In this document: piece after piece, positions 1-61,892 of the stretch
Position numbering within the stretch: the stretch's first letter is position 1
How the letters are laid out: each line of letters opens with the position of its first letter
DNA from: an uncultured Candidatus Saccharibacteria bacterium
Lineage (GTDB): Bacteria; Patescibacteriota; UBA1384; DTJR01
Direction of reading: 5' to 3'
DNA length: 61,892 nt
NCBI GenBank assembly: GCA_964580065.1
Contig: CAZOJE010000004.1
Span: 1 to 61,892, forward strand
The notes under the pieces: generated by a model
What the model was told of the DNA's origin: nothing
Seen by the model: the letters and a program-made list of their open reading frames with translations, nothing else
Databases searched by the model: none
Position numbers and translations under genes: made by a program

Positions 1-118
1 TTGCTGAATTCTAGAACGTGCTGCTATATACAGCTATTATTTTAAAAAATTTTCTTTGGCTCATCTTCACCAAACCTACGGAGGGGCAGGAAAAATTATT
101 TAGGCGACAATTTTTCGC

Positions 119-155
119 AAAAAAAAACGGGGACTTACCAAAAGGTCAGTCCCCG
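119..155 (-). terminator. Rho-independent terminator 3' of the 60-aa membrane-peptide gene
   Basis: On the - strand, the stem cggggact/agtccccg (128-135 with 148-155) is followed by a 9-U run (A119-A127 on +). It lies directly downstream of ORF 204..386. Confidence 0.7.
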
Positions 156-203
156 ATCAGAACACCAGATTAACCCTTTCGGGTGGCTCCGGCAGGTTCC
201 TAG

Positions 204-386
204 CTACAAGAAACTTAGGACTAACCCGATGATCAGGAGGGCGCCCCCTGTAATCATGAAGGTATTTCTGAATCCCTCGGATTCCTCGGGAACCATCCTG
301 GCCTGCCTCCGAGCTAGCTCAATTGCCCCTCCACCGCCAAGACCCACCAGCCCCAGGACCACCAGAAAAACGCCCATGATGTGCAT
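204..386 (-). CDS. Small two-TM membrane peptide (60 aa), no family recognised
   Basis: There are two hydrophobic segments (VFLVVLGLVGLGG and ITGGALLIIGLVLSF). AGGAGG lies about 6 nt upstream of the ATG, which is 12 nt after the stop of the upstream gene. The gene is GC-rich like its neighbour. Confidence 0.55.
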   Translation of the reverse strand: MHIMGVFLVVLGLVGLGGGGAIELARRQARMVPEESEGFRNTFMITGGALLIIGLVLSFL

Positions 387-398
387 AGCTACCTCCTT

Positions 399-1127
399 TC
401 ATGCGTGCGACATACGCTCGAGGAGTTGCTGCTGGGCAAACTTGAAGTCGCCCGGGGTATCAACGTCGAAGGCGAGATTGGGGTTGCGAGACGACACAAG
501 CGCCGCTTTGCAACCCAGCAGCTCGCCTATTCGCCGCTCAATATCCCCCAGTTTCAGCCCTCTGGCCAGTGCCTTAAGTGCGTTAGTCCACCCGAGAGCG
601 ATAACATCGGCCAACAGCTTGTGCCGATTCATGCACTCAACGACGTCCATGTTGGCCCGGATTGTTCCGGGCATGTACATCAGATGGCTTTGAGCCAGCT
701 GATTCTTGGTACCCGGCATATACCGAGTAACCGCCCCGCTCTGGCGTTCCTGCCAAATCGCACTACGTTCGATGACAGGCCAGATGAAATCTGCCGGACT
801 GTCTGCAACTTCTCCGAGGAGCCCCCGGATGTCATCAGCCGTAATCAGAACCGCATCGGCATTGACAATCAGCAGCGGTTCTCCTTCGGCTTTGCGCTGG
901 GCCAGGGACAGCAAGTCAGACAGATACTTGCCACAGCTTGCGATCTGCTCAACCCCTGGCATTGCCGGCGCTCCATCTGGGACAACCATCATGATAGGCG
1001 ACGCCGTCAGGCACGAGAGTTCATTGACCATTCGTCGCCAGATTGGGACGCCAACCAACTCAACCAGCGCCTTCGGGCCCATCCTCAAACGACTGCCGCG
1101 ACCACCAGCAAGTATTCCGATTTTCAT
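399..1127 (-). CDS. MobA-like / GT-A nucleotidyltransferase (NTP-transferase) domain protein, substrate unknown
   Basis: The supplied ORF is 399..1178. The internal ATG at 1127 gives the N-terminus MKIGILAGGRGSRL, the glycine-rich NTP-binding loop of this fold. The C-terminal DVDTPGDF resembles the DxDTPxD end of MobA/CofC-type enzymes. Composition is GC-rich. Confidence 0.7.
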   Translation of the reverse strand: MKIGILAGGRGSRLRMGPKALVELVGVPIWRRMVNELSCLTASPIMMVVPDGAPAMPGVEQIASCGKYLSDLLSLAQRKAEGEPLLIVNADAVLITADDIRGLLGEVADSPADFIWPVIERSAIWQERQSGAVTRYMPGTKNQLAQSHLMYMPGTIRANMDVVECMNRHKLLADVIALGWTNALKALARGLKLGDIERRIGELLGCKAALVSSRNPNLAFDVDTPGDFKFAQQQLLERMSHA

Positions 1128-1317
1128 ACACAGTCGCCTCCTTGAGGGAAAACTAACATTTTCCAAGTAGAAAATCAATCTCGCGGCTAATTCAAACTAT
1201 TTTATAAAAATTTTCTTTTACTACCCTCACTGAAGCTACGAAGGGTAGATAAAATGATTGATTCGAGCCGATATTTTTAAAAACAAATTCCTTAGCAGTT
1301 TTTCTATTTCAGTAAAC

Positions 1318-1820
1318 TTTCGCGGGACACCGCACGCCATTATATTCTGCGAGGCAAACCTCGCATAGCCCTTTTGGGCGACGTGGGGTAGTCGTAGATC
1401 ATGAGCACACTCCGTCTGTAAAGCAAATAGGAAAATAAAGTGGTCGAATGGCCAAAGACCATGAGCACTCTGTTTGTAAGGCAAATAGGAAAATTAAATG
1501 AGCCGAATGACCGAAGACCATGAGCGCCCCATTTGCGGAGCAAATAGGAAGTCGAATGGTACACCCGGCAGGAATCGGTCACAAGTCGGCGCGATAGTTT
1601 TTCAAGGAGTGCGCCGCAGTTTCGAGTTCCACCCTCGAAACCCCCGCCTCCCTCATCGCCTAATCGGCGATTCAGTCCGGCCTTCGATTCCACCGAGTCC
1701 CAAAGTCTAGAAATAATCTGGCTTGCCATGAGCGAACAAAGTGAGTCGAATGGCCGAAGACCTGCCCACTTCGCTAAAGCTACGCGGGACACCCCGCATA
1801 GCCCTTCGGGCGACGTGGGG
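1318..1820. repeat. Degenerate repeat field 3' of tRNA-Arg, including an exact 21-bp copy of the tRNA 3' end
   Basis: tggtacacccggcaggaatcg occurs at 1557-1577 and at 1821-1841 (inside the tRNA). Contiguous units of about 59 bp beginning catgagc start near 1401, 1461 and 1520, with a partial unit at 1728. The motif cgcgggacacc..gcatagccctt..gggcgacgtgggg occurs at 1321-1390 and 1783-1820. Confidence 0.7.
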
Positions 1821-1895
1821 TGGTACACCCGGCAGGAATCGAACCTGCATCATGGGCTCCGCAAGCCCACATTCTATCCGTTGAACTACGGGTGC
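1821..1895 (-). tRNA. tRNA-Arg (anticodon GCG), CCA encoded
   Basis: The reverse complement folds as a cloverleaf. The acceptor is GCACCCG/CGGGTGT, the anticodon stem is TGGGC/GCCCA with loop TTGCGGA, and the T arm is GCAGG-TTCGATT-CCTGC. It ends in a 3' ACCA. Confidence 0.85.
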
Positions 1896-2452
1896 ATGTT
1901 TGTTTGTCACATGGTTATCTTACCCTAGAACGGCCGAACATTCAACCGTGCGCCAACCATATTCTTCACCAATTTTTCTCTCACCCGTAATCTCATTAAC
2001 AGATTTTTTTAATCATTATAGTTTAATTATTCAAAATATCGGTAGCAGCTATTTGATTGACTTTAGACTTTTTTATAAACACTAAAACCAACCCACCTCC
2101 TTTTTTTGTTTCCAATAAAATTTGCCTAAATTTGGGCGTGTATAAAAAAACAAATGAGACGACATTCAATTCTGTATAAGCCCCAAAAAGATAACTCTGG
2201 AACGGTTATCTCTTTAAAACTATCGCCCTATTTGCCAAAGAAAAAAATTATTTACAAGACAACTTTTATCCTTAGCAATGAATGTACTAAACTGGGCATG
2301 GAGACTTTCATCACGGAATTTTAAGAGCTCATTACTATTATAGCAAATTTTAATTTTTATTTTGCCAGCCGCAAGTTCAAGTTCTAAGTGCAACAAAAAG
2401 CATCCGGCCAGCAGTTGAGATTTCCCGATTCCTTTGCTATATTCTATCTGTT

Positions 2453-2542
2453 GGAGAGGTGTCTGAGTGGTCGAAAGAAGCACACTGCTAATGTGTTGAG
2501 CTCGCAAGGGCTCCGTGGGTTCGAATCCCACCCTCTCCGCCA
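2453..2542 (+). tRNA. tRNA-Ser (anticodon GCT), class II with long variable arm, CCA encoded
   Basis: The acceptor is GGAGAGG/CCTCTCC, the anticodon stem is GCACA/TGTGT with loop CTGCTAA, the variable arm is GAGCTCGCAAGGGCTC, and the T arm is GTGGG-TTCGAAT-CCCAC. Confidence 0.9.
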
Positions 2543-2547
2543 CGAGA

Positions 2548-2571
2548 AGTCGGCTGTAAGCCGGCTTTTTT
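2548..2571 (+). terminator. Intrinsic terminator after tRNA-Ser(GCT); an identical second copy lies at 2741-2764
   Basis: The stem agtcggct/agccggct has a 3-nt loop and is followed by TTTTTT. Confidence 0.6.
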
Positions 2572-2684
2572 CGTGGCGGAAAGCCGCCCAGGATTCGAAG
2601 GCCGGACCGAGCGAAGGCGAGGGAGGCGGGGTCGCGCAAAAAATCAGCAGATTTTTATGCGTGACCGAATCCCACCCTCTCCGC

Positions 2685-2725
2685 CATGTACCAGGCCAAA
2701 ATCTTCGATTTTGTCGCGGTACATG
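2685..2725. repeat. 41-bp imperfect palindrome (hairpin with internal bubble) between the two 144-bp units
   Basis: The sequence is catgtacc-aggcc-aaaatc-ttc-gatttt-gtcgc-ggtacatg. A second copy at 61842-61882 has the inverted internal orientation. Confidence 0.75.
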
Positions 2726-2917
2726 GCGACGCCAACGAGAAGTCGGCTGTAAGCCGGCTTTTTTCGTGGCGGAAAGCCGCCCAGGATTCGAAGGCCGGAC
2801 CGAGCGAAGGCGAGGGAGGCGGGGTCGCGCAAAAAATCAGCAGATTTTTATGCGTGACCGAATCCCACCCTCTCCGCCAGAGCAGGTTTGCCGACCTTTA
2901 TGGTCGGCAAATGTGCT

Positions 2918-2950
2918 TTGGCGGAAAAATGGAGAACGTGGGATTCGAAC
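2918..2950 (-). other. Inverted, degenerate tRNA 3'-end-like fragment (not a functional tRNA)
   Basis: The reverse complement reads gttcgaatcccacgttctccatttttccgcca. It has a T-loop and CCA end but no matching 5' acceptor strand or intact T stem. Confidence 0.35.
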
Positions 2951-3097
2951 ACGAAAGGGGTCGGGAAAACGATCGTTTCCCTGTTACAGAAAAAAATTTG
3001 AAGCCCTTCGGTTTTTAAAAGGCCGCAAAGACATCTTATCGCCCGCAAAAAAGATTTTTATAAAGATCGATTTTATCTTGATTTGTAAGTTCTTCCA

Positions 3098-4129
3098 TCA
3101 ATCTTTGAGTTTGTAGTAGGTTGCCTTGCCGCGGCCTAACCGTTTGATTAGTCTTAATCCAATCAATCTATTGAAATCTTTATTTCGCGTTGCCTTAGCC
3201 CGATCGGTTAACTTAGCATAATCACGGTCAGCAATAAAGCCGTTTTTATTGATAAAATCAATGATTTTTTGATCGTGTGGTTTGATGGCAGTTAAGGGCG
3301 AAGCGGATTCTTTGTCTAACAGTTTATTAACCCGCAGGAGTTCGTCAATAATTCCGTCGGTGAAATATTCGAGCCAGACCGTAAAATCAATTTTGTCAAC
3401 CAGCTCGTAATAATTTCCTCGAATACCGACATTCTCAAAATATTTTGACACATTCTGATTGTAATAATTTTCGAAACTAAATAGATTAAATGTGTTAAGC
3501 CCCATATCGGCTAATAAAACTTTCGTTGCCAGTCGCGCCGTGCGGCCGTTGCCGTCGATAAAAGGATGAATAATCACGAATTGCTTGTGAAAAATACCAG
3601 CCAAAATTAACGGATCGAGATGACTTCTATTTTTCTCGATAAACCCAATCAAGCCGTTCATTAGTTTGCTAACTTCTTGCTGATCTGGTGGCAAATAGAC
3701 GGTTTTGCGTGTTCTTGGGTCGTTAACGAAAACCGGGTCTTGGCGAAGCTTGCCAGAATTTTGTGGGTTGACTAAACCGTCCGTAACAATTTTCTGAATT
3801 TTTAAAATCAGATCAAGATCAAACCTGACCGATTTATCACGGATTTTTGTATCAAGTAATTGCAGGGCTTGGTTGTAATTGATAACTTCCTTTTCGCTAT
3901 TGCGAAGATTCTCTGGCCGGTTTTTGATAATTCTTTTAACATCGGTTAGCGGAAGCGGATTGCCTTCGATGCTGGTCGAGGAGTGCGAGGAAATTTCCCG
4001 AGCAACCTTTTCAAACTCAACCAAAGTTAGGCGGGGAAAATGGCGATTGTTCAAATCAGCAATAATTATCCCTATTTTTTTAATATTCTCCAGGAGCTTT
4101 GGCGTTACTGTAAAATTTGGTTCAAACAT
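3098..4129 (-). CDS. Fic/DOC family protein (probable AMPylase), class II with intramolecular inhibitory motif and C-terminal wHTH-like tail
   Basis: The Fic core motif HPFIDGNGRTAR is present. An N-terminal STSIEG matches the [S/T]xxxE[G/N] inhibitory helix motif. The ORF is 343 aa and AT-rich like the host genome. Confidence 0.85.
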   Translation of the reverse strand: MFEPNFTVTPKLLENIKKIGIIIADLNNRHFPRLTLVEFEKVAREISSHSSTSIEGNPLPLTDVKRIIKNRPENLRNSEKEVINYNQALQLLDTKIRDKSVRFDLDLILKIQKIVTDGLVNPQNSGKLRQDPVFVNDPRTRKTVYLPPDQQEVSKLMNGLIGFIEKNRSHLDPLILAGIFHKQFVIIHPFIDGNGRTARLATKVLLADMGLNTFNLFSFENYYNQNVSKYFENVGIRGNYYELVDKIDFTVWLEYFTDGIIDELLRVNKLLDKESASPLTAIKPHDQKIIDFINKNGFIADRDYAKLTDRAKATRNKDFNRLIGLRLIKRLGRGKATYYKLKD

Positions 4130-4280
4130 TTTCCTCCATTGTTATATACTAATGATAGACGATTAGTAGACGAATATCAAGGATGAGAGAATGCCGAAAT
4201 AGCTGCAAAAAGTTCTCAATATGGTAGTATTTAAGTAATGAAAATTTCAGCAAGATGTTTTTTATTTTAATCAAACACTG

Positions 4281-7200
4281 ATGGGGGAAGAAAAGGACTT
4301 AGGCCTAAAAGTCAAAGAAACTAAACCGGGCAAAAACCAGCCGGATACTTCGAGCGTAGATTCGGACGTAGCAGAAAGGGATACTGCGGAGATTGAAATT
4401 CTGGAAACTCCAGATACTGGAGAAGATGGTTTTCGGCAATATTGTCGATCACACTTTGAGCAAATCTTTGACACGAGTGCCGAAGACCATCAGACCGAGA
4501 GAAGTTCTTTGCAACGCAATGAAATATGGGAGCTAGAAAAACAGGCCAAACAAGATTTTCAAATCAGAAATCCCCAAATTGCCCAAATTTTTCTCGAGGA
4601 ACTAATAAATTTTTCACTGGAAAAAATTCGCCAAGGATTGGCTGACAAGCTTGAACCTTTTGTAGAAAATATTTACAATTCCTATTTTTACATTTCGCCC
4701 AACATCTCAAATGATGCCTATTTTGAAGAAAAGCTTCGTTTAGCCGCTAAAATGATAAGTATTCCAGAACTAGAATTTCTTATTGGAAGAGATTCTGTCG
4801 GAGAAATCATGGTTGATATATCGTTTGGAACCGATAAAACAATCGAAATTATTATCCAGCGGATACTTACTTCACCGATTGATGAAGCAATTGCCATGAT
4901 CCAAATGATTAGAAATGCGGCAGTTCAGGGGCGTAATATGGGCGACTTCACTTTTGAAGGCATCGAGCGTCTTGAAAAAATTGTGGCTGTCGTTCAAGAA
5001 GGTTATTCTTCTCGTCTTGTCAAATACAGCTGTGACATTTGCCTCGAACAAATTGAAAAATTGTGGAATGAGGATTTTTCTCAAAGTACTCGCGAAAGAG
5101 AATCGATTGAGCAGAGACGATTGAGCGACGAAATCCTCTCCAAAGTCGAGCTCGACCCCTCTTTGCAACGGCCCATTATTATTAAGGTTGCTGAAGATTT
5201 TGTTGCTGCCCTAGACCGCAACATGCTACCGATAAACTATGGCAAAATTGATTTTAAATTACTTGAAGAATCTGATCCTGCCATCAGCGCTCAAACTATC
5301 TACGAACTCGAAGAAATGCTTGAAATAGCTCAAAGAGGATATAAGACCAACCTTCATTCTCTCTTGGATTTAATTCAAACAAGAGTTGTCTCTGGAATTC
5401 TAGGCCATCAGGCAAGCCGTGAGGAAACAGCCAAATTTCTTTCGCAAAATTTCGATTTTTTCCCAGAAGCAAAATTTTTAGAATTGCTGGAGGCAGATCA
5501 AAAAATTCGTTCTTTTTGGGACACGGTCTCCGAGAGATATCTTCTCGCCTACTTGGAGGCAGAAGATAAAAATAAGGCAATTTCGGAAAAAGCGATCGAG
5601 TACTATTCCAAATGGCTTGCCGAATTCGCCACCAAAAAAAACAATGGGCTTTCCCCTGTAAAAAGCGATAAATTTTTTAAGTATCAAAAAGAGGGAAATC
5701 AGGAAGGGGCTTTTTCTATTGCGCAAAACAACGCTGATTTTTTAGCGTTCCTTCAAGAAAATGAATTGCTTCTAGACGCCAACAATAACGACGTTTCAAA
5801 TTTAATCAGTTATTTTGGCGAAGTTGAACGGCAGCATGATAGAAACAAAAAAGAGGCCAACGATTCTGCCGAAGAATATATTAAAACATTAAAAGCATCT
5901 CACGCGAAATATGCTGATTTGCTGATACTGTACGACGAAATAATTCAGATAAAATTGCCGGAGATTCTCTCCAAATTGCTCGAAAAATGTCTTCAGAGCC
6001 AAAAAGAAGCCGCTCAAACCGTTAAACTTAATCGAATTGAGGCCGTTGACTTAGACAAAGGAATAAACCCTTTTGGCAAAAATCAGGAAGAATATGATTT
6101 TCTAAAAGTTCTCTGGACACCCGGAATGATCAGAAAAATCAACCTTGAACTAAACGGGGTCGACCAAACATGGCCCGGCCAGGATCCTGAAGGTTCGTAC
6201 GTTGACATCAGAGACCTGAACGTTGCCTCTCAAGTTCAGCTACTGCGCTTCTTGATGTCTTCTCCTGATGAAACTTTTGATCAGCTCCAAGATGTCCTGC
6301 GGAAAAACCAAGACTTTGCTCAACAAATTCTGCAAAGCTTTCTCTCCTGTAGCGAAGATATGGGGCAAGGGCAAAAAATTATTGAAATCGTTCAAACCAT
6401 CGGCCCTGACTCGCGAATAATCTTTGAAAAATACAGCGAAGTTGTCGAAAGAATAGCCAAAATTGAACAGTTTCTCCAAGATAACTTTTCACCAGAGTCT
6501 GCCATCGACAGTCAATCCGTTGTTCGAGAATTGCTGACCGAGGCAAGAAACAGCATTCTTTCTTTCGACGTTTATAATAATCGCGAGATTTTCTTTAAAA
6601 AAATCGAAGATCTTAACGTAAGTCTGCTCACCCTCAAAGCCACCTTTTTATACTGTAAAAAGTCGGGGATTCTACCAAAACGTGAAGAAATTCTCCTCCA
6701 AGAAACAGTCGTTTCGTCTGGTCAGGAAATACCTGAAGAAGAAAAAGACAAAATGCGCGAAATCGCCAAGAAAAATTGGCAAGAAATATCTGAATCAATC
6801 TATCGAGTAGTAGCTGAATATCTCGAGAAAGGATTGGCCGATCCAAACAATCGCTTTTATCGAACAAAATATGATGGCAGAATAATCGCCTTTCAGCAGT
6901 TCACTCCCCAGCCCGACGGCTCCCTGTACGCCTCTTCTAACAACATTAACCCTGACATTCGCGGAGCCGGTCTCAACACCGCTATAAATGCTGAAATTTT
7001 AGCCAAAGAAGCCGAAAGTGCCCCTGTTAGGGCAGACGTTTGGGCCGCCAACCGTGTTTTTCAGCATTATTTAGCCGGAGATGGTTTTGTGGCCTGCCAG
7101 TACCATGAAGATTTTCACGGCACTGGCGAATCGTTTTTCGGAATGCTCTTAGACAAGAAAAACAGGGTAATTAAGGTTGATAAGAGCGAAACCGTTAAAA

Positions 7201-7364
7201 TGGCCTTTGATCCGTCCGATCACGGTACTTTGGAACAAATTGGGCGAATGTTTGAACAGGGTTATGTTATGACCGCCGTCTCCTTCGATAAAAAAACGGC
7301 TACTTTAGCCAGGGCCGAAAAAGTCAGCTCTTGGTTCCTGTCTCTTCCGCCGAATTCCAAATAA
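4281..7364 (+). CDS. Large (1027 aa) acidic, mostly helical hypothetical protein with a possible C-terminal GNAT-like acyltransferase fold
   Basis: The ORF is long, uninterrupted and has host-like AT-rich composition. The C-terminal 200 aa (IAFQQF...NPDIRGAGLNTAINAEIL...FVACQY) loosely resembles GNAT motif A. Nothing else was recognised. Confidence 0.7.
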   Translation: MGEEKDLGLKVKETKPGKNQPDTSSVDSDVAERDTAEIEILETPDTGEDGFRQYCRSHFEQIFDTSAEDHQTERSSLQRNEIWELEKQAKQDFQIRNPQIAQIFLEELINFSLEKIRQGLADKLEPFVENIYNSYFYISPNISNDAYFEEKLRLAAKMISIPELEFLIGRDSVGEIMVDISFGTDKTIEIIIQRILTSPIDEAIAMIQMIRNAAVQGRNMGDFTFEGIERLEKIVAVVQEGYSSRLVKYSCDICLEQIEKLWNEDFSQSTRERESIEQRRLSDEILSKVELDPSLQRPIIIKVAEDFVAALDRNMLPINYGKIDFKLLEESDPAISAQTIYELEEMLEIAQRGYKTNLHSLLDLIQTRVVSGILGHQASREETAKFLSQNFDFFPEAKFLELLEADQKIRSFWDTVSERYLLAYLEAEDKNKAISEKAIEYYSKWLAEFATKKNNGLSPVKSDKFFKYQKEGNQEGAFSIAQNNADFLAFLQENELLLDANNNDVSNLISYFGEVERQHDRNKKEANDSAEEYIKTLKASHAKYADLLILYDEIIQIKLPEILSKLLEKCLQSQKEAAQTVKLNRIEAVDLDKGINPFGKNQEEYDFLKVLWTPGMIRKINLELNGVDQTWPGQDPEGSYVDIRDLNVASQVQLLRFLMSSPDETFDQLQDVLRKNQDFAQQILQSFLSCSEDMGQGQKIIEIVQTIGPDSRIIFEKYSEVVERIAKIEQFLQDNFSPESAIDSQSVVRELLTEARNSILSFDVYNNREIFFKKIEDLNVSLLTLKATFLYCKKSGILPKREEILLQETVVSSGQEIPEEEKDKMREIAKKNWQEISESIYRVVAEYLEKGLADPNNRFYRTKYDGRIIAFQQFTPQPDGSLYASSNNINPDIRGAGLNTAINAEILAKEAESAPVRADVWAANRVFQHYLAGDGFVACQYHEDFHGTGESFFGMLLDKKNRVIKVDKSETVKMAFDPSDHGTLEQIGRMFEQGYVMTAVSFDKKTATLARAEKVSSWFLSLPPNSK

Positions 7365-8169
7365 ATTCAAAAATTGATCTTTGGATCTCACAAATTGTGG
7401 CATCTTCAATAATTATACCCATCGCAATCCCGGGTTTTAAGGTGTGAAGAGCGTATTTATTGTCATAAATCTGAATGCTAGTGGCAAAATCCGAAGGTTT
7501 CAGCTTGGCTATCCTAATCTCGGTTAGCCCTTCGAGACTCCCACCTTGATACCTTTGGCAATATTTACGGGTAAAGGGGCTATCGGGAAAAATCACCCTC
7601 TTTTTGATATTCAACATTTTTCTTTGTTTCAGGTAACGTTCATTTTCGGCATGGAGAAATTTTTCCAAGGTTAAGGGGTCGATTATCTGGATTATTTCCG
7701 TTTTTGCCGTTAAGGTGTCGTTCATCATTCGGCGCGCCCCTTCTTCTCCTTCAAAAACCTTAACACCGGGTTTGTGATAGGAGAGATTATAGGTTGATAA
7801 GATAGCCGACATCGCGCCTGAAAGCTCCTTTTTAACCTGTGTAAGCTCCTTGGTACGGTTTTCAACATATTCATCGAGCTTTCCAGGGTGCTCCAGCTTA
7901 AACCGTTTCCAGCCATTTGTGGCGGTTTCTTCCACTAATCCTTTTTTGATTAAGGAGTAGATCTGGTTATAGCCATCACCACGCTTAAGGTTTGCTAACC
8001 TGATTATCTCACCCGCCCCTAGTTCGCCTTTTTCAAGCAAAATCATAAAAATCACGGCCTCTTTTTCACTCAATCCTGCTCGACTTAGAAGCTCGCTGTA
8101 ATGAACTTTGCTAACGCTGGCGGCGGTAGGTCCGTGTGTTTTTGACAATTTTGTTTGCGTTTTTTTCAT
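7324..8169 (-). CDS. TrmB-like winged-helix transcriptional regulator
   Basis: The N-terminal wHTH (LSEKEAVIFMILLEKGELGAGEIIRLANLKRGDGYNQIYSLIKKGLV) is followed by a C-terminal domain of about 170 aa, the typical TrmB-family architecture. It converges on the 1027-aa gene with a 41-bp overlap. Confidence 0.7.
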   Translation of the reverse strand: MKKTQTKLSKTHGPTAASVSKVHYSELLSRAGLSEKEAVIFMILLEKGELGAGEIIRLANLKRGDGYNQIYSLIKKGLVEETATNGWKRFKLEHPGKLDEYVENRTKELTQVKKELSGAMSAILSTYNLSYHKPGVKVFEGEEGARRMMNDTLTAKTEIIQIIDPLTLEKFLHAENERYLKQRKMLNIKKRVIFPDSPFTRKYCQRYQGGSLEGLTEIRIAKLKPSDFATSIQIYDNKYALHTLKPGIAMGIIIEDATICEIQRSIFEFIWNSAEETGTKS

Positions 8170-8176
8170 TGTGAAT

Positions 8177-8218
8177 ATTGTAATATTTTTTGCTTATTTT
8201 GTCAATATTTTTTGACAA
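8177..8218 (-). promoter_or_regulatory. Sigma70-type promoter of the TrmB-like gene (leaderless) with an overlapping palindromic operator candidate
   Basis: On the - strand the promoter reads TTGACA (8200-8205), a 17-nt spacer, then TACAAT (8177-8182), with the ATG 7 nt downstream and no SD. A perfect inverted repeat, ttgtcaa-N6-ttgacaa (8199-8218), covers the -35 element. Confidence 0.6.
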
Positions 8219-8332
8219 CTTTTTGCGAAAATTTATAAATATATGGTTAAAATAGTTTATTCGTCTCCGTAAAAATCAAAGAGGTGAAAAATATAATATG
8301 AGCGTGTGGTTTGCATAGTTTGACAAAAACCC

Positions 8333-8361
8333 TTGACAAATTTACCGGCATTTGTTATAGT
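8333..8361 (+). promoter_or_regulatory. Near-consensus sigma70 promoter with no ORF downstream
   Basis: It reads TTGACA (8333-8338), a 17-nt spacer, then TATAGT (8356-8361). The supplied track shows no + strand ORF of 60 aa or more for about 580 nt downstream, and no ATG lies near the predicted start. Confidence 0.6.
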
Positions 8362-8367
8362 ACGACG

Positions 8368-9499
8368 TTACGCTGAAAGTTCAGCCAAACAAAACGGCAA
8401 ACCGCAAGCGCAACAATCGTACCTTACAAGTTATACACTCCTTCGGCCGGTGATCTTGAATAAAGATAGTCGGCCGTTGAGGAGGGGCAAAGATTTGTAA
8501 GAAGAATTTTGACAATAAGGGCCTGAAGAACGATACCGGTTCTATCAGGTTTCGGGGAAACTAATAAAAGTTTCCTTTGACTTACAAAAAGAGAGGTTAC
8601 GCCGAACGTTAAAAAACGATCTCGCGTAACCAGCCCGGACGGTTTCTATATATAATATACGAAATCGTCTACAAGGGCCTGTAAGCTCTTCTAAGGGGTC
8701 GTATTGCTCCCCTGCCGTAAAAAGCAAATGTAATACAAAGTTGCTGTCTGATTACCCTAGCGGTGATTCGGCAGCAGTCCAAGTCTCTCTTTGAGTGGTT
8801 TATTTAAGGAGGGACGTCCATAAAGGCGGCTGGTTAAGTTAAAAGCAAAACCAGCCGCTCTATGGGCGAAAAGCCCTAGAGTTTGCTCATTGGCGCTCCA
8901 TTAGGGGCCGTCAATGAGTAACGCTTGTCCGGAAGCTAAAGCCCGGCATGCGTCCTCCATTAAGGAGGATGCATGACCGGGCCCGGAATAGCTGGGTGGG
9001 GTGGCCCTTCCGCGGACCCCATTCAGTGAAAAAGGTGAAATCGGCCGGCAAAAGCCGAGCCGATAACCGCCAACGTGCGCTCAAAAGAGCGCACCGCGGA
9101 AGGGCCGGGTCAGTTCAGCGGGAGCTGACTCGGTGTTACACATTCACCCCACTTGCCGCCGTTATTAATGGCGCCAAGTGGGGCATCCCGCTCCCAGGGA
9201 GACTCTGCTTCGGCAGAGTCTCCCTAAGACTTTACAATTAGACGAGATGAGTTGAGCCGGATTGAACAATCCGACTTTATCGTGTCGGGTGCTAATTGCA
9301 TTTCGGCAATATAAGGAATCTGCTTCGGCAGGTTCTGATTGTTTGGATTTATTTGTTTCTGATTCCGACTGTCAAAAAAACAGTAGAAACTTTCGAAGAT
9401 GGAATTTATTTCCAATCGGGAAAGGTGAAACAGAAACAGTGCGGCACGAGAGCTGGTTTATTTGAAATTCGAATAAACTGGCTTCGTGCCGTTTGTGTT
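8368..9499 (+). ncRNA. Candidate large (about 1.1 kb) structured non-coding RNA of unassigned class
   Basis: The region is bounded by the promoter at 8333-8361 and the terminator at 9442-9499. It has no credible ORF despite a GC-rich core. It is packed with long, near-perfect hairpins, often with UUCG, GAAA or AAAA loops:
- ggcggctggtt..aaccagccgc (8825-8859)
- ctctatgggc-gaaa-gccctagag
- gcccggcatgcgtcctcc-atta-ggaggatgcatg.ccgggc (8941-8981)
- gggagactctgc-ttcg-gcagagtctccc (9197-9224)
A 13-bp long-range helix, ggcccttccgcgg (9003-9015) with ccgcggaagggcc (9094-9106), encloses two AAAA-loop hairpins. Confidence 0.45.
9442..9499 (+). terminator. Intrinsic terminator closing the candidate ncRNA
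   Basis: A long hairpin, cggcacga..tggtttattt..aaataaactgg..tcgtgccg (9442-9491), is followed by tttgtgtt. Confidence 0.55.
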
Positions 9500-9990
9500 A
9501 AAAAGCCCAAAGCGAGTTTGGTAAGAGCGACTAAAATTTAGCGGACATTCGAATTTGTGGCCTATGCGGTGATCGATCCGGCCGTCCTTGGCGAGGATAC
9601 GCGCGAGCAAATTGCGCGCTGTCTCTCGTCGGGGATGACCGAACCACTAATCTAGGGGCCTCGGCAAGTGGGTTTGGCACAGAAAGATCCAGCCCACCTC
9701 CAATATAACCCTGCACGACGGGTAGATCGTGCGGTCCAAGCTTGCGGACCTAAGTGGGGACCAACATATAAGCCAACCTTGATGGCAAGGAGTGAAATTG
9801 TTGGCGAGACCGCAAAAAGCAAAGTTCCAGGTCGCCTTCAGGTGACCTTAATCAGGGCCGGTATAAACCCCGGCCCTCCACTCTAAGTACAGCAGAAGAA
9901 GTTCGCGAATTGTTTCGTGATTTTCTCTGTCGTACTAGATCGTAGCTTAAAAGCGCGGTCAATCGTTATGCCAAAAAGGAGGGATACCAA

Positions 9991-10473
9991 ATGGCAGATA
10001 CGCCCTTCCTCGGGCGGCTGGCGGGGGGAGAGGCGGTCTACGACCGCTTCAACTCCCACCTCCACCCGGGGGTGGTCGAAATCCTGCCCGAGGCGCTGGC
10101 GCAAGTCAATGCTAACGGCAGGCAGTTTCTGGTCGAGGAGGCGGTTTTTGACCACCCGATCGGCCAGACGATCTGCGTCGCCACTGGGGCCGGCGATCAG
10201 GTTGTTTACGCCCAGCGCCCCAAGCGTGCTGGCCTCTCCAGGTTCGTGAGCAATCGCGAACCGGAGGAGAGCTCCAGCGTTACCGTGATCCTCAAGGCGG
10301 GGGGTCGCGGTGAGTATGTTCTGATCACCGCCTTCGTCGGGGCGCCGGCGCCGCCGGAGCCCTGGGACAGGAACGCCACCGAGCAATCGGTGCCGTTTTG
10401 GTCAACTCACGCCCTCTGTTGGGGCGCCGAGGAGACCATCCCAGGCACCGAGACGCCGGAGTGCCCCTGGTAG
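9991..10473 (+). CDS. Hypothetical protein (160 aa), GC-rich, no family recognised
   Basis: A strong SD (aaaaaggaggg) lies about 7 nt upstream of the ATG. The gene has the same orientation and composition as the downstream AAA+/VWA genes. The antisense ORF 9883..10386 looks like a GC-rich artefact. Confidence 0.6.
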   Translation: MADTPFLGRLAGGEAVYDRFNSHLHPGVVEILPEALAQVNANGRQFLVEEAVFDHPIGQTICVATGAGDQVVYAQRPKRAGLSRFVSNREPEESSSVTVILKAGGRGEYVLITAFVGAPAPPEPWDRNATEQSVPFWSTHALCWGAEETIPGTETPECPW

Positions 10474-10649
10474 TTTGTCTTTCAAGCTGACCTGCAAATT
10501 CACCGAGAGAGGCGGGTCAGCGCTTCTCTCCATGGCTGCCGTAAAGGTGATCCGCGGCCGACAAAAACGCGGGCCTCGCAAGGCGTTATCCGCCCCTTAA
10601 AGAAGGCGGGTGATGGCGCTAAAGAGGGAAAAAGAAGGGAGGCCCTAAA

Positions 10650-11726
10650 ATGGGTCTCTACGAGAAGATTCTGGCGGCTTTGTCCGCCAAGTTCGTACGG
10701 TGCGAGGAGATCGCCCGTATTCTCGCGCTGGCTGTTGCCTCAGGCAGGAACGTCCTGCTTTGGGGCCCCGGCGGGCATGGCAAGTCGGAGATGGTCGCGG
10801 CGGCTCTCGAGGTCGTCGCGGCCGAGACCGAAGTCTTCGTCCAGTCCTTCGGTGAGGGCATGGACGAGGCCACCCTCTGGGGTGGCCTGGACTTTGCTGC
10901 TCTGGAGGGCGAGAAGGAGCTCCGGTATCATCCGGAAAACTCCTTCCTCGCCAAGCGCTTCGCCGTTTTCGAAGAGGTGTTTGATGCGCCAGCGGTCGTA
11001 CTGCTTGCGCTGAAGGACACGCTCACTGCGCGCCGCTTGCGAAAAGGCGCACAGAGCTTCCCGATGACCACTCGGGTCGTCATCGGGATCACGAACCGTG
11101 ACCCGGAGGAAGTCGCTGATCTGGGACCGGCTGCTGCCGCCCTGATTGAGCGGTTTCCCCTCCAGCTCCATGTTCGCTGGCCGTCGTATAAGGCCAGCGA
11201 TTACAATTCCATGTTCGCTAAGGTCGCGCCGTCACTCCCCGGCGCTGACCTTAATGGCTCGTGCGGAGTGCTCGCCGAGCTGATCGCCAAAGCCGGCGAG
11301 GGAGATAGCCCCATCTCCCCCCGGAGCGCCGTGTACGCGCTCGGGGTAGTCAAGGCCGCGGCCGCGTTGCGCGGAGACGGCCAGGTTCACAAGGAGGACC
11401 TGGTTGACCTGCGCTTCATCGACGGCCTCGAGGGATTGGCGGATAATATCCGCCAGGAACTCGATCAGGCTTTCGAACGAGCGGCCGCCGAGGGGCGGCT
11501 CAAGGAGGCGGAGCGCAGGCTTCAGAGCCTCCTCGGCGAGTACGGGCAGGCAGACAGCCCAATCAAATGTCTGCAGGCGGCCAGGCGTTTTCTCGCCTTC
11601 CAAGACGAGGTCGCTAACCTGGCCGTGACCGACGGCCTGACCGACCGCCGGAAATCGCTGCGGGAGACCGCGGCGACTAAGGCGGCCGAGGCGCAAGCCA
11701 AGGCCATGGAAACGACCCGCATCTAG
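10650..11726 (+). CDS. MoxR-like (AAA_5-type) AAA+ ATPase with C-terminal coiled-coil extension
   Basis: Walker A is VLLWGPGGHGKSEM and the Walker B-like segment is RFAVFEEVFDA, followed by ALKDTL..R...VVIGITN. The SD gaagggagg lies upstream of the ATG. Confidence 0.75.
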   Translation: MGLYEKILAALSAKFVRCEEIARILALAVASGRNVLLWGPGGHGKSEMVAAALEVVAAETEVFVQSFGEGMDEATLWGGLDFAALEGEKELRYHPENSFLAKRFAVFEEVFDAPAVVLLALKDTLTARRLRKGAQSFPMTTRVVIGITNRDPEEVADLGPAAAALIERFPLQLHVRWPSYKASDYNSMFAKVAPSLPGADLNGSCGVLAELIAKAGEGDSPISPRSAVYALGVVKAAAALRGDGQVHKEDLVDLRFIDGLEGLADNIRQELDQAFERAAAEGRLKEAERRLQSLLGEYGQADSPIKCLQAARRFLAFQDEVANLAVTDGLTDRRKSLRETAATKAAEAQAKAMETTRI

Positions 11727-11747
11727 CGGGAGAAAGGAGGCGGAAGC

Positions 11748-13157
11748 GTGTCTTACACCTTCCGCACATCACCTCCCGCCACCTACCTCCCGCCGACGGC
11801 GGAGGAGATGCGGGTAGCGGCCGATCGTGTCGAGCTGAAAGGTTTCTCGCGCGACTTGGTCGCCGATCTGTGCAACCTGGCCGCGGGCGGGGTTGTTAAC
11901 CCCCCGTCGGCCTATCGCGCCGAAGTGACGCGGCGAGCAGAGGAGCAACTGCCAGCTCCTAACTCGAGCAACCAATGGCAGATTTCGAAGCGCGATAGCA
12001 AGGGCAAAAAGCAGACCGCCTATACTACGTCCCGCCTTGAGGCGGTCACCGCCAACGCCGAGGAAACCATGAGGTACCACCAAAATGTCTGCGATTTTCT
12101 GCAGGCGGTGGACCTTTCGGCCTTCCCCGGCACCTCGCCCCTTGAGCAGGCGATGAGTTTGCTCAAACTCCTGTCCAAGAAGCAAGGAGGACAGGGCGGC
12201 GGTGAGGGTGGCGAACCGCTTCCGATCTTCCAGGAGAGCGAGCGGCCGGAAGGTGTGGCCGAGTCGCTCGAGGACACCATGGATATGGTGGACTCACTCT
12301 CGGAGGAAGAGCAAGATATGCTCGACCCCGAGGGTCAGAACCACGAAATTGAGTCGGAGGAGAGCGATGGTCAACGTACCGGCCATAAGTCGCTCGACCG
12401 GCTCAAGGTCGCCGAAGACCTGGTCGAGGGATGTGATAAGCGGGTGATGCTCGACATCTCCCGTACCCTCGATCAGTTCACCAAGCTGCAGGTCCGTCGC
12501 CAGCGCAAGCTGGAAGCGGACCCGGCTGGTGATGAAGTCCGATCGCGGCCGATGCGCCACCTTGGGGAATTGTCCCGGGTGGCCCCGTCAAGCTGGGCAC
12601 TGCGCCAGGAGGCGCCTTCGTACTTCTTGTACAAGGCTGTCTCCGGACAGCTGCCCGTCCGCGAGCGCGTCACGAGGATTGAGCGCCGACAGGCGATCTT
12701 CATCCTCGTTGACGGCTCCGGCAGTATGCGCGGCCGGAAGCACTGGAAAGCGAGCGGGGTTGTTATGAACCGCTTGAAGGCAGTGCTCTCCGGCGATGCC
12801 GAGGTCTGGGTGAGTGTTTTTGACACCCAGCTCGGCAAGACCCAACATGCCGGAACTCCGGAGGAGGCCCGCGAGCTGATCAAGAAGTTCGCTGCGCGTA
12901 ACTTCTCCGGCGGTGGCACGGACATTGCCGCATCCATCCGCGCCGCCCACAAGTACATCGAGGACGCGATCAAGAGCGGGGCAGCATTGTATCGCCCCGA
13001 GATCGTCGTCCTCACTGATGAGGACTCCTCCGTGGCAAACCTCCGCAAGGAGGAGCTCCCGGGCACGCGAGTGCACGGGATCGCCATGGGGGTCACCAAC
13101 CCCAAACTGGTGGAGTTCGCTAAGTCCACCGGCGGGGTTGGCATCGACAAATTCTAG
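11748..13157 (+). CDS. VWA-domain protein with MIDAS motif and an acidic central linker (partner of the AAA+ ATPase)
   Basis: A GTG start follows aaaggagg by 8 nt and lies 21 nt after the AAA+ stop. The C-terminal VWA domain reads AIFILVDGSGSMRG...FSGGGTDIA...IVVLTDED (DxSxS...T...D MIDAS). The acidic stretch is DSLSEEEQDMLDPEGQNHEIESEESD, as seen in CobT/BchD/NorD-type partners. Confidence 0.8.
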   Translation: MSYTFRTSPPATYLPPTAEEMRVAADRVELKGFSRDLVADLCNLAAGGVVNPPSAYRAEVTRRAEEQLPAPNSSNQWQISKRDSKGKKQTAYTTSRLEAVTANAEETMRYHQNVCDFLQAVDLSAFPGTSPLEQAMSLLKLLSKKQGGQGGGEGGEPLPIFQESERPEGVAESLEDTMDMVDSLSEEEQDMLDPEGQNHEIESEESDGQRTGHKSLDRLKVAEDLVEGCDKRVMLDISRTLDQFTKLQVRRQRKLEADPAGDEVRSRPMRHLGELSRVAPSSWALRQEAPSYFLYKAVSGQLPVRERVTRIERRQAIFILVDGSGSMRGRKHWKASGVVMNRLKAVLSGDAEVWVSVFDTQLGKTQHAGTPEEARELIKKFAARNFSGGGTDIAASIRAAHKYIEDAIKSGAALYRPEIVVLTDEDSSVANLRKEELPGTRVHGIAMGVTNPKLVEFAKSTGGVGIDKF

Positions 13158-13836
13158 TCCGTAAGGGCGAAAGGAGGTGGCCGCGTGATACGCGGACCGC
13201 CCAGTTCGGGTCCAAGGGGTAGGACCGAGTCAAAATAATTACCCCCGATGGCTAGGCATCGATCACCTGAGCAACCCCTGATACCTCCCTAGAACGGTCC
13301 AAAGGCAGGGGCGTAACCCACCACGCACGGGGGCACACCGGTCTGGAATTATCCCGAGGTCTCACAGCGTGAGATCGTTGAAGGAGAAATTCTCGGTCAG
13401 CCGGTGACCTGTTAAACATGAAACAGGTAATACAAAATTCATGTCCGTAACAGATATTTAAGTGTTTTCATCTGCTACGAGTAGCCTCGAGAATAAAGAG
13501 GCAAAAACATTCGGGTCAGTCTAAGCCGGTAACGGCTGGCCTGTACTGCTACCGGTTCCAGGTGACGCCTTTCGGGGCGTCACCGCGCAATATTCCAGGC
13601 CGCGACTTAGGTCGTGGCATCATATCAGGGTGGTGAAAGCAATTTCATCACCCTAACCTCTTCGTGAAACTATAAGTTTCTTTTAGAAATTTAAGCTCCC
13701 CGAAGAATTCGCGGGATATCCTTAACCCTTGGGAGGATTAAAGATAAGAGTTGTAATGCTGTGGGCGGGGGATGATGCAGGAGGAAGTCGATTTCCTCTT
13801 GCAGATCTCCCAAGGCCTGAAAAGAGGTGCTGGGAG

Positions 13837-14067
13837 ATGTTTAGCCCACTCGGTCCGCTCCGCCTTTCGCCCGAGGCGGAGCAAGAACGCCGGAAGGAGG
13901 TCCTGATCAAGTTCGCCCGGCAGGTTTGCCGGGCGGAGGGGAGGGATCCCAATTCCCTCCCCAAAGCAGAACTCCTCCGCCTGTTAAAGCAGGTGGAGGA
14001 TAAGTTCGCCGACGTAGAACTCGGCGAACTTATAGCGTTTGCGGACATGCTCCGCAAACGCCGCTGA
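13837..14067 (+). CDS. Small hypothetical protein (76 aa from the preferred start), GC-rich
   Basis: The supplied ORF is 13729..14067 with a TTG start. Third-position GC rises sharply only after the ATG at 13837, which is preceded by agaggtg. A strong terminator follows immediately. The start is uncertain (alternatives at 13756 and 13729). Confidence 0.45.
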   Translation: MFSPLGPLRLSPEAEQERRKEVLIKFARQVCRAEGRDPNSLPKAELLRLLKQVEDKFADVELGELIAFADMLRKRR

Positions 14068-14072
14068 TCCCG

Positions 14073-14122
14073 GGGCGTGCTGGTTGAGGATTCGTCCGAA
14101 ACCAGCACGCCCTTTTGTTTTT
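14073..14122 (+). terminator. Strong intrinsic terminator ending the GC-rich cassette
   Basis: A 13-bp perfect stem, gggcgtgctggtt (14073-14085) with aaccagcacgccc (14100-14112), is followed by ttttgttttt. Confidence 0.8.
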
Positions 14123-14192
14123 GCCAATAAGCCCGTCGTATCCAACCTTTAAAATCGGCCAAATTACGCTAAAAAAATCAAATGCAAAAATT

Positions 14193-14212
14193 TGCTATAA
14201 TATAATCAAATG
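14193..14212 (+). promoter_or_regulatory. Extended -10 promoter giving a leaderless or near-leaderless mRNA
   Basis: TGcTATAAT spans 14193-14201. The ATG at 14210 is 8 nt after the -10 element, with no SD. Confidence 0.45.
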
Positions 14213-14755
14213 AAAAAAAAGCCAGAAACAAAAGACGCAAAAACCAACTCAAAGGACAAAAACGATACCAAAAAAGCGGTAAATATTTTTGATGAAAACG
14301 CAATTTTACGTTGGAAAGCCCCCGATTACTATACTTTTGAAAAAAGTCCCCTCTGGTCTTTGGCGATTGGTTTGCTGGCAATTATTTTGTCGTTAGTTTT
14401 AATTTATACTTCAAACTATTTTCCGGTGATTATTATAATTTTAGCCGTTATTGTGACCTTTCAAGTGGCGCACGAGAAACCAAAAACGCAAGAATTTGCC
14501 ATCGACAAAGGCGGTGTTTTGTCGCGTGAAACTTATTTTCCTTTTTTAGAATTGAAATCGTTTTGGATCGCCCGCCACGACCGAAAAACTGTTCTTTACC
14601 TCGAACCGGTTAATCGAATAAAAAGCTCTATTGTCATTCCCCTAGGTAAACAAAACTCAACCGAGGTGAGAAATTTCCTTTTGCAATACCTGCCCGAAAA
14701 GCTTGAGGGCGGCGAACTTATTAGCGACAAATTGATTAGAATTTTTAAATTATAA
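14210..14755 (+). CDS. Membrane protein with two TM helices and a C-terminal soluble domain (possibly bacterial PH-like)
   Basis: The 181-aa ORF is AT-rich like the host. It has a lysine-rich N-terminus and then two hydrophobic helices (LWSLAIGLLAIILSLVLIY and FPVIIIILAVIVTF). Confidence 0.7.
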   Translation: MKKKPETKDAKTNSKDKNDTKKAVNIFDENAILRWKAPDYYTFEKSPLWSLAIGLLAIILSLVLIYTSNYFPVIIIILAVIVTFQVAHEKPKTQEFAIDKGGVLSRETYFPFLELKSFWIARHDRKTVLYLEPVNRIKSSIVIPLGKQNSTEVRNFLLQYLPEKLEGGELISDKLIRIFKL

Positions 14756-14854
14756 GATCATAAAAATTGCCCTAATTGAAAAAACATTAAACGGCAATTA
14801 AGTTTGTCGTTTTTTAAATAGAAATAAAAAAACACTAAATATTCAACCCACTAA

Positions 14855-14904
14855 AACCGACGAAGGGCGGTGGACGGATCGCTTTCGCGACCCGTCCACC
14901 GCCC
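14855..14904 (-). terminator. Terminator hairpin 3' of the 345-aa GC-rich gene
   Basis: A 13-bp perfect stem, gggcggtggacgg (14865-14877) with ccgtccaccgccc (14892-14904), is followed on the - strand by a weak U tract (cgguuuuag). Confidence 0.55.
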
Positions 14905-14912
14905 CGAACTCA

Positions 14913-15950
14913 CTACAGTTGGGCTTTCTCCATCAGAGCCCGTACCACGGTGCGATTCTGGAAGAGAAGAAGCCCCCTTTCAGCGGAGCCATTGGGATAT
15001 TTCCCCTCGTCCTGCAGAACGGTGAAAAGCCCCGATTGGTCCATCCTCGTCTCCAGCCCAGAGAACGAGAAGGGGGGCTCAACTCTTAATCTCAAAGACT
15101 CCATAGTCCCTTCGGAAAACAATCTTCCGAAGCCGACCACCCTATTTTCCCCTTGAGGAGTGAAGACACAAAAGGCAAATTCCTTTGGCAGAGAGGGGGA
15201 GAGATGCTTGTTCTTAGTTTTGGCCCAGATAGAGCCAATCTCCTCTCGGCACCATTCCTCCTCTTGGGCGATAACAACAAGTTTGTCCGTGAAGTCCTTT
15301 GGGACAAGCACAAAACGGAAGAAGTCGTCAACGAACTCTTGAGCAAGGATCTCACAGAGCTCGTTTTCAACTCGCCATTCGATCGGCTCAATCGTAAACA
15401 ACCCCCGTGGGTCATTCACGGTTTTGGGTATCAGCAACGATCTTAGCGCGTAAGCCACCTTCGTCTTAATGGCGTAAGCACCAAGCTCCGCCATTGGTTG
15501 AGGAACCGGCAAGCACCCCCCGCGTAACAGGGCGCCGATAAATGCGTCCAAAACATCTCGCGCCCATTGGGCACCCCCAAACGCTAAGGATATAAAATCC
15601 GACCAGACGCCCGCCGGAGCCATCGCCAGTGTCTTTTTGGCGATTTCGAAACGCGTCACGGAGTCAACGAGGTCCATCGCCTCGCTGACCCACTTCACAA
15701 CTCCTGGATTGTGATAACCCAGAAAAGATTCCGGCCAGAGACCGCCATACTTGCCTTCCAGCAGCTCTCTGGCAACATAAGCCCAGATACGCTTCTGACA
15801 CATCAGAGACTGGGCGAGGCAGAAGAAAAGATCTTCTCTCTCCCTTTCTCCCCGCTCTTTGTCTGCCGTGACAATTGCCCACATTCGAGCAAACTGCTCT
15901 GGGTGATTGCCGATAACATGAAAAAGCTCCTCCCGATCTCTTTCTTTCAT
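14913..15950 (-). CDS. Hypothetical protein (345 aa), GC-rich orphan
   Basis: This is a long ORF with aaggagg 6 nt upstream of the ATG and its own terminator. No motif was recognised. AT-rich sequence flanks it on both sides. Confidence 0.65.
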   Translation of the reverse strand: MKERDREELFHVIGNHPEQFARMWAIVTADKERGEREREDLFFCLAQSLMCQKRIWAYVARELLEGKYGGLWPESFLGYHNPGVVKWVSEAMDLVDSVTRFEIAKKTLAMAPAGVWSDFISLAFGGAQWARDVLDAFIGALLRGGCLPVPQPMAELGAYAIKTKVAYALRSLLIPKTVNDPRGLFTIEPIEWRVENELCEILAQEFVDDFFRFVLVPKDFTDKLVVIAQEEEWCREEIGSIWAKTKNKHLSPSLPKEFAFCVFTPQGENRVVGFGRLFSEGTMESLRLRVEPPFSFSGLETRMDQSGLFTVLQDEGKYPNGSAERGLLLFQNRTVVRALMEKAQL

Positions 15951-15987
15951 TCCGCTTCCTCCTTATCAGCTGCAAATCAAGGTGCAT

Positions 15988-16006
15988 GTGATCTACAAAA
16001 GATCAC
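15988..16006. promoter_or_regulatory. Perfect 7-bp inverted repeat (operator candidate) upstream of the 345-aa gene
   Basis: gtgatct-N5-agatcac lies 38-56 nt upstream of the start codon at 15950. Confidence 0.35.
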
Positions 16007-16142
16007 GAAAAAATAGCATTTTCAATGCCATAAATCAATGGCGGCTCTTTAAATTATCGGTTAATTCTGCTTTAAATATAGATAGCGTTTCACAAAAATG
16101 GAGGCAAGCGACCTAACCATTTTGTTAATTTTGGAGGTTATT

Positions 16143-17069
16143 ATGGCTAAAGTGCTTGTAACTGGTGGGGCCGGTTTTATTGGCTCAAATTTAGTTGATG
16201 CGTTAATTGAAAAAAATCATGAGGTTGCCGTGGTTGATAATCTTTCAACCGGCCGCCAAGAAAATCTTAATCCTCAAGCACATTTTTACAAAATAGACAT
16301 CACCGACCAAGAGCCATTGAGCGAGGTTTTTGCCAAAGAAAAACCCGAGATTATTTTTCATCTTGGCGCTCAAGCCAGTGTCAACACTAGCGTCGAAAAT
16401 CCTGCTCTCGATATCAGCGTCAACGTGATCGGCACGGTTAACTTATTAGAGCTGTGCCGCCAACACAACATTAAAAAAATTATTTTTTCCTCAACCGGCG
16501 GCGCCATTTACGGCGACCAAGCGCCACGACCCACAAACGAAACCGCCGAGCAGCTGCCCGCTACTCCCTACGGTATGGACAAGCTTGCCGCCGAAAAATA
16601 CATCAATTTTTATCAAAACAACTATGATCTAAAACCGGTTATTTTACGCTACGCCAACGTTTATGGTCCGCGGCAAAACCCGCACGGCGAAGCCGGTGTT
16701 ATCGCCATCTTTACTGACCGAATGCTGAAAAATACACCTTACAACCTCTATGGCGACGGCGAGCAAACCCGCGATTTTGTTTTTGTCGGCGATGTCGTTC
16801 GGGCAAATTTAGCCGCCTTGGAATATAATAAAACAGGCATATTTAATATTGGCTCCGGTCGCGAAACGTCCGTCAATCAGGTTATCGAGTTGCTGCAAAA
16901 ATACTCCGGCAGTAGCTTACCGCCAACAAAAATGCCCGCCAAACTTGAACAAAGAAATAGCTGTCTTGACAGCTCGCTGGCCCAAGAAAAACTTAATTGG
17001 CAACCATCAGCCGATATCGAAGAAGGCCTGAAAAAAACAATCGAATTTTACAAAAATTCCCTTAAATAA
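16143..17069 (+). CDS. NAD-dependent epimerase/dehydratase, UDP-glucose 4-epimerase-like
   Basis: The ATG at 16143 is preferred, with GGAGGT 6 nt upstream. The N-terminus is MAKVLVTGGAGFIGSNL (Rossmann GxxGxxG). The extended-SDR YxxxK is present (PYGMDKLAAEKY). Confidence 0.85.
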   Translation: MAKVLVTGGAGFIGSNLVDALIEKNHEVAVVDNLSTGRQENLNPQAHFYKIDITDQEPLSEVFAKEKPEIIFHLGAQASVNTSVENPALDISVNVIGTVNLLELCRQHNIKKIIFSSTGGAIYGDQAPRPTNETAEQLPATPYGMDKLAAEKYINFYQNNYDLKPVILRYANVYGPRQNPHGEAGVIAIFTDRMLKNTPYNLYGDGEQTRDFVFVGDVVRANLAALEYNKTGIFNIGSGRETSVNQVIELLQKYSGSSLPPTKMPAKLEQRNSCLDSSLAQEKLNWQPSADIEEGLKKTIEFYKNSLK

Positions 17070-17074
17070 ATATT

Positions 17075-17764
17075 ATGAAATTAGCCATTGTTATTCCCGT
17101 TTTTAATGAGGGGGTCGTAATCCGCGAACTAATTGAAAGTTTGCCTAAAAAAATCGATGGGATTGATAAAATTGTCGTCATTGCCGTCAATGACGGTTCA
17201 ACTGATAATTCTTCAGACGAAATCCGCAAAACCAAGGCCCTGCTAGTCGAGCACCCCATCAATATGGGCGCCGGTGCCGCCACCGTAACTGGTTTGGAGG
17301 CGGCCAGTAAGATCGGCGCCGATTTAGCCATCACCCTAGACGGCGACGGTCAGCACGACCCCAAAGACATTCAAAAACTGGTCAAGCCGATTTTACAAAA
17401 CAGAGCCGATTTAGTTATCGGCGTGCGCTCTCAAAAATCCAGCCAAATGCCCGCAATCAAAAAAATTGGCAACGCCGGCTTAAATCTGATAACCTATGCT
17501 TTATCCCGCACTTGGACAACCGATTCCCAATCCGGCTTTAAATGTTTTTCGCGCGAAGCAATTGACAAGCTTGAAGTCGAAGGTTTCGGCTATGAATTTT
17601 GCTCCGAAATCATTATGGAAGCAAAACGCAAAAATATTCGCATCGCCGAAGTGCCGATTAGTGTAATTTATTCTGAATATTCCAAGAAAAAAGGCCAAAG
17701 TATTTTTAACGGCACCAACATCGTATTAAAATTATTATTTAAAAAACTAACAAAATCATTATGA
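17075..17764 (+). CDS. GT2 glycosyltransferase, polyprenol-phosphate sugar synthase (DPM1-like)
   Basis: It contains IVIPVFNE....VNDGSTD...DGDGQHDP, the typical GT-A/GT2 DxD architecture. Confidence 0.85.
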   Translation: MKLAIVIPVFNEGVVIRELIESLPKKIDGIDKIVVIAVNDGSTDNSSDEIRKTKALLVEHPINMGAGAATVTGLEAASKIGADLAITLDGDGQHDPKDIQKLVKPILQNRADLVIGVRSQKSSQMPAIKKIGNAGLNLITYALSRTWTTDSQSGFKCFSREAIDKLEVEGFGYEFCSEIIMEAKRKNIRIAEVPISVIYSEYSKKKGQSIFNGTNIVLKLLFKKLTKSL

Positions 17765-18105
17765 CAATCATTGCCAAAATCCTCGCCGCTTTTTTTGCGA
17801 TCGTTGTAATTTCCCGCTCGGTCACCGATTATCGCAGCAAAAAAGAATCTCTAACTATGACTGCTTTTTGGATCATTGTTTGGCTGGCCATTGCCGCGAT
17901 CGCTTTTTTCCCAACTTTAGTCGACGAAGCCATTAGATTGTCCGACGACAGCCGCTCGGGACTTGGCACAGTTTTTGGCATGGGTCTTGTGTTTGTCCTT
18001 TTCATCAGCTATCGCATTTACGTCAAAGCCAATCGAGTGGAAAAAGCTTTGGCAAAACTTGCTAGGGATTTTTGTCTTTCAAAGATCAAAGATGAAAAGA
18101 AATAA
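17761..18105 (+). CDS. DUF2304-like small membrane protein
   Basis: The 114-aa protein has 3-4 TM segments. Its start overlaps the GT2 stop in an ATGA, the pairing commonly seen for DUF2304. Confidence 0.65.
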   Translation: MTIIAKILAAFFAIVVISRSVTDYRSKKESLTMTAFWIIVWLAIAAIAFFPTLVDEAIRLSDDSRSGLGTVFGMGLVFVLFISYRIYVKANRVEKALAKLARDFCLSKIKDEKK

Positions 18106-20074
18106 ATTTTTTCTCCTAGCGTTTACGCCACTGCTTTTGTATGGCATTTCGTTATTCTTTCAAGATATTTTAATCGGTAAAATAATCTTCTCTCTCGCGG
18201 GGATTTTTTTAGTTTTGCTTCAGGGATACCTTTTGCAAAGAGTTTTGAAACTGGAAAATTTTGGCCTCATTTTCATCATTCCCCTTTCTTTTTTGGTACT
18301 AACTTTCGGAGCAATTTTTTCGACCAGACTGTTTGGCGTTTCATCTAGTTTTGCCCCGCCGCTTTGTCTTGTGGGAGAAAATATAGTCCTACTGATCGCC
18401 AATATGTTTTTTAGAGAAAAAGAAAATTATGAACTGATTTTTGAACCAAAATTAGTTTTTTGGGCGGCGGTGCCAGTAATTTTATTTTTGCTCTGCTTCT
18501 GGATTTACCCTTATTTTGTCGGCGATGATACCTACGTACTAGCCACATCACTGCGAGAATCAATTCAAGCCAATCAAATTATTCAACCCTTTTCCGACCG
18601 TCGACCATTTTTCACCCCGCTAGTCGTTTTTCTTAAAACAGCCCTTGGTCTGTCGATTAAAAATATTCTAATTTTCGTCCTCCCGCTGGGAGCGATTTTA
18701 AGTTTTATGTCGCCACTGGCGATTTTAAAAAAACAAATAACAAAAAATTGGTGGCTGGGAATTTGGAGCGTCGTTTTTTTGGCCTCACCCTACTTATTCT
18801 TTCAGTTGCAGTATGCCATTCCGCAAAGCTTAGTTTTAATTTTCACCTATCCCGTTTTAATGTTGCTCACTTTAGCCGTTAAAGAGCAAAATTATATTTT
18901 CTTTAGCACCGCTTTTTTATTTTCGGCACTTTCTTTGGGTTTTCACGAGCTCGGGGCGATTCTTTTGGCCTGTTCGTTCATCGCCTTCATTACGATGATT
19001 TTTCGATCGGCAAAAACCGATTGGCGCAAAACTCTCAAAGGATTGTTTGTCGCCGCCATCATAATTTTTCCCTACCTCTTGATTTTTCACGTTTTTTCAA
19101 AATTCAAGGCAATTTCTTTCATTCCAAAATTTCTCATTAATAATTTGCCGACCAAATTTCATTTTGAATGGTGGTATGTTGATTATTATCTCAACCCTGA
19201 CGGGATTGTTTTTTCTTACCCCGGGATTATGGGCATTTTTTGGTACCTTTTTTTAGGTGCTCTCGTTGTTTTTCTTTTTGTCCTTGCGCTACTATTTTTA
19301 AAGAAAAAAATTTCTTGGCTCAATTTTTCAAATAATTTGCCTTTGATTTTTTATCTTTTAATTTTGTTTTTTGTCGCCGAGATCTATCCCCGCTTTGCCA
19401 AAGTTGCTTTTTTGCCTGAAAGAGCATGGCCTTTTCTGGCGGCCGGATTGTCTTTATTGAGCGTCCTGCTAGTCAGCCATTGTGTGAAACAAAAAATAAA
19501 TTTTAAAGCCATTAAAATTTTGAGCGCCGCTTGCTTGATTTCTGTTCTCGCCGGTTGTGGCGGTTCAATTTATCTCACCACAAATAGAGGTCTGCTCCTT
19601 TCAAGAGAAGAGGCCGGCGCTATTCAATATATCAATCAACAAACGCCCGCAGACGCTGTTTTGGTTTCCACTCAATCATATAACGAAAATATAGCCGCTT
19701 TTTCTGATCGAGTTTTTGTTACCCTCTCGAGAAAGAAATACGATAATTTAAACAATCTGCTGGGCGATCGGAAAAAAGAAATAGAGGAGGCAAATAAAAA
19801 CCAAATCGCAGTCGAGCACAAAATAATTTACAAAGCTAATGGCGAAGTAGCTTCCGACACAAAAAAAGACATTGGATACAATGAATATAATTTAAATAAA
19901 ATTTATTTTGTCTATTCGATACATCGGTTTGAAAAAACAAAATTTGTCGGCAATTCCAACTATTTTGCCAAGAATGACATTGAAAATAAAGCTCTTTTTG
20001 AAAATCCGGTTAGTCAGCCCAACGGCGATCTAGTGTACAATAAAAACGGTGTCATAATTTTTAAACTTAAATGA
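18092..20074 (+). CDS. Polytopic membrane protein, GT-C-like (ArnT/PMT-type) glycosyltransferase candidate
   Basis: The supplied ORF starts at 17963 inside the previous gene. The ATG at 18092 (MKRNKFFLLAF) is preferred. It has more than 10 predicted TM helices followed by a soluble C-terminal domain. Confidence 0.65.
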   Translation: MKRNKFFLLAFTPLLLYGISLFFQDILIGKIIFSLAGIFLVLLQGYLLQRVLKLENFGLIFIIPLSFLVLTFGAIFSTRLFGVSSSFAPPLCLVGENIVLLIANMFFREKENYELIFEPKLVFWAAVPVILFLLCFWIYPYFVGDDTYVLATSLRESIQANQIIQPFSDRRPFFTPLVVFLKTALGLSIKNILIFVLPLGAILSFMSPLAILKKQITKNWWLGIWSVVFLASPYLFFQLQYAIPQSLVLIFTYPVLMLLTLAVKEQNYIFFSTAFLFSALSLGFHELGAILLACSFIAFITMIFRSAKTDWRKTLKGLFVAAIIIFPYLLIFHVFSKFKAISFIPKFLINNLPTKFHFEWWYVDYYLNPDGIVFSYPGIMGIFWYLFLGALVVFLFVLALLFLKKKISWLNFSNNLPLIFYLLILFFVAEIYPRFAKVAFLPERAWPFLAAGLSLLSVLLVSHCVKQKINFKAIKILSAACLISVLAGCGGSIYLTTNRGLLLSREEAGAIQYINQQTPADAVLVSTQSYNENIAAFSDRVFVTLSRKKYDNLNNLLGDRKKEIEEANKNQIAVEHKIIYKANGEVASDTKKDIGYNEYNLNKIYFVYSIHRFEKTKFVGNSNYFAKNDIENKALFENPVSQPNGDLVYNKNGVIIFKLK

Positions 20075-20898
20075 AATATCTCGTCAGCGTTGTCATACCT
20101 TTATTTAACGGGGAAAAAACAATTAGGAAAGCTGTTGATAGCGTCATAGAGCAAACTTTGTTTGATAAAACCGAGCTTATTTTAATTGACGACGGTTCGG
20201 AAGATAAAAGTTTCCAAATCGCTGAAAAGTTGGCGAAAAAATATCCTAAGAACATTTTTGCCCTAAAAAATCCGCATAATCTCGGGATTGCCAAAACTCA
20301 AAATATCGGTTTGAAGCGCGCAACGGGCAAATACGTTGCCCGCCTCGATCAAGACGATTTATGGATTGACAATGAAAAGCTCAAAAAGCAAGCGGCGGCG
20401 CTCGAAAAAGACCCTTCGCTTGGCTTAGTGGGAACTTGGACAAAAGTAGCCAACGCCAATGGCCCTGATTTTATGATGATTCCTCCGACCGAAGATCAAA
20501 AAATCCGAGAAAAAATGTTGATGGCCTGTATGTTTGTTGCCCCTTCGGTTATGTTCCGCAAAGCGTTAAGCGAAAAAATCGGTTTTTATCGCGAAGATTT
20601 AAAATACGGCACCGAAGATTACGAGTATTGGCTTAGAATCGGCACGGTGGCCAAATTCAAAAATATTCCGGAGTATTGTCTGGAATATCATTTTCACCCA
20701 GCTTCTTATTCGAATCAGAATAAAATTATGGCGATCCGCGAACACGTTTCAATTATCAAAAATTATAAAACTGCTTATCCCCATTTTACAAGATCTTATC
20801 TTAAAAATTCGATCCAATATAATCTTTTGAAAATTAAATTTTTAAGAAAAATTTATAATTACATCGTTCCCCGCATCGCCGGTAAAATTTACTCATGA
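20071..20898 (+). CDS. GT2 family glycosyltransferase
   Basis: It contains VSVVIPLFNGEKTI...IDDGSED...RLDQDD, and its start overlaps the preceding stop. Confidence 0.85.
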   Translation: MKYLVSVVIPLFNGEKTIRKAVDSVIEQTLFDKTELILIDDGSEDKSFQIAEKLAKKYPKNIFALKNPHNLGIAKTQNIGLKRATGKYVARLDQDDLWIDNEKLKKQAAALEKDPSLGLVGTWTKVANANGPDFMMIPPTEDQKIREKMLMACMFVAPSVMFRKALSEKIGFYREDLKYGTEDYEYWLRIGTVAKFKNIPEYCLEYHFHPASYSNQNKIMAIREHVSIIKNYKTAYPHFTRSYLKNSIQYNLLKIKFLRKIYNYIVPRIAGKIYS

Positions 20899-21758
20899 GT
20901 ATAAAAGTTTCCATCATCATTCCCGTTTATAACGACGGAAAGCATCTTCCCCAAACTCTTGATTCGATTAATGAAGAAATAAGTCACGAGATTATTATTG
21001 TTGACGACGGTTCAGATAATCCTGAAACCAAGCAAACCATCAGCCAATTGGAGCAAAGCAAAAAATACAAAATTATTCGACAAAAAAACGCCGGTTCCGG
21101 AAAAGCCCGAAATGCAGGAGCTAAAGAAGCCGCCGGTGATTATCTTCTTTTTTTGGATTCCGATGACTTATTGGAAAAAAACTTCTGCACCAAAATGGCG
21201 CGCATTCTCGACCAAAATCCAAAAATAAGCTTTTGCTATCCTAACGAATTATTATTTGGTTCCAGAACCGGTTTTTGGAATGTTCCCGAATACGATCCCA
21301 AGCTTCTTCTTTATTATCAATATTTCATGGTTACTTCACTGATTCGAAAAAGCGATTTTAGCCGTTTGGGTGGGTTTGATCCAAGGTTTAAATATTTAGA
21401 AGATCGTGAATTTTGGGTTCGTTCGGCCGCTAAAGGCCTTATCGGCCAAAAAGCACCCGTTCTTCACTTTTACCGACATCACGCCTTAAGCAAGACTTCA
21501 GCCGTAAATAAGAGCAAAATAATGAACTGCTGGGAAAAGAAAATCCGCCGCAAACACAAAGCTCACTATCATCTGTCAGATTTTTTCAATAAAAAAGTTT
21601 TGTTTTATTCTTTATATATTCGCTTTTTTTACTTTATCCCAACATCGGTAAAAAATTTTGTTTTAAAACGCGGCTTGCGAGAACTAAAAAAACAGGGCTA
21701 TGACCTCCAAGATTTTCCAGCTGAAGTTAGGAACTACTACGAGAAAACGCGGTTTTAA
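20895..21758 (+). CDS. GT2 family glycosyltransferase
   Basis: It contains VSIIIPVYNDGKHL...VDDGSDN...FLDSDD, and its start overlaps the preceding stop in an ATGA. Confidence 0.85.
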   Translation: MSIKVSIIIPVYNDGKHLPQTLDSINEEISHEIIIVDDGSDNPETKQTISQLEQSKKYKIIRQKNAGSGKARNAGAKEAAGDYLLFLDSDDLLEKNFCTKMARILDQNPKISFCYPNELLFGSRTGFWNVPEYDPKLLLYYQYFMVTSLIRKSDFSRLGGFDPRFKYLEDREFWVRSAAKGLIGQKAPVLHFYRHHALSKTSAVNKSKIMNCWEKKIRRKHKAHYHLSDFFNKKVLFYSLYIRFFYFIPTSVKNFVLKRGLRELKKQGYDLQDFPAEVRNYYEKTRF

Positions 21759-22893
21759 AAGCCGTAGCCGTTTTGCGAAAGATCGGTGAGAAAATTGATT
21801 TCTTTTTTAATTTTAAGGCCTGCTTTTCCACTAAGTGCCATGACAGGCCGGCAATTACCAAAGTTACAAAGTATGAAATCAAGAAATATTCCGGCAAACT
21901 AATTTTGGCGCGGAGAAAATGAGTGACCGTTTGCTGAACGGGAAAAGCGTAAACGTACATGCCGTACGAGAAATCGCCATATTTTCCGAAATTGCGTAGA
22001 ATCGGCGTGTCCACAAGATAAGCAAATGACAGAATTAGGTACGGTAAGGTCAAAAGCAGAATTAAGTCAAAATTAGACGTGCCGTATGATATCGCTAGGG
22101 CCGCCAAAGCAAAAAGGGCCACTCTATAGTCGAGAATAACGTGGCGACGGTAAACATAGCAAAGGGAACCGGCAGCGAAAAAGATGGCTAATCTAAAAAA
22201 CTGAAATGCCGAAATACACAAGAAACTCGCGCTTTGAAATTCACTTTGAGCAAAAATGCGCCAATTCAAAAAAATTACCAGTAGAATTATAACTGGCAGT
22301 ATAATTTTGCGCTTGGAAAAAATGCCCAAGGCACCCAAGAGAGCGACAAAAATATACAGCCAAAATTCGATCGGCAACGTCCAAAGCGAACCGTTGACCG
22401 CGCTATAAAGAGGATTACCCTGAAAAACCCCGGGCAAATCAGATCGGGTTTGCATAAAAATATTGCGTAAATAATCCCATGTTAATGGATTGGAAAAATA
22501 TTCTCTGGACGAAAGTGTTGTCACCATTGGCCCAACCACAAAAATGGCCAACAAAGTCGTGCAAACCAAAGCCGGAAAAATTCTTAAAATTCTTTTTTTG
22601 AAATATTTTATTATCTGGGGACTATCAAGCCAGCTTTTAGTCACCAAAAAACCGCTTATAAAGAAAAAAGTCGACAGTGCCAGAGAACCAAACGGGACAT
22701 GGCTCAAGGTAAAGGCCACGGAGGAGGCCTGTAAACCCAAACCATAAAGTGGAAAGCTGTGGCCAAAAATTACCAAGCTGGCGGCTAAAAAACGCAAAAA
22801 ATCAAAATTATTGGCAAAAAAATCAATTTGATCAAGAGCAACCATTTTGCCCTTGGCAGTTTTTCTCCTTTTAACCACTACCGCTTCCCCCAT
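21727..22893 (-). CDS. Acyltransferase family 3 (membrane O-acyltransferase, OatA-like core)
   Basis: It has about 10 TM segments and the FLRFLAASLVIFGHSF motif region typical of acyltransferase_3. The start is uncertain (alternative ATG at 22845). Confidence 0.75.
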   Translation of the reverse strand: MGEAVVVKRRKTAKGKMVALDQIDFFANNFDFLRFLAASLVIFGHSFPLYGLGLQASSVAFTLSHVPFGSLALSTFFFISGFLVTKSWLDSPQIIKYFKKRILRIFPALVCTTLLAIFVVGPMVTTLSSREYFSNPLTWDYLRNIFMQTRSDLPGVFQGNPLYSAVNGSLWTLPIEFWLYIFVALLGALGIFSKRKIILPVIILLVIFLNWRIFAQSEFQSASFLCISAFQFFRLAIFFAAGSLCYVYRRHVILDYRVALFALAALAISYGTSNFDLILLLTLPYLILSFAYLVDTPILRNFGKYGDFSYGMYVYAFPVQQTVTHFLRAKISLPEYFLISYFVTLVIAGLSWHLVEKQALKLKKKSIFSPIFRKTATAFKTAFSRSSS

Positions 22894-23585
22894 TTGGCTG
22901 ACGAGAGCAAAAATTCGGCAAATTTAAGGTCAATCGGCCCATTTATATCGACCGATCTTTCGGGTGGCATTTCAAAACCGAGGATTTTTTCCCCGTAAAC
23001 CGAACCATTAAGCAAGATTTCTCTTTTAGTTAAATATATTGCCCCGTTTCGGCGATAGAGGGCGCGCCGGCTTTGTCTGGGCAAGCCCTCCAAATTTTTT
23101 TCGTCCTGAAAAGCCGACTCAACCAGACCGCCCTCATTTAAATATTTAACTTTTTCTAGCGATAAATCGGTAAATTTTTCTAAACTGACCACACAGTCGG
23201 GTTGGTTCTTGCGGGCGATTTCAATGGCCATATCGATATCCTCAACCGCCCGAAAAGGTGAAGTTGGCTGAATCGTTAAAATATAATCATAGGTTTGGCC
23301 GGTAATCTTTTCGTATTCCTGAAGAGCATGGATCAGAACCGGCACGTGCTTGACATCATCGCCAGCCAGTTCCGCCGGACGCATAAAAGGAACTTTGACG
23401 CCATAAATACGGCCAACTTCAGCAATTTCTTCATCGTCAGTTGACAAAATGACATCGGTTAAACCGCTTTTCAGGGCCGTGTCAACTGAATAAGCCAAAA
23501 TCGGCTTGCCCGCCAAATCAGCAATATTTTTTTTGTGAATACTTTTTGAGCCCCCGCGAGCCGTGATTATGCCAATAACCTTCAT
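22878..23585 (-). CDS. neuA: Acylneuraminate (nonulosonic acid) cytidylyltransferase family
   Basis: The N-terminus MKVIGIITARGGSKSIHKKNI is characteristic of CMP-NeuAc/CMP-Kdo-type cytidylyltransferases. It is linked to neuB and neuC. Confidence 0.8.
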   Translation of the reverse strand: MKVIGIITARGGSKSIHKKNIADLAGKPILAYSVDTALKSGLTDVILSTDDEEIAEVGRIYGVKVPFMRPAELAGDDVKHVPVLIHALQEYEKITGQTYDYILTIQPTSPFRAVEDIDMAIEIARKNQPDCVVSLEKFTDLSLEKVKYLNEGGLVESAFQDEKNLEGLPRQSRRALYRRNGAIYLTKREILLNGSVYGEKILGFEMPPERSVDINGPIDLKFAEFLLSSAKWGKR

Positions 23586-24937
23586 CTTGTTATTTCCTTA
23601 GATAATCTTGCGCCGTTGGCCCCGTCAAGCCGCCCCACCATATCACTTACCAACATTGCCCTTTCCCGTTTTTTATAATCGTTTTTCAAGACTTGTTCAA
23701 TAGTCTTATTAAGCACCCTTTTTTTGTCCACAATCGGAATAGCCCCAAATTGCGACAAGTGGCGAATGTGGTCGTAATCATAAAATCTTTTATTTGAACT
23801 ATAATAAGATGTTTTTTTATCGTCAATGGCAATATGAATCACCGGCGTACCAACCGCCAAGGCCTCCAAGGAAACGGTTGAAGCAATATTTAGGACAACG
23901 TCGGAAGATTTGAGCAAAGCGGTGTAGTGATCAATTCCTTCCGACGTGAAACACTGACCGTCTCTGGCGCGAAAATCATTTTGATTAACTTTCTCAAGGG
24001 AAACATTTTTTTTATTGGCTAAAGCACGAAAGTTCGCCATATTATTTTTCGGGTGAATTCGCACTCGTAAGTGCCATTTAAAATCTAATTTCTTCAGCTC
24101 ATTGTAAATTTCTTCGATGACAAGGTTTTCATTCGGAATCGTGCTTGGCGTTCCAGTGGTGTAGGTTAGCAACCGACAATCTTCGGGAATGTGTTGACTT
24201 TTTTTGAATCTCTTGGCGTCAGTTTTGCTGATTCCGGCAAATAAATGATCGAGTTGGGGCATGCCCGCAACCGCAATTTTGAATTTCGCTTTAGGATAAT
24301 ACCGGATCAGCTCCTCCTTTTGAAAAGAGTTCCAAACAATGACTTTTTGGAAGTTTTGGCAAATCGGCCCCTTGGCTGAAAGATTATCCCAACTGTGAAC
24401 CATACCGATCATTTTTCTCCCTGTCGATAACGCTTCGGCGATCACAAAAAAATCCGGCTCAAAAGAAATGGCCAAACAAAAAATTAAATCGGGATTTATT
24501 TGCTTAATCAAAAGGGAAAGTTCCTTGTCGCGATAAAGCTTGTACTTGGCTTTTTCGGCAGAAAGATAAATTTTTTTCCAGCCAATAAAAAAAGCCAGAC
24601 AATTTAAAGCCCCAACAAAAAGTCTCAAAGAGGGAGTTAAAGAATAAGCTTTTTCTTTAATTTGGCTGGTTGACGATGGAAAAGCTTTGTTAAAAGCATA
24701 GACGCTTTTGAAAGCCGTCAAGCTCTGTCGAAAACTGGCTTTGGGGAAACTATATTCAATAATTTTAATTTTTTTCAAAATTTTTTGGGGCACTAAGTTA
24801 GCAATTTGCTCCATCGGCAAACCACTCAAAACAAAAATTTCGTATTCTTGAGAGAGCGAATTTATGAATCCTTCGTTATAAATAACGTTTTTAAAACTGG
24901 CGGCAAACGGAGCAGTAATAAGAATTTTTTTAGACAT
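23582..24937 (-). CDS. Uncharacterised GT-B-like protein (paralogue of 26259..27575), candidate nonulosonic-acid/capsule-type transferase
   Basis: It shares motifs with its paralogue: HSWDNLS, R(I/V)HP(K/N)..M and NIASTV..(E/D). The C-terminal half looks like a GT-B nucleotide-sugar binding domain. Confidence 0.6.
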   Translation of the reverse strand: MSKKILITAPFAASFKNVIYNEGFINSLSQEYEIFVLSGLPMEQIANLVPQKILKKIKIIEYSFPKASFRQSLTAFKSVYAFNKAFPSSTSQIKEKAYSLTPSLRLFVGALNCLAFFIGWKKIYLSAEKAKYKLYRDKELSLLIKQINPDLIFCLAISFEPDFFVIAEALSTGRKMIGMVHSWDNLSAKGPICQNFQKVIVWNSFQKEELIRYYPKAKFKIAVAGMPQLDHLFAGISKTDAKRFKKSQHIPEDCRLLTYTTGTPSTIPNENLVIEEIYNELKKLDFKWHLRVRIHPKNNMANFRALANKKNVSLEKVNQNDFRARDGQCFTSEGIDHYTALLKSSDVVLNIASTVSLEALAVGTPVIHIAIDDKKTSYYSSNKRFYDYDHIRHLSQFGAIPIVDKKRVLNKTIEQVLKNDYKKRERAMLVSDMVGRLDGANGARLSKEITR

Positions 24938-26258
24938 TTTTCTTTACCAATTTTTTGGCTAATCCAAACAAGCCCTTAAAATCAAAAGCGATGTAAGGTA
25001 TCTTCAATTCAAATCTTTTTCGAGCCACAAATATTTGTAAAAACAAGGTTAGGGTGTAGCTAATCACCGAGGCCAAAGCCACTCCGCTAAGACCCATTTT
25101 TAACTTTAAGAAAGCCAAGATTAAAAGGGTATTGACAGCCAAACTTGTCGTCAAAATAAAGGCATTGGTTAGCTGGCGGCCGGCGGCGGCATACATATTG
25201 TTAAGGATTTTAGTTCGTCCCAGCGCCACTATGCCAAACGAAAGAATAATGGCCAAAGCAACGCTTGGTTGATAGGAATGCGAATAAAAAATCGGAATGA
25301 AAATGGCGATCAAAATCACAAAAGGAACGAGACAAACGGCATAAAGGGCGGAAAGTTTAGCTAATATCGAGCTAGTAAAAGACGATATTTGCGATTTATC
25401 TTTTTGGCTGGAAATTTGAATTGCCCGCGGAAAATGCGTAACCACGATGGGCTTGCTTAACTCATTGAGCCGTTCCGCTGTGCTGTAAGCAATGCTGAAA
25501 TATCCGACCGATGCCATATCTAAATAACCGGCAATAAAAAACAAACTAATTCTCTGCGAGAGGGTTTGAGCCACACTGTTATAATAAACCGGCAAGCCAT
25601 AAACTAAAAATTTTTTAAATAAAATCAAATCAAAGCTAAGCTTGAAAGGGATTTTGTGCTTACGAAAATCAATGATAATTAAAACCAATCCAATTAAGCT
25701 GGTTAAAAGATAGCCGGCGAAAACCCACTCGACTGAAAATATTTTAGTCACAAACAGGAGCAGAAAGAACGTCACCGGCACCACTTCGTTGATGAGATTA
25801 AATTTATTTGAAAGACTGTATTTTTCCAAACTATAAAAAAGCCCGATCATGTTGACTCGGACAAAATTCAACACAAGATAAATCGCAATAAACAAAGAAA
25901 TAAAATACCGGCCAGAAAGACCGAAATAATAACCCTGTAAATAGCTCGGATCATAAAACAGTATCACGCCTGCACCAACCAGAATGCTAACGACAACGGA
26001 CGTGATGATGACATTTGAGGAAACTTGTTCGACCTTGTAGCGGCCACTGTTGATAAAGTACGACGCCGAGGCCTGCGTGCCCAAACTAATGAACTTACTC
26101 AAAATCGCCGGAATTAACATGATCAAAGCCACGATACCCTGACCGGACGGACCAAGGGCGCGCGCCACCAAAATTGACGAAATAAAACCAAAAACATTTA
26201 GCCAGATATTATTCAAGCCAACCGAAACGGTGTTTTTTAAAAATGGGTCATTTGCCAT
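24930..26258 (-). CDS. Wzx-like polysaccharide flippase (MOP superfamily)
   Basis: The 442-aa protein has about 12-14 TM helices and an N-terminus typical of the polysaccharide biosynthesis protein family. It lies inside the glycan cluster. Confidence 0.75.
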   Translation of the reverse strand: MANDPFLKNTVSVGLNNIWLNVFGFISSILVARALGPSGQGIVALIMLIPAILSKFISLGTQASASYFINSGRYKVEQVSSNVIITSVVVSILVGAGVILFYDPSYLQGYYFGLSGRYFISLFIAIYLVLNFVRVNMIGLFYSLEKYSLSNKFNLINEVVPVTFFLLLFVTKIFSVEWVFAGYLLTSLIGLVLIIIDFRKHKIPFKLSFDLILFKKFLVYGLPVYYNSVAQTLSQRISLFFIAGYLDMASVGYFSIAYSTAERLNELSKPIVVTHFPRAIQISSQKDKSQISSFTSSILAKLSALYAVCLVPFVILIAIFIPIFYSHSYQPSVALAIILSFGIVALGRTKILNNMYAAAGRQLTNAFILTTSLAVNTLLILAFLKLKMGLSGVALASVISYTLTLFLQIFVARKRFELKIPYIAFDFKGLFGLAKKLVKKNV

Positions 26259-27575
26259 TTACAGTGCATCTCCAATTCTTTGCCCTCCTTGACCGTCACC
26301 AAAAGGATCATAAAGCCCAATTAATTCTTTTCGCCGGCGATCATTTTTACTTGATAGGGCTTGTTTTAAAACGCTTTCTAGCTCGTCCTTGGCTTTAACT
26401 GTAAAAACGCCCTTCGTCTCGATGATCTTTTTAAAATGCTCGTACTGGTAAAAACGTTTAATCGAATCTTTTAGGTAACCGCTTTCACGATCGTAATCCA
26501 ACAAAACAACCGGTGTCAGAAAGTATGAGGTGTCGATGGTTACGGTTGAGGCAATATTAATAACCGCTTGAGAATTTTTTAGAAGATCGGCAAAGTGCTT
26601 AATGTCATCGTAATTAGGCATCCATTTATCGTAAGTCTTGGCCGTTCTCTGGCCCGGATTTTCTATTTCAATATTTTTATATTTTTTTTGCAGATTTTTA
26701 TATCGGGCCATGTCGTCGTTGGGGTGAACGCGAATAATTAATTTATATTCGGGAAACGCCTGATTGATTCTTTGGGCCACCTCGGCAACATATGCAAGCT
26801 CATTAGGTACAGTTTCGGGATGACCGGTGGCATAAAGAAATTGCTTTTTCACCCCTCCGACCGATTGATTTTTATACTGGTAAAAAAGATCGTACTGGGG
26901 CATACCAACCCTTACCACGTCCGCTCGCCCATAATTTAGTTTTTCTCTCACTTCCTTTTCCATCAAATCGCCCCAAACCAAAATTTTATCGTATTTTCTG
27001 ATCAGCGATCCTTTGGAGCTAAGGTTGTCCCAGCTGTGAATAAAAGCGATTTTTTTAGCCCTTCGATGGAAGCGATCGATATATCGGGAAACAACCGTTT
27101 CGATCTCAAACGAAGGAGCTAGTGATAACCAAACGTCGATTTTGTCTAGGTGAAAATTATCTTTGGGCGTCGTTACAGCCAGACAAAAATCTAAGAACGA
27201 AAAAGGGACCCAAAAAAACAAACTCAAAATAATTTTTTTTATAAAGTAAAGTAAAATATTTTCTTGACGTAAAATCCGCCAACGAATTTCTTGGGTGGAG
27301 CTTTTAGTCCGATCTAAAAATAAGGTTTTTTTAGTCTGCCAAACCGCCGAAAAAATAAAGTTAAATTTTCGCTCGGCCTTAAATAGGATTGGCTGGACAT
27401 TTTTTACTTTGATCGTTTCAAGATATTTTTCCCATACTTCCGGTACCGGTGTTAAAATGTAAATTTGCTCGGCCTGACGCACCGATTCCGATTGCCAAAA
27501 AGTGCTATAAAGCAAATTTTTAATTGAGTAACCAAAGGGGGCGCTAATAAGAATATTTTTAGGTGATTTTTTCAT
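26259..27575 (-). CDS. Uncharacterised GT-B-like protein (paralogue of 23582..24937)
   Basis: It has the same motif set (IHSWDNLSSKGS, RVHPNDDM, NIASTVTID) and a similar length. Confidence 0.6.
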   Translation of the reverse strand: MKKSPKNILISAPFGYSIKNLLYSTFWQSESVRQAEQIYILTPVPEVWEKYLETIKVKNVQPILFKAERKFNFIFSAVWQTKKTLFLDRTKSSTQEIRWRILRQENILLYFIKKIILSLFFWVPFSFLDFCLAVTTPKDNFHLDKIDVWLSLAPSFEIETVVSRYIDRFHRRAKKIAFIHSWDNLSSKGSLIRKYDKILVWGDLMEKEVREKLNYGRADVVRVGMPQYDLFYQYKNQSVGGVKKQFLYATGHPETVPNELAYVAEVAQRINQAFPEYKLIIRVHPNDDMARYKNLQKKYKNIEIENPGQRTAKTYDKWMPNYDDIKHFADLLKNSQAVINIASTVTIDTSYFLTPVVLLDYDRESGYLKDSIKRFYQYEHFKKIIETKGVFTVKAKDELESVLKQALSSKNDRRRKELIGLYDPFGDGQGGQRIGDAL

Positions 27576-28719
27576 AAAATTCTTTTTGAACCGGCGGATT
27601 GGTTTGTAAAATTAATTGGGCAATTTTCTCTCCCGCTTTGCCGTCCCCATAGATATTGCTCGATTCGTAACGGCCGTGCTTTAGCTGGCTTTTAACTTTT
27701 TTAAAAATATCTTCGACGTCATAATCGGCGTAAATCACATTTGCCGCATGTTCGCGGTTCGCTTGCCGCGAACCAATTTCAACCGCCGGTGTGCCAAGAT
27801 AAGAGCCCTCCCGAATAAAGCTTGAGGAATTGCCGATTAAGCAAGAAGCGTTGTTTAAGACAGCCGCAAAATCCTCCGGTTCAATGTTTTTAAAAAATTG
27901 CACCGGAAAATTAGGGTGCTCCTCGCGAAAAAGGCGAATGGCCTTGGAAATTTCGTCTGACCCGGCGTCGGGGTTTGGCCACAGCATTAATGTCGGCATT
28001 TTTAGTTTTTTGATTGTTTTAAGCGTTTCTTTCATTTGGGTAAAGCTGCTGCCAAATTCGGTCGTGACAGGGTGCTGCATCACCACAACATATTCTTTGT
28101 CTAAATCTACTTTTCCGAGACCACCGATCTTGGTTGTTCTAAGATGCTTTCTTGTCAAATTAGAATTTTTCACTAAGTCAATTGAAGGACAGCCAGTATT
28201 AAAAACATATTCGGGATTTTCGCCCATTCTGATTACTCTTTGGCGGCTTTTTTCAGTTGTCGTGAAATGGAGATGGGAAAGCTTAGTAACCGCGTGGCGG
28301 ACGGATTCATCAATTGTTCCGGTGATCTCTCCTCCCTGAACATGAGCAACGATTTTATTAAGATAGGCGCCGGCAATAGCCGTGGCAATTGTTTCATATC
28401 GATCGCCGATCGTGATAACCACATCAGGGTTGAGCCGTGAAATTGCCGGGGCAAATTGCATCAGGCCGGTGGCGACAGACTGCGTCATCGTCAGCGGATT
28501 TTCCCCCTCGATGCTCATGAAAATTTCCTCATTAACCGTAAAACCGTCTTCCTTGACAATTTTTACTGCTTGACCAAATCTTTCCAGCAACATGCCAGAA
28601 GTAGCAATAACTTGCAGTTCTAGCCCCGGATCTTTTTTAATTGAGTGCATTAAGGTTTTACTTCGAGCATAGTTGGCTCGATTAACTAACACGATTAAAA
28701 CTTTTTTGGGTTTTTTCAT
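27559..28719 (-). CDS. neuC: UDP-N-acetylglucosamine 2-epimerase (hydrolysing), NeuC-like
   Basis: The ATG at 28719 (MKKPKKVLIVLVNRANYARSK) is preferred. The longer ORF start at 28797 abuts the terminator of the GC-rich insert. The length and HVQGGE region are typical of NeuC/SiaA-type epimerases. Confidence 0.8.
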   Translation of the reverse strand: MKKPKKVLIVLVNRANYARSKTLMHSIKKDPGLELQVIATSGMLLERFGQAVKIVKEDGFTVNEEIFMSIEGENPLTMTQSVATGLMQFAPAISRLNPDVVITIGDRYETIATAIAGAYLNKIVAHVQGGEITGTIDESVRHAVTKLSHLHFTTTEKSRQRVIRMGENPEYVFNTGCPSIDLVKNSNLTRKHLRTTKIGGLGKVDLDKEYVVVMQHPVTTEFGSSFTQMKETLKTIKKLKMPTLMLWPNPDAGSDEISKAIRLFREEHPNFPVQFFKNIEPEDFAAVLNNASCLIGNSSSFIREGSYLGTPAVEIGSRQANREHAANVIYADYDVEDIFKKVKSQLKHGRYESSNIYGDGKAGEKIAQLILQTNPPVQKEFYEKIT

Positions 28720-28796
28720 TATTATTGGATCAATTTTTTTAAAAACTAAACAATTATCTCGGTCAGAGCTTAAATAAATACTACAACTTCTCCCCA

Positions 28797-28836
28797 TAAA
28801 AGCAACGGGGGGCGGAAGATTACACCTTCCGCCCCC
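28797..28836 (-). terminator. Terminator hairpin of the GC-rich two-gene insert
   Basis: An 11-bp stem, gggggcggaag (28808-28818) with cttccgccccc (28826-28836), is followed on the - strand by uugcuuuuaug. Confidence 0.6.
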
Positions 28837-28841
28837 GGATA

Positions 28842-29828
28842 TCAGTCACACTTCATGTCGAGGATCCTTTCGGCGATCCTCTTGGCCGCGCCCGGGTTTA
28901 CCGGGTAGCGCGGCTGCCGCAGGTCGCCGGACTCTACCAGCACGCCTCCGATCATCCGAGCGAGCTGATCGGGCACATAAGCAGCGTCGGTCAGGCCACG
29001 CACGATCGGCGGCCAGTCCGCTGTGCCGGTGTTTTTCAGAAACCGGTCTCGAGCGGCAACCGTCAGGTAGTCGATCGCCGGCACACCGATGCAGGCGGCC
29101 TCGATCGACAAAGTTGAATACGAGCAGATCACCAGATCGGACGCCTTGAGCGTTTCAGACGCCCCAAGCGGACTGATCTCGCCAATCCCCTGGTACGCCG
29201 AAGGATCAGTGCGATCCCCCGGGTGGATAGACAGGACGACCTGGAAATCGCGGGCTTGGCGGCAAGCCGCCTTTCTGACTTGCTCGCTTGCCGCGGTAAA
29301 CAGCTCGACGTTGATCTCCGTCTTCTTGCCACCCACCACCATGGCCAGGAAGACGTCTTCGGCCACGCCAAGCCGCCCGCGATACTCTTCGCGCTCCCCG
29401 GGCTTGCAGGCAAACTGCTCCCACAGGGGAACACCGCCGGCAAAAAAGCTGCCCGTTGATCCGGTGACCGCCCTGATCTCGCCCTCATCAGGCACGATCA
29501 CGAGATCGACCTCGTTCCTCAATTCCTTGAACCAAGGTCTGCCGACCACACTGAATGTGTCGGCAAACAGAACGCGGGCGCAATAGCCGGGCGCTGCCCT
29601 CAACGCCTGCATCTCAAGAGCGGCCAGCTCGGGCGAAGAGGACATGCCCGTGACGAGGACATCCTGACGGCGTACCGACTCTAGCACCGCATAGATATTG
29701 GTGATGGTGTCGGGACGGCCGTAGCCCAAGCACCGTATCACTTCACACCCCTCCTCTTCGAGGGCCTTACTTACAAAGTCAAGGTTCTTGCACGGGCCAA
29801 CGTCCACAGCCAGCAGCATCACTTTCAT
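28842..29828 (-). CDS. GC-rich GT-B-like hypothetical protein (328 aa)
   Basis: The SD ggagaggtg lies upstream of the ATG. The C-terminal half (VVLSIHPGDRTD...DLVICSYSTLSIEAACIGVPAIDY) echoes the RxHP and STxxxEA..G.P motifs of the AT-rich paralogues at 23582 and 26259. Confidence 0.6.
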   Translation of the reverse strand: MKVMLLAVDVGPCKNLDFVSKALEEEGCEVIRCLGYGRPDTITNIYAVLESVRRQDVLVTGMSSSPELAALEMQALRAAPGYCARVLFADTFSVVGRPWFKELRNEVDLVIVPDEGEIRAVTGSTGSFFAGGVPLWEQFACKPGEREEYRGRLGVAEDVFLAMVVGGKKTEINVELFTAASEQVRKAACRQARDFQVVLSIHPGDRTDPSAYQGIGEISPLGASETLKASDLVICSYSTLSIEAACIGVPAIDYLTVAARDRFLKNTGTADWPPIVRGLTDAAYVPDQLARMIGGVLVESGDLRQPRYPVNPGAAKRIAERILDMKCD

Positions 29829-29913
29829 CTAAATCACCTCTCCAGATTGACGGCACGTTTTATGCGCTCCAATGCAAGCGGAAAAACTTACTTTCCGCCT
29901 TTGGTTCTCCCTG

Positions 29914-30483
29914 CTAGCTCGGTCGATACGAGCCGAAACAGACCCGGGCACAGGGGAGAATCATACGCCGGTGATTCTCGATTATACCCGGAACTTGCCC
30001 GCTGCAGGCCGCATCGAGATCGACCCATTTCAGATCGCCAATCTCGGGGACATTCTCGATGCGCGACAGCATTACTACCTGAACAACGCTGCCGCGTTCT
30101 TCCACAATCGGGTCCTGCAGGAACGCAAGAGTTGGCTCGACCAGGTTTGCGCCGAGGAGTTCTGTCTTGGCAAGGCGCTCGAGCGCAGACCAGTAGCTCT
30201 CGCCAGGTCTCAAGAACGTTCCCGGACAGTGCCACTGGCCAGGATAGGCCGTGTCGTTGTCGGCACGGCGCTTGAGCAAGACTTCGATCGGATACTCACC
30301 GCTGACGACAACCAGCTCAATACAGCAGCTGACTGTCTTCTTGGCCACTGCGTCAAACAGCTCTGTCCCCAGCGGCGTGTCAGGCAGTGAGTTGAGAAGA
30401 GCTGCCGCCACTTTCCGCCGCTCCTCTTCATCCATTTGCAACAGTTTCTCTACCAGCTCCATCAGACTGGCATCCATTCGCAC
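29914..30483 (-). CDS. Nudix-fold protein with a degenerate Nudix box and an N-terminal helix resembling an 'addiction module component' antitoxin motif
   Basis: PGTFLRPGESYWSALERLAKTELLG aligns to GX5EX7REUXEEXGU with RE->RL and EE->TE. The N-terminus LMELVEKLLQMDEEERRKVAAALLNSL resembles the L..ER..LA..LL.SL motif. The gene is GC-rich. Confidence 0.55.
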   Translation of the reverse strand: MRMDASLMELVEKLLQMDEEERRKVAAALLNSLPDTPLGTELFDAVAKKTVSCCIELVVVSGEYPIEVLLKRRADNDTAYPGQWHCPGTFLRPGESYWSALERLAKTELLGANLVEPTLAFLQDPIVEERGSVVQVVMLSRIENVPEIGDLKWVDLDAACSGQVPGIIENHRRMILPCARVCFGSYRPS

Positions 30484-30576
30484 TCACCCTCTCATGTTAA
30501 GGTACGTCAACAAGATCGGATTATTTTATCAGATAAACCAAACGGATCAAGAGCGCAAAAAAACAAAAAGTGATGT

Positions 30577-31683
30577 TTAGATATCTTTTTTGGTTATTCC
30601 AGATGTTTTCTTGAGATCTTTTTTGGCTTTTTTGCCAATTACCTTATCATATTCTTCCGACGGCAGACCCTCGATGTGAGCTTGCGGACGCATGGCGTGG
30701 ACATCTTCCGGCCTGATTGTTTCGCCTTTTTTGATATCCCGCGCAGCGACTATTGTTTTGCGAAAATACGGTCTAAAAACCGCTTCGCCTTCTTGTAGGA
30801 CTTTATCGGTTTGGCTAAATGAACGAAATTTTTGGTCAATCTTGGACATGGTTTTCTCTGGTTCTTTTTCGAAATCGCGCACAAATTTCACAAGCTTTTT
30901 CATTTCTTCGGGCGTGATCGAGGCCTTGTGATCCGAGCCCCATAAGTCGCGCGAAAAAGAAAAATGTTTTTCGAGGATTTGAGCGCCGGCCTCTAGAGCG
31001 GCTAAAGCGCTATCAATCACGTTATCGCCTACCGAATGATCGGAAAAACCTATTGGTAAGCGATGTTTGTTTTTAAAATATTCTATCGTTCCCAATTTAA
31101 GCTCCTCTGGCGGACAAGGATATTTAGAAACGCAATGCAAAAGAGCAAAGTCGGTCTTTCTTTTTTTCAAAAAGGCAATCGCCTTGTCCACTTCTTCATC
31201 AGTTGACATCCCCGAAGAGATAATGATCGGCTTGCCCGTTGAGGCAAGATAATCCAGCATGACAAAATCCAAAAGATCGCCCGAACCGACCTTCCAAAGT
31301 TCAACGTCTAAATCGTTGAGAATTTTGGCCGCGCCCCGAGACATTGGAGTGGAAAAGAAAATTATTCCAATTTTGTCGCAATAAGCTTTGAGGGGCCGCC
31401 AGAAGGTTTCAACCGGCGTGGCTAAAGTATTTCGCGTAACCCAACTAAAACGGTCGGAGCCCTTGAAATGCGGCGAAACAACATCGATGTTCATCTGCTC
31501 GTCGGCAACATTGTGAGTTTGAAATTTAACCGCGTCACAGCCGGCTTCTTTGGCCGCTTTCGCTAAGGCCTTGGCATTTTCAAGATATTCCTCAACCGAT
31601 CGATCCCCCTGCGATTGAATAAAATTTTTTCCCGCTTCCGCGATAACAAAAACGCGATTATTTATTAAATCTTCAATTATCAT
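30577..31683 (-). CDS. neuB: N-acetylneuraminate (nonulosonic acid) synthase with C-terminal SAF domain
   Basis: The N-terminal half has the NeuB TIM-barrel pattern (VFVIAEAGKNF...DAVKFQT...FSDHS). The C-terminal SAF-like region reads IVAARDIKKGETIRPEDV. Confidence 0.85.
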   Translation of the reverse strand: MIIEDLINNRVFVIAEAGKNFIQSQGDRSVEEYLENAKALAKAAKEAGCDAVKFQTHNVADEQMNIDVVSPHFKGSDRFSWVTRNTLATPVETFWRPLKAYCDKIGIIFFSTPMSRGAAKILNDLDVELWKVGSGDLLDFVMLDYLASTGKPIIISSGMSTDEEVDKAIAFLKKRKTDFALLHCVSKYPCPPEELKLGTIEYFKNKHRLPIGFSDHSVGDNVIDSALAALEAGAQILEKHFSFSRDLWGSDHKASITPEEMKKLVKFVRDFEKEPEKTMSKIDQKFRSFSQTDKVLQEGEAVFRPYFRKTIVAARDIKKGETIRPEDVHAMRPQAHIEGLPSEEYDKVIGKKAKKDLKKTSGITKKDI

Positions 31684-31709
31684 TTTGCCTCCGACTAGAT
31701 ATTACCATT

Positions 31710-32645
31710 TCATTTAAAATTAATTCTTTCCGCTTCAATCACCAACGGTCTTTTTTTCACTTGAGTCAAAATTGCCCCGACATATTCGCCGACCAAACCA
31801 ATAAAAATTAACTGAATGGAGCTAAAGAAAAAAAGACCGATTACTAACGGGGCCACCCCAGCGTTAAAAGTATTCCAGTAAATTATTTTGTAAACAAGAT
31901 AGATCGCCGCCACCAACAAGCTGATTAGGGCGACAATGAAACCGACAAAGCTGGCGATTCTAATCGGCACTTTTGAATAGCTAATAAACCCTAGCATGGC
32001 CATATCGTACAAAGTATAAAAATTATTTTTGGTCTTGCCCCGACGGCGTTTGGGCTGAACAAAATCAATTTGTTCGATTTCCCCACCCAATTCGGCCACC
32101 AGCCCCCTAAGATACGGATAAGGGTCATCAACTTGGCGCAAGACACGGATAAAGCTTTGGTCATACAACCCAAAGCCCGTGAAATTCCGAATGTGCCTTA
32201 CGTCCGAAATTTTTTCAATCGTTCGATAAAAAATGCTTCTCAAGGCAAACATCAGTCGATTCTCTTGGCTTTTCGGCTTGACCCCGATCACAATTTTTTT
32301 ACCCTTCTCCCAACGCGAAAGAAATTTTTCAATTAGCTCCGGCGGATCTTGAAAATCACAAACTAACAAAATCGCCGCGTCAGCTTTAGACTGAATTAAA
32401 CCATAATAGGGCGAACGAATATGACCAAAGTTGCGAGAATTTAAAATAACCTTAACCGTCTTGTCGTTTTTGGCCAACCGGCGCAAAATTTTAACGGTTT
32501 TATCGGTCGATTTGTTGTCGATAAAAATATGCTCATACCGATATTTGCCCCTTAATTTGGCAAAAATTTTTTTGACCGATAAATAAATATCTTCGACATT
32601 TTCTTCTTCGTTGTAGCAAGGTGTGACAATGGAAATTAGCTTCAT
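31710..32645 (-). CDS. GT2 polyprenol-phosphate glycosyltransferase (GtrB/ArnC-like) with C-terminal TM helices
   Basis: It contains ISIVTPCYNEEENV...IDNKSTD...CDFQDPP followed by two C-terminal hydrophobic helices. Confidence 0.85.
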   Translation of the reverse strand: MKLISIVTPCYNEEENVEDIYLSVKKIFAKLRGKYRYEHIFIDNKSTDKTVKILRRLAKNDKTVKVILNSRNFGHIRSPYYGLIQSKADAAILLVCDFQDPPELIEKFLSRWEKGKKIVIGVKPKSQENRLMFALRSIFYRTIEKISDVRHIRNFTGFGLYDQSFIRVLRQVDDPYPYLRGLVAELGGEIEQIDFVQPKRRRGKTKNNFYTLYDMAMLGFISYSKVPIRIASFVGFIVALISLLVAAIYLVYKIIYWNTFNAGVAPLVIGLFFFSSIQLIFIGLVGEYVGAILTQVKKRPLVIEAERINFK

Positions 32646-33559
32646 TTGTTTTGCATTATAATTGAAACTTCTTTTTCGATTGATTCGATCGCCGAATATT
32701 TCGGCTTATAGCCGATTTTGGCCGCTTCGCGATTCAAAGAATAATATTTTTGCTTTGCCCCCGTCGGATTAGCTGATTCAATTCTAGAATATTTTACCGC
32801 CAAACCATATTTTTTGGCAAAAAAAGCTATGAGCTGCACCTTGGTTGTGGGTTCAGCCGAATAAGCGTCAAAAGCCCGATTAATCTTTCTTTGTTTAAAA
32901 CAAAGTTTGATTAGTTGGGCCAGATCCTCGCAATCAATAAAATCTCGACCGAAATCTGTTTTGTCGGTGAGAAATTTTTTCCGATTCTTGATTGATCGAA
33001 CCATATCACTTACCAAAAAACCGCTCTCAAGATCAATAAAACGGCTAAAGTAAGAAAAAATTCTAATATCAACAATGTTCAAGTTTCCAAAAGATCGGTG
33101 CTTGGTTTCGGCATTCAGTTTAGCCATTTGGTAAGGATTAGACAAATCATTGACCGCCAGTTTCAGTTGAGAGTCTTTTTTAAACGGGCCACACCCCCCA
33201 TAAACAATGCCGCTGGAAAGATAAACATATCTCCGTGAGGGTTTTTTCTTTAAATAGTCAATAATTATATTATCATATTTCTCGGTTAAAAGCTGGATTT
33301 CACCGCCCAGGGATTTAATTTTTGCCCTCGCGCCAGCGCCGATGCAATTGATGACGACATCGTTATCTTTTGTGGCAAATTTTTCGAGCGCGTAGATTTT
33401 AAGTTGTCTGGTGGAAATTTTATTTGATTTTACAAAATCGCGAACTTTTCCGCTTTCAATATCAAAAAGATTCAGGGCAATTTCTTCATCCTTAGCAAAC
33501 TGAAAAATCAGTCCTTGGCCAATGTGGCCGGAAGATCCCAATAGAGCGACTTTAATCAT
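32642..33559 (-). CDS. NAD(P)-dependent SDR (epimerase/reductase), possible 4-keto/branch reductase
   Basis: The ATG at 33559 (MIKVALLGSSGHIGQGL, Rossmann loop) is preferred. YQMAK provides the YxxxK motif. It lies downstream of the ThDP enzyme in the same operon. Confidence 0.7.
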   Translation of the reverse strand: MIKVALLGSSGHIGQGLIFQFAKDEEIALNLFDIESGKVRDFVKSNKISTRQLKIYALEKFATKDNDVVINCIGAGARAKIKSLGGEIQLLTEKYDNIIIDYLKKKPSRRYVYLSSGIVYGGCGPFKKDSQLKLAVNDLSNPYQMAKLNAETKHRSFGNLNIVDIRIFSYFSRFIDLESGFLVSDMVRSIKNRKKFLTDKTDFGRDFIDCEDLAQLIKLCFKQRKINRAFDAYSAEPTTKVQLIAFFAKKYGLAVKYSRIESANPTGAKQKYYSLNREAAKIGYKPKYSAIESIEKEVSIIMQNK

Positions 33560-35258
33560 GGTGTTCGTCCTCCTCAAATGGAGACATTTTATCCAGCGTC
33601 TGATTCATTAAAAGTTTCGGTACGACGATGGTTTTTTCCTTAGTTTGAACTTCAATAATCGCCGGCCCAGCCGCTTTTAAGATTTTTTGAAAATCGACAT
33701 TTTTCAGCGACCGGCTCGTAAATTTTTTATAGGTCAGACCATAGGACTCGGCAATTTTTTTAAAGTTGGGTATTTTGTAACCGCCTTGTTCGACCGTCGC
33801 AAAATGCTGGCTTTCAAAGTAAGCGTCTTGAAATTGCACGATCATGCCCAAGGAATAATTGTTCAAAATGATGATCTTAATCGGCAATTTGTACTGCTGG
33901 ACAAGCATTAACGCTTGCAGGGAAAAAACGAAACCGCCATCACCGCAAATGGCTATCACCGGCCTTTTCGGGTTGCCAAAACTTGCCCCAATCGCGCAAG
34001 GGACAGCGTAACCCATCGGCGCCATGCCGCCGCTAGTAAAAAAATCCTGCTTGGAAAAAATTTTTAAAGCTTGAGCCGCAAACATTTGGTTTTGGCCGAT
34101 ATCAACCGTGTAAAGAACGTTTTTGATTTTGGCTTGATTAATTTGCGACATTAAATCATAAGGGGTCTGATTGCTGACATAGCGCTCAATATCTTTTGCT
34201 TGAGCATACTCTCGACGAATTTTTTTCACCTGATTAAGCCATATTTCAAGGTCTAACTTGAATTTCGTTTTATTTAGTTTTTGAAAAAAAATCTTAGCAT
34301 CAGCGCAAATCGTTTCACGCCGAGGCAAGCGATGATGTTTAAGTTCGTTCGAATCAATATCAATGTGAAAAATTTTTGCCCCGTGGGCAAAACCGGCCAT
34401 ATTGGTTCCGGTTTGGCGGGTATCAAGGCGCGAGCCAACCGCGATCACAAGATCAGCTTTTTGCAAAACCATATTTGCGGCGCGATTGCCGTAAGTTCCG
34501 ATCATGCCCACAAAATACGGGCTGGTCTCGTCGATTGAGCCCTTGCCCATCAAGGAAACAACCACGGGCAAGCGATTCGAAATAGCGAATTTGGTTAACT
34601 CATTTTGGGCCCGACCATTAATGACTCCACCGCCGGCTAAAACAACCGGTCTTTCGGCGACCGCTAAAGCTTTGCTTAGCTTAGTCAAAGAAAACGGTCG
34701 CGGCTTTAGCGGCAAGATTTTTTTGGCCGAGGACTTTTTTATTTCACCGCGTTGGACGTCCATGGGGATATCGAGTAAAACCGGGCCGGGCCGGCCAGAA
34801 ATAGCAATCTGATAGGCCTTTTCCAGCTCTTTAGCTAAATCGTTGCTCGAGTTGATAATGGCCGCATATTTGGTAATCGGTTTAACAATTTCGACGATGC
34901 TGGTTTCCTGAAATCCTTGCTGCCTAACGGGCTTATCATATTTAAACTCATAGGTATTAACTTGACCGGTAAGAAAAATTGTTGGAATCGAGTCAAAAAA
35001 AGCGTCGGCGATGCCGGTAATCATATTGGTCGCCCCGGGGCCGCTGGTGGCGATCGCCACGCCGGCCCGGCCGGTTGAGCGAGCGTAGCCCTCGGCCGCA
35101 AAAGCCGCTGTCTGCTCGTGGTAAACCTGAATAAAGTCAACTTTTTGGCTTTTGCCCAATGAGTCAACAATGTGAGTAATGGCCCCGCCGGTATAGCCAA
35201 AAACTTTGTCTATGCCTTGGCGAGAAAAAAAATCAACAATAAAATCAGAGGCCTTCAT
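33552..35258 (-). CDS. Thiamine-diphosphate-dependent enzyme, acetolactate-synthase-large-subunit-like (YerE-like candidate)
   Basis: It has a three-domain ALS/ThDP layout. The N-terminus GIDKVFGYTGGAI...YHEQTAAFAAEGYAR is typical, and the ThDP-binding GDGGF....NN motif is present (CGDGGFVFSLQAL...IIILNN). Confidence 0.8.
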   Translation of the reverse strand: MKASDFIVDFFSRQGIDKVFGYTGGAITHIVDSLGKSQKVDFIQVYHEQTAAFAAEGYARSTGRAGVAIATSGPGATNMITGIADAFFDSIPTIFLTGQVNTYEFKYDKPVRQQGFQETSIVEIVKPITKYAAIINSSNDLAKELEKAYQIAISGRPGPVLLDIPMDVQRGEIKKSSAKKILPLKPRPFSLTKLSKALAVAERPVVLAGGGVINGRAQNELTKFAISNRLPVVVSLMGKGSIDETSPYFVGMIGTYGNRAANMVLQKADLVIAVGSRLDTRQTGTNMAGFAHGAKIFHIDIDSNELKHHRLPRRETICADAKIFFQKLNKTKFKLDLEIWLNQVKKIRREYAQAKDIERYVSNQTPYDLMSQINQAKIKNVLYTVDIGQNQMFAAQALKIFSKQDFFTSGGMAPMGYAVPCAIGASFGNPKRPVIAICGDGGFVFSLQALMLVQQYKLPIKIIILNNYSLGMIVQFQDAYFESQHFATVEQGGYKIPNFKKIAESYGLTYKKFTSRSLKNVDFQKILKAAGPAIIEVQTKEKTIVVPKLLMNQTLDKMSPFEEDEHHD

Positions 35259-36540
35259 TTTGAATAAATCCTTTTAATTGCTCCGCGATGAAATTCAGTT
35301 CTTTTTTGGTTAGACCCGGCCAAATTCCCACCCAAAAAGAGTCATTCATTACCCTGTCAGTGTTTGATAATTTGCCAATAATTCTGTGTTTGAATTTTCC
35401 GTTAACAAAGTATGGCTGCTTGGTAATATTGCCAGCAAAAAGAAGCCGCGTGCCGACACCCTTTTCTTGTAAGAATTTTAAAAGCTTTGTTCGGTCAATG
35501 CGTCCGTCGCGAATCGTCAAAAGGTAACCAAACCACGAGGGTTGCGATTTGACCGTCGGCTCGGGTAAAATAAAGTAATTTTCTAGTGATTTCAGCTTGG
35601 CTGTGAGATAATTAAAGTTTGCAATTCTCTTAGCAATAAATTGATCGAGTTTTTTAAGTTGGGCCACGCCGATTGCCGCATGCAAATCACTCATTTTCAG
35701 GTTATAGCCCATTTCACCGTAAATATATTTATGATCATAGCCCGCCGGCAAATCGCCCAGCTGCCAATTAAACCGATTTTTGCAAGTGTTATCTTGACCG
35801 GTCGAACACCAGCAATGCCGCCCCCAATCTCGAATCGAGCGAATGATTTTGGCTAGCGCAGGATTATTAGTTAAAACGGCGCCCCCTTCCGCTGTTGTGA
35901 GATGATGAGCCGGATAAAAAGACAAAGTCGCAACATCGCCAAAGGTTCCGGTCAGCTGGCCGTCGTAGCGGCTGCCAAGACCATCGCAATTGTCTTCGAT
36001 CAGCCAAAGATTGTTTTTTTGACAAATCGCTTTGATTTTCGCCAACTCATAAGGATTTCCCAAAGTGTGTGCCACCATGATTGCTCGGGTTTTGGCACTA
36101 ATTGCTCGCTCGATTTTTTCCGCGTCAATATTGTAAGTCGGAATTTCAATATCAACAAAAACCGGAATGCAGCCGTTTTGAATAATGGCGTTAATGGTCG
36201 TCGGAAAGCCAGCCGCGACTGTAATTACTTCGCTGCCACGGCTGATTTGTCGATCGCCAAGCGAAGGGGAACAAAGGGCGCTAAAAGCCAATAAATTAGC
36301 CGAAGAGCCCGAATTACAGCTCAACGCATATTTGACCGATAAAAACTGGCGTAAACCTTCTTCAAACTCTGCCGTCCATTTTCCTTCGGTCCACCAGCCC
36401 TCCAGCGAGGCCTCAATCAAATTTTTCAGTTCATTTTGGTCGAAAACCTTGCCTGAAGGCGGAACGAGTTTTCTTGTTTTTGTTTTTTGTTGGTGTTCTT
36501 TCGCCGCCGCTTTCGCCAGCTGATTAATGAGTTTTTTCAT
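35245..36540 (-). CDS. rfbH: CDP-6-deoxy-4-keto-hexose 3-dehydrase (RfbH/E1, DegT-family PMP enzyme)
   Basis: The 431-aa length and the N-terminal SGKVFDQNELKNLIEASLEGWWTEGKW are typical of RfbH/DdhC. It is adjacent to rfbG and rfbF. Confidence 0.8.
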   Translation of the reverse strand: MKKLINQLAKAAAKEHQQKTKTRKLVPPSGKVFDQNELKNLIEASLEGWWTEGKWTAEFEEGLRQFLSVKYALSCNSGSSANLLAFSALCSPSLGDRQISRGSEVITVAAGFPTTINAIIQNGCIPVFVDIEIPTYNIDAEKIERAISAKTRAIMVAHTLGNPYELAKIKAICQKNNLWLIEDNCDGLGSRYDGQLTGTFGDVATLSFYPAHHLTTAEGGAVLTNNPALAKIIRSIRDWGRHCWCSTGQDNTCKNRFNWQLGDLPAGYDHKYIYGEMGYNLKMSDLHAAIGVAQLKKLDQFIAKRIANFNYLTAKLKSLENYFILPEPTVKSQPSWFGYLLTIRDGRIDRTKLLKFLQEKGVGTRLLFAGNITKQPYFVNGKFKHRIIGKLSNTDRVMNDSFWVGIWPGLTKKELNFIAEQLKGFIQNEGL

Positions 36541-37607
36541 CGAAAATACCTTTTTATTTGTTTGACTGAAAAATCAACCATATCCCGATGAGCATAAAAA
36601 TTCTCATACCATTGGGCTGTATCCCGAATCGCTTGGTCAACTGTCAATTTTGGACAGTAGCCTAGTTTGGCCTTGGCTTTTTTATTGGAAAGTTTGAGAT
36701 TGGTCGCCTCGTGCATTTTTTTATCTTCATCAACTAAAAATTCGCCCAAACCGACTTGACTGATAAATTTTTCAACGATTTTTTCAACTTCAAGCATATC
36801 TTTTTTTTCAGGGGCGAAATTCCAAGCCCCAACGGCCTTCGGGTCTTGCTCGAACAACTTCATGCCCAAGAGCAAGTATCCCCCAAGCGGTTCAAAAACA
36901 TGTTGCCATGGCCTAATTGATTTCGGAGCGCGAATAACTAAAGGTCGGCGTTGCTCAAAAATCGCCCTAACCGCGTCGGGAATTAATCGATCCTTGGCCC
37001 AATCCCCCCCACCAATAACATTACCCGATCGAGCCGAAGCGACAAAACAATTTTGCGGCGTTAAAAAAGATTTAATGTAGCAGCTGCAACTCAAATCAGC
37101 ACACGCTTTTGAAGAAGAATAAGGATCGTAGCCGCCTAATTTATCGGTTTCGCTATAAAATTTTCCCTTGTCCTCAACATTTTCGTAAACTTTGTCGGTC
37201 GTAATAATCACCCCCGCTCTAACAGATTCCAGACGCATCGCTTCAAGGACGTTAATCGTGCCAATTACGTTAGTTTGATACGTATAAACCGGATCGCTGT
37301 ACGATTCGCGAACCAAAGGTTGGGCCGCTAGATGAAAAATAATGTCCGGTTTGGTTTTGGCCACCACTTGGCGAAATTTTTTTAAATTTCTAATATCGCC
37401 AGTGATCGAATTCATTTTTTTAGTCAATCCTAAAATTTTAAACAAAGATGGCTCGGTTGGCGGCTTTAAGGCATAGCCGGTTACTTTGGCACCGGCTAAA
37501 AGCAAAATTTGGGTCAGCCAAGCCCCTTTAAAACCCGTGTGGCCGGTAACTAAAACCGACTTGCCGCCATAAGCTTTTTTTAACTGTTTGAGGGAAATAT
37601 TTACCAT
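36537..37607 (-). CDS. rfbG: CDP-glucose 4,6-dehydratase
   Basis: It contains VLVTGHTGFKGAWL, the YSSSKA catalytic motif, and has the typical length of about 356 aa. Confidence 0.85.
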   Translation of the reverse strand: MVNISLKQLKKAYGGKSVLVTGHTGFKGAWLTQILLLAGAKVTGYALKPPTEPSLFKILGLTKKMNSITGDIRNLKKFRQVVAKTKPDIIFHLAAQPLVRESYSDPVYTYQTNVIGTINVLEAMRLESVRAGVIITTDKVYENVEDKGKFYSETDKLGGYDPYSSSKACADLSCSCYIKSFLTPQNCFVASARSGNVIGGGDWAKDRLIPDAVRAIFEQRRPLVIRAPKSIRPWQHVFEPLGGYLLLGMKLFEQDPKAVGAWNFAPEKKDMLEVEKIVEKFISQVGLGEFLVDEDKKMHEATNLKLSNKKAKAKLGYCPKLTVDQAIRDTAQWYENFYAHRDMVDFSVKQIKRYFR

Positions 37608-38431
37608 CTTAAATTATCTTTTTTCGGCTCAATCTTTTCTTTGCTTACCGGTTTTTTGTCCCGTGAGCTGTCCCAAACTTTCCAAGGTGATTCGTTCGCC
37701 CAAAGCTCTTCAAGATCTTTTTTGTCTTTTAAACTGTCCATCGCTTTCCAAAAACCATCATGAATAAAGGCCGATAATTTGCCGTCGCGCGCCAAATTAG
37801 TCAAGGGCTCCTGCTCAAAATAAACCATGTCGCCTTCAATGTAATCAAAAACCTCCGGTTCGAGAACAAAAAAGCCGCCATTGATGCGCTCCTTATTGTC
37901 CTTTTTTTCCTTGAAAGAAATAACTTTGTGACCGTCAGTATCGATCGCCCCAAATCGGCCCTCCGGAATGATAGAGGTCATTGTAGCAACGTTGTGATTT
38001 TTTTGGTGAAAATCCACTAAAGCCGATATATCGAGGTCGCTCACGCCATCGCCATAAGTGGCCATGAAGGTCTCGTTGCCAATATAGTCCTTGACGCGCT
38101 TAATTCTTCCTCCGGTCAAGGTTTCCTCGCCGGTGTCCACCAGCGTTACCTTCCACGGATCAACCGAATTTCGATGGTATTCGATCTCATTCTTTGCCAA
38201 ATCAAAAGTTACGTCGCTTTGATGCAGACAATAGTGGCTAAACCATTCCTTGATGTAGTAACCCTTATAACCCAAACAAATGATGAAATCATTAAACCCA
38301 TAATGAGAATAAATCTTCATAATGTGCCACAAGATAGGCAAACCGCCGATCTCCACCATCGGTTTTGGTTTGATTGCGGTTTCTTCGCTTAACCGAGTGC
38401 CAAGCCCTCCGGCTAAAATAATTGTTTTCAT
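37601..38431 (-). CDS. rfbF: Glucose-1-phosphate cytidylyltransferase
   Basis: It contains MKTIILAGGLGTRLSEET..KPKPMVEIGG.PILWHIMK, and the FWKAMD region is characteristic of RfbF. Confidence 0.9.
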   Translation of the reverse strand: MKTIILAGGLGTRLSEETAIKPKPMVEIGGLPILWHIMKIYSHYGFNDFIICLGYKGYYIKEWFSHYCLHQSDVTFDLAKNEIEYHRNSVDPWKVTLVDTGEETLTGGRIKRVKDYIGNETFMATYGDGVSDLDISALVDFHQKNHNVATMTSIIPEGRFGAIDTDGHKVISFKEKKDNKERINGGFFVLEPEVFDYIEGDMVYFEQEPLTNLARDGKLSAFIHDGFWKAMDSLKDKKDLEELWANESPWKVWDSSRDKKPVSKEKIEPKKDNLRW

Positions 38432-39765
38432 TTGTCGCAGTTTAGATTTAGCCCATAGTATGTTGATACTTCTTTCACAACCGTTTTGTCAACGTCGTTA
38501 GGATAGGATTCAAGGGAGCGGCAAGGATTAATTTTATAGGATTCGTTAACATAAACGGCCAAACCGTGTTTAAATTTCATTCCTTGGAGCGCAAATATAG
38601 TCAGCACACTTAAAGTGACAAAGACCACTTTAGCAATTTTGTGCTTACCATAAACTCGCAAAAATTCCGCCAGTCCAAGAGCCGCCAAACAATATAAGCC
38701 GATCAAGCTGACTAAGTGGTTCCTGTCTCGAAAAAGCATGAAATTAGCCGCCGAACCGCCAATTATTAGAACGAGACAAATCAGAGCCGGAATTTTCTTT
38801 TTCCAAAAGGCCAAGGCAACAGAAAAATCTATCAGCAAAAAATATATGGCAAAAGCGATTGGCTTAATTTTAAATTCAAAATCCATCAGCGAGCCAATTG
38901 AATTAAAAAGAAACGGCAAAAAAACGCTGACGAAAGAAGCGGCGGCGTTATAAAGATATTGGCCTAACTTGGCGGGGAGCGATAACTGGTTATAGCACAC
39001 TAGCGAGGCACTTTTAAAATAGCCCATATCTTCGCAAAAAACGGCTGATTGATTGGCCCCGCCACCCAACAAATATCTTAAGAAAAAATAAATTATCACC
39101 GACAGAAAGACCAAAAGGGGATAGCGAAGTTTTTTAGTTTTTAAATAAACAATTATCGCAACGGGGATCAGAAAGGCCAAGCCGTATTCTTTGGCCAATA
39201 TCGACAGCAAAAGAAAAAAATTGAGCCACAAAATCGTCTTGAAATCTATTTTTTTGGCATAAACGGCAATAGCCATACCGATGAGGCCAAATAGAATGCA
39301 AAGTGTGCTTTGCCTTTCCCCAATCCAAACCAGCGACGACAAAGCGCGCGGGTCTAGCAACAAAGCCAAGGCCGCGATCGTGGCTGCCGAGCGCGATCGC
39401 GATAATTTAACGACAATAAAATAAAAAATTATGGCGACCAATATCCAAATGGCCAAATTAACCAAAAAATATCCTTCGAGATGTCCAAGACCGCTTAGCT
39501 GGTATTGAATATAGAGCGCCAGCTTTGACACCGGCCGATAGGCCGGCAAATAGCTGGTTAGTCCACCGGTGAAAATGTCTGAAGCGGGAGATTTGGCTAA
39601 AGTGAGAGCAATTAAATTATCAGGATCAAACGGCCGATTTTTCGCCACCGGAAAAAGAAAATAAAAGCCAAAAATTACAATAAGAAAAACTGCGGGTAAA
39701 TGCCGCCCGATCTCACCTTTAAGTTTAGCGCCCAATGCCCTTATAGACAATGCCAGTTCCCTCAA
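38428..39765 (-). CDS. Polytopic membrane protein, GT-C-like glycosyltransferase candidate
   Basis: The 445-aa protein has more than 10 TM helices and sits in the glycan cluster. It overlaps the upstream dehydrogenase gene by 41 nt. Confidence 0.6.
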   Translation of the reverse strand: MRELALSIRALGAKLKGEIGRHLPAVFLIVIFGFYFLFPVAKNRPFDPDNLIALTLAKSPASDIFTGGLTSYLPAYRPVSKLALYIQYQLSGLGHLEGYFLVNLAIWILVAIIFYFIVVKLSRSRSAATIAALALLLDPRALSSLVWIGERQSTLCILFGLIGMAIAVYAKKIDFKTILWLNFFLLLSILAKEYGLAFLIPVAIIVYLKTKKLRYPLLVFLSVIIYFFLRYLLGGGANQSAVFCEDMGYFKSASLVCYNQLSLPAKLGQYLYNAAASFVSVFLPFLFNSIGSLMDFEFKIKPIAFAIYFLLIDFSVALAFWKKKIPALICLVLIIGGSAANFMLFRDRNHLVSLIGLYCLAALGLAEFLRVYGKHKIAKVVFVTLSVLTIFALQGMKFKHGLAVYVNESYKINPCRSLESYPNDVDKTVVKEVSTYYGLNLNCDK

Positions 39766-41002
39766 ATATTTTTTTGTTTAGACAATTTCGTCCATCTACC
39801 ACAACCTTCACTTTATTTTCCACCAGTTTCTTGGGAGTGATTTTCTTGAATTCATCGTGGCTGGTGGCAATCAAAATCGCTTTGGCACCTTTTAGAGCCG
39901 CTTCCAGATTAGTCACGTCACTTAAATGCTTAACGTGCGGATCATAAGCGACTACTCTAGCGCCAACCTTTTTCAACTGTTTGATAATTTTAAACGAGGG
40001 GCTTTCACGACAGTCATCAATGTTTTGTTTATAGGATAAACCAAGAACCGCTACCTTAGCACCATTAATCGCGGCCTTTTGCTGATTCAGCCCTTCAATA
40101 ACCATATCAACGGTAAATTTTGGCATGTGATTATTGATCCGACGGGCCAAAGAGAGAAAATCGTGGTCAAAATCCGATTTTTTGGCGTATTCAATCAAGT
40201 AATAAGGATCAACCGGAATACAGTGGCCGCCAACCCCACAGCCCGGGTAATGGGGCATGAACGAAAACGGCTTAGTCGCCGCGCCGTCAATGACATTGAC
40301 AACGTCAATACCCAACGAGTGAAATGACCGAGCTAACTCATTGACGAAAGCAATATTGACGTCGCGAAAAGAATTTTCAACCACCTTAACCGCCTCCGCT
40401 TCTTTAAGTGAGGCCATTTCCTTGACTGTTCCAGTTAAAATTGCGCGGTAAAAATCAGCAGCCAATTTCAAGGATTTTTTGTCTGGCGCGCCAACAACAC
40501 GATTTATATTTTCCACATTCCACTTGGCGTCGCCCGGGTTGATTCTTTCCGGACAATGGGCAAAATAAAAATCTTTTGATACTTGCATCGAGGAAATTTC
40601 TTCTATGATCGGTATAACGACTTCTTCGGAAACACCCGGGTTGACAGTTGATTCCAAAATGACTAGTTGACCTTTTTTAAGATATTCAGCTACTTTTTCG
40701 CTCGACGACTTAACCGGTTCTAAATTCGGTAAATTATTGCTGTAAACCGGCGTGGGGACGCAAATCACGACAATGTCACATTCCGACACTTTTTCAAAAC
40801 TTGTGCTTGAGGGAATGGGAAATTTGGCCAAATACTTTTGGCACATTTCATCTTCAAAAGGCGAAATATTTTTATTGATGAGATCGACTTTTTTTTGATC
40901 TTTATCAATGCCAACAACAGAGAAACCCTTGCGCTTTGCCAATAGCGCCAACGGAAGACCGACATAGCCCAGCCCAACAATGGCTACTTTATTTTTTTTC
41001 AT
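39725..41002 (-). CDS. Nucleotide-sugar dehydrogenase (UDP-glucose/GDP-mannose dehydrogenase family)
   Basis: It contains VAIVGLGYVGLPLA and the catalytic-Cys region GVGGHCIPVDP, with the family's three-domain length. Confidence 0.85.
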   Translation of the reverse strand: MKKNKVAIVGLGYVGLPLALLAKRKGFSVVGIDKDQKKVDLINKNISPFEDEMCQKYLAKFPIPSSTSFEKVSECDIVVICVPTPVYSNNLPNLEPVKSSSEKVAEYLKKGQLVILESTVNPGVSEEVVIPIIEEISSMQVSKDFYFAHCPERINPGDAKWNVENINRVVGAPDKKSLKLAADFYRAILTGTVKEMASLKEAEAVKVVENSFRDVNIAFVNELARSFHSLGIDVVNVIDGAATKPFSFMPHYPGCGVGGHCIPVDPYYLIEYAKKSDFDHDFLSLARRINNHMPKFTVDMVIEGLNQQKAAINGAKVAVLGLSYKQNIDDCRESPSFKIIKQLKKVGARVVAYDPHVKHLSDVTNLEAALKGAKAILIATSHDEFKKITPKKLVENKVKVVVDGRNCLNKKIFEGTGIVYKGIGR

Positions 41003-41180
41003 TTTAACCTCTTTTTTTATTAAACTTCAAAAACAAAACTTTTGGTTTTACCCAATAATTTAATCGAGAAAAAAGCATTAGTCAAATACGGCGCCTTAAG
41101 ATAACCCTGTAAAGTTGAAAGTCGCGTCTGTTTGAGATAATTTAATGCTGTCATTAATAATAATCTAAATTGGAGCAAAT

Positions 41181-41903
41181 ATGAAAGGAATTATTTTAGC
41201 CGGGGGCAAGGCCACCCGCCTGCGTCCCCTCACCAAAATCACCTCCAAACAGCTCCTGCCGGTTTATAATAAGCCGATGATTTTTTATCCTATCGAAACC
41301 CTCATCAAGGCCGGCATTAAAGACATTTTAATTATCATCGCCCCCGATTACGCCGGACAATTTTTGAATTTGTTGGGTTCGGGGAAAGATTTTGGCGCCC
41401 GTTTTAGTTACGAAATCCAAGACGAACCGCGCGGGCTGGCCGACGCTTTCATTATCGGCAAAAATTTCATCGGCAAAGACAATGTAACGATGATTTTAGG
41501 CGACAACATTTTTATCGGCCACGATTTTTCCGCCCAAATCAAGGCCTTCGAAAGCGGGGCGATGATTTTCTCCAAGCAAGTGCCCGATCCGGAAAGATAT
41601 GGCGTAGCCGAATTTGACGACAAAATGAATGTCATTTCACTCGAAGAAAAACCGGCCAAACCCAAGAGTAATTACGCGGTCGTCGGATTATATACTTACG
41701 ACAACCAAGTGATTAATTTTGCCCAAAATCTCAAACCGTCGGAGCGAGGCGAAATTGAAATCACCGATATCAATAAGATTTATCTTGAGAAAAAACAGCT
41801 GAAGGTGAATATAATTGACGGCGTGTGGGAAGACGCCGGTACTTTTGACAGTCTCTTGCGAATCCAAAACATTGTCGCCGAAAAAGTTAAAAGCGAGGGG
41901 TGA
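41181..41903 (+). CDS. rmlA: Glucose-1-phosphate thymidylyltransferase (short form)
   Basis: It contains MKGIILAGGKATRLRPLT...KQLLPVYNKPMIFYPI and is the first gene of the rmlACBD run. Confidence 0.85.
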   Translation: MKGIILAGGKATRLRPLTKITSKQLLPVYNKPMIFYPIETLIKAGIKDILIIIAPDYAGQFLNLLGSGKDFGARFSYEIQDEPRGLADAFIIGKNFIGKDNVTMILGDNIFIGHDFSAQIKAFESGAMIFSKQVPDPERYGVAEFDDKMNVISLEEKPAKPKSNYAVVGLYTYDNQVINFAQNLKPSERGEIEITDINKIYLEKKQLKVNIIDGVWEDAGTFDSLLRIQNIVAEKVKSEG

Positions 41904-41911
41904 GAATAAAT

Positions 41912-42460
41912 ATGAAACTTAAAAAAACAAAATTTGACGGCGTTTATATTATCAGTCCGGAGGTTTTTGGTGATGCGCGCGGCTGGTTTTATGAGTCTTA
42001 CAACGAAAAAGCCCTGCGAGAGGCAGGAATAAAAACCCGCTTTGTTCAAGATAATCATTCTTTCAACAGTCAAAAAAACACCTTGCGCGGTTTGCACTTT
42101 CAAAATACTCCTCATTCCCAAGCCAAATTAGTCCGTTGCACCGCCGGTGCTATCAAGGACGTGATTGTTGATTTACGAGAAAGCTCACCAACTTACAAAC
42201 AATGGCTGGCGGTTGAACTTTCGCCCGAAAACCATTGGCAAATGTATATTCCCAAAGGTTTTGCCCACGGTTATTTAACCCTTGCGCCAAAAAGCGAATT
42301 TCAATATAAAGTTGACGAATTTTATTGTCGTGAAAGTGACCGTTCGATTCGTTTTGACGATCCGGAAATAGGCATCGATTGGGGTTGCCGGAACCCAATT
42401 GTTTCCCAAAAAGACAAAATAGCGCCGCTTTTGCGCGACAGCGACGTAAATTTTAAATAA
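41912..42460 (+). CDS. rmlC: dTDP-4-dehydrorhamnose 3,5-epimerase
   Basis: The ATG at 41912 is preferred because the ORF-track GTG at 41900 overlaps the rmlA stop. It contains FGDARGWFYESY...LRGLHFQ...KLVRC..G.I.DV.VDLR. Confidence 0.9.
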   Translation: MKLKKTKFDGVYIISPEVFGDARGWFYESYNEKALREAGIKTRFVQDNHSFNSQKNTLRGLHFQNTPHSQAKLVRCTAGAIKDVIVDLRESSPTYKQWLAVELSPENHWQMYIPKGFAHGYLTLAPKSEFQYKVDEFYCRESDRSIRFDDPEIGIDWGCRNPIVSQKDKIAPLLRDSDVNFK

Positions 42461-42472
42461 AAAGGGGTTTTT

Positions 42473-43495
42473 ATGAAAATACTTGTGACCGGCGGCGCCG
42501 GCTTCATCGGTTCAAATTTCATTCTCTACATGCTCGAAAAATATCCCGATTACGAAATCGTCAATTTAGATAAATTAACTTACGCCGGTAATTTAGACAA
42601 TCTGACAAGCGTGGCAAAAAATCCCCGTTATAAATTTATCAAAGGGGATATTTGCAATTCGGCTGACGTAGAAAAAGCCATTGCTGGCACAGATATGGTA
42701 GTTCATTTTGCCGCTGAAAGTCACGTTGACCGTTCCATCAGCGGTCCGGCCGTTTTTGTGCAAACTAATGTCATTGGCACTCAAGTCCTCCTCGACGCCG
42801 CTCGAAAACATCAGGTTAAACGCTTCCACCACATTTCAACCGATGAAGTTTTTGGCACTTTACCTCTCGACCAGCCGGAAATAAAATTTAATGAATCAAC
42901 GCCCTATTCGCCCCGCTCGCCTTATTCGGCCTCCAAAGCTGGCTCCGACCATCTTGTGCGCGCCTATTTTGCCACCTACGGTTTGCCCGTTACAATTTCC
43001 AACTGCACCAATAATTACGGTCCGCGTCAGTTTCCCGAAAAAATCATTCCTCTGTTCATCACCAACGCCATGAAGGACAAAAACTTGCCGATTTATGGCC
43101 GCGGCCAAGCCGTGCGCGATTATCTCGAAGTCAGCGATCACTGCCGCGGAATCGATTTAATTTTGCACAAGGGTAAATCCGGCGAAACCTATTGCCTGGG
43201 TGGCGACGCCGAAAGAAACGGTCTTGATATTGCCGATGCCGTTTTGGACGCTTTAAACAAACCCCAAGAATTAAAAATTTTTGTTGAAGATCGTCAAGGC
43301 CACGATATGCGTTACAGTATGGATCACAGTAAAATCACCCGCGAGCTCGGCTGGAAGCCGTCGGTTAGCTTTGAAGAAGGCATTGCTAAAACCGTTCAAT
43401 GGTATCGCGATAATCAAGATTGGCTAAAGAAAATCGTTTCTAAAGAATATCTCGACGCCTCTAGGGCACGCCAAAACAAAAGTTCTCATGAATAA
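42473..43495 (+). CDS. rmlB: dTDP-glucose 4,6-dehydratase
   Basis: It contains MKILVTGGAGFIGSNF...ISTDEV.G...YSASKA. Confidence 0.9.
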   Translation: MKILVTGGAGFIGSNFILYMLEKYPDYEIVNLDKLTYAGNLDNLTSVAKNPRYKFIKGDICNSADVEKAIAGTDMVVHFAAESHVDRSISGPAVFVQTNVIGTQVLLDAARKHQVKRFHHISTDEVFGTLPLDQPEIKFNESTPYSPRSPYSASKAGSDHLVRAYFATYGLPVTISNCTNNYGPRQFPEKIIPLFITNAMKDKNLPIYGRGQAVRDYLEVSDHCRGIDLILHKGKSGETYCLGGDAERNGLDIADAVLDALNKPQELKIFVEDRQGHDMRYSMDHSKITRELGWKPSVSFEEGIAKTVQWYRDNQDWLKKIVSKEYLDASRARQNKSSHE

Positions 43496-44351
43496 GCAAA
43501 AGATTTTAATTACCGGCGCCAAGGGAATGCTGGGGCAAATGCTGGCCGAGGTGCTTTCCGGCTATGAATTGGTTTTAACCGACAGGGAAGAAATGGATAT
43601 TACTGACGCTAAAAGTGTTAGAGATTTTATTATTAAAGCCAAGCCCGATTTTGTTATCCACGCCGCCGCCTACACGGCGGTTGACAAAGCCGAAGACGAG
43701 CCGGCGAATTGCCGTCTCATCAACGTAACCGGCACCGCCAATGTTGCCCAAGCGGCCGACAAAATCGGCGCGACAATGTTTTATATTTCGACCGATTATG
43801 TTTTTGACGGTCAAAAAAAATCTCCTTATACTGAAGCCGATCTTCCCCGCCCTCTTTCGGTTTACGGACAATCCAAATTAGACGGCGAGCAAGCCGCTCG
43901 GAAATTTTGTCAGCGTCATTACATTTTGCGCACCGCTTGGCTTTTTGGCGAAATTCCTCACCGCCAAAGCGCCAATTTTGTTGAAAAAATGCTCTCACTA
44001 GCCAAAGAGAAAAAAACGCTTCGCGTGGTGGCCGATCAAATTGGTTCGCCAACTTACACGCGAGATCTAGCTCAAGCAATCGCCTGTTTTATTAAACAAA
44101 AACCACCCGCCGCGTACGGAATTTATCATTTTTCCGGCAAAAATAAGGTTAGCTGGCATGATTTTGCCAAAGAAATTTTTCGTCAGACAAAAACGCAAGT
44201 TGAATTGCAGCCGATCAAAACGGCTGACTTCGCCGCTAAAGCCGCGCGACCCGCTCATAGTTACATGTCTAAAGAAAAGGTGGAAAAAGCTCTCAAAATC
44301 CAAGTCAGACGCTGGCAGGAGATGCTGGCCGACTATTTGCGCCGGCGCTAA
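43488..44351 (+). CDS. rmlD: dTDP-4-dehydrorhamnose reductase
   Basis: It contains ILITGAKGMLGQ...YISTDYVFDG...YGQSKL and overlaps the rmlB stop. Confidence 0.9.
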   Translation: MNKQKILITGAKGMLGQMLAEVLSGYELVLTDREEMDITDAKSVRDFIIKAKPDFVIHAAAYTAVDKAEDEPANCRLINVTGTANVAQAADKIGATMFYISTDYVFDGQKKSPYTEADLPRPLSVYGQSKLDGEQAARKFCQRHYILRTAWLFGEIPHRQSANFVEKMLSLAKEKKTLRVVADQIGSPTYTRDLAQAIACFIKQKPPAAYGIYHFSGKNKVSWHDFAKEIFRQTKTQVELQPIKTADFAAKAARPAHSYMSKEKVEKALKIQVRRWQEMLADYLRRR

Positions 44352-44396
44352 CGCCGGACAGGCGGGCGTCCATAAAAATACGGTTTACTAAGCGAG

Positions 44397-44425
44397 TTGA
44401 CTTATAATTCTAAATTTGGTCTAAT
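44397..44425 (+). promoter_or_regulatory. Candidate promoter for the small GC-rich gene
   Basis: It reads TTGACT (44397-44402), a 17-nt spacer, then TCTAAT (44420-44425). An overlapping TATAAT at 44403-44408 is an alternative -10 element. Confidence 0.35.
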
Positions 44426-44480
44426 GATCTGATCCCTTTAAGGGAAGCTCCTAAAAACAGTCCAAGGAAGGATAATCGCC

Positions 44481-44753
44481 ATGGCAAACAAGGCAAACAG
44501 GGGTGCCGTGACGTATCACGTCTTGAAGGTGACGTTCGCCGGCGTAACGTTGCCAGTCCGATCCGGTACGGTTGTCATCCGACCGGACAGCACTGTCGTC
44601 TTCAACCTGCACGGGCGGACGGGCGGAGGCTTTGCCAGAGTCACGAACTGGCGTCTTGTCGACGGGCAGATGCCAGCACCTAACGGCCAGCTGGAACTGC
44701 AAGGTGACGGGGGCGCCTTGTGCACCGTCCTGCTGGGTGCCAGGGTCAACTAG
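44481..44753 (+). CDS. Small (90 aa) GC-rich, beta-rich hypothetical protein
   Basis: The SD aaggaagg lies about 9 nt upstream of the ATG. A perfect hairpin follows the stop. AT-rich host genes flank it on both sides. Confidence 0.5.
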   Translation: MANKANRGAVTYHVLKVTFAGVTLPVRSGTVVIRPDSTVVFNLHGRTGGGFARVTNWRLVDGQMPAPNGQLELQGDGGALCTVLLGARVN

Positions 44754-44770
44754 CCCTCACAAGAGCTTTC

Positions 44771-44796
44771 ATGGCCCCGATTTCGATCGGGGCCAT
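44771..44796. terminator. 11-bp perfect hairpin with a UUCG loop between convergent genes
   Basis: The sequence is atggccccgat-ttcg-atcggggccat. There is no clear U tract. It lies 18 nt after the 90-aa ORF stop and 6 nt from the stop of the convergent 44802..46421 gene. Confidence 0.45.
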
Positions 44797-44801
44797 CATC
44801 G

Positions 44802-46421
44802 TTAAAGGCAAATATTATCGCCCGCAGAACCTTGCAACTTAATTTTCCAAACACTGTCGTCGTCAATTAATTTACATTCTTCTAAACCCGTGATGCTTTG
44901 GATAACGGGATTGTCAAAACTGGCAGTATTTTCTCGATAAATAATAGCAATTTTGCGCTTATACTGACTGGTCAGATCATAAATTTCTGTCAACTGTTCT
45001 TTTTGATTAAAGGGCTCTAAATACAAAACGCTTTGATTGGCGTTGCCGTAAAGCGCCTGATAATAATACATGCCCCAGTCAACCACGATGTAAAAATAAT
45101 TTTGGGCCAAAACAGGGTCGGAAAGGACTTTATTAACTTTTATTTTGGAGCGGTCGTCCCAAGATTGAACCGACTGGGTTGGAAAAATAACAAAATAATA
45201 AGTGTTTAAAATAATAAAAAGACCAATGAGCAGATAAAAAAACGTCTTTAATTTTCTAGAAAATTGTTTTTTTAGAAAGTAGCTTAAGAAAAGGCCATAG
45301 CCGAGAGCCAAAAACGACAAGCCCAAAACAAAGTGGTGCATGGCCCAAGAGTCAACCGAACGAAAAGCAAAAAATTCACTCGCAATAAAACCGAGAAAAA
45401 AAGCCGCCGAGCGTAACAAAAAGTTTTTTTCTTTTTTAATACCGTAGAAAATCGTCAAAAGCAGAGGGGTTAAAATATAAAAAACCAATCCATACGACTT
45501 GCTAAGAAAATTCGGTTTTATTACTTCAAAAGCTCTTTGGGTCGCCTCAAGCGGATTGACAAGCGAGCTGCAAAGTCTACTTGTCCGCAAACTATTTATA
45601 TCCAAAAGAAAATCAAGAGGGCGACCTTTAGCCCCTTTGGCAATTTCCAACCAAGCATAATGGCCGCCCATATCACGAAACGAAAGAAAGTAATACATTG
45701 CGGCGGCAAAAATCATTATTGCCAAGCCAAACTGCCACAGATAAGTTTCGATTTTGGGTTTAATCGTGCGCCAATTTAAATAAAATTCGGTCAAGGTATA
45801 AAACAAAATTCCCGGAACGAGCCAAACAAAAACCGGCTTGATCCAAATGGCCAAAAACAATAGTAAAACAATTGTCAGCGGATAACGCAATTTTGCATTC
45901 TCAAGCCATTTTCTCTCTAAAAAGTAAATGGCAATAACCGTAAAAATTTGGAATCCGACCGGACCGGTATCGGCCAAATGCTGATAAAAATACGGAAAAA
46001 ATAAAAGTAAAAAAATCCACGACCAGCGGAATTTAAAATTAAAAGCTTTTGAAAGTAAAAAGGCCTCCAAAATCAAAAAAAACATACCGGCGAAGCGGGC
46101 CGATATTGGGTTTCGCCAAAGGAGAAAAAACGGCAAGTAATATAAGGAACCGAAAGAACCGCTGTAAGCAAAAGTTCTAATCGGCAGAGAAGCGTGAAAA
46201 ATCGGATCAAAAAGGTCGTAGCCGCCGCACGCTTCTCGAAAAGAGTTAAGCCCGTTGTATTTATAAAAAAGACAGGACAAATTCGAAAAATGGATGAACT
46301 CGTCCATATTGTAAGGCACGATTGCCGAAAAAATGACCACTAAAGCCAGACCGAGCGCCAAAACAAAAGCGGCTTTAAACCAAAAATTATTTTTTAATTT
46401 CGTGATATTCTTCGTCCGCAT
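44802..46421 (-). CDS. Polytopic membrane protein, GT-C-like (PMT/ArnT-type) glycosyltransferase candidate
   Basis: The 539-aa protein has more than 10 TM helices followed by a soluble C-terminal domain. Confidence 0.6.
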   Translation of the reverse strand: MRTKNITKLKNNFWFKAAFVLALGLALVVIFSAIVPYNMDEFIHFSNLSCLFYKYNGLNSFREACGGYDLFDPIFHASLPIRTFAYSGSFGSLYYLPFFLLWRNPISARFAGMFFLILEAFLLSKAFNFKFRWSWIFLLLFFPYFYQHLADTGPVGFQIFTVIAIYFLERKWLENAKLRYPLTIVLLLFLAIWIKPVFVWLVPGILFYTLTEFYLNWRTIKPKIETYLWQFGLAIMIFAAAMYYFLSFRDMGGHYAWLEIAKGAKGRPLDFLLDINSLRTSRLCSSLVNPLEATQRAFEVIKPNFLSKSYGLVFYILTPLLLTIFYGIKKEKNFLLRSAAFFLGFIASEFFAFRSVDSWAMHHFVLGLSFLALGYGLFLSYFLKKQFSRKLKTFFYLLIGLFIILNTYYFVIFPTQSVQSWDDRSKIKVNKVLSDPVLAQNYFYIVVDWGMYYYQALYGNANQSVLYLEPFNQKEQLTEIYDLTSQYKRKIAIIYRENTASFDNPVIQSITGLEECKLIDDDSVWKIKLQGSAGDNICL

Positions 46422-47793
46422 TTATTTCCCAAACGTTCAGATTCGCTCCCATAATATTGCGCGCGCTGTAAAGACCGGACAAAATCGAGTGATCCATATT
46501 ATTATAGCGGAACATGCCGCCGCGTCCGGCCACGTGTAAATTGTCAAATTTTTCGATCTCGCGGCGGATTTTGACAATTTCTTTTTGATAGTCACCAAGA
46601 TAAATCGGATAAGCGTCGCGCATACGATAGACATTGCCTTCGATGACATCGGCTTTTTTGATTAAACCCATTTTTTCCATTTCTTCGCCAGCTAATTCAA
46701 TCAAATCTTTGTCGGGCGTGTTCCATAAGGCATCGCCTTGATTACAAAAATATTCACAACCGATCGGCGTGATTTGAGGATTTTTAGCCATATCCTTGCT
46801 CCAATTTTTGAAATTCTGCACGCGGCCAACCGTAACCGCCGGATCGTGAACGTAAATCCAAGTATCGGGAAAAATATTTTTTACATTTACAACTAAATTG
46901 ACCGTTAGAAAATCGCGAAAAGTCAGTTTTTTCTCGACGCCGGCGAGACTTTTGATCGAGGGAGACAAAAAACGGGCCGTATCCGGCAAAGGCATAGTTG
47001 ACAAATAACTGTCGGCACAATACGTCACCTTTTTGCCTGATTCGTCCGTTCCCCTAACTGCCGTTATGTGACCGTTTTCATGATCCAGCTCGTTAATTTT
47101 TACGCCGAAAATGATTTCGCCGCCCATTTTTTTGATATTGGCGGCCATTTGCTCGTACATCATGCCTGGGCCATATTTTGGATAATCAAACTTTTCGATG
47201 AGACTCTTAACTTTAACCTTGGGCTTAAACAGTGAATTTTTTACCGCCTCCCACAGCGACAGACCCTTAATGCGTTGAGCCGCCCAATCGGCCGAAAGTT
47301 CATCGGTCGAAATGCCCCAAACTTTTTCTGTATATGATTTAAAAAACATCAAAAAAAGTTTTTTGCCAAAGCGATTAGTCGTCCAATCAGCAAAACTTTT
47401 TTCATTTTTGATGGGGAAAAGGCGATAGCGGACGAAACTGCACAGGCAAGCTACGCTTGTGGCAAATCCGGCTTTTCGAAGTGTGTCTTTAAGTTCGATC
47501 GGATAGAGAAAAAATTTTTTTTGATAATAAATGCGTGAAAGCCGCGCCGTAGAACGAAAATCTTTACCTAGAGTATCGCGCCAAAGCTTATCGACCTCTT
47601 CTGATTTGGTAAAAAAACGGTGGCCGCCGACATCAAAACGATTGCCGTTTTTAAAAATAGTTTTAGAAATACCGCCAACCTGTTTTTCGCGATCAAGAAT
47701 AATCGGCTTATAGCCATTTTTCGCTAGCTCTAAACCGGCCGAAAGTCCGGCCGGTCCAGCTCCGATAATTAAAACTGTTTTTTTGTTTGACAT
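46387..47793 (-). CDS. FAD-dependent oxidoreductase (amine-oxidase / UDP-galactopyranose-mutase-like fold)
   Basis: The N-terminal dinucleotide fold is TVLIIGAGPAGLSAGLEL...ILD, followed by GG.SKT. It is 468 aa long. Confidence 0.7.
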   Translation of the reverse strand: MSNKKTVLIIGAGPAGLSAGLELAKNGYKPIILDREKQVGGISKTIFKNGNRFDVGGHRFFTKSEEVDKLWRDTLGKDFRSTARLSRIYYQKKFFLYPIELKDTLRKAGFATSVACLCSFVRYRLFPIKNEKSFADWTTNRFGKKLFLMFFKSYTEKVWGISTDELSADWAAQRIKGLSLWEAVKNSLFKPKVKVKSLIEKFDYPKYGPGMMYEQMAANIKKMGGEIIFGVKINELDHENGHITAVRGTDESGKKVTYCADSYLSTMPLPDTARFLSPSIKSLAGVEKKLTFRDFLTVNLVVNVKNIFPDTWIYVHDPAVTVGRVQNFKNWSKDMAKNPQITPIGCEYFCNQGDALWNTPDKDLIELAGEEMEKMGLIKKADVIEGNVYRMRDAYPIYLGDYQKEIVKIRREIEKFDNLHVAGRGGMFRYNNMDHSILSGLYSARNIMGANLNVWEINADEEYHEIKK

Positions 47794-47858
47794 AAAATAA
47801 TAACAACGGCATTTTTCAGCCGGCTAATTTAGATTAGCACTTTTTCCGACAAAAATAA

Positions 47859-49451
47859 CTAATGCTTTGTACTAGAAGAGCTAGTGGCTGATTCAACGGC
47901 TTTAACTGATTTAATTTGATACAAAACCGAGCCGTCGGAAAATGTTTTTTTCGCCGTGCAGGCCTGCTGGCAAGCCGATTCTATGGCCTTGTAAAGTTTG
48001 GTGAAATTTTGAAATTCAGGATAAACATCTTCATTCGGCAAGGAGGCCGTTTTTTTGCCTAAATAAAGATAACCAACGTCATAGGTTTGGGCCGCGACGG
48101 CTAAATCACGCGGTGTTTTCACCGCCTCCAAACCAATCGGTATCAAATCTTTATCAAGAAAAAATTTTAGATATGGAGTGGAATTATTAGTGAACAAGCG
48201 TTTGATTTCACTAATTTTGTTCATTTCGTTTGCTTTGGCTAAATCGGCTGAATCAAACCAAATCATGTTGTTAAAGAAATCTGGCGCCCGAAAACTGCCG
48301 GCGTTAACCTGAATGAGATTAATCGCCACAAAAAAACCAAAAACGCCATAAACTAAATTTCTTTGCAATTTATGCGAGCACATTTCGACAAACGACGACA
48401 GCATAACGGCCGCGGCTAAAATCAGCGGGATACCCGTTTCGCGAGCCACTCGCCCGGGCAAACCACTGGCGGAAGTTCGCGAAAAGGCGAATAAAACAAA
48501 AAACCAAACCAAAATCAGCAAAATAGCCGGAAAGGTTTTTTTCTCGCTTTCAGCGCGATTAAGCTTTGTTAGCAGAAAAATTATCCCCGCTAAACCAAAA
48601 AACCACGGTAAAAATCCAACCTGGAAGGGATATTCCGCTTGTTCGATCGGCTGAATGAAACTGGGGTCGCCAAAGAAAGTGCCGCTAGTTTTAAAGTTGT
48701 TATAAGCGTTAACAAACATTTCCTTGGCGGGCGAAAGATAAATTCCGACCGCCACGAGCACCAACAGCCCGATCAGCAAGCTAATAATTTTAATTGACTT
48801 AGTCGATTTTCCTCGAAAGGCATTATAAATCGCCATTGTCAGCAAAAAGGTAATGGCGATCAAAATAAATAAAGCGGTTGTAAAATGATGCGTCAAAATC
48901 GTCAACGACAGAAAAACCAAAGCATAAAAAATATTCTTCCTTCTTTGCTCACTAAAGGCCTTGACGATGTAGGACAGGGCAATCGGCATGAAAAATCCAG
49001 CGGCTAAAATGTTGGGATAATTGCCATCAGCGTAAGCGATTAGACCATAATTTGCCGTAAAAATTGCAATAAAAAAACCAAAAATAGCCGCGCGCGTGGA
49101 AAAGTTTTTTTTCAAAAAGATATAAACGGCAATTGAGGGTAAAACGACCATGGCCGGCGTTAGCCACTTCAAGCCCTCAACCAAATTTCCACCAAAAAAC
49201 AACTGGGAAAAATAATAGGCCAGCAAATGGAAAAGGGGCGGATAACCGCTGGAAAATTGCCACGCGCCGGCATTTTTAATGCTGACAAGATGGTTGGCCG
49301 CGTCGCCGCCCGGCGGGACAAGATAGCTGTAAAAAGAGAAAGGGAAATACAAAACATAAAGTCGAATAGCAATGGCTCCTAAAACCAAAATGGCGGTCAA
49401 AATTGCCACTATTTTATCTGTACTGTCGAGTTCTCTTGTTCCTCGTTCCAT
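47859..49451 (-). CDS. Polytopic membrane protein, GT-C-like glycosyltransferase candidate
   Basis: The 530-aa protein has more than 10 TM helices and a soluble C-terminal domain of about 130 aa. Confidence 0.6.
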   Translation of the reverse strand: MERGTRELDSTDKIVAILTAILVLGAIAIRLYVLYFPFSFYSYLVPPGGDAANHLVSIKNAGAWQFSSGYPPLFHLLAYYFSQLFFGGNLVEGLKWLTPAMVVLPSIAVYIFLKKNFSTRAAIFGFFIAIFTANYGLIAYADGNYPNILAAGFFMPIALSYIVKAFSEQRRKNIFYALVFLSLTILTHHFTTALFILIAITFLLTMAIYNAFRGKSTKSIKIISLLIGLLVLVAVGIYLSPAKEMFVNAYNNFKTSGTFFGDPSFIQPIEQAEYPFQVGFLPWFFGLAGIIFLLTKLNRAESEKKTFPAILLILVWFFVLFAFSRTSASGLPGRVARETGIPLILAAAVMLSSFVEMCSHKLQRNLVYGVFGFFVAINLIQVNAGSFRAPDFFNNMIWFDSADLAKANEMNKISEIKRLFTNNSTPYLKFFLDKDLIPIGLEAVKTPRDLAVAAQTYDVGYLYLGKKTASLPNEDVYPEFQNFTKLYKAIESACQQACTAKKTFSDGSVLYQIKSVKAVESATSSSSTKH

Positions 49452-49523
49452 AAAAGTAATTATATCGGTTTTTCCACTTTTCTCAATTTCGCTAAATTAT
49501 TCCGATCGTATCGCAACAAAAAT

Positions 49524-50285
49524 TTAGCTAAGGGCTAAAGCCAAAACAATCACTTTTTCAACACCGTGGCGCTTTAAAAATTTAGTGGCTTCTTCCACGG
49601 TAGCGCCACTGGTTACAACATCGTCGATCAAGAGAATCTTTTTCGGCAAAAGCAAGTTCGGCATCAGATCAAAAATGCCCCTAACATTGCCTCGACGTTC
49701 AGATTTACTGGGAAGGTCGGCCTGCACCTGACCAATAGTTTTTCGCCTTAAGACCTCGACCAACGCCAAACGACTTAAAGAAGAAATTTCCCTAGCCAAT
49801 AAAGCCGCTTGGTTGTAGCCACGGATTCTTTTTTTGCTCTGGTGCGATGGTATGGGCACCAAGACAAAGTCACGCCAGTTCGGTTCGATTAGAGCGGCCA
49901 TTTTTTGGCCAAAATAAGGAGCAAGGGTGGATACATCATTATATTTGAATTGCTTGATGAGTTCGCGCGCAAATCCACGGTAGCTAAAATAAGCCACGAT
50001 TTGCTCTGGCAGATATTCTTTGGCACATTTTGAGCAATACCTCCCCTGCGGATTTCTAACGCCGCAACGGATGCATTTAAGCGCCGCGCGGGGGAGAATT
50101 TTTTCGCAAGACGAGCAAACAACACCTTCGGCTTGAGCACAAATGTGGCACAAGTCCGGATAAACAAAACGATTGAGAGTTCTTTTTAAAACCGCCCCAA
50201 ATTTAACCGTTGACTTTGATATCCCAATATATGCCGTATTCCTCCATCCAGCAGATACCGTCGGCCACAACACGGAAATATTCAC
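49524..50285 (-). CDS. comF: ComF family protein (phosphoribosyltransferase domain with N-terminal Cys-rich zinc-finger-like region)
   Basis: It contains CHIC....CSSC and CIRCG....CSKC pairs, plus the PRT motif ILLIDDVVTSGATV. The only in-frame ATG (50285) overlaps the upstream gene by 83 nt, so the start is uncertain. Confidence 0.75.
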   Translation of the reverse strand: MNISVLWPTVSAGWRNTAYIGISKSTVKFGAVLKRTLNRFVYPDLCHICAQAEGVVCSSCEKILPRAALKCIRCGVRNPQGRYCSKCAKEYLPEQIVAYFSYRGFARELIKQFKYNDVSTLAPYFGQKMAALIEPNWRDFVLVPIPSHQSKKRIRGYNQAALLAREISSLSRLALVEVLRRKTIGQVQADLPSKSERRGNVRGIFDLMPNLLLPKKILLIDDVVTSGATVEEATKFLKRHGVEKVIVLALALS

Positions 50286-51687
50286 GGTAAGTGCCCGGGG
50301 ACACGTGATTGTTTTTCATCCAAAAAGAGTAAGTGGCGATTTCACCCGGAGCCACGGTTGCTTCTTGAAACTGAACGCGGTTGGGTGATGTCCAGCCGGA
50401 AGGGCCATTGCCTTCACGCAGGAACATTGGGATACGATCTTGATCGCGAGAAGTGCCTAAATTGACCTCGCCTCTTTTCCATGTCGTATAACCGGTATTC
50501 CTAACTTGAACAACAAAGTTGTAGGAGTCGCCAATATTCATGGTGGGATATTCGTTCTGGCCAGCGAAAGAATGGGCGTATTGTTCAACAATAGTCGGTA
50601 CTTTGACGTCCCAGTAAATACCGTAATCCTCAAGCCAATAAACACCGTCGGCCACAACACGGAAATATTCACGGTAAGTGCCCGGGGACACGTGATTGTT
50701 TTTCATCCAAAAAGAGTAAGTGGCGATTTCACCCGGAGCCACGGTTGCTTCTTGAAACTGAACGCGGTTGGGTGATGTCCAGCCGGAAGGGCCATTGCCT
50801 TCACGCAGGAACATTGGGATACGATCTTGATCGCGAGAAGTGCCTAAATTGACCTCGCCTCTTTTCCATGTCGTATAACCGGTATTCCTAACTTGAACAA
50901 CAAAGTTGTAGGAGTCGCCAATCTTGAGTGCCGGATAGGCATTTTGGCCAGCAAAGGAATAAGAAAATTCGGGACTGGCAAACCAGTTATTGATATAAGT
51001 ATAAAAATTATAATTACCACTATATACATGGGGGGTGTAGCGGTACAAAGAAGCAGTGGCGCGATTGCCAAAAGTTCCTGAATGGGTGCCGTTCCAATCG
51101 TCAAAAGAAAAAGATTGCCCCACTTGGTAGTCGCCGAAACCACGACCTTGGGCGCGCTCATAATTGTAGCGCAACTGCCAAGCGGCGTTTTCTACCTGTT
51201 TAGTAAAACCAATATAAGCAGGGTTGCGGCCGCCCGAATCAGGACAAGCATAGCCCATGGCCACTTCAAGCAAATTATCTTTGCGGCTGGCGGCATTTGT
51301 ACCAAAAACAATGCCGGTTTCTTTTTGCAAAGTTACAATAATAACTTCAGGGTTGACCGTGCCGGTCGATTCATTAATCGTAATTCCGTTGATGGAGCCA
51401 GCCGCTTCGTTCCGGCCATGAGCGGCATCATAAATAATTTGGGCCGCCGTGCGTCCACCCTCGGAAAAGTCCTTCAAAAAGCTGCCCTTGCTAACAAGAA
51501 ATCTTTGAATAGCGGCGGCATCCATTCGGTTGATATCAGTAAACTTTCCGTCTGAAGTCAAAATATTAGCGTCAAAATCAGCTTTGGTTTTATCGGGGGA
51601 TAGACTCAACAGCAAAACTGCCAACACAGCGGTGTATGCTAAAATCCCAAGAGTTGTTTTTACCTTCCTCCTTGACATTAACTTCAT
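50203..51687 (-). CDS. Membrane-anchored/secreted protein with two tandem Ig-like (NBR1-like) repeat domains
   Basis: An N-terminal signal/anchor (KVKTTLGILAYTAVLAVLLLSL) is followed by two repeats of about 129 aa with 93 identical residues (IGDSYNFVVQVRNTGYTTWKRG...REYFRVVADG). Confidence 0.75.
   Translation of the reverse strand: MKLMSRRKVKTTLGILAYTAVLAVLLLSLSPDKTKADFDANILTSDGKFTDINRMDAAAIQRFLVSKGSFLKDFSEGGRTAAQIIYDAAHGRNEAAGSINGITINESTGTVNPEVIIVTLQKETGIVFGTNAASRKDNLLEVAMGYACPDSGGRNPAYIGFTKQVENAAWQLRYNYERAQGRGFGDYQVGQSFSFDDWNGTHSGTFGNRATASLYRYTPHVYSGNYNFYTYINNWFASPEFSYSFAGQNAYPALKIGDSYNFVVQVRNTGYTTWKRGEVNLGTSRDQDRIPMFLREGNGPSGWTSPNRVQFQEATVAPGEIATYSFWMKNNHVSPGTYREYFRVVADGVYWLEDYGIYWDVKVPTIVEQYAHSFAGQNEYPTMNIGDSYNFVVQVRNTGYTTWKRGEVNLGTSRDQDRIPMFLREGNGPSGWTSPNRVQFQEATVAPGEIATYSFWMKNNHVSPGTYREYFRVVADGICWMEEYGIYWDIKVNG
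50258..50922 (-). repeat. In-frame tandem duplication with 387-bp period; 278-bp cores (50258-50535 and 50645-50922) appear identical
   Basis: The two cores look the same at nucleotide level by eye. This is confirmed indirectly by identical translations in the supplied track, both on the coding strand and in the antisense ORFs 50173..50388 and 50506..50775. Confidence 0.85.
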
Positions 51688-51709
51688 TATAGCACAAAGA
51701 CGAAAAAAG

Positions 51710-52666
51710 CTAATAATTGATATGCAAACCGCCGTTATTCAAAAGTGGGTCATAGCTTATGCCAGCCAGCGGTGATCCCAATTGAAAATTGAATGGCACA
51801 TTTTTTTTGGCCAAACTAACGAATACTTTTTGCCAGTCTTCGCCGAACGCCTTAACCGCCCAGACTGGAAAAATTAGAGATGTGGCAATAATGCGGCGGT
51901 TTCCGACATTGGCGGACGTGCTATAACAGCCGGCTTTGTCAACATTCAAAATCTCGTAAGCCAATTGAGCGATTTTTAAGGTAGCCGCTTTGCGCGAATT
52001 ATCCTCTATCTTTAAATAATCAAAAGTGCCCGGATCATATTTGGCAATTTCCGCCGGATACGAAGTAGCCGTTTTTTCTTCCAGCGAAGCGTCGATTGGA
52101 TCCATGGGATAGTAGCCAACCGCACAAGTAACGCGGCAATTGCTCGGCACAGTGTCGGTTGGTTGGGTTAGCGAGGAATAAATCAAAGAAATTCCATATG
52201 AAGCAAAAATTGACGAAATGGGCGGGAGATTACCAGATTGGCAAGTTTTGGTGCATTTAATTTTATCCAAATGAGTTACACGAACGCCCGTGCCTCGCGT
52301 AAGGGTCGAGCTCGACGGCAAGTTGCCTTTGGAATTGGTAAGATCCGAAGTCGAATCGCCAGTGCCCAGATACAAGCCAATGAGATCGTGTTTGGTACTC
52401 CCGCCGCAAGCCGTTTTGTCTTGTCGTGATAAATAAGTTAAAAGTTTAATCAGCCGCGTGTCAAATTTCACCACGCCATTTTCGATTTCGGGATAGCTGT
52501 TGTTCCATACTAACGGCTGGCCGGCTTCCCCCTCAACCGAAAATAAGTCTTCAAAATTTTTCCAAACCGTGTCGTTTTCCTTCACCGCCCGCAAAGAAGT
52601 TGTCCCTGTGTAGCCAAAATTACTAATTATGCCGACAAAAAAGCAAGTTATTCCGCCAATGAGCAA
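51710..52666 (-). CDS. N-terminally anchored hypothetical protein (Cys-containing extracytoplasmic domain)
   Basis: The ORF track uses a TTG start. The in-frame upstream sequence (..KTALARTWRFFRWPLAIFL) looks like the missing part of a signal anchor but has no canonical start codon, so the 5' end is unresolved. Confidence 0.55.
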   Translation of the reverse strand: MLIGGITCFFVGIISNFGYTGTTSLRAVKENDTVWKNFEDLFSVEGEAGQPLVWNNSYPEIENGVVKFDTRLIKLLTYLSRQDKTACGGSTKHDLIGLYLGTGDSTSDLTNSKGNLPSSSTLTRGTGVRVTHLDKIKCTKTCQSGNLPPISSIFASYGISLIYSSLTQPTDTVPSNCRVTCAVGYYPMDPIDASLEEKTATSYPAEIAKYDPGTFDYLKIEDNSRKAATLKIAQLAYEILNVDKAGCYSTSANVGNRRIIATSLIFPVWAVKAFGEDWQKVFVSLAKKNVPFNFQLGSPLAGISYDPLLNNGGLHINY

Positions 52667-52757
52667 AAAAATAGCCAGCGGCCACCTAAAAAAACGCCAC
52701 GTTCGCGCAAGAGCTGTTTTTGCCGTTTGCCCCGCGATTTTCCCTCCTTATAAGCGA

Positions 52758-53630
52758 CTAATTTTCAGTAACTGTCTTTAAATATTTTTTGAATTCTTCG
52801 CCAATATCTTCTCGGGAGATCCCTAATTTGGCTGTCGCTTTGAGATATCCAAGAACTTCACCGCAATCCAGCAATTCGCCGTCAAATTCGTAAGCGTAAA
52901 ATTCTTTTTGGCCTAAAAGATCGCGAATCGCGTCCGTTAGCTGAATCTCCCCGCCCGAACCCTGTTGAGTTTGTTTGAGTTGATCAAAAATTTCTCGCGG
53001 CAAAATATAACGGCCGACTACCGCCAAATTTGACGGCGCGTTTTGTGGTCCGGGTTTTTCAACAATATCAACGATTCGGCTGACTTTGGGATCGTCGGTT
53101 TCTTCAACCTTGACTATGCCATAACGTTTTTGTCCTTCCTCATCAGTTTTGCGTACGGCGATTACGGCAGCGCCATATTTCTCGTGCACCGCCATCATTT
53201 GCTTCATGCAAGGTTCGGTCGAGTCGATAACGTCGTCAGGCAAAAAAACAGCAAAATAATCATCTTCGATCAGTCCGTCAGCCATTAGCACAGCGTGCCC
53301 CAGTCCAAGCGGCGGTTGTTTTTGGCGGACAAAAACGAATTTGGCAATATCAGCAATATCGCGAACTTGTTTCAAAAGATCACTCTTGCCTTTTTGTTCA
53401 AGAGCGCTTTCCAACTCAAACGAAGCGTCAAAATGATTTTCAATCGACTGTTTCCCCTTGCCGGTGATCATAACCATGAAGCCAATACCAGAATCAGCCG
53501 CTTCTTCAACACCATATTGAATGATCGGCTTATCTAGAAGCGGTAGCATTTCTTTAGGTTGGGCTTTAGTCGCTGGCAAAAAACGCGTTCCCAGCCCCGC
53601 GACCGGAAAAACAGCTTTAGTAATTTTCAT
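52758..53630 (-). CDS. galU: UTP--glucose-1-phosphate uridylyltransferase
   Basis: It contains KAVFPVAGLGTRFLPATKAQPKEMLP..DKP.IQY..EEA, the canonical GalU N-terminus. Confidence 0.9.
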   Translation of the reverse strand: MKITKAVFPVAGLGTRFLPATKAQPKEMLPLLDKPIIQYGVEEAADSGIGFMVMITGKGKQSIENHFDASFELESALEQKGKSDLLKQVRDIADIAKFVFVRQKQPPLGLGHAVLMADGLIEDDYFAVFLPDDVIDSTEPCMKQMMAVHEKYGAAVIAVRKTDEEGQKRYGIVKVEETDDPKVSRIVDIVEKPGPQNAPSNLAVVGRYILPREIFDQLKQTQQGSGGEIQLTDAIRDLLGQKEFYAYEFDGELLDCGEVLGYLKATAKLGISREDIGEEFKKYLKTVTEN

Positions 53631-53637
53631 AAATCTA

Positions 53638-54012
53638 TCAGGCCGTTACTTTGATAACTCGAGTTTTAGATTTTTCTTGTTTGGGAATGAGAATCGTTAA
53701 AATTCCATCTTTTAGTCCGGCTTGGGCTTTTTCCGAGTCAACCGGAACGGGGATAATGTAGGCCCGCGAAAAAGATCCCCAGTAACACTCTTGGCAAAAG
53801 TAGTCGGCCTCACCAATCGCCGGCTCTTGTTTCCTCTTGCCTTTAATCGTGATAACTTCGTCCGTTATGGAAATTTCAATATCGCTTGGCTTGACGCCCG
53901 CAATAGGGGCTTTAACCACGATCGCATCGTTAGTTTGATAAGCATCAACGGCTAATTGCCCTTCATACTCCTCAAACATCCCCTCTTCGTCCTTACGAGC
54001 TTCTTTTGCCAA
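53638..54012 (-). CDS. Hsp20/alpha-crystallin small heat-shock protein
   Basis: The alpha-crystallin domain is present (QLAVDAYQTNDAIVVKAPIAGVKPSDIEISI...GILTILIPK). The TTG at 54012, 4-6 nt after AAGGAGGGG, is preferred. The ORF-track GTG at 54030 would sit only about 6 nt from the predicted transcription start. Confidence 0.75.
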   Translation of the reverse strand: MAKEARKDEEGMFEEYEGQLAVDAYQTNDAIVVKAPIAGVKPSDIEISITDEVITIKGKRKQEPAIGEADYFCQECYWGSFSRAYIIPVPVDSEKAQAGLKDGILTILIPKQEKSKTRVIKVTA

Positions 54013-54042
54013 TTTGCCCCTCCTTCTCACTTTCCACTTTAA

Positions 54043-54071
54043 ATTTTAACGCACCCGATTTTTATATGCAA
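54043..54071 (-). promoter_or_regulatory. Sigma70-type promoter of the hsp20 gene
   Basis: On the - strand it reads TTGCAT (54066-54071), a 17-nt spacer, then TAAAAT (54043-54048). Confidence 0.5.
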
Positions 54072-54101
54072 GAGTTCGCGCTCGCCTAGACGCGCTACCG
54101 G

Positions 54102-54437
54102 CTATTCTTGAGGACGTTTTCTGACAACGAATTTGATTTTTAGTATCTTGTCTTGGCCCAAAACCGCATTGATTTTTTGGCGAATCTGTTTTTCTTGCAA
54201 TCTCAAGATATGCGCTTTCGCGTCCGACGATACCGCCACTTTTAAAAATCCTTCTGTAAAACTAATCGGGGCAAATTCTTTGCCAAAAAGCTCGCTGGTG
54301 GCCGCGCAAACACGCGCGGCCACCAAACCTCGACCCAACCCCTTATCGGCGATTCGCCGGCTTAAAATCTCGCTCAACGACTCTTGGACCGAAGATACTA
54401 GACGTTTAGGGCGGGGTTTTTTGCTCATATTATTCAT
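54102..54437 (-). CDS. DUF721/DciA-like protein
   Basis: This is a small basic protein directly after recF, the conserved position of DUF721. The ATG at 54437 (MNNMSKKPRPK) is preferred. Confidence 0.6.
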   Translation of the reverse strand: MNNMSKKPRPKRLVSSVQESLSEILSRRIADKGLGRGLVAARVCAATSELFGKEFAPISFTEGFLKVAVSSDAKAHILRLQEKQIRQKINAVLGQDKILKIKFVVRKRPQE

Positions 54438-55488
54438 TTTTTTCCAGTAAAATAAGTTTTTCTTTCTGGCGCAAAATTTCCGGCACGACCTCATTGTCAG
54501 TTGCCGAAATAATAATTTGGCCGTCAGGAAGATTTTTGGCTAAACGGCCGCGACGAGCCAAATCTAATTCTGAAAAAACATCGTCCAAAATTAAAATAGG
54601 CGGTTCGTTATCAACGGTTAAAAATTTAGCTTCTTCGATTTTTAAAGCTAGAGCCGCCAGCCGTTCCTCGCCCCGCGAAGCGTGGTCTTTTAAGACAAAA
54701 CTATCTCGAACAAAAGCAAAATCATCGCGGTGCGGCCCGAGAGTTGTCGTGCCTGACTTTAAATCAGATTCGCGACAAGCCACCAAGGCCTCGGCGAAGC
54801 GATCGTAATCGGTACTTGGTTTATAAACAATTTTAAGGCCGTCCTTGTCGGCTCCTAAAGCGGCATGCGTTTCCCCTAGCCCTTGAGCAATCGAGGAAAG
54901 AAAACCTTGTCTTTTAGCAACAACTTCGGCCGTTTGCTCAATCAGCTTTTCGTCCCAAAAATCCAGAGCGGCCAAATCAGCTCGTCCAAGAGCGATGAGC
55001 TTAAGCAAGCCATTGCGTTGGCGTAAAACACTTTTTAGAGTTAGCAACGTTTCCACATATTTGCGGTCGGTTTGCGCCACCGTCATGTCAATTTCGCGGC
55101 GGCGAACGTCCGGTGAGCCGCCGACTAAACCAACGGTTTCAGGATTAAACAAGACCGCTCTTTCGTGTCCGATTAGAGCCGAATTGGATATTTTTTGATT
55201 CTCGATTTTAACAATTTTTTCTTTTTTGGTAATCGCCACGGCAATTTTTTCCTTGCGCTCGTCGCGAGTAAATACGGCTTCCAGTCGCCCCACCTCCTCG
55301 CCTTCTCTGATCGCCAATGAATCGGTTGGCACCGACAAAAGCCGGCCAAAGCCAAAAAGAGCGACCGATTCCAAAACAGTTGTCTTGCCTGCCCCGTTTG
55401 GACCAACCAAAAGATTTACTGACCGATCAAAATCGAATTTAATATTCTGGAACGACCTGACATTTGTCAGTTTGAGCGATAAAATCAT
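54430..55488 (-). CDS. recF: DNA replication and repair protein RecF
   Basis: It has the Walker A motif LVGPNGAGKTTVLE, an SMC-like signature region, and the Walker B motif ILILDDVFSELD. Confidence 0.9.
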   Translation of the reverse strand: MILSLKLTNVRSFQNIKFDFDRSVNLLVGPNGAGKTTVLESVALFGFGRLLSVPTDSLAIREGEEVGRLEAVFTRDERKEKIAVAITKKEKIVKIENQKISNSALIGHERAVLFNPETVGLVGGSPDVRRREIDMTVAQTDRKYVETLLTLKSVLRQRNGLLKLIALGRADLAALDFWDEKLIEQTAEVVAKRQGFLSSIAQGLGETHAALGADKDGLKIVYKPSTDYDRFAEALVACRESDLKSGTTTLGPHRDDFAFVRDSFVLKDHASRGEERLAALALKIEEAKFLTVDNEPPILILDDVFSELDLARRGRLAKNLPDGQIIISATDNEVVPEILRQKEKLILLEKNE

Positions 55489-55494
55489 AAGGTT

Positions 55495-56586
55495 TTATTC
55501 CGACCTCAACGGCATAATTACATAACGGAAAGATGAATCCCCTTCAGCGCTTAACAATCCCGGACTCAAAGGTCCGGATAATTGTAATTTAACTTCTCCG
55601 GACGTAATGGCGTTAATCCCGTCAAGAAGAAATTTGACGTTAAAGGAAACCGCCAGAGGAGAACCCTTGGTCGAGGCCTCAACTTGCGTTTGCGAATCCC
55701 CTGTTTGAGCGCTAACCGCACTCAAAATTATTTTTGAGTCTTCGCCAGAGAGTTTAATGTTATTGCCAGATTCGCGGGCAAAAATACTGGCCACCCTTAA
55801 ACCCTCGACCAATTTATCTTTTTGACAAATGACTTCGTAAACAAATTCTTTGGGAATGATTTGATTGTAATCAGGAAAATTACCCTCAATTTGTCGGGTT
55901 AAAAACAAGATGTCCTGGCAAAGAAACTGTACTTGATTATCGCCGATGGAAACTTCAACGATCGAATCGTCAGCCGGTAAAGTTCGCGCCAGCTCGGTAG
56001 CCGTTCTTTGCGACACGATGGCTTGTGAAGGACTTAGGTCATCTAGTTTAATGCGCTGTTCGGCCAGACGATAGCTATCGGTCGCGACAATGCGCAAGTC
56101 TTTGCCAGCCAAAAATAAAATGCCGGACAACACGGGCCGTGTTTCGTCCAACGCCGCGGCCGATGAAACGGCCAAAAGGGCGTTTTTCAGCGTGTTCGCG
56201 GCAATTTTGAAGCCCTTTTCGCTTTTAACGGGTGTAATAATTGGAAATTCATCGGCCGCAATGCCTTTGATTGTAGCGTTGTTTTGGCCACCCTTCACTC
56301 TAACGTCAGTGTCATTGGCAACAATCTCTAAAACATCATCGGAGCTTGATTGAGCGTACTCTAAAATCGTTCTGGCCGGTACAGTAATGGCGCCTTCTTC
56401 TTCAATTTTTGCCTCCAGCCAAACAGTCGCCGAAGATTCAAGATCGGTCGCCACCACTTTAACTCTATCGCGATCGGTCGCAATCATTATATTTGACAAA
56501 ACCGGTAAGCTCACCCTCGTTTTGACGGTTTTTGCCGCTACCGCCAGCGCTTTTGAAAGATTTTCTCTCTTGCAGCTTAATCTCAT
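55495..56586 (-). CDS. dnaN: DNA polymerase III beta sliding clamp
   Basis: The ATG at 56586 is preferred, with AAGGAG 5 nt upstream. The N-terminus is MRLSCKRENLSKAL...LPVLSNIMI. At about 363 aa it is consistent with three domains. Confidence 0.9.
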   Translation of the reverse strand: MRLSCKRENLSKALAVAAKTVKTRVSLPVLSNIMIATDRDRVKVVATDLESSATVWLEAKIEEEGAITVPARTILEYAQSSSDDVLEIVANDTDVRVKGGQNNATIKGIAADEFPIITPVKSEKGFKIAANTLKNALLAVSSAAALDETRPVLSGILFLAGKDLRIVATDSYRLAEQRIKLDDLSPSQAIVSQRTATELARTLPADDSIVEVSIGDNQVQFLCQDILFLTRQIEGNFPDYNQIIPKEFVYEVICQKDKLVEGLRVASIFARESGNNIKLSGEDSKIILSAVSAQTGDSQTQVEASTKGSPLAVSFNVKFLLDGINAITSGEVKLQLSGPLSPGLLSAEGDSSFRYVIMPLRSE

Positions 56587-56620
56587 TATTTCTCCTTTTT
56601 TTACTATATATTTTATTGAG

Positions 56621-56760
56621 TTTTCCACAGGGCCTGTGGAAAAGTTGGGGAATGGGCTGTGGAAAACTTTTTTTTAGCCGAATTTGGCGCGAGTTTTCCA
56701 CAGGATATCGGCGAGTTTTCCACAGGTTTTTCCACAGGTTTTTAAGGTTCAATCCACAAT
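56621..56760. promoter_or_regulatory. DnaA-box cluster (oriC part 1) between dnaA and dnaN
   Basis: TTTTCCACA or TGTGGAAAA occurs at 56621, 56635, 56658, 56694, 56716 and 56728, with AATCCACA near 56751. An AT-rich tract lies at about 56590-56620. Confidence 0.8.
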
Positions 56761-56792
56761 TTCAACAAGCTTATTACTATGACTTATGTATT

Positions 56793-58136
56793 TTATATAT
56801 TTAAAGTAACAAATAAGGATTGTCTAATTTTTTCCACATCATCTTTTATATTAATGTCTGTGCTTAAAAGATTTTTGATTTTCTTTTCAGCATATAAAAT
56901 GGTGGTATGATCTTTTCCGCCCATAATCTTGCCAATTTCCGGTAAGGATTTATTGGTGTTCTCGCGAATCAAAAATATAGAAATTTGGCGAGGGACGGAA
57001 AGCTCTTTTTTTCGGCTACGACTTAACAACTCTTCACGGGCAATTTTGTAGAATTTGCAAACAGCGTTGATTATTTCGGCCGAATCAACTGTCTTACTGG
57101 TCGTTGAAACCATGTCTTTTAATACTTCGGTGGCGACCGGAATTGATGGAGTAATTTTATTGAATTGGCAATGAATCATTAGCCGGTTAAGCGCTCCCTC
57201 TAACTCTCTAATATTGGAAGGAATATTCCTCGCAATATATTCAATAACATTTTCAGGGATAACAAAACCTTTTTCGCGGCACTTTTCCCCTAAAATCGCC
57301 ATTCTTGTTTCGAGATTGGGCGGCTGAACGTCAACCACCATGCCCCCGCCGAAGCGACTGGCTAAGCGGCCTTCAAGAGCGGGGATAGCTTGAGGAATTT
57401 TATCGGCGGTTAAGATGATTTGGCGAGATTTTTGTTGTAAAGAATTAAAGGTGTGAAAAAATTCCTCTTGCGAACCTTCTTTCGATGATAAAAACTGAAC
57501 ATCGTCAACGATCAAAACGTCAACTTCGCGGTAATTGCGCTTAAAATCATTCATTTTTTTAGTGGCGATGGCGTTTATGAAATCGTTGGTAAAAGTCTCG
57601 CACGAAACATAAACAATTTTGGCTTTTTTATCATTTTGCAAGAGCTCATTCCCGACGGCTTGGGCCAGATGGGTTTTGCCCAGACCGACACCGCCATAAA
57701 TAAACAGGGGATTATGACGCACTCCGGGATTAAGGGCGACTTCTTTGGCAACAGCATAAGCCAGTGAGTTGTTGTTACCGACAATGAAGGTGTCGAAAGT
57801 ATATTCTTTGCGAAGATTGGAATTGGCCTGCGGGGGAGTGGTTACCGGTTTTTTCGGTTCGATTTCAATAGGCAGTTGCTCAAGGCGGATATTTTTCTTA
57901 ATCTTGAAAGCGACCGTTTTAACGGTTGGCTCAAGCTCCTGCAGAATTTTGGTGATATTGCCGCGATACTTGCTTTCAAGCAGGTCTTTTGAATAACTAT
58001 TGGGCACGCCAATGAAAGCTGTACCGTCTTTAATGCCGGTCAGTTCGGTGCTTTTAAACCACGTTGAAAACTGCATCTTGCCTAGATGATTTTCCATTTC
58101 TTTAAGCGCTTTTTGCCACAAAACATTTTTGTCCAA
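56793..58136 (-). CDS. dnaA: Chromosomal replication initiator protein DnaA
   Basis: It has the Walker A motif GGVGLGKTHL, the box VII/sensor regions, and a C-terminal DnaA-box-binding HTH. The ORF-track start at 58223 runs through DnaA boxes. The TTG at 58136, just after AAGGAGGG, gives a protein of about 447 aa with the usual N-terminus ..LWQKAL. The exact start is uncertain. Confidence 0.9.
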   Translation of the reverse strand: MDKNVLWQKALKEMENHLGKMQFSTWFKSTELTGIKDGTAFIGVPNSYSKDLLESKYRGNITKILQELEPTVKTVAFKIKKNIRLEQLPIEIEPKKPVTTPPQANSNLRKEYTFDTFIVGNNNSLAYAVAKEVALNPGVRHNPLFIYGGVGLGKTHLAQAVGNELLQNDKKAKIVYVSCETFTNDFINAIATKKMNDFKRNYREVDVLIVDDVQFLSSKEGSQEEFFHTFNSLQQKSRQIILTADKIPQAIPALEGRLASRFGGGMVVDVQPPNLETRMAILGEKCREKGFVIPENVIEYIARNIPSNIRELEGALNRLMIHCQFNKITPSIPVATEVLKDMVSTTSKTVDSAEIINAVCKFYKIAREELLSRSRKKELSVPRQISIFLIRENTNKSLPEIGKIMGGKDHTTILYAEKKIKNLLSTDINIKDDVEKIRQSLFVTLNI

Positions 58137-58154
58137 AACCCTCCTTTCCACAAG

Positions 58155-58375
58155 TTTTCCACAGGCACTCCCACTGTAAAACGAGTTATCCACAATCGTC
58201 AAGGGCCTGTGGAAAACTGACACTTTGAACCTGCAAAATCGCTTGTTAATGACAAATTTATATGAGCGTGTTCGCGCTTTGTTTGTAGGGCCTGTGGAAA
58301 AACTGTGGAAAACTTTTGCGTGGCTGTGGAAAACTCATTGCGGCCTGTGGAAAACTTTTACGTGCCTGTGGAAAA
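58155..58375. promoter_or_regulatory. DnaA-box cluster (oriC part 2 / dnaA promoter region)
   Basis: TTTTCCACA lies at 58155 and a perfect TTATCCACA at 58186. TGTGGAAAA occurs at 58208, 58293, 58304, 58325, 58346 and 58367. Confidence 0.8.
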
Positions 58376-58442
58376 CTTTTTCTTTTGCCGGTTAGCATTT
58401 CTTTAAAACACATTTTTTAGTAAATTATAGTTAGGAGTGTAA

Positions 58443-59960
58443 ATGTCGGAAAAAGTAAACGCCAATTTTTTCGAAGATCGGAAAGTGGCATGCCTCGATA
58501 TCCATACCCCTATTTATATTGCTTCGAGGGTTAATCTCTGCGGCGCCGGTGATGTGGGCAGCTTGTACCCCCTGATTGATAAGGCGGCTGAAGCCGGCTT
58601 TCGTATTATTCAGCTCAACCCCATTCAAGACACAATCACCGCTTCGCCCTACATGGGAACCAGCATTTTTTCTTATAATCCAATTTTTCTTTGGCTGGGC
58701 GGGCTCGATAAGGAAACACAGCAAATCAAAATCCCTTCAAGGGTTAAAAAAGAATTACCAATTGTTCAGTATCGTCATTTGCGCGAGTTTAAATTGCTTG
58801 TTTTAAAGCAAATGTATGACCGATCAAATATTAAGATAAAAATCGAAGATTTTGATCGCGAAGTGGTGGCCTATGCTCTTTTTTCGGTTTTGAAGCGAAG
58901 ATTTAAAAGGTCGTGGGCGAATTGGCCAAAAATATATAAAGAAGCTGATTTGGCGAAAATTCTTTCCCGCAGTGAATCTTTGCGAGAGCAAGTAAGGTTT
59001 GTTTTGTTTTCACAAAGTATTTTGCGTCAGCAATGGCTTGACGTTGCGGCCTATGCGCGAAAAAAGGGGATTTATTTATGTATGGATAAGCCGATTTATC
59101 CTGTCTATGGCAGTGCGGAGGTTTGGGCAAATCAGCATCTTTTTTATTTAAATAAAGATGGCTCCCTTAAATATAAATCCGGTTGCAACAATCCCCGTGA
59201 TCCTTTTGGCGAACAGGTTTGGGGACACGCCGTTTATCAATTTAAACAAAAACCGGACGAAGTGATCAACTATTTTGCTAAATCGATTGGTTTTATTGCC
59301 GAGACGTCAAAAATGGTGCGATTAGACCATTCGCTGGCCTTGATTTGGAAATATTATCTTATCAACGCCAAAACTAAAAAGGGTCATTATGAAAAGGCCC
59401 TCAAAAGCAAAATATTTGATTTCCTTATCGAAAAATTTCCCGATGTTTTCTTCGTGGCTGAAGACGTTGGCTACTCGGCGCCCAAAATCGACCGACTTTT
59501 GAGTAAGTATGAATTGCCCGGAATGCGTTCACCGCAATGGACCAATCGGGATCGTTACACCAAAACGAGCCGTTATCCTTTTCACTCGGTGGCGGTGGCT
59601 TCCAGCCACGATCTAGATACGGTGAGTGCTTGGTGGTCGAAGCTAGACCACCAGCAAAGATATATTTATTACAAAAAAATGACTGATTTATACAAAAAAA
59701 GGCAAAGACCACACCGAATTAGGATAGAAAAAGAGGAGTTAGTCCGAAGGGTGATTAAAATGGTTTTTGATTCGCCTGCTCAAATAGCGGTGGTTACTTT
59801 GCGTGATTTGTCCGGCGATGAACGCCGTTATAATATGCCCGGGCAAAAAAATCGAACGAACTGGAAATTACACAGCCCCAGGCCAATCGAAGAAACTGAC
59901 TTCGGCTTTATTAAAAAAGTGATCGAGGATTCCGGTCGTCGCCCAAAGGCACCCAGCTAA
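58443..59960 (+). CDS. malQ: 4-alpha-glucanotransferase (amylomaltase, GH77)
   Basis: The GH77 catalytic regions are present ([24 protein letters not shown]), and the length is 505 aa. Confidence 0.8.
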
Positions 59961-59977
59961 CAGAGCGTCTAGCTACC

Positions 59978-60006
59978 TTGAAAGGATCACATTTTTAAGC
60001 TATAAT
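59978..60006 (+). promoter_or_regulatory. Consensus-like promoter of rpmH (leaderless or near-leaderless)
   Basis: It reads TTGAAA (59978-59983), a 17-nt spacer, then TATAAT (60001-60006). The ATG is 9 nt after the -10 element, with no SD. Confidence 0.6.
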
Positions 60007-60015
60007 CTTGCTGTT

Positions 60016-60162
60016 ATGAAACGAACATACCAACCATCAAAACGAAGGAGAATCAAGACGCACGGTTTTAGAGCGCGACTTAAGACATTTGGAGGGCTAA
60101 AAGTGCTCGCCAGACGACGCGCCAAAGGAAGAAAAGTCTTGGCGATCACTTCAGGCAGATGA
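60016..60162 (+). CDS. rpmH: 50S ribosomal protein L34
   Basis: It is absent from the ORF track because it is under 60 aa. The translation is [48 protein letters not shown]. Its stop overlaps the rnpA start (ATGA). Confidence 0.9.
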
Positions 60163-60500
60163 TCAAAAAAGAAAATAGGTTAAAAAAATCCCGTTACATC
60201 AAGCGTTGCTTTGATAAGGGCAAGGGGATTAACACCCCCTTTTTTAAACTGCGATCTTTTAAACGAATTGATCGAGCAGAAAACGCTCCTAGCCGGATAG
60301 CGGTGATTTTGTCAAAAAAATTTTCTAAATTAGCGGTCAAAAGAAATTTGGCCCGTCGGCGAATTCAAGCCGCTTTCCGAGAAGATTTAAAAAATTGCCC
60401 GGGGTTTGATATTGTTATCTTGCCTAACCGCCGTGTTTTAGAATGTGACTTTTCGGATTTGCAAGGGGAAGCCAAGAAATGCTTAGATATCTTGCGATAA
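60159..60500 (+). CDS. rnpA: Ribonuclease P protein component
   Basis: This is a small basic protein in the conserved position after rpmH. The [13 protein letters not shown] region matches the RNR motif. Confidence 0.85.
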
Positions 60501-60748
60501 GAGCAATCAGACTTTACCAAAAAACCTTGAGTCCTGACCATGGCTGGCTAAAGGGGCTTTATCCGAATGGCTGTTGCCGCTTTTATCCCACCTGTAGTGA
60601 ATATACGGCCCAAGCGATTACGGTCAATGGTGTCTTTGTCGGCATTACCCAAGGCATTTGGCGAATCTTGCGCTGTAACCCTTTTTCAAACGTCGGGCGT
60701 GATTATCCTCGAAAAATAAAAATCCCCGAAATATTAAAGAAAATATAA
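60479..60748 (+). CDS. yidD: Membrane protein insertion efficiency factor YidD
   Basis: It contains IRLYQKTLSP....CRFYPTCSEY, the hallmark YidD motif. Confidence 0.85.
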   Translation: MLRYLAIRAIRLYQKTLSPDHGWLKGLYPNGCCRFYPTCSEYTAQAITVNGVFVGITQGIWRILRCNPFSNVGRDYPRKIKIPEILKKI

Positions 60749-60758
60749 AAAGGAAGAG

Positions 60759-61571
60759 ATGACAAAATTTTTTTACAACTTACTCGTTTTGGTTTCATAT
60801 GTCACACCACAACATTATCTTTGGGTGGCGATAGTTTTGATTACCGTTTTATTGCGTTTGGCCTTTGTAAAATCATCTATTTCGATGGCAAAAACACAAT
60901 TGAAGCAGAAACAGCTTCAAGGTGAGATGGATGAAATTAAAAAACGCCACAAGGGTGATGCCCAAAAACAGCAGCAAGCCCTTTTGGAGTTGTATAAAAG
61001 AGAAAATTTCAATCCGTTGGCGAGTTGCCTGCCGATGGTGGTGCAGTTAATCCTTTTCATTGCCCTTTATCGAGTGTTTTATGGCATGGGCGGATCGGCC
61101 GTGAAGCCGGAAATGCTGTATTCTTTTGTGCCGAATCCGGGTCAACTAAACACAATGTTTTTTGGAATTGATTTAGCCAAAACAGTGAGCGAGCTTATAA
61201 AGTTAGGCGGGAGTATGACAATTGCCGGATATGCTTTACCGATAATTACCGGTTTGACCCAGCTTTATCAATCGCTTCAAGCACGAGCGGCCCAACCTAA
61301 ACCAGCCGCTGGCGACACGATGCAAAAAGCGCTTAATAATCAAATGATTATCCTGTTTCCCATAATGACGGTTTATATTTCTTTTGCTTTACCGGCGGCC
61401 CTTTCGATCTATTGGATAACTCAAACGATTTTCATGATTATTCAGCAGGGTTATATCAATAAAAAATATTTTGCTAATCCGATGAAACTTGAAGCGGTTC
61501 CGGTGTCTGACAAAAAAACTTATTCAAAAAACGGCGTGACGGTAGAGGTGAGAAAAAAGAAGTCTTCATAA
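60759..61571 (+). CDS. yidC: Membrane protein insertase YidC (short, Gram-positive/CPR-type)
   Basis: It has five TM segments and an Oxa1/YidC core (..MAKTQLKQKQLQ..M.EIKKRHKGD.QKQQQ....LYK.ENFNP...CLP...Q). It lies in the conserved position after yidD. Confidence 0.85.
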   Translation: MTKFFYNLLVLVSYVTPQHYLWVAIVLITVLLRLAFVKSSISMAKTQLKQKQLQGEMDEIKKRHKGDAQKQQQALLELYKRENFNPLASCLPMVVQLILFIALYRVFYGMGGSAVKPEMLYSFVPNPGQLNTMFFGIDLAKTVSELIKLGGSMTIAGYALPIITGLTQLYQSLQARAAQPKPAAGDTMQKALNNQMIILFPIMTVYISFALPAALSIYWITQTIFMIIQQGYINKKYFANPMKLEAVPVSDKKTYSKNGVTVEVRKKKSS

Positions 61572-61630
61572 GGGCGGTACCAGATAGTTTTTTTGTAGGG
61601 GGAAAACTTTACATTAAGATAAATTTTTAC

Positions 61631-61729
61631 GGAGAGGTGCATAACACAGTCTAGTAAGCTGTTTCGTTTAGCCCGAAGGGCTAATAGGCGGAGCCGCCAA
61701 ACCAGTCTCTTGCGAAGCAAGAGAGGAAG
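61631..61729 (+). pseudogene. tRNA-Ser-derived partial duplicate (5' half, insertion at the anticodon loop, long variable-arm hairpin; no T arm or 3' acceptor)
   Basis: It shares the upstream 24 bp (ctttacattaagataaa.ttttac) and the first 40 nt or so with tRNA-Ser(CGA). About 32 nt (tttagcccgaagggctaataggcggagccgcc) are inserted where the anticodon loop would be. It then resumes with aaaccagt plus a hairpin. Confidence 0.45.
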
Positions 61730-61753
61730 CTTTACATTAAGATAAAATTTTAC

Positions 61754-61843
61754 GGAGAGGTCGCATAGCGGTCTAGTGCGCTGGTTTCGAAAACCAGTGA
61801 GCTCGCAAGGGCTCCGTGGGTTCGAATCCCACCCTCTCCGCCA
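61754..61843 (+). tRNA. tRNA-Ser (anticodon CGA), class II, CCA encoded
   Basis: The acceptor is GGAGAGG/CCTCTCC and the anticodon stem is CTGGT/ACCAG with loop TTCGAAA. The variable arm, T arm and 3' end are identical to those of tRNA-Ser(GCT) at 2453. Confidence 0.9.
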
Positions 61844-61882
61844 TGTACCGCGGCAAAATCAAAGATTTTGGCCTGGTACATG
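61842..61882. repeat. Second copy of the 41-bp imperfect palindrome, internally inverted relative to 2685-2725
   Basis: The sequence is catgtacc-gcggc-aaaatc-aaa-gattttt..: catgtaccgcggcaaaatcaaagattttggcctggtacatg. Both flanks (tRNA 3' end on the left, gcgacgccaa on the right) have the same orientation as at the first locus. Confidence 0.75.
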
Positions 61883-61892
61883 GCGACGCCAA

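Follow-up and report, generated by a model that had tools for sequence, protein, structure and literature searches.

Self-contained GC-rich gene units of probable horizontal origin in a Saccharibacteria genome

The chromosome of this uncultured Candidatus Saccharibacteria bacterium, a Patescibacteria genome of about 1 Mb (972 kb, 42.2% GC), contains five GC-rich blocks within the window, i.e. within the whole stretch of 61,892 nt that was analyzed here. We favor, with moderate confidence, the explanation that these blocks are accessory transcription units, independent of one another and acquired horizontally, and that they are GC-rich mainly from a history in higher-GC genomes. Most likely, these strain-specific genes came from other CPR bacteria and not from a host of the organism. 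Each unit would consist of a Shine-Dalgarno site, one to three open reading frames and a strong intrinsic terminator (Table 1).

All five blocks, which a sequence-only reading had picked out by eye, are compositional outliers when measured against the rest of the genome. Gene GC3 has a genome-wide median of 0.402 (robust sd 0.051), while the island genes span 0.60-0.82 (robust z 3.8-8.2), and their first and second codon positions are elevated too (GC1 0.58-0.70, GC2 0.40-0.48). The GC content of the blocks, 0.53-0.63, is reached by at most 3% of random same-length segments from the genome, and tetranucleotide distances give z values of 2.5-7.9 for the islands versus 0.3-2.6 for three AT-rich control blocks. 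The window has two more GC-rich patches, which the earlier list did not include (1340-1830 and 2542-2960); both are non-coding tRNA-linked repeats. Across the genome, GC-rich segments with a minimum length of 300 nt number 89 and sum to 63.7 kb, and the GC-rich genes form a class of about 5% of all genes. Strong Shine-Dalgarno sites are found at 56% of these versus 14% of other genes (p 4.5e-11), GC-rich perfect terminator stems at 38% versus 2% (p 3e-13), and a homologue in a same-genus genome exists for 1 of 13 GC-rich genes versus 6 of 12 control genes. Islands 1-3 lie in a hot spot that extends from a tRNA-Arg/tRNA-Ser pair to the core gene o181, and islands 4-5 in a surface-sugar gene cluster. 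Among members of the family, the interval from tRNA-Ser(GCT) to o181 measures between 1.1 and 11.7 kb.

Table 1. Features of the five GC-rich blocks, with window positions (z, robust z of gene GC3)
Island	Feature	Position	Strand	GC3	z	Remarks
1	Imperfect direct repeat, about 90 nt, left copy	37..127	.			Local alignment
1	Terminator hairpin	128..155	-			8 bp + 3 bp, AAAA loop, T-run on - strand; read from sequence
1	TM60, 60-aa two-TM peptide	204..386	-	0.67	5.3	ORF
1	MobA-like NTP-transferase	399..1178	-	0.62	4.3	PF12804, E 5e-16; start probably ATG near 1127
1	Imperfect direct repeat, about 90 nt, right copy	1197..1287	.			Local alignment
2	Near-consensus promoter	8333-8361	+			At start of 8333..9990, upstream of MoxR cassette
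2	ORF-poor, hairpin-dense DNA	8333..9990	+			Between promoter and p160
2	p160, 160-aa conserved partner protein	9991..10473	+	0.82	8.2	
2	Leader between p160 and MoxR	10474..10649	+			Similar in L002 (79% over 86 nt) and L015
2	MoxR-type AAA+ ATPase	10650..11726	+	0.77	7.3	PF20030 bpMoxR (E 1.7e-15), PF07728
2	VWA, 469 aa, C-terminal VWA/MIDAS domain	11748..13157	+	0.77	7.1	PF05762, PF13519
2	GC-rich, hairpin-dense tail	13158..14122	+			Contains candidate ORF and terminator
2	Possible 112-aa ORF (o112)	13729-14067	+			Five perfect 9-13-bp hairpins inside
2	Terminator hairpin	14073-14112	+			13-bp stem, then T-run
3	Terminator hairpin	14865..14904	-			13-bp stem
3	o345, 345-aa orphan	14913..15950	-	0.60	3.8	AAGGAGG Shine-Dalgarno site
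4	Terminator hairpin	28808..28836	-			11-bp stem; directly upstream of conserved neuC promoter
4	GT-like protein, 328 aa	28842..29828	-	0.74	6.6	
4	Nudix-domain protein, 189 aa	29914..30483	-	0.67	5.2	PF00293, E 4e-7, above curated cut-off
5	o90, 90-aa orphan	44481..44753	+	0.75	6.7	
5	Hairpin	44771..44796	.			11-bp stem, no T-run; between convergent genes

The possibility that the blocks are assembly or binning artefacts, i.e. chimeric joins with reads of a GC-rich organism, had been raised together with the blocks themselves, and we consider it extremely improbable. The assembly, a MAG of 22 contigs, has an estimated contamination of 4.3%, and its contig C10 repeats part of contig C3, which would fit such an error. 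However, at least six other samples, assembled independently with different pipelines, show the junctions of islands 2, 3, 4 and 5 again; the match is either 98.7-99.3% in identity or consists of an exactly identical protein with unchanged neighboring genes (ENA ERZ795049; JGI 3300009767 and 3300010344; Logan SRR9860463, SRR9674389, SRR30200690 and SRR28640815). The tail of island 2 was recovered in this way from 13712 onward in L037 and L038 and from 14050 onward in L039, and its upstream region 8333..9990 is also present in L048. Moreover, the islands are internal to the contig, and the genes on either side of them are syntenic in relatives.

Conserved synteny throughout the lineage, which had been named as an argument against acquisition, is not what is observed, as sites are empty in some relatives and MoxR is missing from 40 relatives. 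The o181-epimerase site, which holds island 3 here, is empty in G005 (83 nt gap) and G007 (227 nt); in G002 and G006 it is occupied by GC-rich orphans that are not related, and in G003 by a 677-aa protein. Island 4 lies between neuC and neuB, and in G004 neuB is followed by neuC without the insert, with a short AT-rich spacer (neuB 78%, neuC 81% identical); G019 likewise has no insert and only 39 nt between the two genes. Compared with the sister strain L034, identity is 97-98% in the flanks, but 88% in the first 1.5 kb of island 4, with 76 gapped positions, and 99.6% in its last 245 nt, so that the island is a mosaic; the Nudix homologue in that strain has an in-frame TAG. We count this comparison as a sign of dispensable, exchanged genes. 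In a lineage in which neuB is only 80% identical, island 4 is again found beside neuB, with a GC3 of 0.61-0.63 versus 0.35-0.40 in the flanks, which argues for a long-persisting composition or a repeated site-specific gain. Given this lineage and the hairpin excess described below, a recent acquisition, as proposed earlier, is not established, while the horizontal acquisition as such agrees with the foreign composition, the self-contained units and the presence/absence differences.

Most products are orphans, as the sequence-only reading had noted. Among 5.8 billion clusters, o345 matched itself only, and it has no family match in Pfam, NCBIfam or PADLOC. The GT-like protein, which may be glycosyltransferase-like, has no Pfam match and three relatives only; its C-terminus gives a weak motif match to the neighboring 451-aa protein (E 1e-4), and its AF2 model is poor (pLDDT 45.8). 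The o90 protein occurs identically in 14 contigs, and at least six of these, from six samples, have the same neighbors; its homologues are one protein at 36% identity and weak matches to repeats of giant proteins. For the NTP-transferase, homologues were found on a few metagenome contigs (95-32% identity), and in L042 the homologue is likewise followed by a 63-aa peptide that resembles TM60; the 40 relatives gave only four weak matches (32-42% identity), none in the same genus.

Island 2 is the only block with traceable relatives. Its MoxR and VWA genes are 21 nt apart, which is the arrangement of a MoxR AAA+ ATPase with an adjacent vWA protein. As in the two- and three-component MoxR-vWA systems (RavA-ViaA; MoxR-vWA-beta-propeller, PF20030), the MoxR gene lies directly 5' of the VWA/MIDAS protein, and as in the ternary systems there is a third conserved partner. 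Unlike the third components described there (beta-propeller, peptidase etc.), this partner is p160, which adjoins MoxR-VWA in about 20 loci (31-63% identity). Its predicted fold is confident (AF2 pLDDT 92.8), yet it matches nothing in the PDB, and no match was obtained in Pfam, NCBIfam or PADLOC. A further difference to those systems is the hairpin-dense non-coding DNA that borders the cassette; for 8333..9990, no Rfam family was matched and blastn found no conservation in other cassette loci.

The trio is absent from the 40 relatives and occurs in 24 loci of unrelated genomes, mostly of different CPR classes, with VWA identities of 46-72% in 22 full-length loci. The closest relatives of MoxR are other Patescibacteria of many classes, at up to 77% identity (23-26% divergence). 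The comparison of gene tree and taxonomy, which covered island 2, revealed a MoxR+VWA tree at odds with the organisms: a Levyibacteriota copy (cassette GC3 0.69, flank 0.23) is sister to a Kaiserbacteria copy (flank 0.57) with short branches, and Parcubacteria are sister to Saccharibacteria. The cassette exceeds its flanks in GC3 by a mean of +0.20 (>0.1 in 19 of 23 loci); in the sister pair L005/L006, one copy is down to 0.36 in a very AT-rich host, and moderately GC-rich CPR bacteria (Kaiserbacteria, Uhrbacteria) hold the trio at near-native composition. The trio comes from a gene pool that is common to CPR bacteria and moves between phylum-level lineages. The earlier suggestion of the host as donor is not supported, since the closest relatives of the trio are these other Patescibacteria and the other four blocks essentially have no homologues. 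Gene transfer between epibionts and hosts is known in other systems, and the resemblance of all three codon positions to a genome of about 60% GC would suit recent transfers from a high-GC host of this episymbiont, but we think that this is very unlikely. The trio has a smaller number of non-CPR matches, which mostly lie further away, and this cassette is likewise GC-rich in more than 20 genomes that come from different habitats. For four of the five blocks no donor was found, and searches of 5.8-15 billion proteins, including assemblies of the organism's own samples, brought up no close homologue of their orphans. As the same metagenomes were searched, this near-absence is hard to square with recent transfer from an abundant host.

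Perfect stems had been reported for four of the five blocks, and indeed all five end in 8-13-bp G/C-rich hairpins. These are perfect stems without a common sequence, mostly followed by a T-run, and they look like ordinary intrinsic terminators. It had further been stated that no integrase and no flanking direct repeat mark the borders. The first part stands, as a six-frame HMM search of the window detected no tyrosine or serine recombinase (PF00589, PF00239); the second part fails for island 1, whose bracketing repeats align with a score of 49 versus 16.1 +/- 2.5 (max 29) in 500 shuffles and share an 18-mer core with 2 matches in the window versus 0.29 expected. At islands 2-5 no flanking repeats were found. 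It is very improbable that the blocks are compact cassettes of a single family whose movement in trans depends on a dedicated recombination system that recognizes the hairpins like integron attC sites, although a hairpin ends every unit, repeats flank island 1, the cargo of the o181-epimerase slot differs among relatives, and island 4, with Nudix then GT-like here, has the two genes in the opposite order in L035. No two of the hairpins are alike, the cassettes are scattered without an array, and 81 GC-rich segments have flanking repeats no more often than random sites do (2% each). Of recombinase genes, the whole genome has one of the tyrosine type (on C3, seen again on C10, which duplicates part of C3) and two of the serine type; none is on the contig of the window. 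The five blocks are neither one family nor the result of one event. With integron gene cassettes they share the compact, mostly single-gene units with a terminal hairpin, the cargo that varies at one and the same site and the many orphan products, but they have no adjoining IntI-type integrase, no array and no family of attC-like imperfect palindromes, and no integron-like site was found at them. Phage morons are self-contained add-on transcription units in prophages, and the islands resemble them as autonomous, dispensable units between resident genes, often with deviant composition, their own terminator and, at two units here, a promoter-like site. In contrast to morons, the islands have no prophage context, and the trio gave no match in plasmid or phage collections; IMG/VR yielded only one distant match.

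As alternative to a fading donor mark, the GC-richness could be an actively maintained trait of this accessory-gene class, which we consider rather unlikely. A tightly folded, nuclease-resistant transcript (or single-stranded DNA) favored by selection, or hairpin-templated mutation, would then keep the G+C content high and the genes full of inverted repeats, and the strong Shine-Dalgarno sites would be needed for translation start on folded RNA. Besides traveling, the genes may be long-standing, fast-evolving inhabitants of variable loci. Such maintenance is suggested by an excess of hairpins in the coding DNA, scored against synonymous-codon shuffles, in which a more negative z means more hairpin. 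Seven island ORFs range from -3.0 to -10.8 (MoxR -8.9, VWA -10.8, o112 -6.0, o345 -4.5, p160 -3.9, GT-like -3.4, NTP-transferase -3.0); the means are -5.0 for 14 other GC-rich genes and -0.9 for 12 AT-normal genes, and dinucleotide shuffles agree (mean z -2.15 for GC-rich genes versus -0.36). VWA orthologues were compared in 12 other genomes and keep the excess in 11, even in hosts in which GC3 has fallen to 0.35-0.45, whereas native GC-rich genes of GC-rich hosts are at about -0.5, and the GC-rich island 4 at the same site in the distant lineage points in the same direction. However, RNAalifold on 16 MoxR orthologues found almost no common structure, so that hairpin positions are not conserved, and the excess is equal on both strands, for which reason selection at the RNA level is not demonstrated. 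Some GC-rich island genes have no excess (G006_488 -0.5, G002_437 +1.7, L035 GT-like -1.5, o90 -0.7), the copies in the very AT-rich hosts L006 and L022 have lost G+C, and the patchy distribution and incongruent tree still demand transfer.

Our preferred reading, horizontally acquired units with a past in higher-GC genomes, has its own difficulties. A recent transfer predicts close homologues, and very large databases contain none for the orphan blocks; a simple donor composition leaves the hairpin excess unaccounted for, so that the composition may be maintained; and the GC3 of the MoxR cassette equals or slightly exceeds that of the host even where hosts are GC-richest. Among the features by which genomic islands are recognized, we find deviant composition, presence/absence at syntenic sites and discordant phylogeny (island 2); the window contig shows no PF00589 or PF00239 match that would represent a mobility gene. 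For flanking repeats or a tRNA target the picture is mixed: island 1 has its imperfect repeat and islands 1-3 lie on both sides of the tRNA-Arg/tRNA-Ser pair, but islands 2-5 have no repeats and GC-rich segments show no general enrichment. Genomic islands and gene transfer, mostly among Patescibacteria, are documented for this group, with a donor-recipient divergence of typically about 24% (mSystems 2025, PMC12455944). As far as that account is drawn on here, its islands, too, are accessory segments of short length and deviant composition in ultra-small genomes, and its divergence compares with the 23-26% of the closest MoxR copies, but it does not describe the common architecture of Shine-Dalgarno site, ORF and strong terminator, a cassette that is GC-rich across more than 20 AT-rich hosts, or a hairpin excess within coding DNA.

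In the mechanism that we propose, integration would not require an element-encoded recombinase, and DNA uptake followed by recombination in or beside conserved neighbors would be the likeliest route of entry, with a repeat-mediated event possible for island 1. The GC-richness would mainly reflect the past in higher-GC genomes, with an incomplete decay towards the host composition. By extension from the trio, the four orphan blocks would also stem from the CPR gene pool. Strong ribosome-binding sites and terminators would let the units of all five blocks remain expressible and insulated, although the resident genes of this genome mostly lack both.

The five islands differ in composition from the genome that carries them, which amounts to 972 kb in 22 contigs at 42.2% GC, the window being one whole 61.9-kb contig. 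As the sequence-only reading had it, the blocks are richer in G+C than their surroundings: measured against a crude set of 944 ORFs with a median G+C content at third codon positions (GC3) of 0.402 and a robust standard deviation of 0.051, the island genes lie 3.8-8.2 robust standard deviations above the genome median, and the tetranucleotide distance of the islands from the genome is 2.5-7.9 sd above that of random segments, compared with 0.3-2.6 sd for three AT-rich control blocks. The GC content of an island block is matched by at most 3% of random genome segments of the same length. First and second codon positions are also shifted, so that the island proteins have a high-GC amino-acid make-up. 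Terminator hairpins had been seen at four of the five block ends, and a G/C-rich hairpin of 8-13 bp in fact closes all five. The window is not special in its genome, where 89 GC-rich segments of at least 300 nt sum to 63.7 kb, part of them being RNA genes or tRNA-linked non-coding repeats. Thirteen of the 89 lie near tRNA genes against an expectation of 5.7 +/- 2.3, a modest enrichment that is trivial in part, since tRNA genes are GC-rich in their own right. Contig C10 (about 12-33 kb) carries genes identical to those of contig C3 (about 102-123 kb) and so repeats a part of it, whether through redundant assembly or through a real duplication, which slightly inflates some genome-wide counts.

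Features of the window, with GC3 and the folding z-score of coding sequences relative to codon-shuffled versions
Feature	Position	GC3	Codon-shuffle z
Island 1	119-1127		
NTP-transferase (island 1)		0.62	-3.0
TM peptide (island 1)		0.67	
Direct repeat bracketing island 1	37-127 and 1197-1287		
GC-rich non-coding repeats attached to tRNA genes	1340-1830, 2542-2960, 61823-61892		
Partial copy of tRNA-Arg(GCG) 3' end	1548-1577		
Hairpin-dense region searched with Rfam	8170-10700		
Island 2	about 8760-14122		
p160 (island 2)	9991-10473	0.82	-3.9
Leader common to three loci	10474-10649		
MoxR (island 2)		0.77	-8.9
VWA (island 2)		0.77	-10.8
o112 (island 2)	13729-14067		-6.0
Island 3 (o345)	14855-16006	0.60	-4.5
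Island 4	28797-30560		
GT-like gene (island 4)		0.74	-3.4
Nudix gene (island 4)		0.67	
Island 5 (o90)	44397-44796	0.75	
Two 300-nt direct repeats	50213-50899		
494-aa ORF	50203-51687		
CTGTGGAAAAC-type repeat clusters	56629-56742 and 58143-58377		
476-aa gene	56793-58223		

Across the genome, 50 GC-rich genes were compared with the other genes. A strong Shine-Dalgarno hexamer precedes a possible start in 56% of the GC-rich genes versus 14% of the others (p 4.5e-11), the internal background being 6% and 1%, respectively; native AT-rich genes are thus mostly without such a site, despite the presence of CCUCC in the 16S rRNA tail. As a generic terminator scan was undiscriminating, hairpins were counted directly, and among genes with a spacer of 50 nt or more behind them, a perfectly paired GC-rich stem of 8 bp or longer lies in the 90 nt past the stop for 38% of the GC-rich versus 2% of the others (p 3e-13). 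The same-genus genome has a homologue of one of 13 GC-rich proteins from other contigs versus six of 12 random AT-normal ones, and seven of these 13 versus two of the 12 have no homologue in 20 relatives. Composition, ribosome-binding site, terminator and conservation in relatives are four marks that separate gained from native genes.

The presence/absence polymorphism expected among syntenic relatives was found at two islands. In G004, a genome of the same family (neuB 78% and neuC 81% identical), no gene separates neuB from neuC, between which there are just a short spacer, rich in A+T, and the conserved promoter of neuC, and in the relative G019 the gap is 39 nt; these empty sites place island 4 precisely between the stop of neuB and the promoter of neuC. 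Island 3 fills a slot that is bounded by an epimerase gene and by o181, a core gene with 60-75% identity throughout the family, and whose contents differ among relatives. The slot is only 83 nt long in G005, and in G007 it has 227 nt; elsewhere it is occupied by GC-rich orphans of 488 aa (G006) and 437 aa (G002), by a secreted protein of 677 aa (G003) and, in the window, by o345. The orphans of G006 and G002 are 26% identical to one another and have no detectable relation to o345, for which homology to these same-slot genes was rejected (blastp E 0.1, hhalign probability 0.1%). Around island 2, the length of the whole stretch between tRNA-Ser(GCT) and o181 varies from 1.1 kb (G002) through about 5 kb (G005) and about 8 kb (G006) to 11.7 kb in the window, and in the same-genus G001 the tRNA pair directly precedes o181. 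Further GC-rich genes occur in this variable interval in G006 (L068 11743-14678), where the N-terminal sequences suggest a protein that is PlsY-like at its N-terminus and a GpsA-like one, and in G002 (L069 11865-13424, just past that tRNA). The distribution of the remaining islands is patchy as well. MoxR is absent from all 40 relatives searched; for the NTP-transferase of island 1, a search of 40 genomes found only four weak relatives, at 32-42% identity and all outside the genus, and its pair with a small TM peptide recurs at 63% identity on an unrelated metagenome contig, where the GC enrichment is mild. For o90 and its 539-aa neighbour at island 5, no counterpart was found among the relatives.

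It could be argued that the islands are assembly artefacts, but the junctions of islands 2-5 recur in independently assembled contigs from other samples, and the islands are real. An ENA contig (ERZ795049) matches window 13712-18258 and a JGI contig (3300009767) 13750-18234, both at about 99.25% identity, and a further JGI contig (3300010344) matches 14050-16582 at 98.7%; taken together, the three contigs cross island 3 at both of its junctions, and the right end of island 2 is contained in the first two. On a Logan contig (SRR9860463), TrmB, a non-coding stretch, p160, MoxR and VWA follow one another in the order of the window, one JGI contig spans neuB, island 4 and neuC, and rmlD, o90 and the 539-aa gene stand together on six contigs from six samples. 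A chimeric origin is thus disfavoured. The same holds for the proposal of integron-like cassettes of one family that are mobilised in trans, as the terminator stems have no common sequence and are usually followed by T-runs, and as flanking direct repeats, rejected as a general feature, are no commoner at islands than at controls (2% each). The statement that no direct repeat flanks the blocks stands for islands 2-5; island 1, in contrast, is bracketed by an imperfect repeat of about 90 nt and about 70% identity (alignment score 49 versus 16 +/- 2.5 in shuffles), which could be a duplicated target or an att-like sequence. A 14-nt repeat around island 3 does not exceed chance expectation.

The donor favoured by the sequence-only reading, a high-GC host, is disfavoured as well. 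Donor tracing is possible for island 2 alone, whose genes p160, MoxR and VWA co-occur at 47-77% identity in 24 loci. These loci lie mostly in genomes of the candidate phyla radiation (CPR), namely Levyibacteriota, Kaiserbacteria, Saccharibacteria, Parcubacteria, Uhrbacteria, Magasanikbacteria, Doudnabacteria and Paceibacterota, with a few MAGs labelled non-CPR, and the GC3 of the cassette exceeds the flanking-gene median by more than 0.1 in 19 of 23 loci (mean excess 0.20; extremes 0.69 versus 0.23 and 0.65 versus 0.26). The MoxR+VWA tree conflicts with taxonomy and joins an AT-rich Levyibacteriota copy by short branches to a sister copy in a 53%-GC Kaiserbacteria genome, which fits a transfer from a CPR lineage of higher GC. 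Collections of plasmids and phages contained no match to the trio, and IMG/VR a single distant one. As to the other four blocks, assemblies of these very samples are part of the databases, so that a recent transfer from an abundant host should leave a close homologue, and none of that kind was seen: o345 matched only itself, and relatives number three for the GT-like protein, nine for the NTP-transferase and one for o90. We infer that these four near-orphan blocks, too, derive from the CPR gene pool; gene exchange among Patescibacteria is documented (PMC12455944). Elsewhere in the genome, a gene of GC3 0.80 (C1:123330-123857) has a 76% identical homologue in G009, from a different family of the same order, and no close homologue in closer relatives, the sole family match being 29% identical (G005); it is probably another transfer.

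A further possibility is that the G+C richness is not a trace of origin and is kept up, which we consider rather doubtful. It would be favoured by island 4, both genes of which follow neuB, in reverse order and with another downstream neighbour, in a more distant lineage whose neuB is just 80% identical (L035); they are 50% and 61% identical to those of the window and still GC-rich. It would also be favoured by an excess of hairpins in coding DNA. When synonymous codons are shuffled such that protein, codon usage and GC3 are preserved, most GC-rich genes, among them those of the window at 10650-13157 (MoxR and VWA), 13729-14067 (o112) and 14913-15950 (o345), fold far better than their shuffled versions (z down to about -11), the mean being -5.0 over fourteen GC-rich genes other than those tabulated and -0.9 over twelve AT-normal genes; dinucleotide shuffles per 150-nt segment agree (-2.15 versus -0.36). 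VWA orthologues reach z -4.7 to -12.3 in 11 of 12 other genomes, even at GC3 0.35-0.45, and native GC-rich genes of GC-rich hosts give about -0.5. The AT-rich accessory genes of the window fold like controls, and some GC-rich island genes of relatives are without the excess. Because the excess is equal on both strands and no hairpin is common to the MoxR orthologues (RNAalifold, 16 genes, -40.9 kcal/mol over 1092 columns, covariation term -1.8), it is a general enrichment of copy-specific inverted repeats and not a conserved RNA structure. The composition itself is not fixed, since in one sister pair (L005/L006) the island 2 cassette has fallen to GC3 0.36, where the flanks are at 0.17. Relative to a sister strain (L034), the flanks of island 4 are 97.2% and 98.3% identical, its first 1.5 kb 88.3% with 76 gapped positions and its last 245 nt 99.6%, and the Nudix gene of that strain has an in-frame TAG, a pattern that reads as allele replacement by recombination together with decay; W-to-S and S-to-W counts between the two alleles are 73 versus 72, figures that it would take an outgroup to interpret.

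With respect to the products, island 2 encodes a MoxR-VWA pair with the conserved 160-aa partner p160, which is kept beside it in about 20 genomes and whose invariant residues include H23, H25, R76, R79 and E123-P-W-D126. A PDB fold search with the p160 AF2 model (pLDDT 92.8) gave no match, and a PDB sequence search with p160, MoxR and VWA returned RavA for MoxR as the only one. For ten island proteins, PADLOC and NCBIfam found neither a defence-system match nor a specific family. Rfam, under gathering and E-value thresholds, gave no more than chance-level matches for the hairpin-dense region, and blastn of the non-coding flanks of island 2 against the 24 cassette loci found only the leader in common, with two loci. 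Island 4 adds a Nudix protein and a GT-like protein to a nonulosonic-acid gene cluster; its placement and the Nudix assignment stand, and the label GT-B-like is unproven, as the AF2 model (pLDDT 45.8) is too poor for a fold search, so that the protein is possibly glycosyltransferase-like. Island 1 encodes a MobA-like nucleotidyltransferase and a small membrane peptide.

Several repeats lie outside the islands. GC-rich non-coding repeats are attached to tRNA genes, including the partial copy of the tRNA-Arg(GCG) 3' end; two identical 145-nt units after tRNA-Ser(GCT) each close with the last 21 nt of that tRNA, and the same palindromic hairpin recurs behind tRNA-Ser(CGA), where the contig ends. 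The two 300-nt direct repeats match at 96% identity, are separated by 387 nt and point to an internal duplicated domain in the 494-aa ORF. Clusters of CTGTGGAAAAC-type repeats flank the 476-aa gene close to the cumulative GC-skew minimum (about 56.5 kb), and this region may be a replication origin with DnaA boxes.

Given the deviant composition, the recurrent junctions, the sites that are empty in relatives, the patchy distribution, the conflict of the island 2 tree with taxonomy and the distinct signals, the best-supported reading is ordinary in kind, namely that the islands are accessory units, dispensable and gained by horizontal transfer out of the CPR gene pool, at loci prone to recombination; their route of integration and the reason for their G+C richness are what we infer. 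It is unlikely that they represent a distinct compartment of the CPR pangenome, marked by G+C richness, Shine-Dalgarno sites, strong terminators and copy-specific inverted repeats, with actively maintained composition and hairpin density, that moves between phylum-level lineages without recombinases of its own. Maintenance would then come from selection for nuclease-resistant transcripts or incoming single strands, or from a template-switch process that perfects hairpins, acting on GC-rich DNA in exonuclease-poor genomes, and G+C richness would be the functional signature of a mobile gene class and not the fingerprint of a donor. Template-switch mutations at quasi-palindromes are kept down by the 3' exonucleases ExoI, ExoVII and SbcCD. 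Should selection or a special mutation process maintain the hairpin excess, the excess would bear on the expression of foreign genes in genomes mostly without Shine-Dalgarno sites, on mRNA stability in CPR cells and on the reliability of GC-based dating of gene transfers. Horizontal gain is one of the few ways in which ultra-small, host-dependent CPR bacteria alter their surface and conflict repertoire, and the gained genes are cleanly recognisable in the window. Their origin in the CPR pool, traced for island 2 and presumed for the others, and not in hosts corrects a tempting inference for episymbionts.

Follow-up and report, generated by a model that had tools for sequence, protein, structure and literature searches.

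What occupies the 1.8-kb gap between a minus-strand gene (7324-8169) and a plus-strand gene beginning at 9991 in this stretch of DNA, which is 61,892 nucleotides long and is referred to here as the window? The minus-strand gene encodes a TrmB-family HTH regulator (Pfam TrmB, E=4e-8) and is divergent from the sequence in question. The plus-strand gene opens an operon for a 160-aa protein, p160 (9991-10473; phrog_23674 match), a MoxR AAA+ protein (10650-11726; Pfam bpMoxR, PF20030, and AAA_5) and a VWA protein (11748-13157; Pfam VWA). Within the gap, a promoter at 8333-8361 stands before ~1.1 kb of sequence that is non-coding and dense in hairpins, the last of them a 24-bp stem-loop (9441-9492). 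A preliminary description of the locus, made from the letters alone, proposed an ORF-free RNA running from a consensus promoter to an intrinsic terminator at 9499. Comparison with related loci leads us to favor, at a probability of roughly one half, a reading in which this region would be the front of a 1.6-kb leader of the p160-MoxR-VWA operon: plus-strand, structured, untranslated, modular and cis-acting.

The stretch is not strictly free of ORFs, as ORFs of 97, 81 and 67 aa occur in it, but none of them matches Pfam. A search with the spurious 97-aa ORF returned two short ‘proteins’, both called on homologous RNA in metagenome contigs (L083 and L084). Because the two ORFs lie in differing reading frames, the homology of these contigs to the window is non-coding; the 97-aa frame is likewise not maintained in the core homologues. 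A tblastx search of the gap against 26 related loci detected no coding similarity. Decayed protein-coding sequence, in the form of one or more pseudogenes, could account for such ORFs and for a real gene remnant at 9545-9652, described below. This explanation is barely credible in view of the absent Pfam and tblastx matches, the switching of frames between homologues and substitutions that track base-pairing rather than codons. For the core of the gap (8552-9543), a pseudogene origin is essentially excluded. AGGAGG motifs were rejected as ribosome-binding sites of small ORFs, as start codons do not follow them at any constant spacing, and an alternative genetic code was dismissed since table 11 leaves the genes on either side intact. 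An assembly chimera was also rejected: the region agrees at 100% identity with each of two independent assemblies of single runs (6323-13947 and 9076-10677), the runs with this exact sequence being SRR9860463 and SRR9674389.

The gap folds far better than its surroundings, with a z-score of approximately -4.8 compared with -0.7 for the remainder of the window. Plus-strand windows of 150 nt within the gap range from z -4 to -9 (rest of window, mean -0.7, sd 1.5), and those in the hairpin-dense middle module, which corresponds to the core first described and extends from 8552 to 9543, reach z -6 to -9. The plus-strand minimum free energy fold of 8368-9499 contains 28 hairpins and pairs 73% of bases, its loops including two of UUCG, three of AAAA and one of GAAAA, which confirms the many long helices noted by eye. 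The other structural details of that description are also accurate: the 13-bp long-range helix (9003-9015 with 9094-9106), which closes a three-way junction, is 100% complementary; the recurring motif is found at 9201-9221 and 9316-9336 (86% identical); and GC content rises to 0.54-0.62 over 8800-9300, against ~0.42 for the genome. The plus-strand fold is more stable than that of the minus strand by 74 kcal/mol and contains 58 G.U pairs, compared with 17.

Substitutions in relatives point the same way. The structure of the core could be tested on three sequences, namely the window, L083 and L084, so that statistical power is low, and most of 9096-9543 is too alike among the three for its helices to be tested. 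Over 8921-9250, 97.6% of pair cells are standard pairs. Six pairs in this interval carry compensatory double changes, a number reached in 0 of 500 shuffles (2.0 +/- 1.1) and compared with 0-2 in slid controls, and a further seventeen pairs are altered on one side and all still paired. The strongest covariation is seen in an 18-bp hairpin (8941-8982), in which five pairs are changed on both sides in L083 with pairing retained. Of the two substitutions that relatives show in the 13-bp helix, both are C-to-U changes in the 5' arm that yield G.U pairs, and both L083 and L084 form the inner hairpin at 9040-9064 from other bases. With the window's own fold as the reference, changed core pairs are kept rather than broken by 38:18 on the plus strand versus 11:31 on the minus strand. 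Compensatory substitutions favoring one strand, as expected of a structured and functional RNA, are thus present in the core, and further ones occur in a second domain downstream. The region is a structured RNA on the plus strand, as first proposed from its appearance and as borne out by z-scores, G.U asymmetry and covariation; the latter two both indicate the plus strand as the RNA strand.

The three core homologues form a mosaic. L083 aligns to window positions 8935-9795, and L084 to 8849-9543, beyond which L084 has unrelated sequence that leads to another gene. The window matches L084 at 8935-8997, where L083 has diverged; L084 matches L083 at 8998-9095, where the window is 80% identical; all three are 96-100% identical over 9096-9543; and beyond 9544 the window matches L083, with L084 unrelated. 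No homologue was found for 8552-8848. The middle module is exchanged between lineages by recombination with its helices kept, which suggests that the fold or the bulk of the module outweighs its sequence.

In L071, the closest relative of the operon, p160 is 88% identical to that of the window and the contig spans the whole gap. It shares with the window the promoter and a 190-nt 5' domain (8321-8551) and, at 83-89% identity, everything from 9545 onward, while window positions 8552-9544 show no similarity to L071 positions 4493-5666. In place of the core, L071 carries 800 nt of unrelated sequence followed by an intact 160-aa gene. That 800-nt stretch is equally structured (z -5 to -7), and because it is unrelated yet equally structured, structure appears to be required at this position. 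The breakpoint at 9543/9544 is identical in the comparisons with L084 and L071. Three other relatives, L027 and L028 (both for an 89%-identical VWA homologue) and L072 (with an 86%-identical p160), were set aside, since their contigs do not reach the RNA or their upstream regions differ.

The 5' domain (8362-8551) matches L071 by blastn at 71% identity over 8321-8406 and 86% over 8494-8551, and its long-range helix CCUUACAA/UUUGUAAG and the hairpin at 8519-8552 are retained there. Immediately 3' of the module lies the remnant of a gene resembling STIV B116, of which the last 36 codons and the stop survive (9545-9655, codons 9545-9652). In a tblastn search with the L071 ORF at 5295-5777, residues 125-160 matched this remnant at 86% identity. 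The assignment to the B116-like family comes from weak matches to Pfam PF08960 and phrog_5063, and homologous genes sit upstream of p160 in two further loci (L049 and L052). A protein-gene remnant had been named at the outset as a finding that would speak against an RNA; such a truncated remnant does exist, but outside the interval then described. Nor does the non-coding stretch end at 9499, as it continues through the remnant and a second structured domain to 9990.

This 3' domain (335 nt; 9656-9990) contains the p160 Shine-Dalgarno sequence, is conserved in L071 and L083, and is 89% identical to its counterpart in L071. The interval 9500-9990 folds with z = -6.0. Between the two sequences compared, the 102 predicted pairs of the domain include 4 compensatory and 14 one-sided changes and 0 broken pairs, and when the window's own minimum free energy fold serves as the reference, pairs are kept or broken at 12:3 on the plus strand versus 7:10 on the minus strand, again for two sequences.

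The gene stump directly at the 3' boundary of the module raises the prospect that the module is passenger DNA of no use to the host, either a fragment acquired through illegitimate recombination or a small non-autonomous mobile element whose arrival disrupted the B116-like gene, and structured by origin only. The sharp junction common to the comparisons with two relatives, the mosaic alleles, which imply recombination, and a GC composition unlike that of the flanking 5' leader would all suit such an origin. It is nevertheless quite improbable, because the compensatory changes are strand-specific: these and the G.U-only substitutions show selection on plus-strand helices. Moreover, no terminal inverted repeats or target duplication are present at 8552 or 9543, no second copy was found in the 62-kb window or ~73 other loci, and the features of a MITE or other small mobile element are absent from the window and the loci searched. 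The unrelated but equally structured counterpart in L071 also argues against structure by origin only.

Transcription of the region would begin from a sigma-70 promoter, TTGACA-17-TATAGT with a TG extension (extended -10), at 8333-8361. It scores 11/12, in agreement with the consensus promoter first reported. Sites with this score are rare: only five occur in the 62-kb window, three of them within the divergent intergenic region 8205-8361. Conservation in L006, L015, L059 and L071 covers the promoter and the opening 25 nt of the transcript (CGTTACGCTGAAAG), and among 18 related loci inspected almost every one has an equivalent promoter, scoring 10-12/12, that faces the operon. At the level of sequence, its hexamers, 17-nt spacing and conservation in relatives are those of a sigma-70 promoter. 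The regulator gene has a divergent promoter (8205-8177, minus strand), also scoring 11/12, which is overlapped by a palindrome, TTGTCAATATTTTTTGACAA (8199-8218), that is 95% conserved in L071 and is a candidate operator. Its half-site TTGACAA appears again at 8320, at 8333, where it is the -35 hexamer itself, and at 8509. Synteny of the TrmB-family gene with gap and operon extends to at least 17 related loci, and the TrmB-like protein may control transcription here.

The element at 9441-9499 consists of the 24-bp hairpin (~-33 kcal/mol) followed by UUGUGUU. The long hairpin of the intrinsic terminator first described is therefore present, but its U tract is weak; a strict terminator scan omits the element and a looser one lists it. 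L083 and L084 both keep the hairpin, with a single change from G.U to G-C. It is terminator-like and probably leaky, with an efficiency that may be limited, and because the U tract is weak it may not terminate at all; a hairpin of such length might serve in RNA processing or stability.

Taken together, these features suggest the following mechanism for a leader. Transcription would start at ~8368 from the sigma-70 promoter, with an operator-like palindrome region common to it and the divergent TrmB-family gene, and would proceed through the 190-nt 5' domain, the ~1-kb hairpin chain (8552-9543), the B116-like stump and the 335-nt 3' domain. Most transcripts would end at the hairpin at 9441-9499 to give a stable RNA of ~1.1 kb, and a regulated fraction would pass it. 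The 3' domain would then govern access to the p160 Shine-Dalgarno sequence, and termination and Shine-Dalgarno control would together hold expression of the operon low and conditional. A regulatory role of this kind is consistent with the covariation in the core and the 3' domain, with modularity, and with the recurrent layout and attenuator-like elements of relatives described below.

An own promoter, a terminator-like end, conserved helices and portability equally fit a stand-alone RNA gene. In that case, a trans-acting non-coding RNA of ~1.1 kb (8368 to ~9499) would serve as a scaffold, substrate or sensor of a machine formed by MoxR, VWA and p160, in the manner of OLE RNA with its Oap proteins or of Y RNA with the vWA-containing Ro60. 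The consensus promoter and conserved terminal hairpin, the compensatory change that maintains helices, the GC enrichment within an AT-rich genome, the module's portability as a unit and the positional tie of long structured RNA to the operon in many genomes all lend themselves to this possibility, as does size: to our knowledge, 1 kb of near-perfect helices far exceeds the needs of any known attenuator. We regard it as possible but doubtful. A covariance model of the core (R2; 8992-9196) matched only the window, L083 and L084 in 51 sources; the core is absent from L071 and 48 other sources, and the operon proteins therefore need not have this particular RNA. The leaders of related loci range from 0.5 to 4 kb and have no common core, and no RNA-binding or TROVE-like fold is seen in the structure models of either p160 or the VWA protein. 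Finally, a promoter scan of the window detected no promoter-like site between the terminator hairpin and the operon, leaving the downstream genes without promoter-like sites of their own, and L084 likewise has none between the module hairpin and the next gene. Because no such site lies between the hairpin and the operon, an operon leader fits better than a stand-alone gene.

The same arrangement recurs in many Patescibacteria. Among 69 related loci gathered via the VWA protein, at least 17 have a TrmB-like gene on the minus strand, a gap of 0.7-4.7 kb and then the operon. The recurrent layout runs from a TrmB-like gene through a consensus promoter and a structured, ORF-poor RNA of 0.5-4 kb to the p160/MoxR/VWA operon. 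This recurrence of a promoter and a long structured ORF-poor stretch at the same place supports the early suggestion that the RNA belongs with the AAA+/VWA cassette. The related gaps are ORF-poor and outfold shuffled sequences (mean z -1.5 to -3.7), with the plus strand more stable in every locus by window scan and in most loci by full-length folds. Their sequences have little in common: leaders 5' of p160 are not alignable across p160-first loci, and blastn and nhmmer searches of relatives matched the promoter and 5' start but left the core unmatched (26, later 70 loci).

Some sister lineages carry recognizable control elements in the equivalent gap. The motif GGAGAGAG is three- to ten-fold enriched on the plus strand in other sub-lineages, and in at least 10 loci its first copy lies in a hairpin loop and is followed, 40-120 nt on, by an intrinsic terminator with the exact complement, CUCUCUCC. 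A 150-nt covarying element (R1) is located directly before the MoxR Shine-Dalgarno sequence in related loci. These terminators and the element before MoxR suggest that the gaps of sister lineages act as regulatory leaders. The window lineage has no GGAGAGAG/CUCUCUCC arrangement, and the R1 covariance model found no copy in the window or L071, so that for the window the analogy to attenuators is architectural only.

Searches for known families returned little. Rfam 15 identified three tRNAs only in the whole window at gathering thresholds, and over 8100-10100 at E<=10 all matches were below threshold (best 22.8 bits versus 55). Neither the gaps of 9 related loci nor the families named at the outset as candidates (RNase P, tmRNA, SRP, 6S, OLE, GOLLD, ROOL, raiA and group I/II introns) gave an Rfam match, and literature searches yielded no description of this RNA. 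Exact-pattern scans of viral contigs for two core helices gave 0 matches, and blastn of 8300-10000 against phage and plasmid collections gave none.

The RNA resembles OLE, GOLLD, ROOL and raiA in its kilobase scale, GC enrichment in an AT-rich genome, dense helices, stable tetraloops, some covariation and a tie to particular neighboring genes or islands. Unlike them, it leaves their covariance models unmatched, has no conserved nucleotides outside a narrow clade, and is mostly a chain of long, near-perfect hairpins that forms part of an operon leader and has no promoter downstream of it. The homologues in other genera or phyla that would mark a widely conserved RNA class were not found; among 51 sources searched, the GC-rich core was seen only in the window and two near relatives, and its tentative placement among OLE/GOLLD/ROOL-type RNAs does not hold.

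Long structured leaders with conditional termination, such as T-boxes, the EAR RNA of the eps operon, LoaP-dependent leaders and riboswitch attenuators, offer another parallel. They too lie between a promoter and the first gene and include a terminator-like hairpin, with a 3' part that folds around the Shine-Dalgarno sequence, and loci related to the window show complementarity between a terminator loop and an upstream motif. The leader in the window is, however, five to ten times longer, and lineages exchange its entire middle part. Type III toxin-antitoxin loci (ToxIN-like) share the order of promoter, structured RNA, leaky terminator and protein genes. Their antitoxin RNA consists of tandem direct repeats of ~35 nt upstream of the toxin gene, whereas the window has neither tandem repeats (none by TRF; a repeat search gave short families only) nor an endoribonuclease toxin, its proteins being a MoxR ATPase, a VWA protein and a 160-aa protein.

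Two further likenesses concern the VWA protein. As with Ro60 and Y RNA, a vWA-domain protein is encoded beside a structured non-coding RNA, but no TROVE domain was found by Pfam or fold search, and the RNA, ten times the size of Y RNA, lacks a tRNA-like module, with no tRNA-like match inside the gap. The operon also resembles the vWA-MoxR ternary conflict systems (Kaur et al. 2020, PMC7159879) in joining bpMoxR (PF20030), vWA and a third small protein in an island-like setting. No beta-propeller, VMAP or effector domain was found, and PADLOC gave no match, with NCBIfam uninformative. We know of no RNA component in vWA-MoxR ternary conflict systems.

The proteins of the operon are highly conserved. 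Homologues of the VWA protein share 60-89% identity in many MAGs labelled Patescibacteria, which makes that group the probable source of the window, and the protein is 60-75% identical across candidate phyla; p160 homologues are 52-88% identical in a 40-sequence alignment. The p160 structure model (pLDDT 92) has no fold match in the PDB, and in a Foldseek search with the VWA protein model the VWA domain alone found matches, the N-terminal domain being unmatched and not TROVE. Patescibacteria genomes are very small and gene-dense, and the retention of a costly 0.5-4 kb of folded untranslated RNA before highly conserved genes in many such genomes implies function. A phylum-spanning RNP-type system can be imagined, in which a fast-diversifying, recombining but always folded RNA would be the partner (sensor, decoy or substrate) of a conserved MoxR-VWA-p160 machine and the hairpin array of the window would be one allele. 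This is a rather unlikely scenario; if it were true, the structured, GC-rich operon transcript in every lineage examined would reflect RNA function.

The core of the window, the covarying element upstream of MoxR and the GGAGAGAG/CUCUCUCC terminator pairing are all absent from Rfam. The leader reading, if correct, would define an unusually large modular expression gate whose structured modules are swapped like cassettes. An RNA acting in trans would instead be the RNA partner of a MoxR-VWA remodelling machine, for which we know of no described case. Either outcome would provide a handle on an uncharacterised, near-universal system of Patescibacteria.

Three observations on the wider locus may be added. 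The operon's coding sequence is unusually structured too (z -4 to -7 in the window), a trait shared with L071 and seven other loci, and lies 10-20 GC points above the host genome, and none of the proposed explanations covers this structure or GC content. The setting is island-like, with a tRNA gene and a Fic gene adjoining. Homologues of p160 are also found in jumbo-phage contigs, where they stand alone.

At least 10 related leaders carry a hairpin whose loop contains AAGGAGAGAG, followed 40-120 nt downstream by the first intrinsic terminator, and the 5' arm or loop of that terminator holds CUCUCUCC, the exact complement of AAGGAGAGAG. Loop and terminator are found at 4226-4330 in L001, 5771-5836 in L006, 4023-4172 in L009, 5898-6020 in L010, 3091-3230 in L013, 2847-2930 in L015, 4764-4910 in L043 and 2802-2903 in L059 (all related loci), as well as in L002 and L007. 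The arrangement lies 90-210 nt from the start site and looks like a candidate attenuator acting through a kissing loop or an antiterminator. Further copies of GGAGAGAG are spread along the related leaders with a density of 3-10 per kb, and all of them lie on the plus strand.

Where the operon begins with MoxR, a conserved element of ~150 nt directly precedes the MoxR start. It contains, in order, GGGGACCCAAAC, CUUGCCCCUCCCCAGGGCAAGCCCAAUC, a stem that shows covariation and is capped by an AACAAUC loop, and GGAGG, and compensatory changes occur in 9 of its 25 predicted pairs. The element occupies 6438-6590 in L001, 6510-6660 in L006, 6379-6531 in L009, 6523-6673 in L010, 31-177 in L012, 6525-6679 in L015 and 6646-6806 in L023, and is also present in L031, L034, L059 and L004. 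It has no match in Rfam and was not found in the window or in L071, the closest operon relative.

The p160-MoxR-VWA coding regions themselves fold far more strongly than the sequence on either side (z on the plus strand is ~-2 to -5, versus ~-0.4 to -1.2) and lie 10-20 GC points above the host genome, regardless of host GC content. This comparison covered window 10000-13800, L071 5300-7600 and the operons of L002, L006, L007, L008, L010, L016 and L022.

Between the divergent promoters of the leader and the TrmB-like regulator gene lies the palindrome TTGTCAATATTTTTTGACAA (window 8199-8218; L071 4170-4189). TTGACAA half-sites occur in the window at 8320, at 8333, where the half-site is the -35 hexamer itself, and at 8509, ~140 nt into the transcript. 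Palindrome and half-sites together form a likely operator set for the TrmB-like protein. Within the hairpin-dense core, window 9210-9238 holds a weak internal promoter-like site, TCGGCA-17-TACAAT (9/12); the site is kept at 364-392 in L084, a contig sharing the core module.

The p160 protein matches phrog_23674 (E=1e-21), and homologues 36-45% identical to it are encoded in the jumbo-phage contigs L076-L082 (IMG/VR, 137-360 kb), with no MoxR or VWA gene near them. In the related contig L072, short palindromic GTCATCCCGCACTTGATGCGGGATCC-like repeat units form a run at 60-260, upstream of a p160 gene (86% identical), and occupy the place of the window's 3' leader domain.

A truncated remnant of a STIV-B116-like gene, comprising its last 36 codons, is found at window 9545-9655. 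The gene is intact in L071 (5295-5777) and is also present in L049 and L052. Because the differences between the remnant and the L071 gene are mostly synonymous (8 synonymous and 5 non-synonymous, counted by eye), the comparison suggests that the truncation is recent.

Elsewhere in the window, a strongly folding stretch (28800-30500) has z ~-5 on both strands at 28801 and a GC content of 0.59 at 29001-30000; Pfam gave no match for the 328-aa ORF at 28842-29828. In a second stretch (15300-15750), minus-strand z is ~-5 at 15301-15601, within an unannotated 345-aa ORF. At L071 35-235, a tRNA-Ser gene is followed directly by a large unknown gene (~1030 aa); at window 2453-4281, a Fic/DOC gene (3098-4129) stands between the two and looks like a lineage-specific insertion adjoining the tRNA.

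Follow-up and report, generated by a model that had tools for sequence, protein, structure and literature searches.

The bpMoxR family of AAA+ ATPases was defined from MoxR-vWA conflict systems (Kaur et al., PMC7159879), and in bacteria the hammerhead and twister ribozymes are found clustered close to genes related to phages (PMC10085705). In human twister-sister-like ribozymes, P1-L1-P2 alone is enough for slow cleavage (PMC11620745). Among the arrest motifs that are refractory to EF-P, RGPP and RAPP are the strongest, while RDPP and RSPP are partly permissive (PMC12992588). Here, we analysed positions 1-61,892 of the Candidatus Saccharibacteria contig CAZOJE010000004.1 (GCA_964580065.1), referred to below as the window, which contains a GC-rich block encoding a 160-residue protein (p160), a MoxR-class ATPase and a VWA/MIDAS protein. 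A first-pass annotation had been unable to place this association in a described system, and we likewise found no description in the searchable literature of p160 together with MoxR and VWA, nor of such a cassette combined with a ribozyme, a mini-ORF and structured RNA. Gene linkage, covarying conserved RNA motifs, a mini-ORF and an anomalous base composition are observed here. We lean towards the view that 8333-14122 is one Patescibacteria operon encoding a three-part machine (p160, MoxR and a VWA adaptor) and carrying cis-acting mRNA elements.

The region 8333-14122 looks like a single transcription unit, bracketed by a near-consensus promoter at one end and a stem-loop and T-run terminator at the other. 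As had been annotated, the block is conspicuously GC-rich inside an AT-rich genome: its GC content is 62-65% against a background of ~42%, and GC3 is 77-82% in the cassette versus 39-46% in the neighbouring genes. The GC-rich island extends over ~8801-14100, with sharp steps at ~8.8 kb and ~14.1 kb. Such steps might suggest a chimeric assembly in which foreign GC-rich DNA was fused to an AT-rich genome, an artefact that the first-pass annotation had itself raised. However, two further sequencing runs yielded contigs that match the window at 100% identity across both junctions, one (L005) covering 6323-13947 and spanning the upstream junction, the other (L004) covering 10436-21726 and spanning the downstream one, and the layout of an AT-rich TrmB gene beside a GC-rich cassette recurs in >20 independent genomes. 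Because of these matches, and because the gene order recurs in many genomes, misassembly is unlikely; a chimera has a practically negligible probability and is effectively already refuted. The GC3 excess is left unaccounted for by the reading as an operon with cis-acting RNA, and we count it against that reading.

The divergent promoter region (8177..8361) holds two promoters, each matching 11/12 consensus positions. The first, TTGACA-17-TACAAT (8205..8177, minus strand), serves a gene for a TrmB-family regulator (7324..8169, minus strand; Pfam TrmB, E=4.1e-8), which is divergent from the cassette. The second, TTGACA-17-TATAGT with a TG extension (8333-8361, plus strand, as are all features described below), is the predicted cassette promoter. 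TTGTCAA/TTGACAA inverted repeats in this region are candidate operators, the repeats D1 and I1 lying at 8198-8218 and 8320-8340, and the stretch 8321-8379 is 82% conserved in a related locus, L147. The TrmB gene is found upstream and in the same orientation in ~25 related loci, with only ~32% identity between loci and a host-like GC3. We infer that the TrmB-family protein is likely the regulator of the cassette.

Between promoter and first gene lies a 5’ leader of two different parts. The variable slot 8552..9544 is lineage-specific, with long perfect hairpins (I2, I6 and I7) and no ORF of at least 100 aa; nothing similar is seen in the closest relative, L147, where the same slot holds a 160-aa ORF. 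The second part, 9545..9990, directly upstream of p160, is conserved and structured: it folds at z=-6.6 relative to shuffled sequence, the mean column identity between L147 and window 9500-10000 is 90%, and compensatory changes are visible in two hairpins. Relatives of this part beyond L147 were undetectable by sequence search. At the other end, the previously annotated terminator (14073..14122) was recovered as a stem-loop at 14073-14112 with 18-nt arms (inverted repeat I1, 14073-14090/14095-14112), followed by TTTTGTTTTT.

All three main ORFs (9991-10473, 10650-11726 and 11748-13157) exist as first annotated, including the Walker A motif and the GTG start. The first encodes p160 (160 aa, 9991..10473; phrog_23674, E=1e-21). 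Its earlier label of orphan has to be dropped, as the family to which it belongs, although uncharacterised, is large: ~1300 clusters at 50% identity, with >236 homologues of p160 at ~60% identity. Residues C62, R76, R84, E123 and D126 are among those invariant in the alignment. The AF2 model has a pLDDT of 93.7 and matches no fold in PDB or BFVD; no sequence match was found in PDB either. In Patescibacteria the protein has a C-terminal tail, GTETxxCPW, whose presence goes with that of a MoxR gene nearby (odds ratio 8.2, p=1e-5). Homologues also occur in jumbo phages, some of them in tRNA arrays, and these lack both the tail and any MoxR or VWA gene nearby. In some loci a Csx3-like domain is fused to or adjoins p160, and partners of p160 include, on weak evidence, RNA phosphodiesterase-like domains. 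In pairwise comparisons, p160 identity does not track MoxR identity (rho=-0.01), which is hard to square with direct partners that co-evolve tightly.

The second gene (10650..11726) encodes a 358-aa MoxR-class AAA+ ATPase (Pfam bpMoxR PF20030, E=1.7e-15, and AAA_5) with the Walker A motif GPGGHGKS; Walker A, a Walker B-like FEE, TN and ERF are kept in 47 homologues. The third (11748..13157; 469 aa) starts with GTG 21 nt past the ATPase stop, with AAAGGAGG ahead of the start. Its product has a conserved N-terminal region of ~300 aa, an acidic disordered linker at ~150-215 and a C-terminal VWA domain (307-430; Pfam VWA_CoxE/VWA_2), in which the MIDAS residues D322-x-S324-x-S326, T391 and D424 do not vary across 40 homologues. 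Homologues of this protein are 60-89% identical. The proposed MoxR-like AAA+/VWA pairing is thereby borne out. Could this be an ordinary MoxR-VWA chaperone of the RavA-ViaA, NorQ-NorD or CbbQ-CbbO type, maturing or giving metal to a client that is encoded elsewhere or is p160 itself, with the RNA elements tuning expression? Intact ATPase motifs and an intact MIDAS site would agree with this, as would RavA being the closest solved relative of the ATPase (E=3.2e-5), the presence of NorD of the NorQD complex among the Foldseek matches of the AF2 model of the VWA protein (pLDDT 81; VWA domains only), and weak ViaA, CobT and BchD-like matches in NCBIfam. Yet every family score falls well short of its equivalog cut-off, and sequence and Foldseek fold searches returned no match to the N-terminal 300 aa of this VWA protein. 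Moreover, genes for NOR, RuBisCO, cobalamin and chlorophyll, whose absence nearby had been noted earlier, were found in neither the window nor any related locus, and respiratory genes were likewise missing near the cassette in every locus. The pair thus has no canonical client operon nearby, and its sole constant companions are p160, TrmB and the RNA elements. We regard the ordinary-chaperone explanation as distinctly improbable.

The operon reading draws on gene linkage. MoxR and VWA are carried together in 77 fetched loci, nearly all of which, where enough surrounding contig is available, also carry p160, confirming across Patescibacteria loci the co-occurrence that the first-pass annotation had suggested looking for. 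The three-gene cassette is kept in dozens of Patescibacteria genomes, usually next to a divergently transcribed TrmB gene; in two loci (L041 and L047) divergent bpMoxR and VWA genes adjoin p160. A conflict system of the MoxR-vWA “ternary” type would explain some of these features differently, p160 then being the third component, a sensor or effector, and the ribozymes and GC content marking a phage or mobile origin. The assignment of the ATPase to bpMoxR points that way, as do the p160 homologues in jumbo phages, the Csx3-like domains beside p160 and the clustering of ribozymes near phage-related genes (PMC10085705). So do the foreign-looking GC3 of the cassette in nearly every genome and the history of MoxR-VWA, which is decoupled from those of p160 and TrmB. 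Against it, PADLOC gave no significant match, and VMAP, iSTAND, FtsH and beta-propeller components, effector domains and toxin-like genes were all absent from the window and related loci. Furthermore, the cassette proteins show unusually high identities (medians 53-60%) and stay fixed beside TrmB across distant lineages, which differs from typical defence islands; viral contigs are almost devoid of the cassette, and phage p160 genes stand apart from MoxR and VWA. We hold a conflict system to be unlikely, though the most probable of the alternatives.

The operon reading also draws on RNA elements. A conserved motif of ~110 nt lies 5’ of MoxR (10507..10640), recognised by nhmmer, RNAalifold covariation and weak RF02681 matches. 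It comprises a hairpin (10507-10530), an H-type pseudoknot with an A-rich loop (S1 10546-10548/10557-10559; S2 10551-10555/10569-10573) and a twister-sister-like domain, with P1 formed by 10574-10577 and 10624-10627 and L1 strands at 10578-10583 (GCAAGG) and 10616-10623 (GCGCUAAA). Cleavage is predicted between 10621 and 10622, 28 nt ahead of the MoxR ATG. nhmmer returned 69 copies (47 distinct sequences), the matches listed all sitting just upstream of MoxR. The motif is present in 47/64 distinct loci, the other 17 having a different element ahead of MoxR; a hairpin with the loop AACAAUC precedes MoxR in both classes. The covariation anticipated for conserved RNA pieces is supported here: 95-97% of alignment cells are paired versus 74-77% in shuffles, 0/500 of which did as well, and double-change cells number 141-142 versus 44. 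The twister-sister model RF02681 scores the motif at 15-17 bits (gathering score 34). Judged from these alignments, the pre-MoxR RNA is a candidate twister-sister-like self-cleaving ribozyme.

Past the last gene, an SD site (GGAGG, 13173-13177) precedes a mini-ORF with a GTG start at 13185 (13173..13238 in all) that encodes VIRGPPSSGPRGRTESK and a stop; it reads VIRGPP…, with the RGPP codons at 13191-13202. An SD-led M(I)R[G/D/A/S]PP mini-ORF occurs 13-85 nt past the last cassette gene in 24/43 distinct loci and is absent in 19, against only ~4 background matches when 2.7 Mb was scanned on both strands. Its Arg is written with 5 codons and its Pro with 4, indicating selection on the peptide. 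The six-codon mini-ORF may thus be a RAPP/RGPP-type ribosome arrest peptide. The first-pass description of 13158-13836 as 680 nt of ORF-free, hairpin-rich sequence stands for structure (z=-6.1) and fails for the mini-ORF at 13185-13238. The structured 3’ trailer (13239..13836) aligns with L149, the closest relative by its VWA protein (89% identical), and is conserved with it to ~13600, apart from a ~35-nt insertion in the window at ~13346-13380. The 76-aa ORF (13837..14067), previously taken as an orphan gene, is doubtful or lineage-specific: tblastn found no match in other genomes, family searches gave none, and in L149 the ORF found there is unrelated. It is probably not a conserved gene. 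In other lineages the trailers are conserved and modular and contain type III hammerheads (Rfam RF00008, E=4.2e-6), whose stems I, II and III covary; our own hammerhead model gave 15 strong matches (E<=1.6e-7) in 11 distinct loci and one weak match, two hammerheads flank the cassette in L102, and the window has none by this model.

Are the flanking RNAs themselves clients of the ATPase/VWA machine, in an RNP of the Ro60-Y RNA or Rea1-pre-ribosome style? That the flanks are structured RNA showing conservation and covariation is upheld: leader and trailer fold strongly, and parts of both are conserved. The AACAAUC-loop hairpin could be a protein-binding site, and the RNA phosphodiesterase-like partners of p160 would be in keeping with such a role. 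However, most of the sequence in these two regions is specific to single lineages and unalignable between groups, and one leader block is a protein gene in L147. Domain searches found no TROVE or other RNA-binding domain in the VWA protein, and an Rfam scan of the flanks returned no family at gathering score. The conserved pieces look cis-acting (ribozyme cores at start codons, the hammerheads of relatives, the SD-led RxPP mini-ORF), and specific support for the RNA-client proposal of the first-pass annotation is lacking; we rate it very improbable. The best reading is that the flanking RNAs are cis-acting processing or regulatory parts of the operon’s own mRNA.

In the operon model, the TrmB-controlled promoter would produce a highly structured transcript of ~5.7 kb, which the twister-sister-like ribozyme would cut 28 nt ahead of the MoxR start codon. 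Cleavage would give two separate mRNAs: one for p160, ending in a 2’,3’-cyclic phosphate with the ribozyme forming its 3’ structure, and one for MoxR-VWA, starting with a 5’-OH and a short leader that retains the SD site. The two could then be expressed and degraded independently. A ribosome loading on the mini-ORF past the last gene may stall at R-G-P-P and act as a 3’ roadblock or sensor setting mRNA stability or trailer folding; in other lineages, hammerheads would add further cuts. The ATPase hexamer, recruited via the VWA MIDAS site, would remodel a partner, the best partner or adaptor candidate being p160 through its conserved acidic C-terminal tail. An RNA- or translation-linked role of the protein machine is a lead, not a result. 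Weak hints towards such a client come from the Csx3-like fusions of p160, its phage homologues located within tRNA arrays and the candidate arrest ORF.

Compared with known systems, the internal loop of the pre-MoxR motif matches the active site of twister-sister: its L1 consensus is G-C-N-A-G-G and G-C-G-C-U-C/A-A-A, where twister-sister has GCAAGG and GCGCUCAU (PMC5660989). In other respects both candidate RNA elements depart from their models. The pre-MoxR motif has neither the canonical twister-sister 3- or 4-way junction nor the SL4 loop, and the window carries A instead of C immediately 5’ of the predicted cut. As for the mini-ORF, no RAPP arrest peptide that has been tested is nearly as short, and it lies at the 3’ end of its operon, not upstream of a regulated gene.

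The operon is conserved in Patescibacteria and compositionally anomalous, and it carries three classes of conserved cis elements. The genes for p160 (9991-10473, 160 aa), the MoxR ATPase (10650-11726, 358 aa) and the VWA/MIDAS protein (11748-13157, 469 aa, GTG start) all lie on the plus strand, each with a strong Shine-Dalgarno (SD) site, and are followed on the same strand by a fourth ORF of 76 aa (13837-14067), so that the four ORFs of the first-pass annotation are found again, co-oriented, in the ORF listing. The description of a GC-rich block within an AT-rich genome also holds, since GC content is 62-65% in the block versus ~42% for the genome, with the island extending from ~8801 to 14100. 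This excess is seen at synonymous sites: GC3 is 77-82% in the cassette versus 39-46% in neighbouring genes. A near-consensus promoter on the plus strand (8333-8361, TTGACA-17-TATAGT with a TG extension) is faced by that of the divergently transcribed TrmB regulator gene (7324-8169, minus strand), with TTGTCAA/TTGACAA repeats between the two promoters, and a plus-strand terminator stem-loop (14073-14112), followed by TTTTGTTTTT, ends the block. The simplest reading of these signals is that promoter to terminator would constitute a single transcription unit of ~5.7 kb. Window positions 6323-13947 and 10436-21726 are reproduced with 100% identity by contigs of two other sequencing runs. Each junction is therefore independently spanned, making the chimeric assembly considered earlier very unlikely. 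Raised GC3 is also observed elsewhere in the window, over a genome background of ~39-50: at 28842-30483 (-), in a 328-aa protein without Pfam match (GC3 74) and the adjoining NUDIX protein (GC3 67); at 399-1178 (-), in a MobA-like NTP transferase (GC3 63); and at 14913-15950 (-), just 3' of the cassette, in a 345-aa protein without match (GC3 59).

For comparison, at least 80 genome loci and 53 metagenome loci (designated L followed by a number) were fetched. MoxR and VWA homologues are present in 77 fetched loci and, wherever the contig extends far enough, almost always have p160 next to them. The association of p160 with the AAA+/VWA pair, first noticed in this DNA alone, is thus a recurrent one. 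Two gene orders are found, p160-MoxR-VWA and MoxR-VWA-p160, and in L041 and L047 more divergent bpMoxR and VWA genes also come after p160. In nearly every genome, the GC content of the cassette lies ~10-25 points above that of its flanks, and its GC3 exceeds that of the adjoining TrmB gene by 12-50 points. The divergent TrmB regulator is located 5' of the cassette in ~25 loci, often with a large, weakly GNAT-like protein before it. This large protein (580-1030 aa; 4281-7364 (+) in the window) is a conserved neighbour beyond TrmB in ~12 loci; its C-terminal part is kept and the GNAT/acetyltransferase signal is weak. No nitric-oxide reductase, RuBisCO, cobalamin or chlorophyll genes were found in any neighbourhood surveyed, in agreement with the earlier view that no canonical client operon lies near the cassette. 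No conserved fourth protein was found 3' of the cassette among the related loci, and a comparison of cassette DNA with phage records gave no similarity match.

Median pairwise identities are 56% for MoxR, 53% for VWA, 60% for p160 and 32% for TrmB. Across the 23 loci containing all four genes, MoxR and VWA identities correlate with each other (rho=0.75) and track neither those of p160 (rho=-0.01) nor those of TrmB (rho=-0.07). This suggests that the MoxR-VWA pair may have a history partly separate from that of p160 and TrmB, with the caveat that TrmB identities may just be saturated, and hints that the MoxR-VWA module might have been exchanged between lineages.

The second protein scores above the curated Pfam cut-offs of bpMoxR (PF20030; E=1.7e-15, 57.1 bits versus 27) and AAA_5 (38.5 bits versus 22), and its Walker A (GPGGHGKS), Walker B-like FEE, TN and ERF motifs are kept in 47 MoxR homologues. 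By score and intact motifs it can be assigned to the MoxR-class AAA+ ATPases, its nearest solved relative being RavA (E=3.2e-5). In the third protein, residues 307-430 match Pfam VWA_CoxE/VWA_2 above cut-off, the MIDAS residues D322, S324, S326, T391 and D424 are invariant in 40 homologues, and many VWA domains are matched with a Foldseek probability of 1.0; it thus has the DxSxS...T...D signature in a Rossmann-like VWA fold that defines VWA/MIDAS proteins. Both identities had been read from the sequence in the first pass, and Pfam and the invariant motifs bear them out. The model of the VWA protein (pLDDT 81) comprises a helical N-terminal region with two β-hairpins, a disordered acidic linker and the VWA domain. 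Foldseek matches, NorD of the NorQD complex among them, are confined to the VWA part, the N-terminal region having no Foldseek or PDB sequence match. The VWA protein did not match TROVE or DUF2828, and PADLOC returned nothing significant for the cassette proteins. The NCBIfam models for RavA, ViaA, CobT and BchD gave 17-25 bits versus equivalog cut-offs of 475-779 which, with no client genes present, argues against ordinary CobS/CobT or NorQ/NorD genes sitting in their canonical operons.

p160, described in the first-pass annotation as an orphan, belongs to a large family. It matches the phage family phrog_23674 (E=1e-21); a word-indexed search yielded more than 236 homologues, ~60% identical and for the most part labelled Patescibacteria/CPR, and an exhaustive profile search gave 1300 clusters (50% identity), of which 973 had E<=1e-10. 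Structure prediction, envisaged earlier for the proteins of this block, gave a confident AlphaFold2 model of p160 (pLDDT 93.7), mostly β, its 160 aa forming ~13 short strands and 2 helices, and did not assign its fold: Foldseek found no significant match in PDB or BFVD, and there is no PDB sequence match and no Pfam match. OB-fold proteins are scattered among the insignificant Foldseek matches, which is a hint only. Residues C62, R76, R84, E123 and D126 are invariant, and H25, D69 and H140 are invariant or nearly so. Because of these residues, we suggest that p160 may be an enzyme or contain a metal site.

Homologues of p160 in jumbo phages, e.g. GAP32, CBB, XbC2 and Astolliot, are located in tRNA-gene regions. 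Those of GAP32 (L001), Astolliot (L002) and XbC2 (L003) lie within tRNA-gene arrays; that of Astolliot adjoins an RNaseH-like protein, with a DUF2828/DUF7788 protein 4 kb away, and that of GAP32 has an R2K ATP-grasp gene and a generic AAA gene just 5' of it. These GAP32 neighbours were considered as MoxR/VWA relatives and ruled out, as they are not homologous. No MoxR or VWA gene was found near p160 in viral contigs. Patescibacteria p160 proteins bear a conserved C-terminal tail, GTETxxCPW, which the phage homologues lack, and presence of the tail is associated with a nearby MoxR gene (37 and 9 versus 14 and 28; odds ratio 8.2; p=1e-5). The MIDAS site of VWA domains characteristically binds an acidic residue. 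Since the tail goes with MoxR and phage p160 occurs without MoxR/VWA, a role of p160 as partner of the VWA MIDAS site fits these observations, the MIDAS step being drawn from established VWA biology. In at least five loci (L047, 4735-5949; L044, 4759-6468; L038, L046 and L058), p160 is fused to, or lies next to, a ~400-aa protein that contains a Csx3-like domain (PF09620, E=8e-6), and one p160 fusion, P0274, has a sub-threshold match to the tRNA-ligase cyclic-phosphodiesterase; both may be weak hints to p160 function. A conflict-system reading of the cassette, to which the membership of the ATPase in the bpMoxR family, the p160 homologues in phages and the foreign-looking GC3 lend themselves, would have to accommodate strong protein conservation, fixed synteny, the lack of effector domains and a cassette nearly absent from viral contigs, and we consider it unlikely.

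The last 90-110 nt before MoxR are the sole non-coding piece of the window matched by blastn in distant loci. Iterated nhmmer gave 69 copies of this motif which, among the matches listed, lie just 5' of MoxR in both gene orders; the copies comprise 47 distinct sequences, and 47 of the 64 distinct MoxR 5' regions contain the motif. An alignment of 40 motif sequences (A5) displays four features: a hairpin that varies, an H-type pseudoknot whose loop is A-rich (CCAACAAGA), a 4-bp outer stem around a second stem and a terminal hairpin, and the invariant string GCGCU(C/A)AA. RNAalifold identified compensatory changes in 9 of 13 pairs. In our own structure, 95.4% of cells are paired, compared with 74% when shuffled and 42-52% in slid controls, and double-change cells number 142 versus 44, with 0 of 500 shuffles being as good. 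In the twister-sister register, 96.9% of cells pair. A pairing of CCUGG (columns 39-43) with CCAGG (columns 75-79) was dropped because its registers are inconsistent between individual sequences.

On short stretches, the best Rfam match is twister-sister. The window scores 14.9 bits (E=1) and L037 16.7 bits (E=0.32); with the gathering score at 34, neither value is significant by itself. The Rfam alignment covers exactly the outer stem of the motif and its two conserved strands, the junction being skipped. In the 40 sequences, the 5' strand of L1 (columns 74-79) reads G38, C39, N, A31, G39, G40 and the 3' strand (columns 116-122) C39, G40, C40, U40, C34/A5, A40, A40, while the L1 active-site loop of twister-sister is formed by G5-C6-A7-A8-G9(-G10) and (C58-)G59-C60-U61-C62^A63-U64 (PMC5660989). 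In human "twister-sister-like" ribozymes, P1-L1-P2 alone can cleave (PMC11620745). Because L1, P1 and P2 agree, the canonical junction and SL4 are missing and the human P1-L1-P2 cleaves, we describe the motif as a candidate twister-sister-like ribozyme with an added 5' pseudoknot. Twister-sister self-cleavage is site-specific and leaves 2',3'-cyclic phosphate and 5'-OH ends. The cut predicted in the window lies between A10621 and A10622, 28 nt 5' of the MoxR ATG, and the nucleotide 5' of it is A, not the usual C. The motif has no entry in Rfam 15.

In 17 loci without the motif, another conserved element precedes MoxR, with a hairpin of loop AACAAUC near the start codon. This alternative element, ~170 nt before MoxR in L015, L019, L029, L106, L109, L113, L133 and L146, has the form GGGGACCCAAACC...CUUGCCCCUCCCCAGGGCAAGCCCAAUC... 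and occurs mostly in the MoxR-VWA-p160 order; its closing hairpin shares the AACAAUC loop with the twister-sister-like motif. A narrow Rfam scan of it gave no meaningful match, only chance miRNA-like ones.

Further ribozymes are found in relatives. The trailers, i.e. the RNA after the VWA gene, are modular and conserved at the DNA level inside lineage groups. The trailer profile consensus of one lineage contained CUGAUGAGUCC-AAAA-GGACGAAA, and L037 has a full-length type III hammerhead (RF00008; E=4.2e-6, 36.8 bits versus a gathering score of 48.5); the hammerheads of the relatives stay under the Rfam gathering score because their stems are short. Our own hammerhead model, the covariance model R1 built from ten copies, gave 15 strong matches (E<=1.6e-7) in 11 distinct loci plus a weak one, and stems I, II and III all covary. 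Two hammerheads flank the cassette in L102, and two in L029 separate MoxR from VWA and VWA from p160. A hairpin with a UUCUCUAUAAAAAC loop before the hammerheads is kept across lineages (3384-3412 in L110, with equivalents in L037, L029, L032 and L137). At window positions 8000-16200, neither Rfam nor model R1 detected a hammerhead with E up to 1. For unexplained reasons, the hammerhead and twister ribozymes of bacteria are found clustered together and close to specific genes, and twister-sister was discovered by searching such places (PMC10085705).

Directly 3' of the VWA stop codon lies a strong SD followed by a tiny ORF, which in the window starts with GTG at 13185 (+) and encodes VIRGPPSSGPRGRTESK in 17 codons. 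The corresponding peptides are MIRGPP* in L008 and L131, MIRGPPQKR* in L022, MRYIRAPP* in L059, MSRAPP* in L130, MARSPP* in L148 and MKNRDPP* in L028 and L037, with others besides. A pattern search of all loci located this mini-ORF 13-85 nt after VWA in p160-MoxR-VWA loci and after p160 in most MoxR-VWA-p160 loci, L023 having it between VWA and p160; elsewhere, there were only ~4 matches in the 2.7 Mb scanned, both strands counted. RGPP, RAPP, RDPP or RSPP variants are present in 24 of 43 distinct loci. The Arg codons vary (CGC, CGT, CGG, AGA and AGG) and Pro is encoded by all four codons, indicating that the peptide is the conserved object. RAPP-like arrest peptides cause an Arg-dependent translation arrest that regulates a downstream gene. 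The mini-ORF has the motif that characterises these peptides, and arrest itself is a candidate function. EF-P-refractory arrest is most robust with RGPP and RAPP, and RDPP and RSPP are partly permissive; in many phyla no tetrapeptide is more depleted than RGPP, and the SecM motif is RAGP (PMC12992588). No conserved protein gene was found 3' of the mini-ORF among the related loci. In L034 (9507) and L051 (9694), a second RGPP mini-ORF, LDRGPPEIEA* and MIRGPPFIDK... respectively, lies ~450-520 nt 3' of the first. We set aside the possibility that ribozymes excise a circular RNA of which the two gene orders would be circular permutations, because the mini-ORF comes after whichever gene is last.

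Compared with dinucleotide shuffles, the leader (9545-9990) folds with z=-6.6 and the trailer (13158-13836) with z=-6.1. Relative to L147, the closest 5'-side relative (p160 88% identical), conservation covers the promoter (8321-8379), 8494-8551 and all from 9545 on; mean column identity is 90% over 9500-10000, and at least two of the hairpins show compensatory changes, the covariation of leader and trailer being based on one pairwise comparison each. The stretch 8552-9545 is not conserved in L147, where a 160-aa ORF with a weak STIV_B116-like match occupies the slot (5295-5777). This slot between promoter and leader is variable: it holds ORF-free, hairpin-rich RNA in the window, and bAvd/23S-rRNA-IVP four-helix-bundle genes in L006 (6024-6401) and L012 (2955-3326). 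Relative to L149, the closest 3'-side relative (VWA 89% identical), the window trailer is conserved to ~13600. The 76-aa ORF, initially counted as part of the cassette, is not a conserved component, because an unrelated ORF replaces it in L149. Searches with the window leader, variable block and trailer (blastn/nhmmer) matched the same genome, L147 and L149 only, and an nhmmer trailer profile of another lineage did not reach the window. Rfam reported no family in leader or trailer at gathering score or at E up to 1, and only tRNAs over the window and 13 relatives at the same two settings. For the structured flanks proposed earlier, structure and conservation in close relatives are upheld by folding and alignment, while most of this RNA is lineage-specific. 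The accompanying proposal that the flanking RNAs are clients of the machine received no specific support, these RNAs being mostly lineage-specific and their conserved parts cis-acting. A second conserved RNA motif occurs in several lineages; located 90-340 nt 5' of p160 in L008 (7658-7722), L022 (5854-5918), L028, L032 and L010, it consists of AAGGAGAUCGGCUG, a covarying stem, UAACC, a stem and AGAAAUCUCCUU; it was not found in the window, and a narrow Rfam scan gave chance miRNA-like matches only.

In the mechanism that we propose, ribozyme cleavage would uncouple p160 expression from MoxR-VWA expression, an RGPP-stalled ribosome at the operon 3' end would be a roadblock or a sensor, and the ATPase and its VWA adaptor would act with or on p160. 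SecM, MifM and ApdA are "monitoring substrates", which is the analogy that we use for the arrest ORF. Because of this ORF, the Csx3-like fusions and the phage homologues in tRNA arrays, we also put forward a bolder reading, by analogy and as quite improbable: the p160-MoxR-VWA machine would act on translation or RNA (arrested ribosomes or RNAs with ribozyme ends), the RGPP mini-ORF would be a SecM-style monitoring substrate holding or releasing the ribosome at the operon 3' end, and the twister-sister-like and hammerhead ribozymes would mark the limits of a MoxR-VWA module that passes from one lineage of Patescibacteria to another independently of p160 and TrmB.

Patescibacteria have tiny genomes in which few conserved gene sets are understood, and this set is well conserved and oddly composed. 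Three subjects that are usually studied apart, MoxR-VWA remodelling machines, small self-cleaving ribozymes and arrest peptides of the RGPP type, come together in a single locus. If the 110-nt motif cleaves, the rare twister-sister class would be greatly enlarged and acquire a defined, recurrent gene context, which bears on a question raised in the literature, namely why self-cleaving ribozymes in bacteria are clustered together and close to particular genes (PMC10085705). A six-codon RGPP ORF at an operon 3' end would put the strongest known stalling motif to a new use, and p160 represents a family of ~1300 clusters (50% identity), shared with jumbo phages and without a fold match. We found no description of the combination, of the p160 family or of a twister-sister-like motif with a 5' pseudoknot in the searchable literature, a scope to which the original twister and twister-sister discovery papers do not belong; these genes may have been mentioned before as "ribozyme-associated".

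Each element is a variant of something known, namely a MoxR-VWA system, twister-sister and hammerhead ribozymes, and a RAPP-like arrest peptide. As in the MoxR-vWA ternary conflict systems (VMAP, iSTAND, FtsH, β-propeller; Kaur, Burroughs, Iyer and Aravind 2020, PMC7159879), MoxR is followed by vWA and accompanied by a third conserved gene, and the ATPase passes the bpMoxR gathering score (57 bits versus 27). Unlike in those systems, the third component is the 160-aa p160 and not VMAP, iSTAND, FtsH or a β-propeller, none of whose genes occur in the neighbourhoods surveyed, p160 being the sole constant third gene; effector and EAD domains were looked for and not found, protein conservation is high and the position in the genome fixed, and ribozyme and arrest-ORF elements are embedded in the operon. 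With RavA-ViaA, NorQ-NorD, CbbQ-CbbO, CobS-CobT and BchI-BchD, the cassette shares an AAA_5/MoxR ATPase and a partner with a C-terminal VWA/MIDAS domain after an acidic linker, RavA being the nearest solved ATPase relative and NorD appearing among the VWA fold matches. It differs from these pairs by having no client operon, scores far under the equivalog cut-offs, a novel N-terminal domain in the VWA protein and p160 as constant partner. Ro60 (TROVE+VWA) with Y RNA and Rea1/Midasin on pre-ribosomes similarly combine VWA/MIDAS and dynein-like AAA chemistry with structured RNA or RNP, by analogy only: the cassette has neither a TROVE domain nor, by Rfam and ARAGORN, a Y-RNA or tRNA-like RNA, unlike Ro60, and no linked ribosome-biogenesis genes, unlike Rea1/Midasin.

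Among the RNAs, the hammerheads of the relatives conform by sequence to type III (RF00008), with the full core CUGAUGA...GAAA, three stems of which stem III is open, and NUH cleavage triplets (GUC, UUC and CUU), and depart from it in the conserved UUCUCUAUAAAAAC-loop hairpin that precedes them. The motif 5' of MoxR resembles twister-sister (RF02681; structures 5Y87 and 5T5A) in its P1-L1-P2 core, with strands GCNAGG / GCGCU(C/A)AA compared with GCAAGG / GCGCUCAU; the sole mismatch to the L1 consensus is the last position, A for U, P1 and P2 covary, and its intergenic setting, in a locus type that holds hammerheads in relatives, is that in which twister-sister was discovered. In contrast to twister-sister, it forms one extended hairpin without a 3- or 4-way junction, lacks the SL4 consensus (which docks on L1 via T1 and T2) and instead has a terminal loop ACAAUNG or UAAUGAAG, and includes one extra bulged G and an attached, covarying 5' pseudoknot domain. 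Finally, the mini-ORF shares with the RAPP/RGPP arrest peptides (SecM RAGP, ApdA, ApdP, ApcA and Streptomyces uORFs; PMC7897499, PMC10951233, PMC12992588) a C-terminal R-(G/A/D/S)-P-P, which in most cases lies at the stop codon or close to it, and every copy has its own SD, the peptide and not the RNA being conserved. Unlike the known examples, which are longer, it spans 6-9 codons in most loci and has no signal or transmembrane segment; and whereas those are located 5' of the gene that they regulate, the mini-ORF comes after the last gene of the operon and before conserved non-coding RNA.
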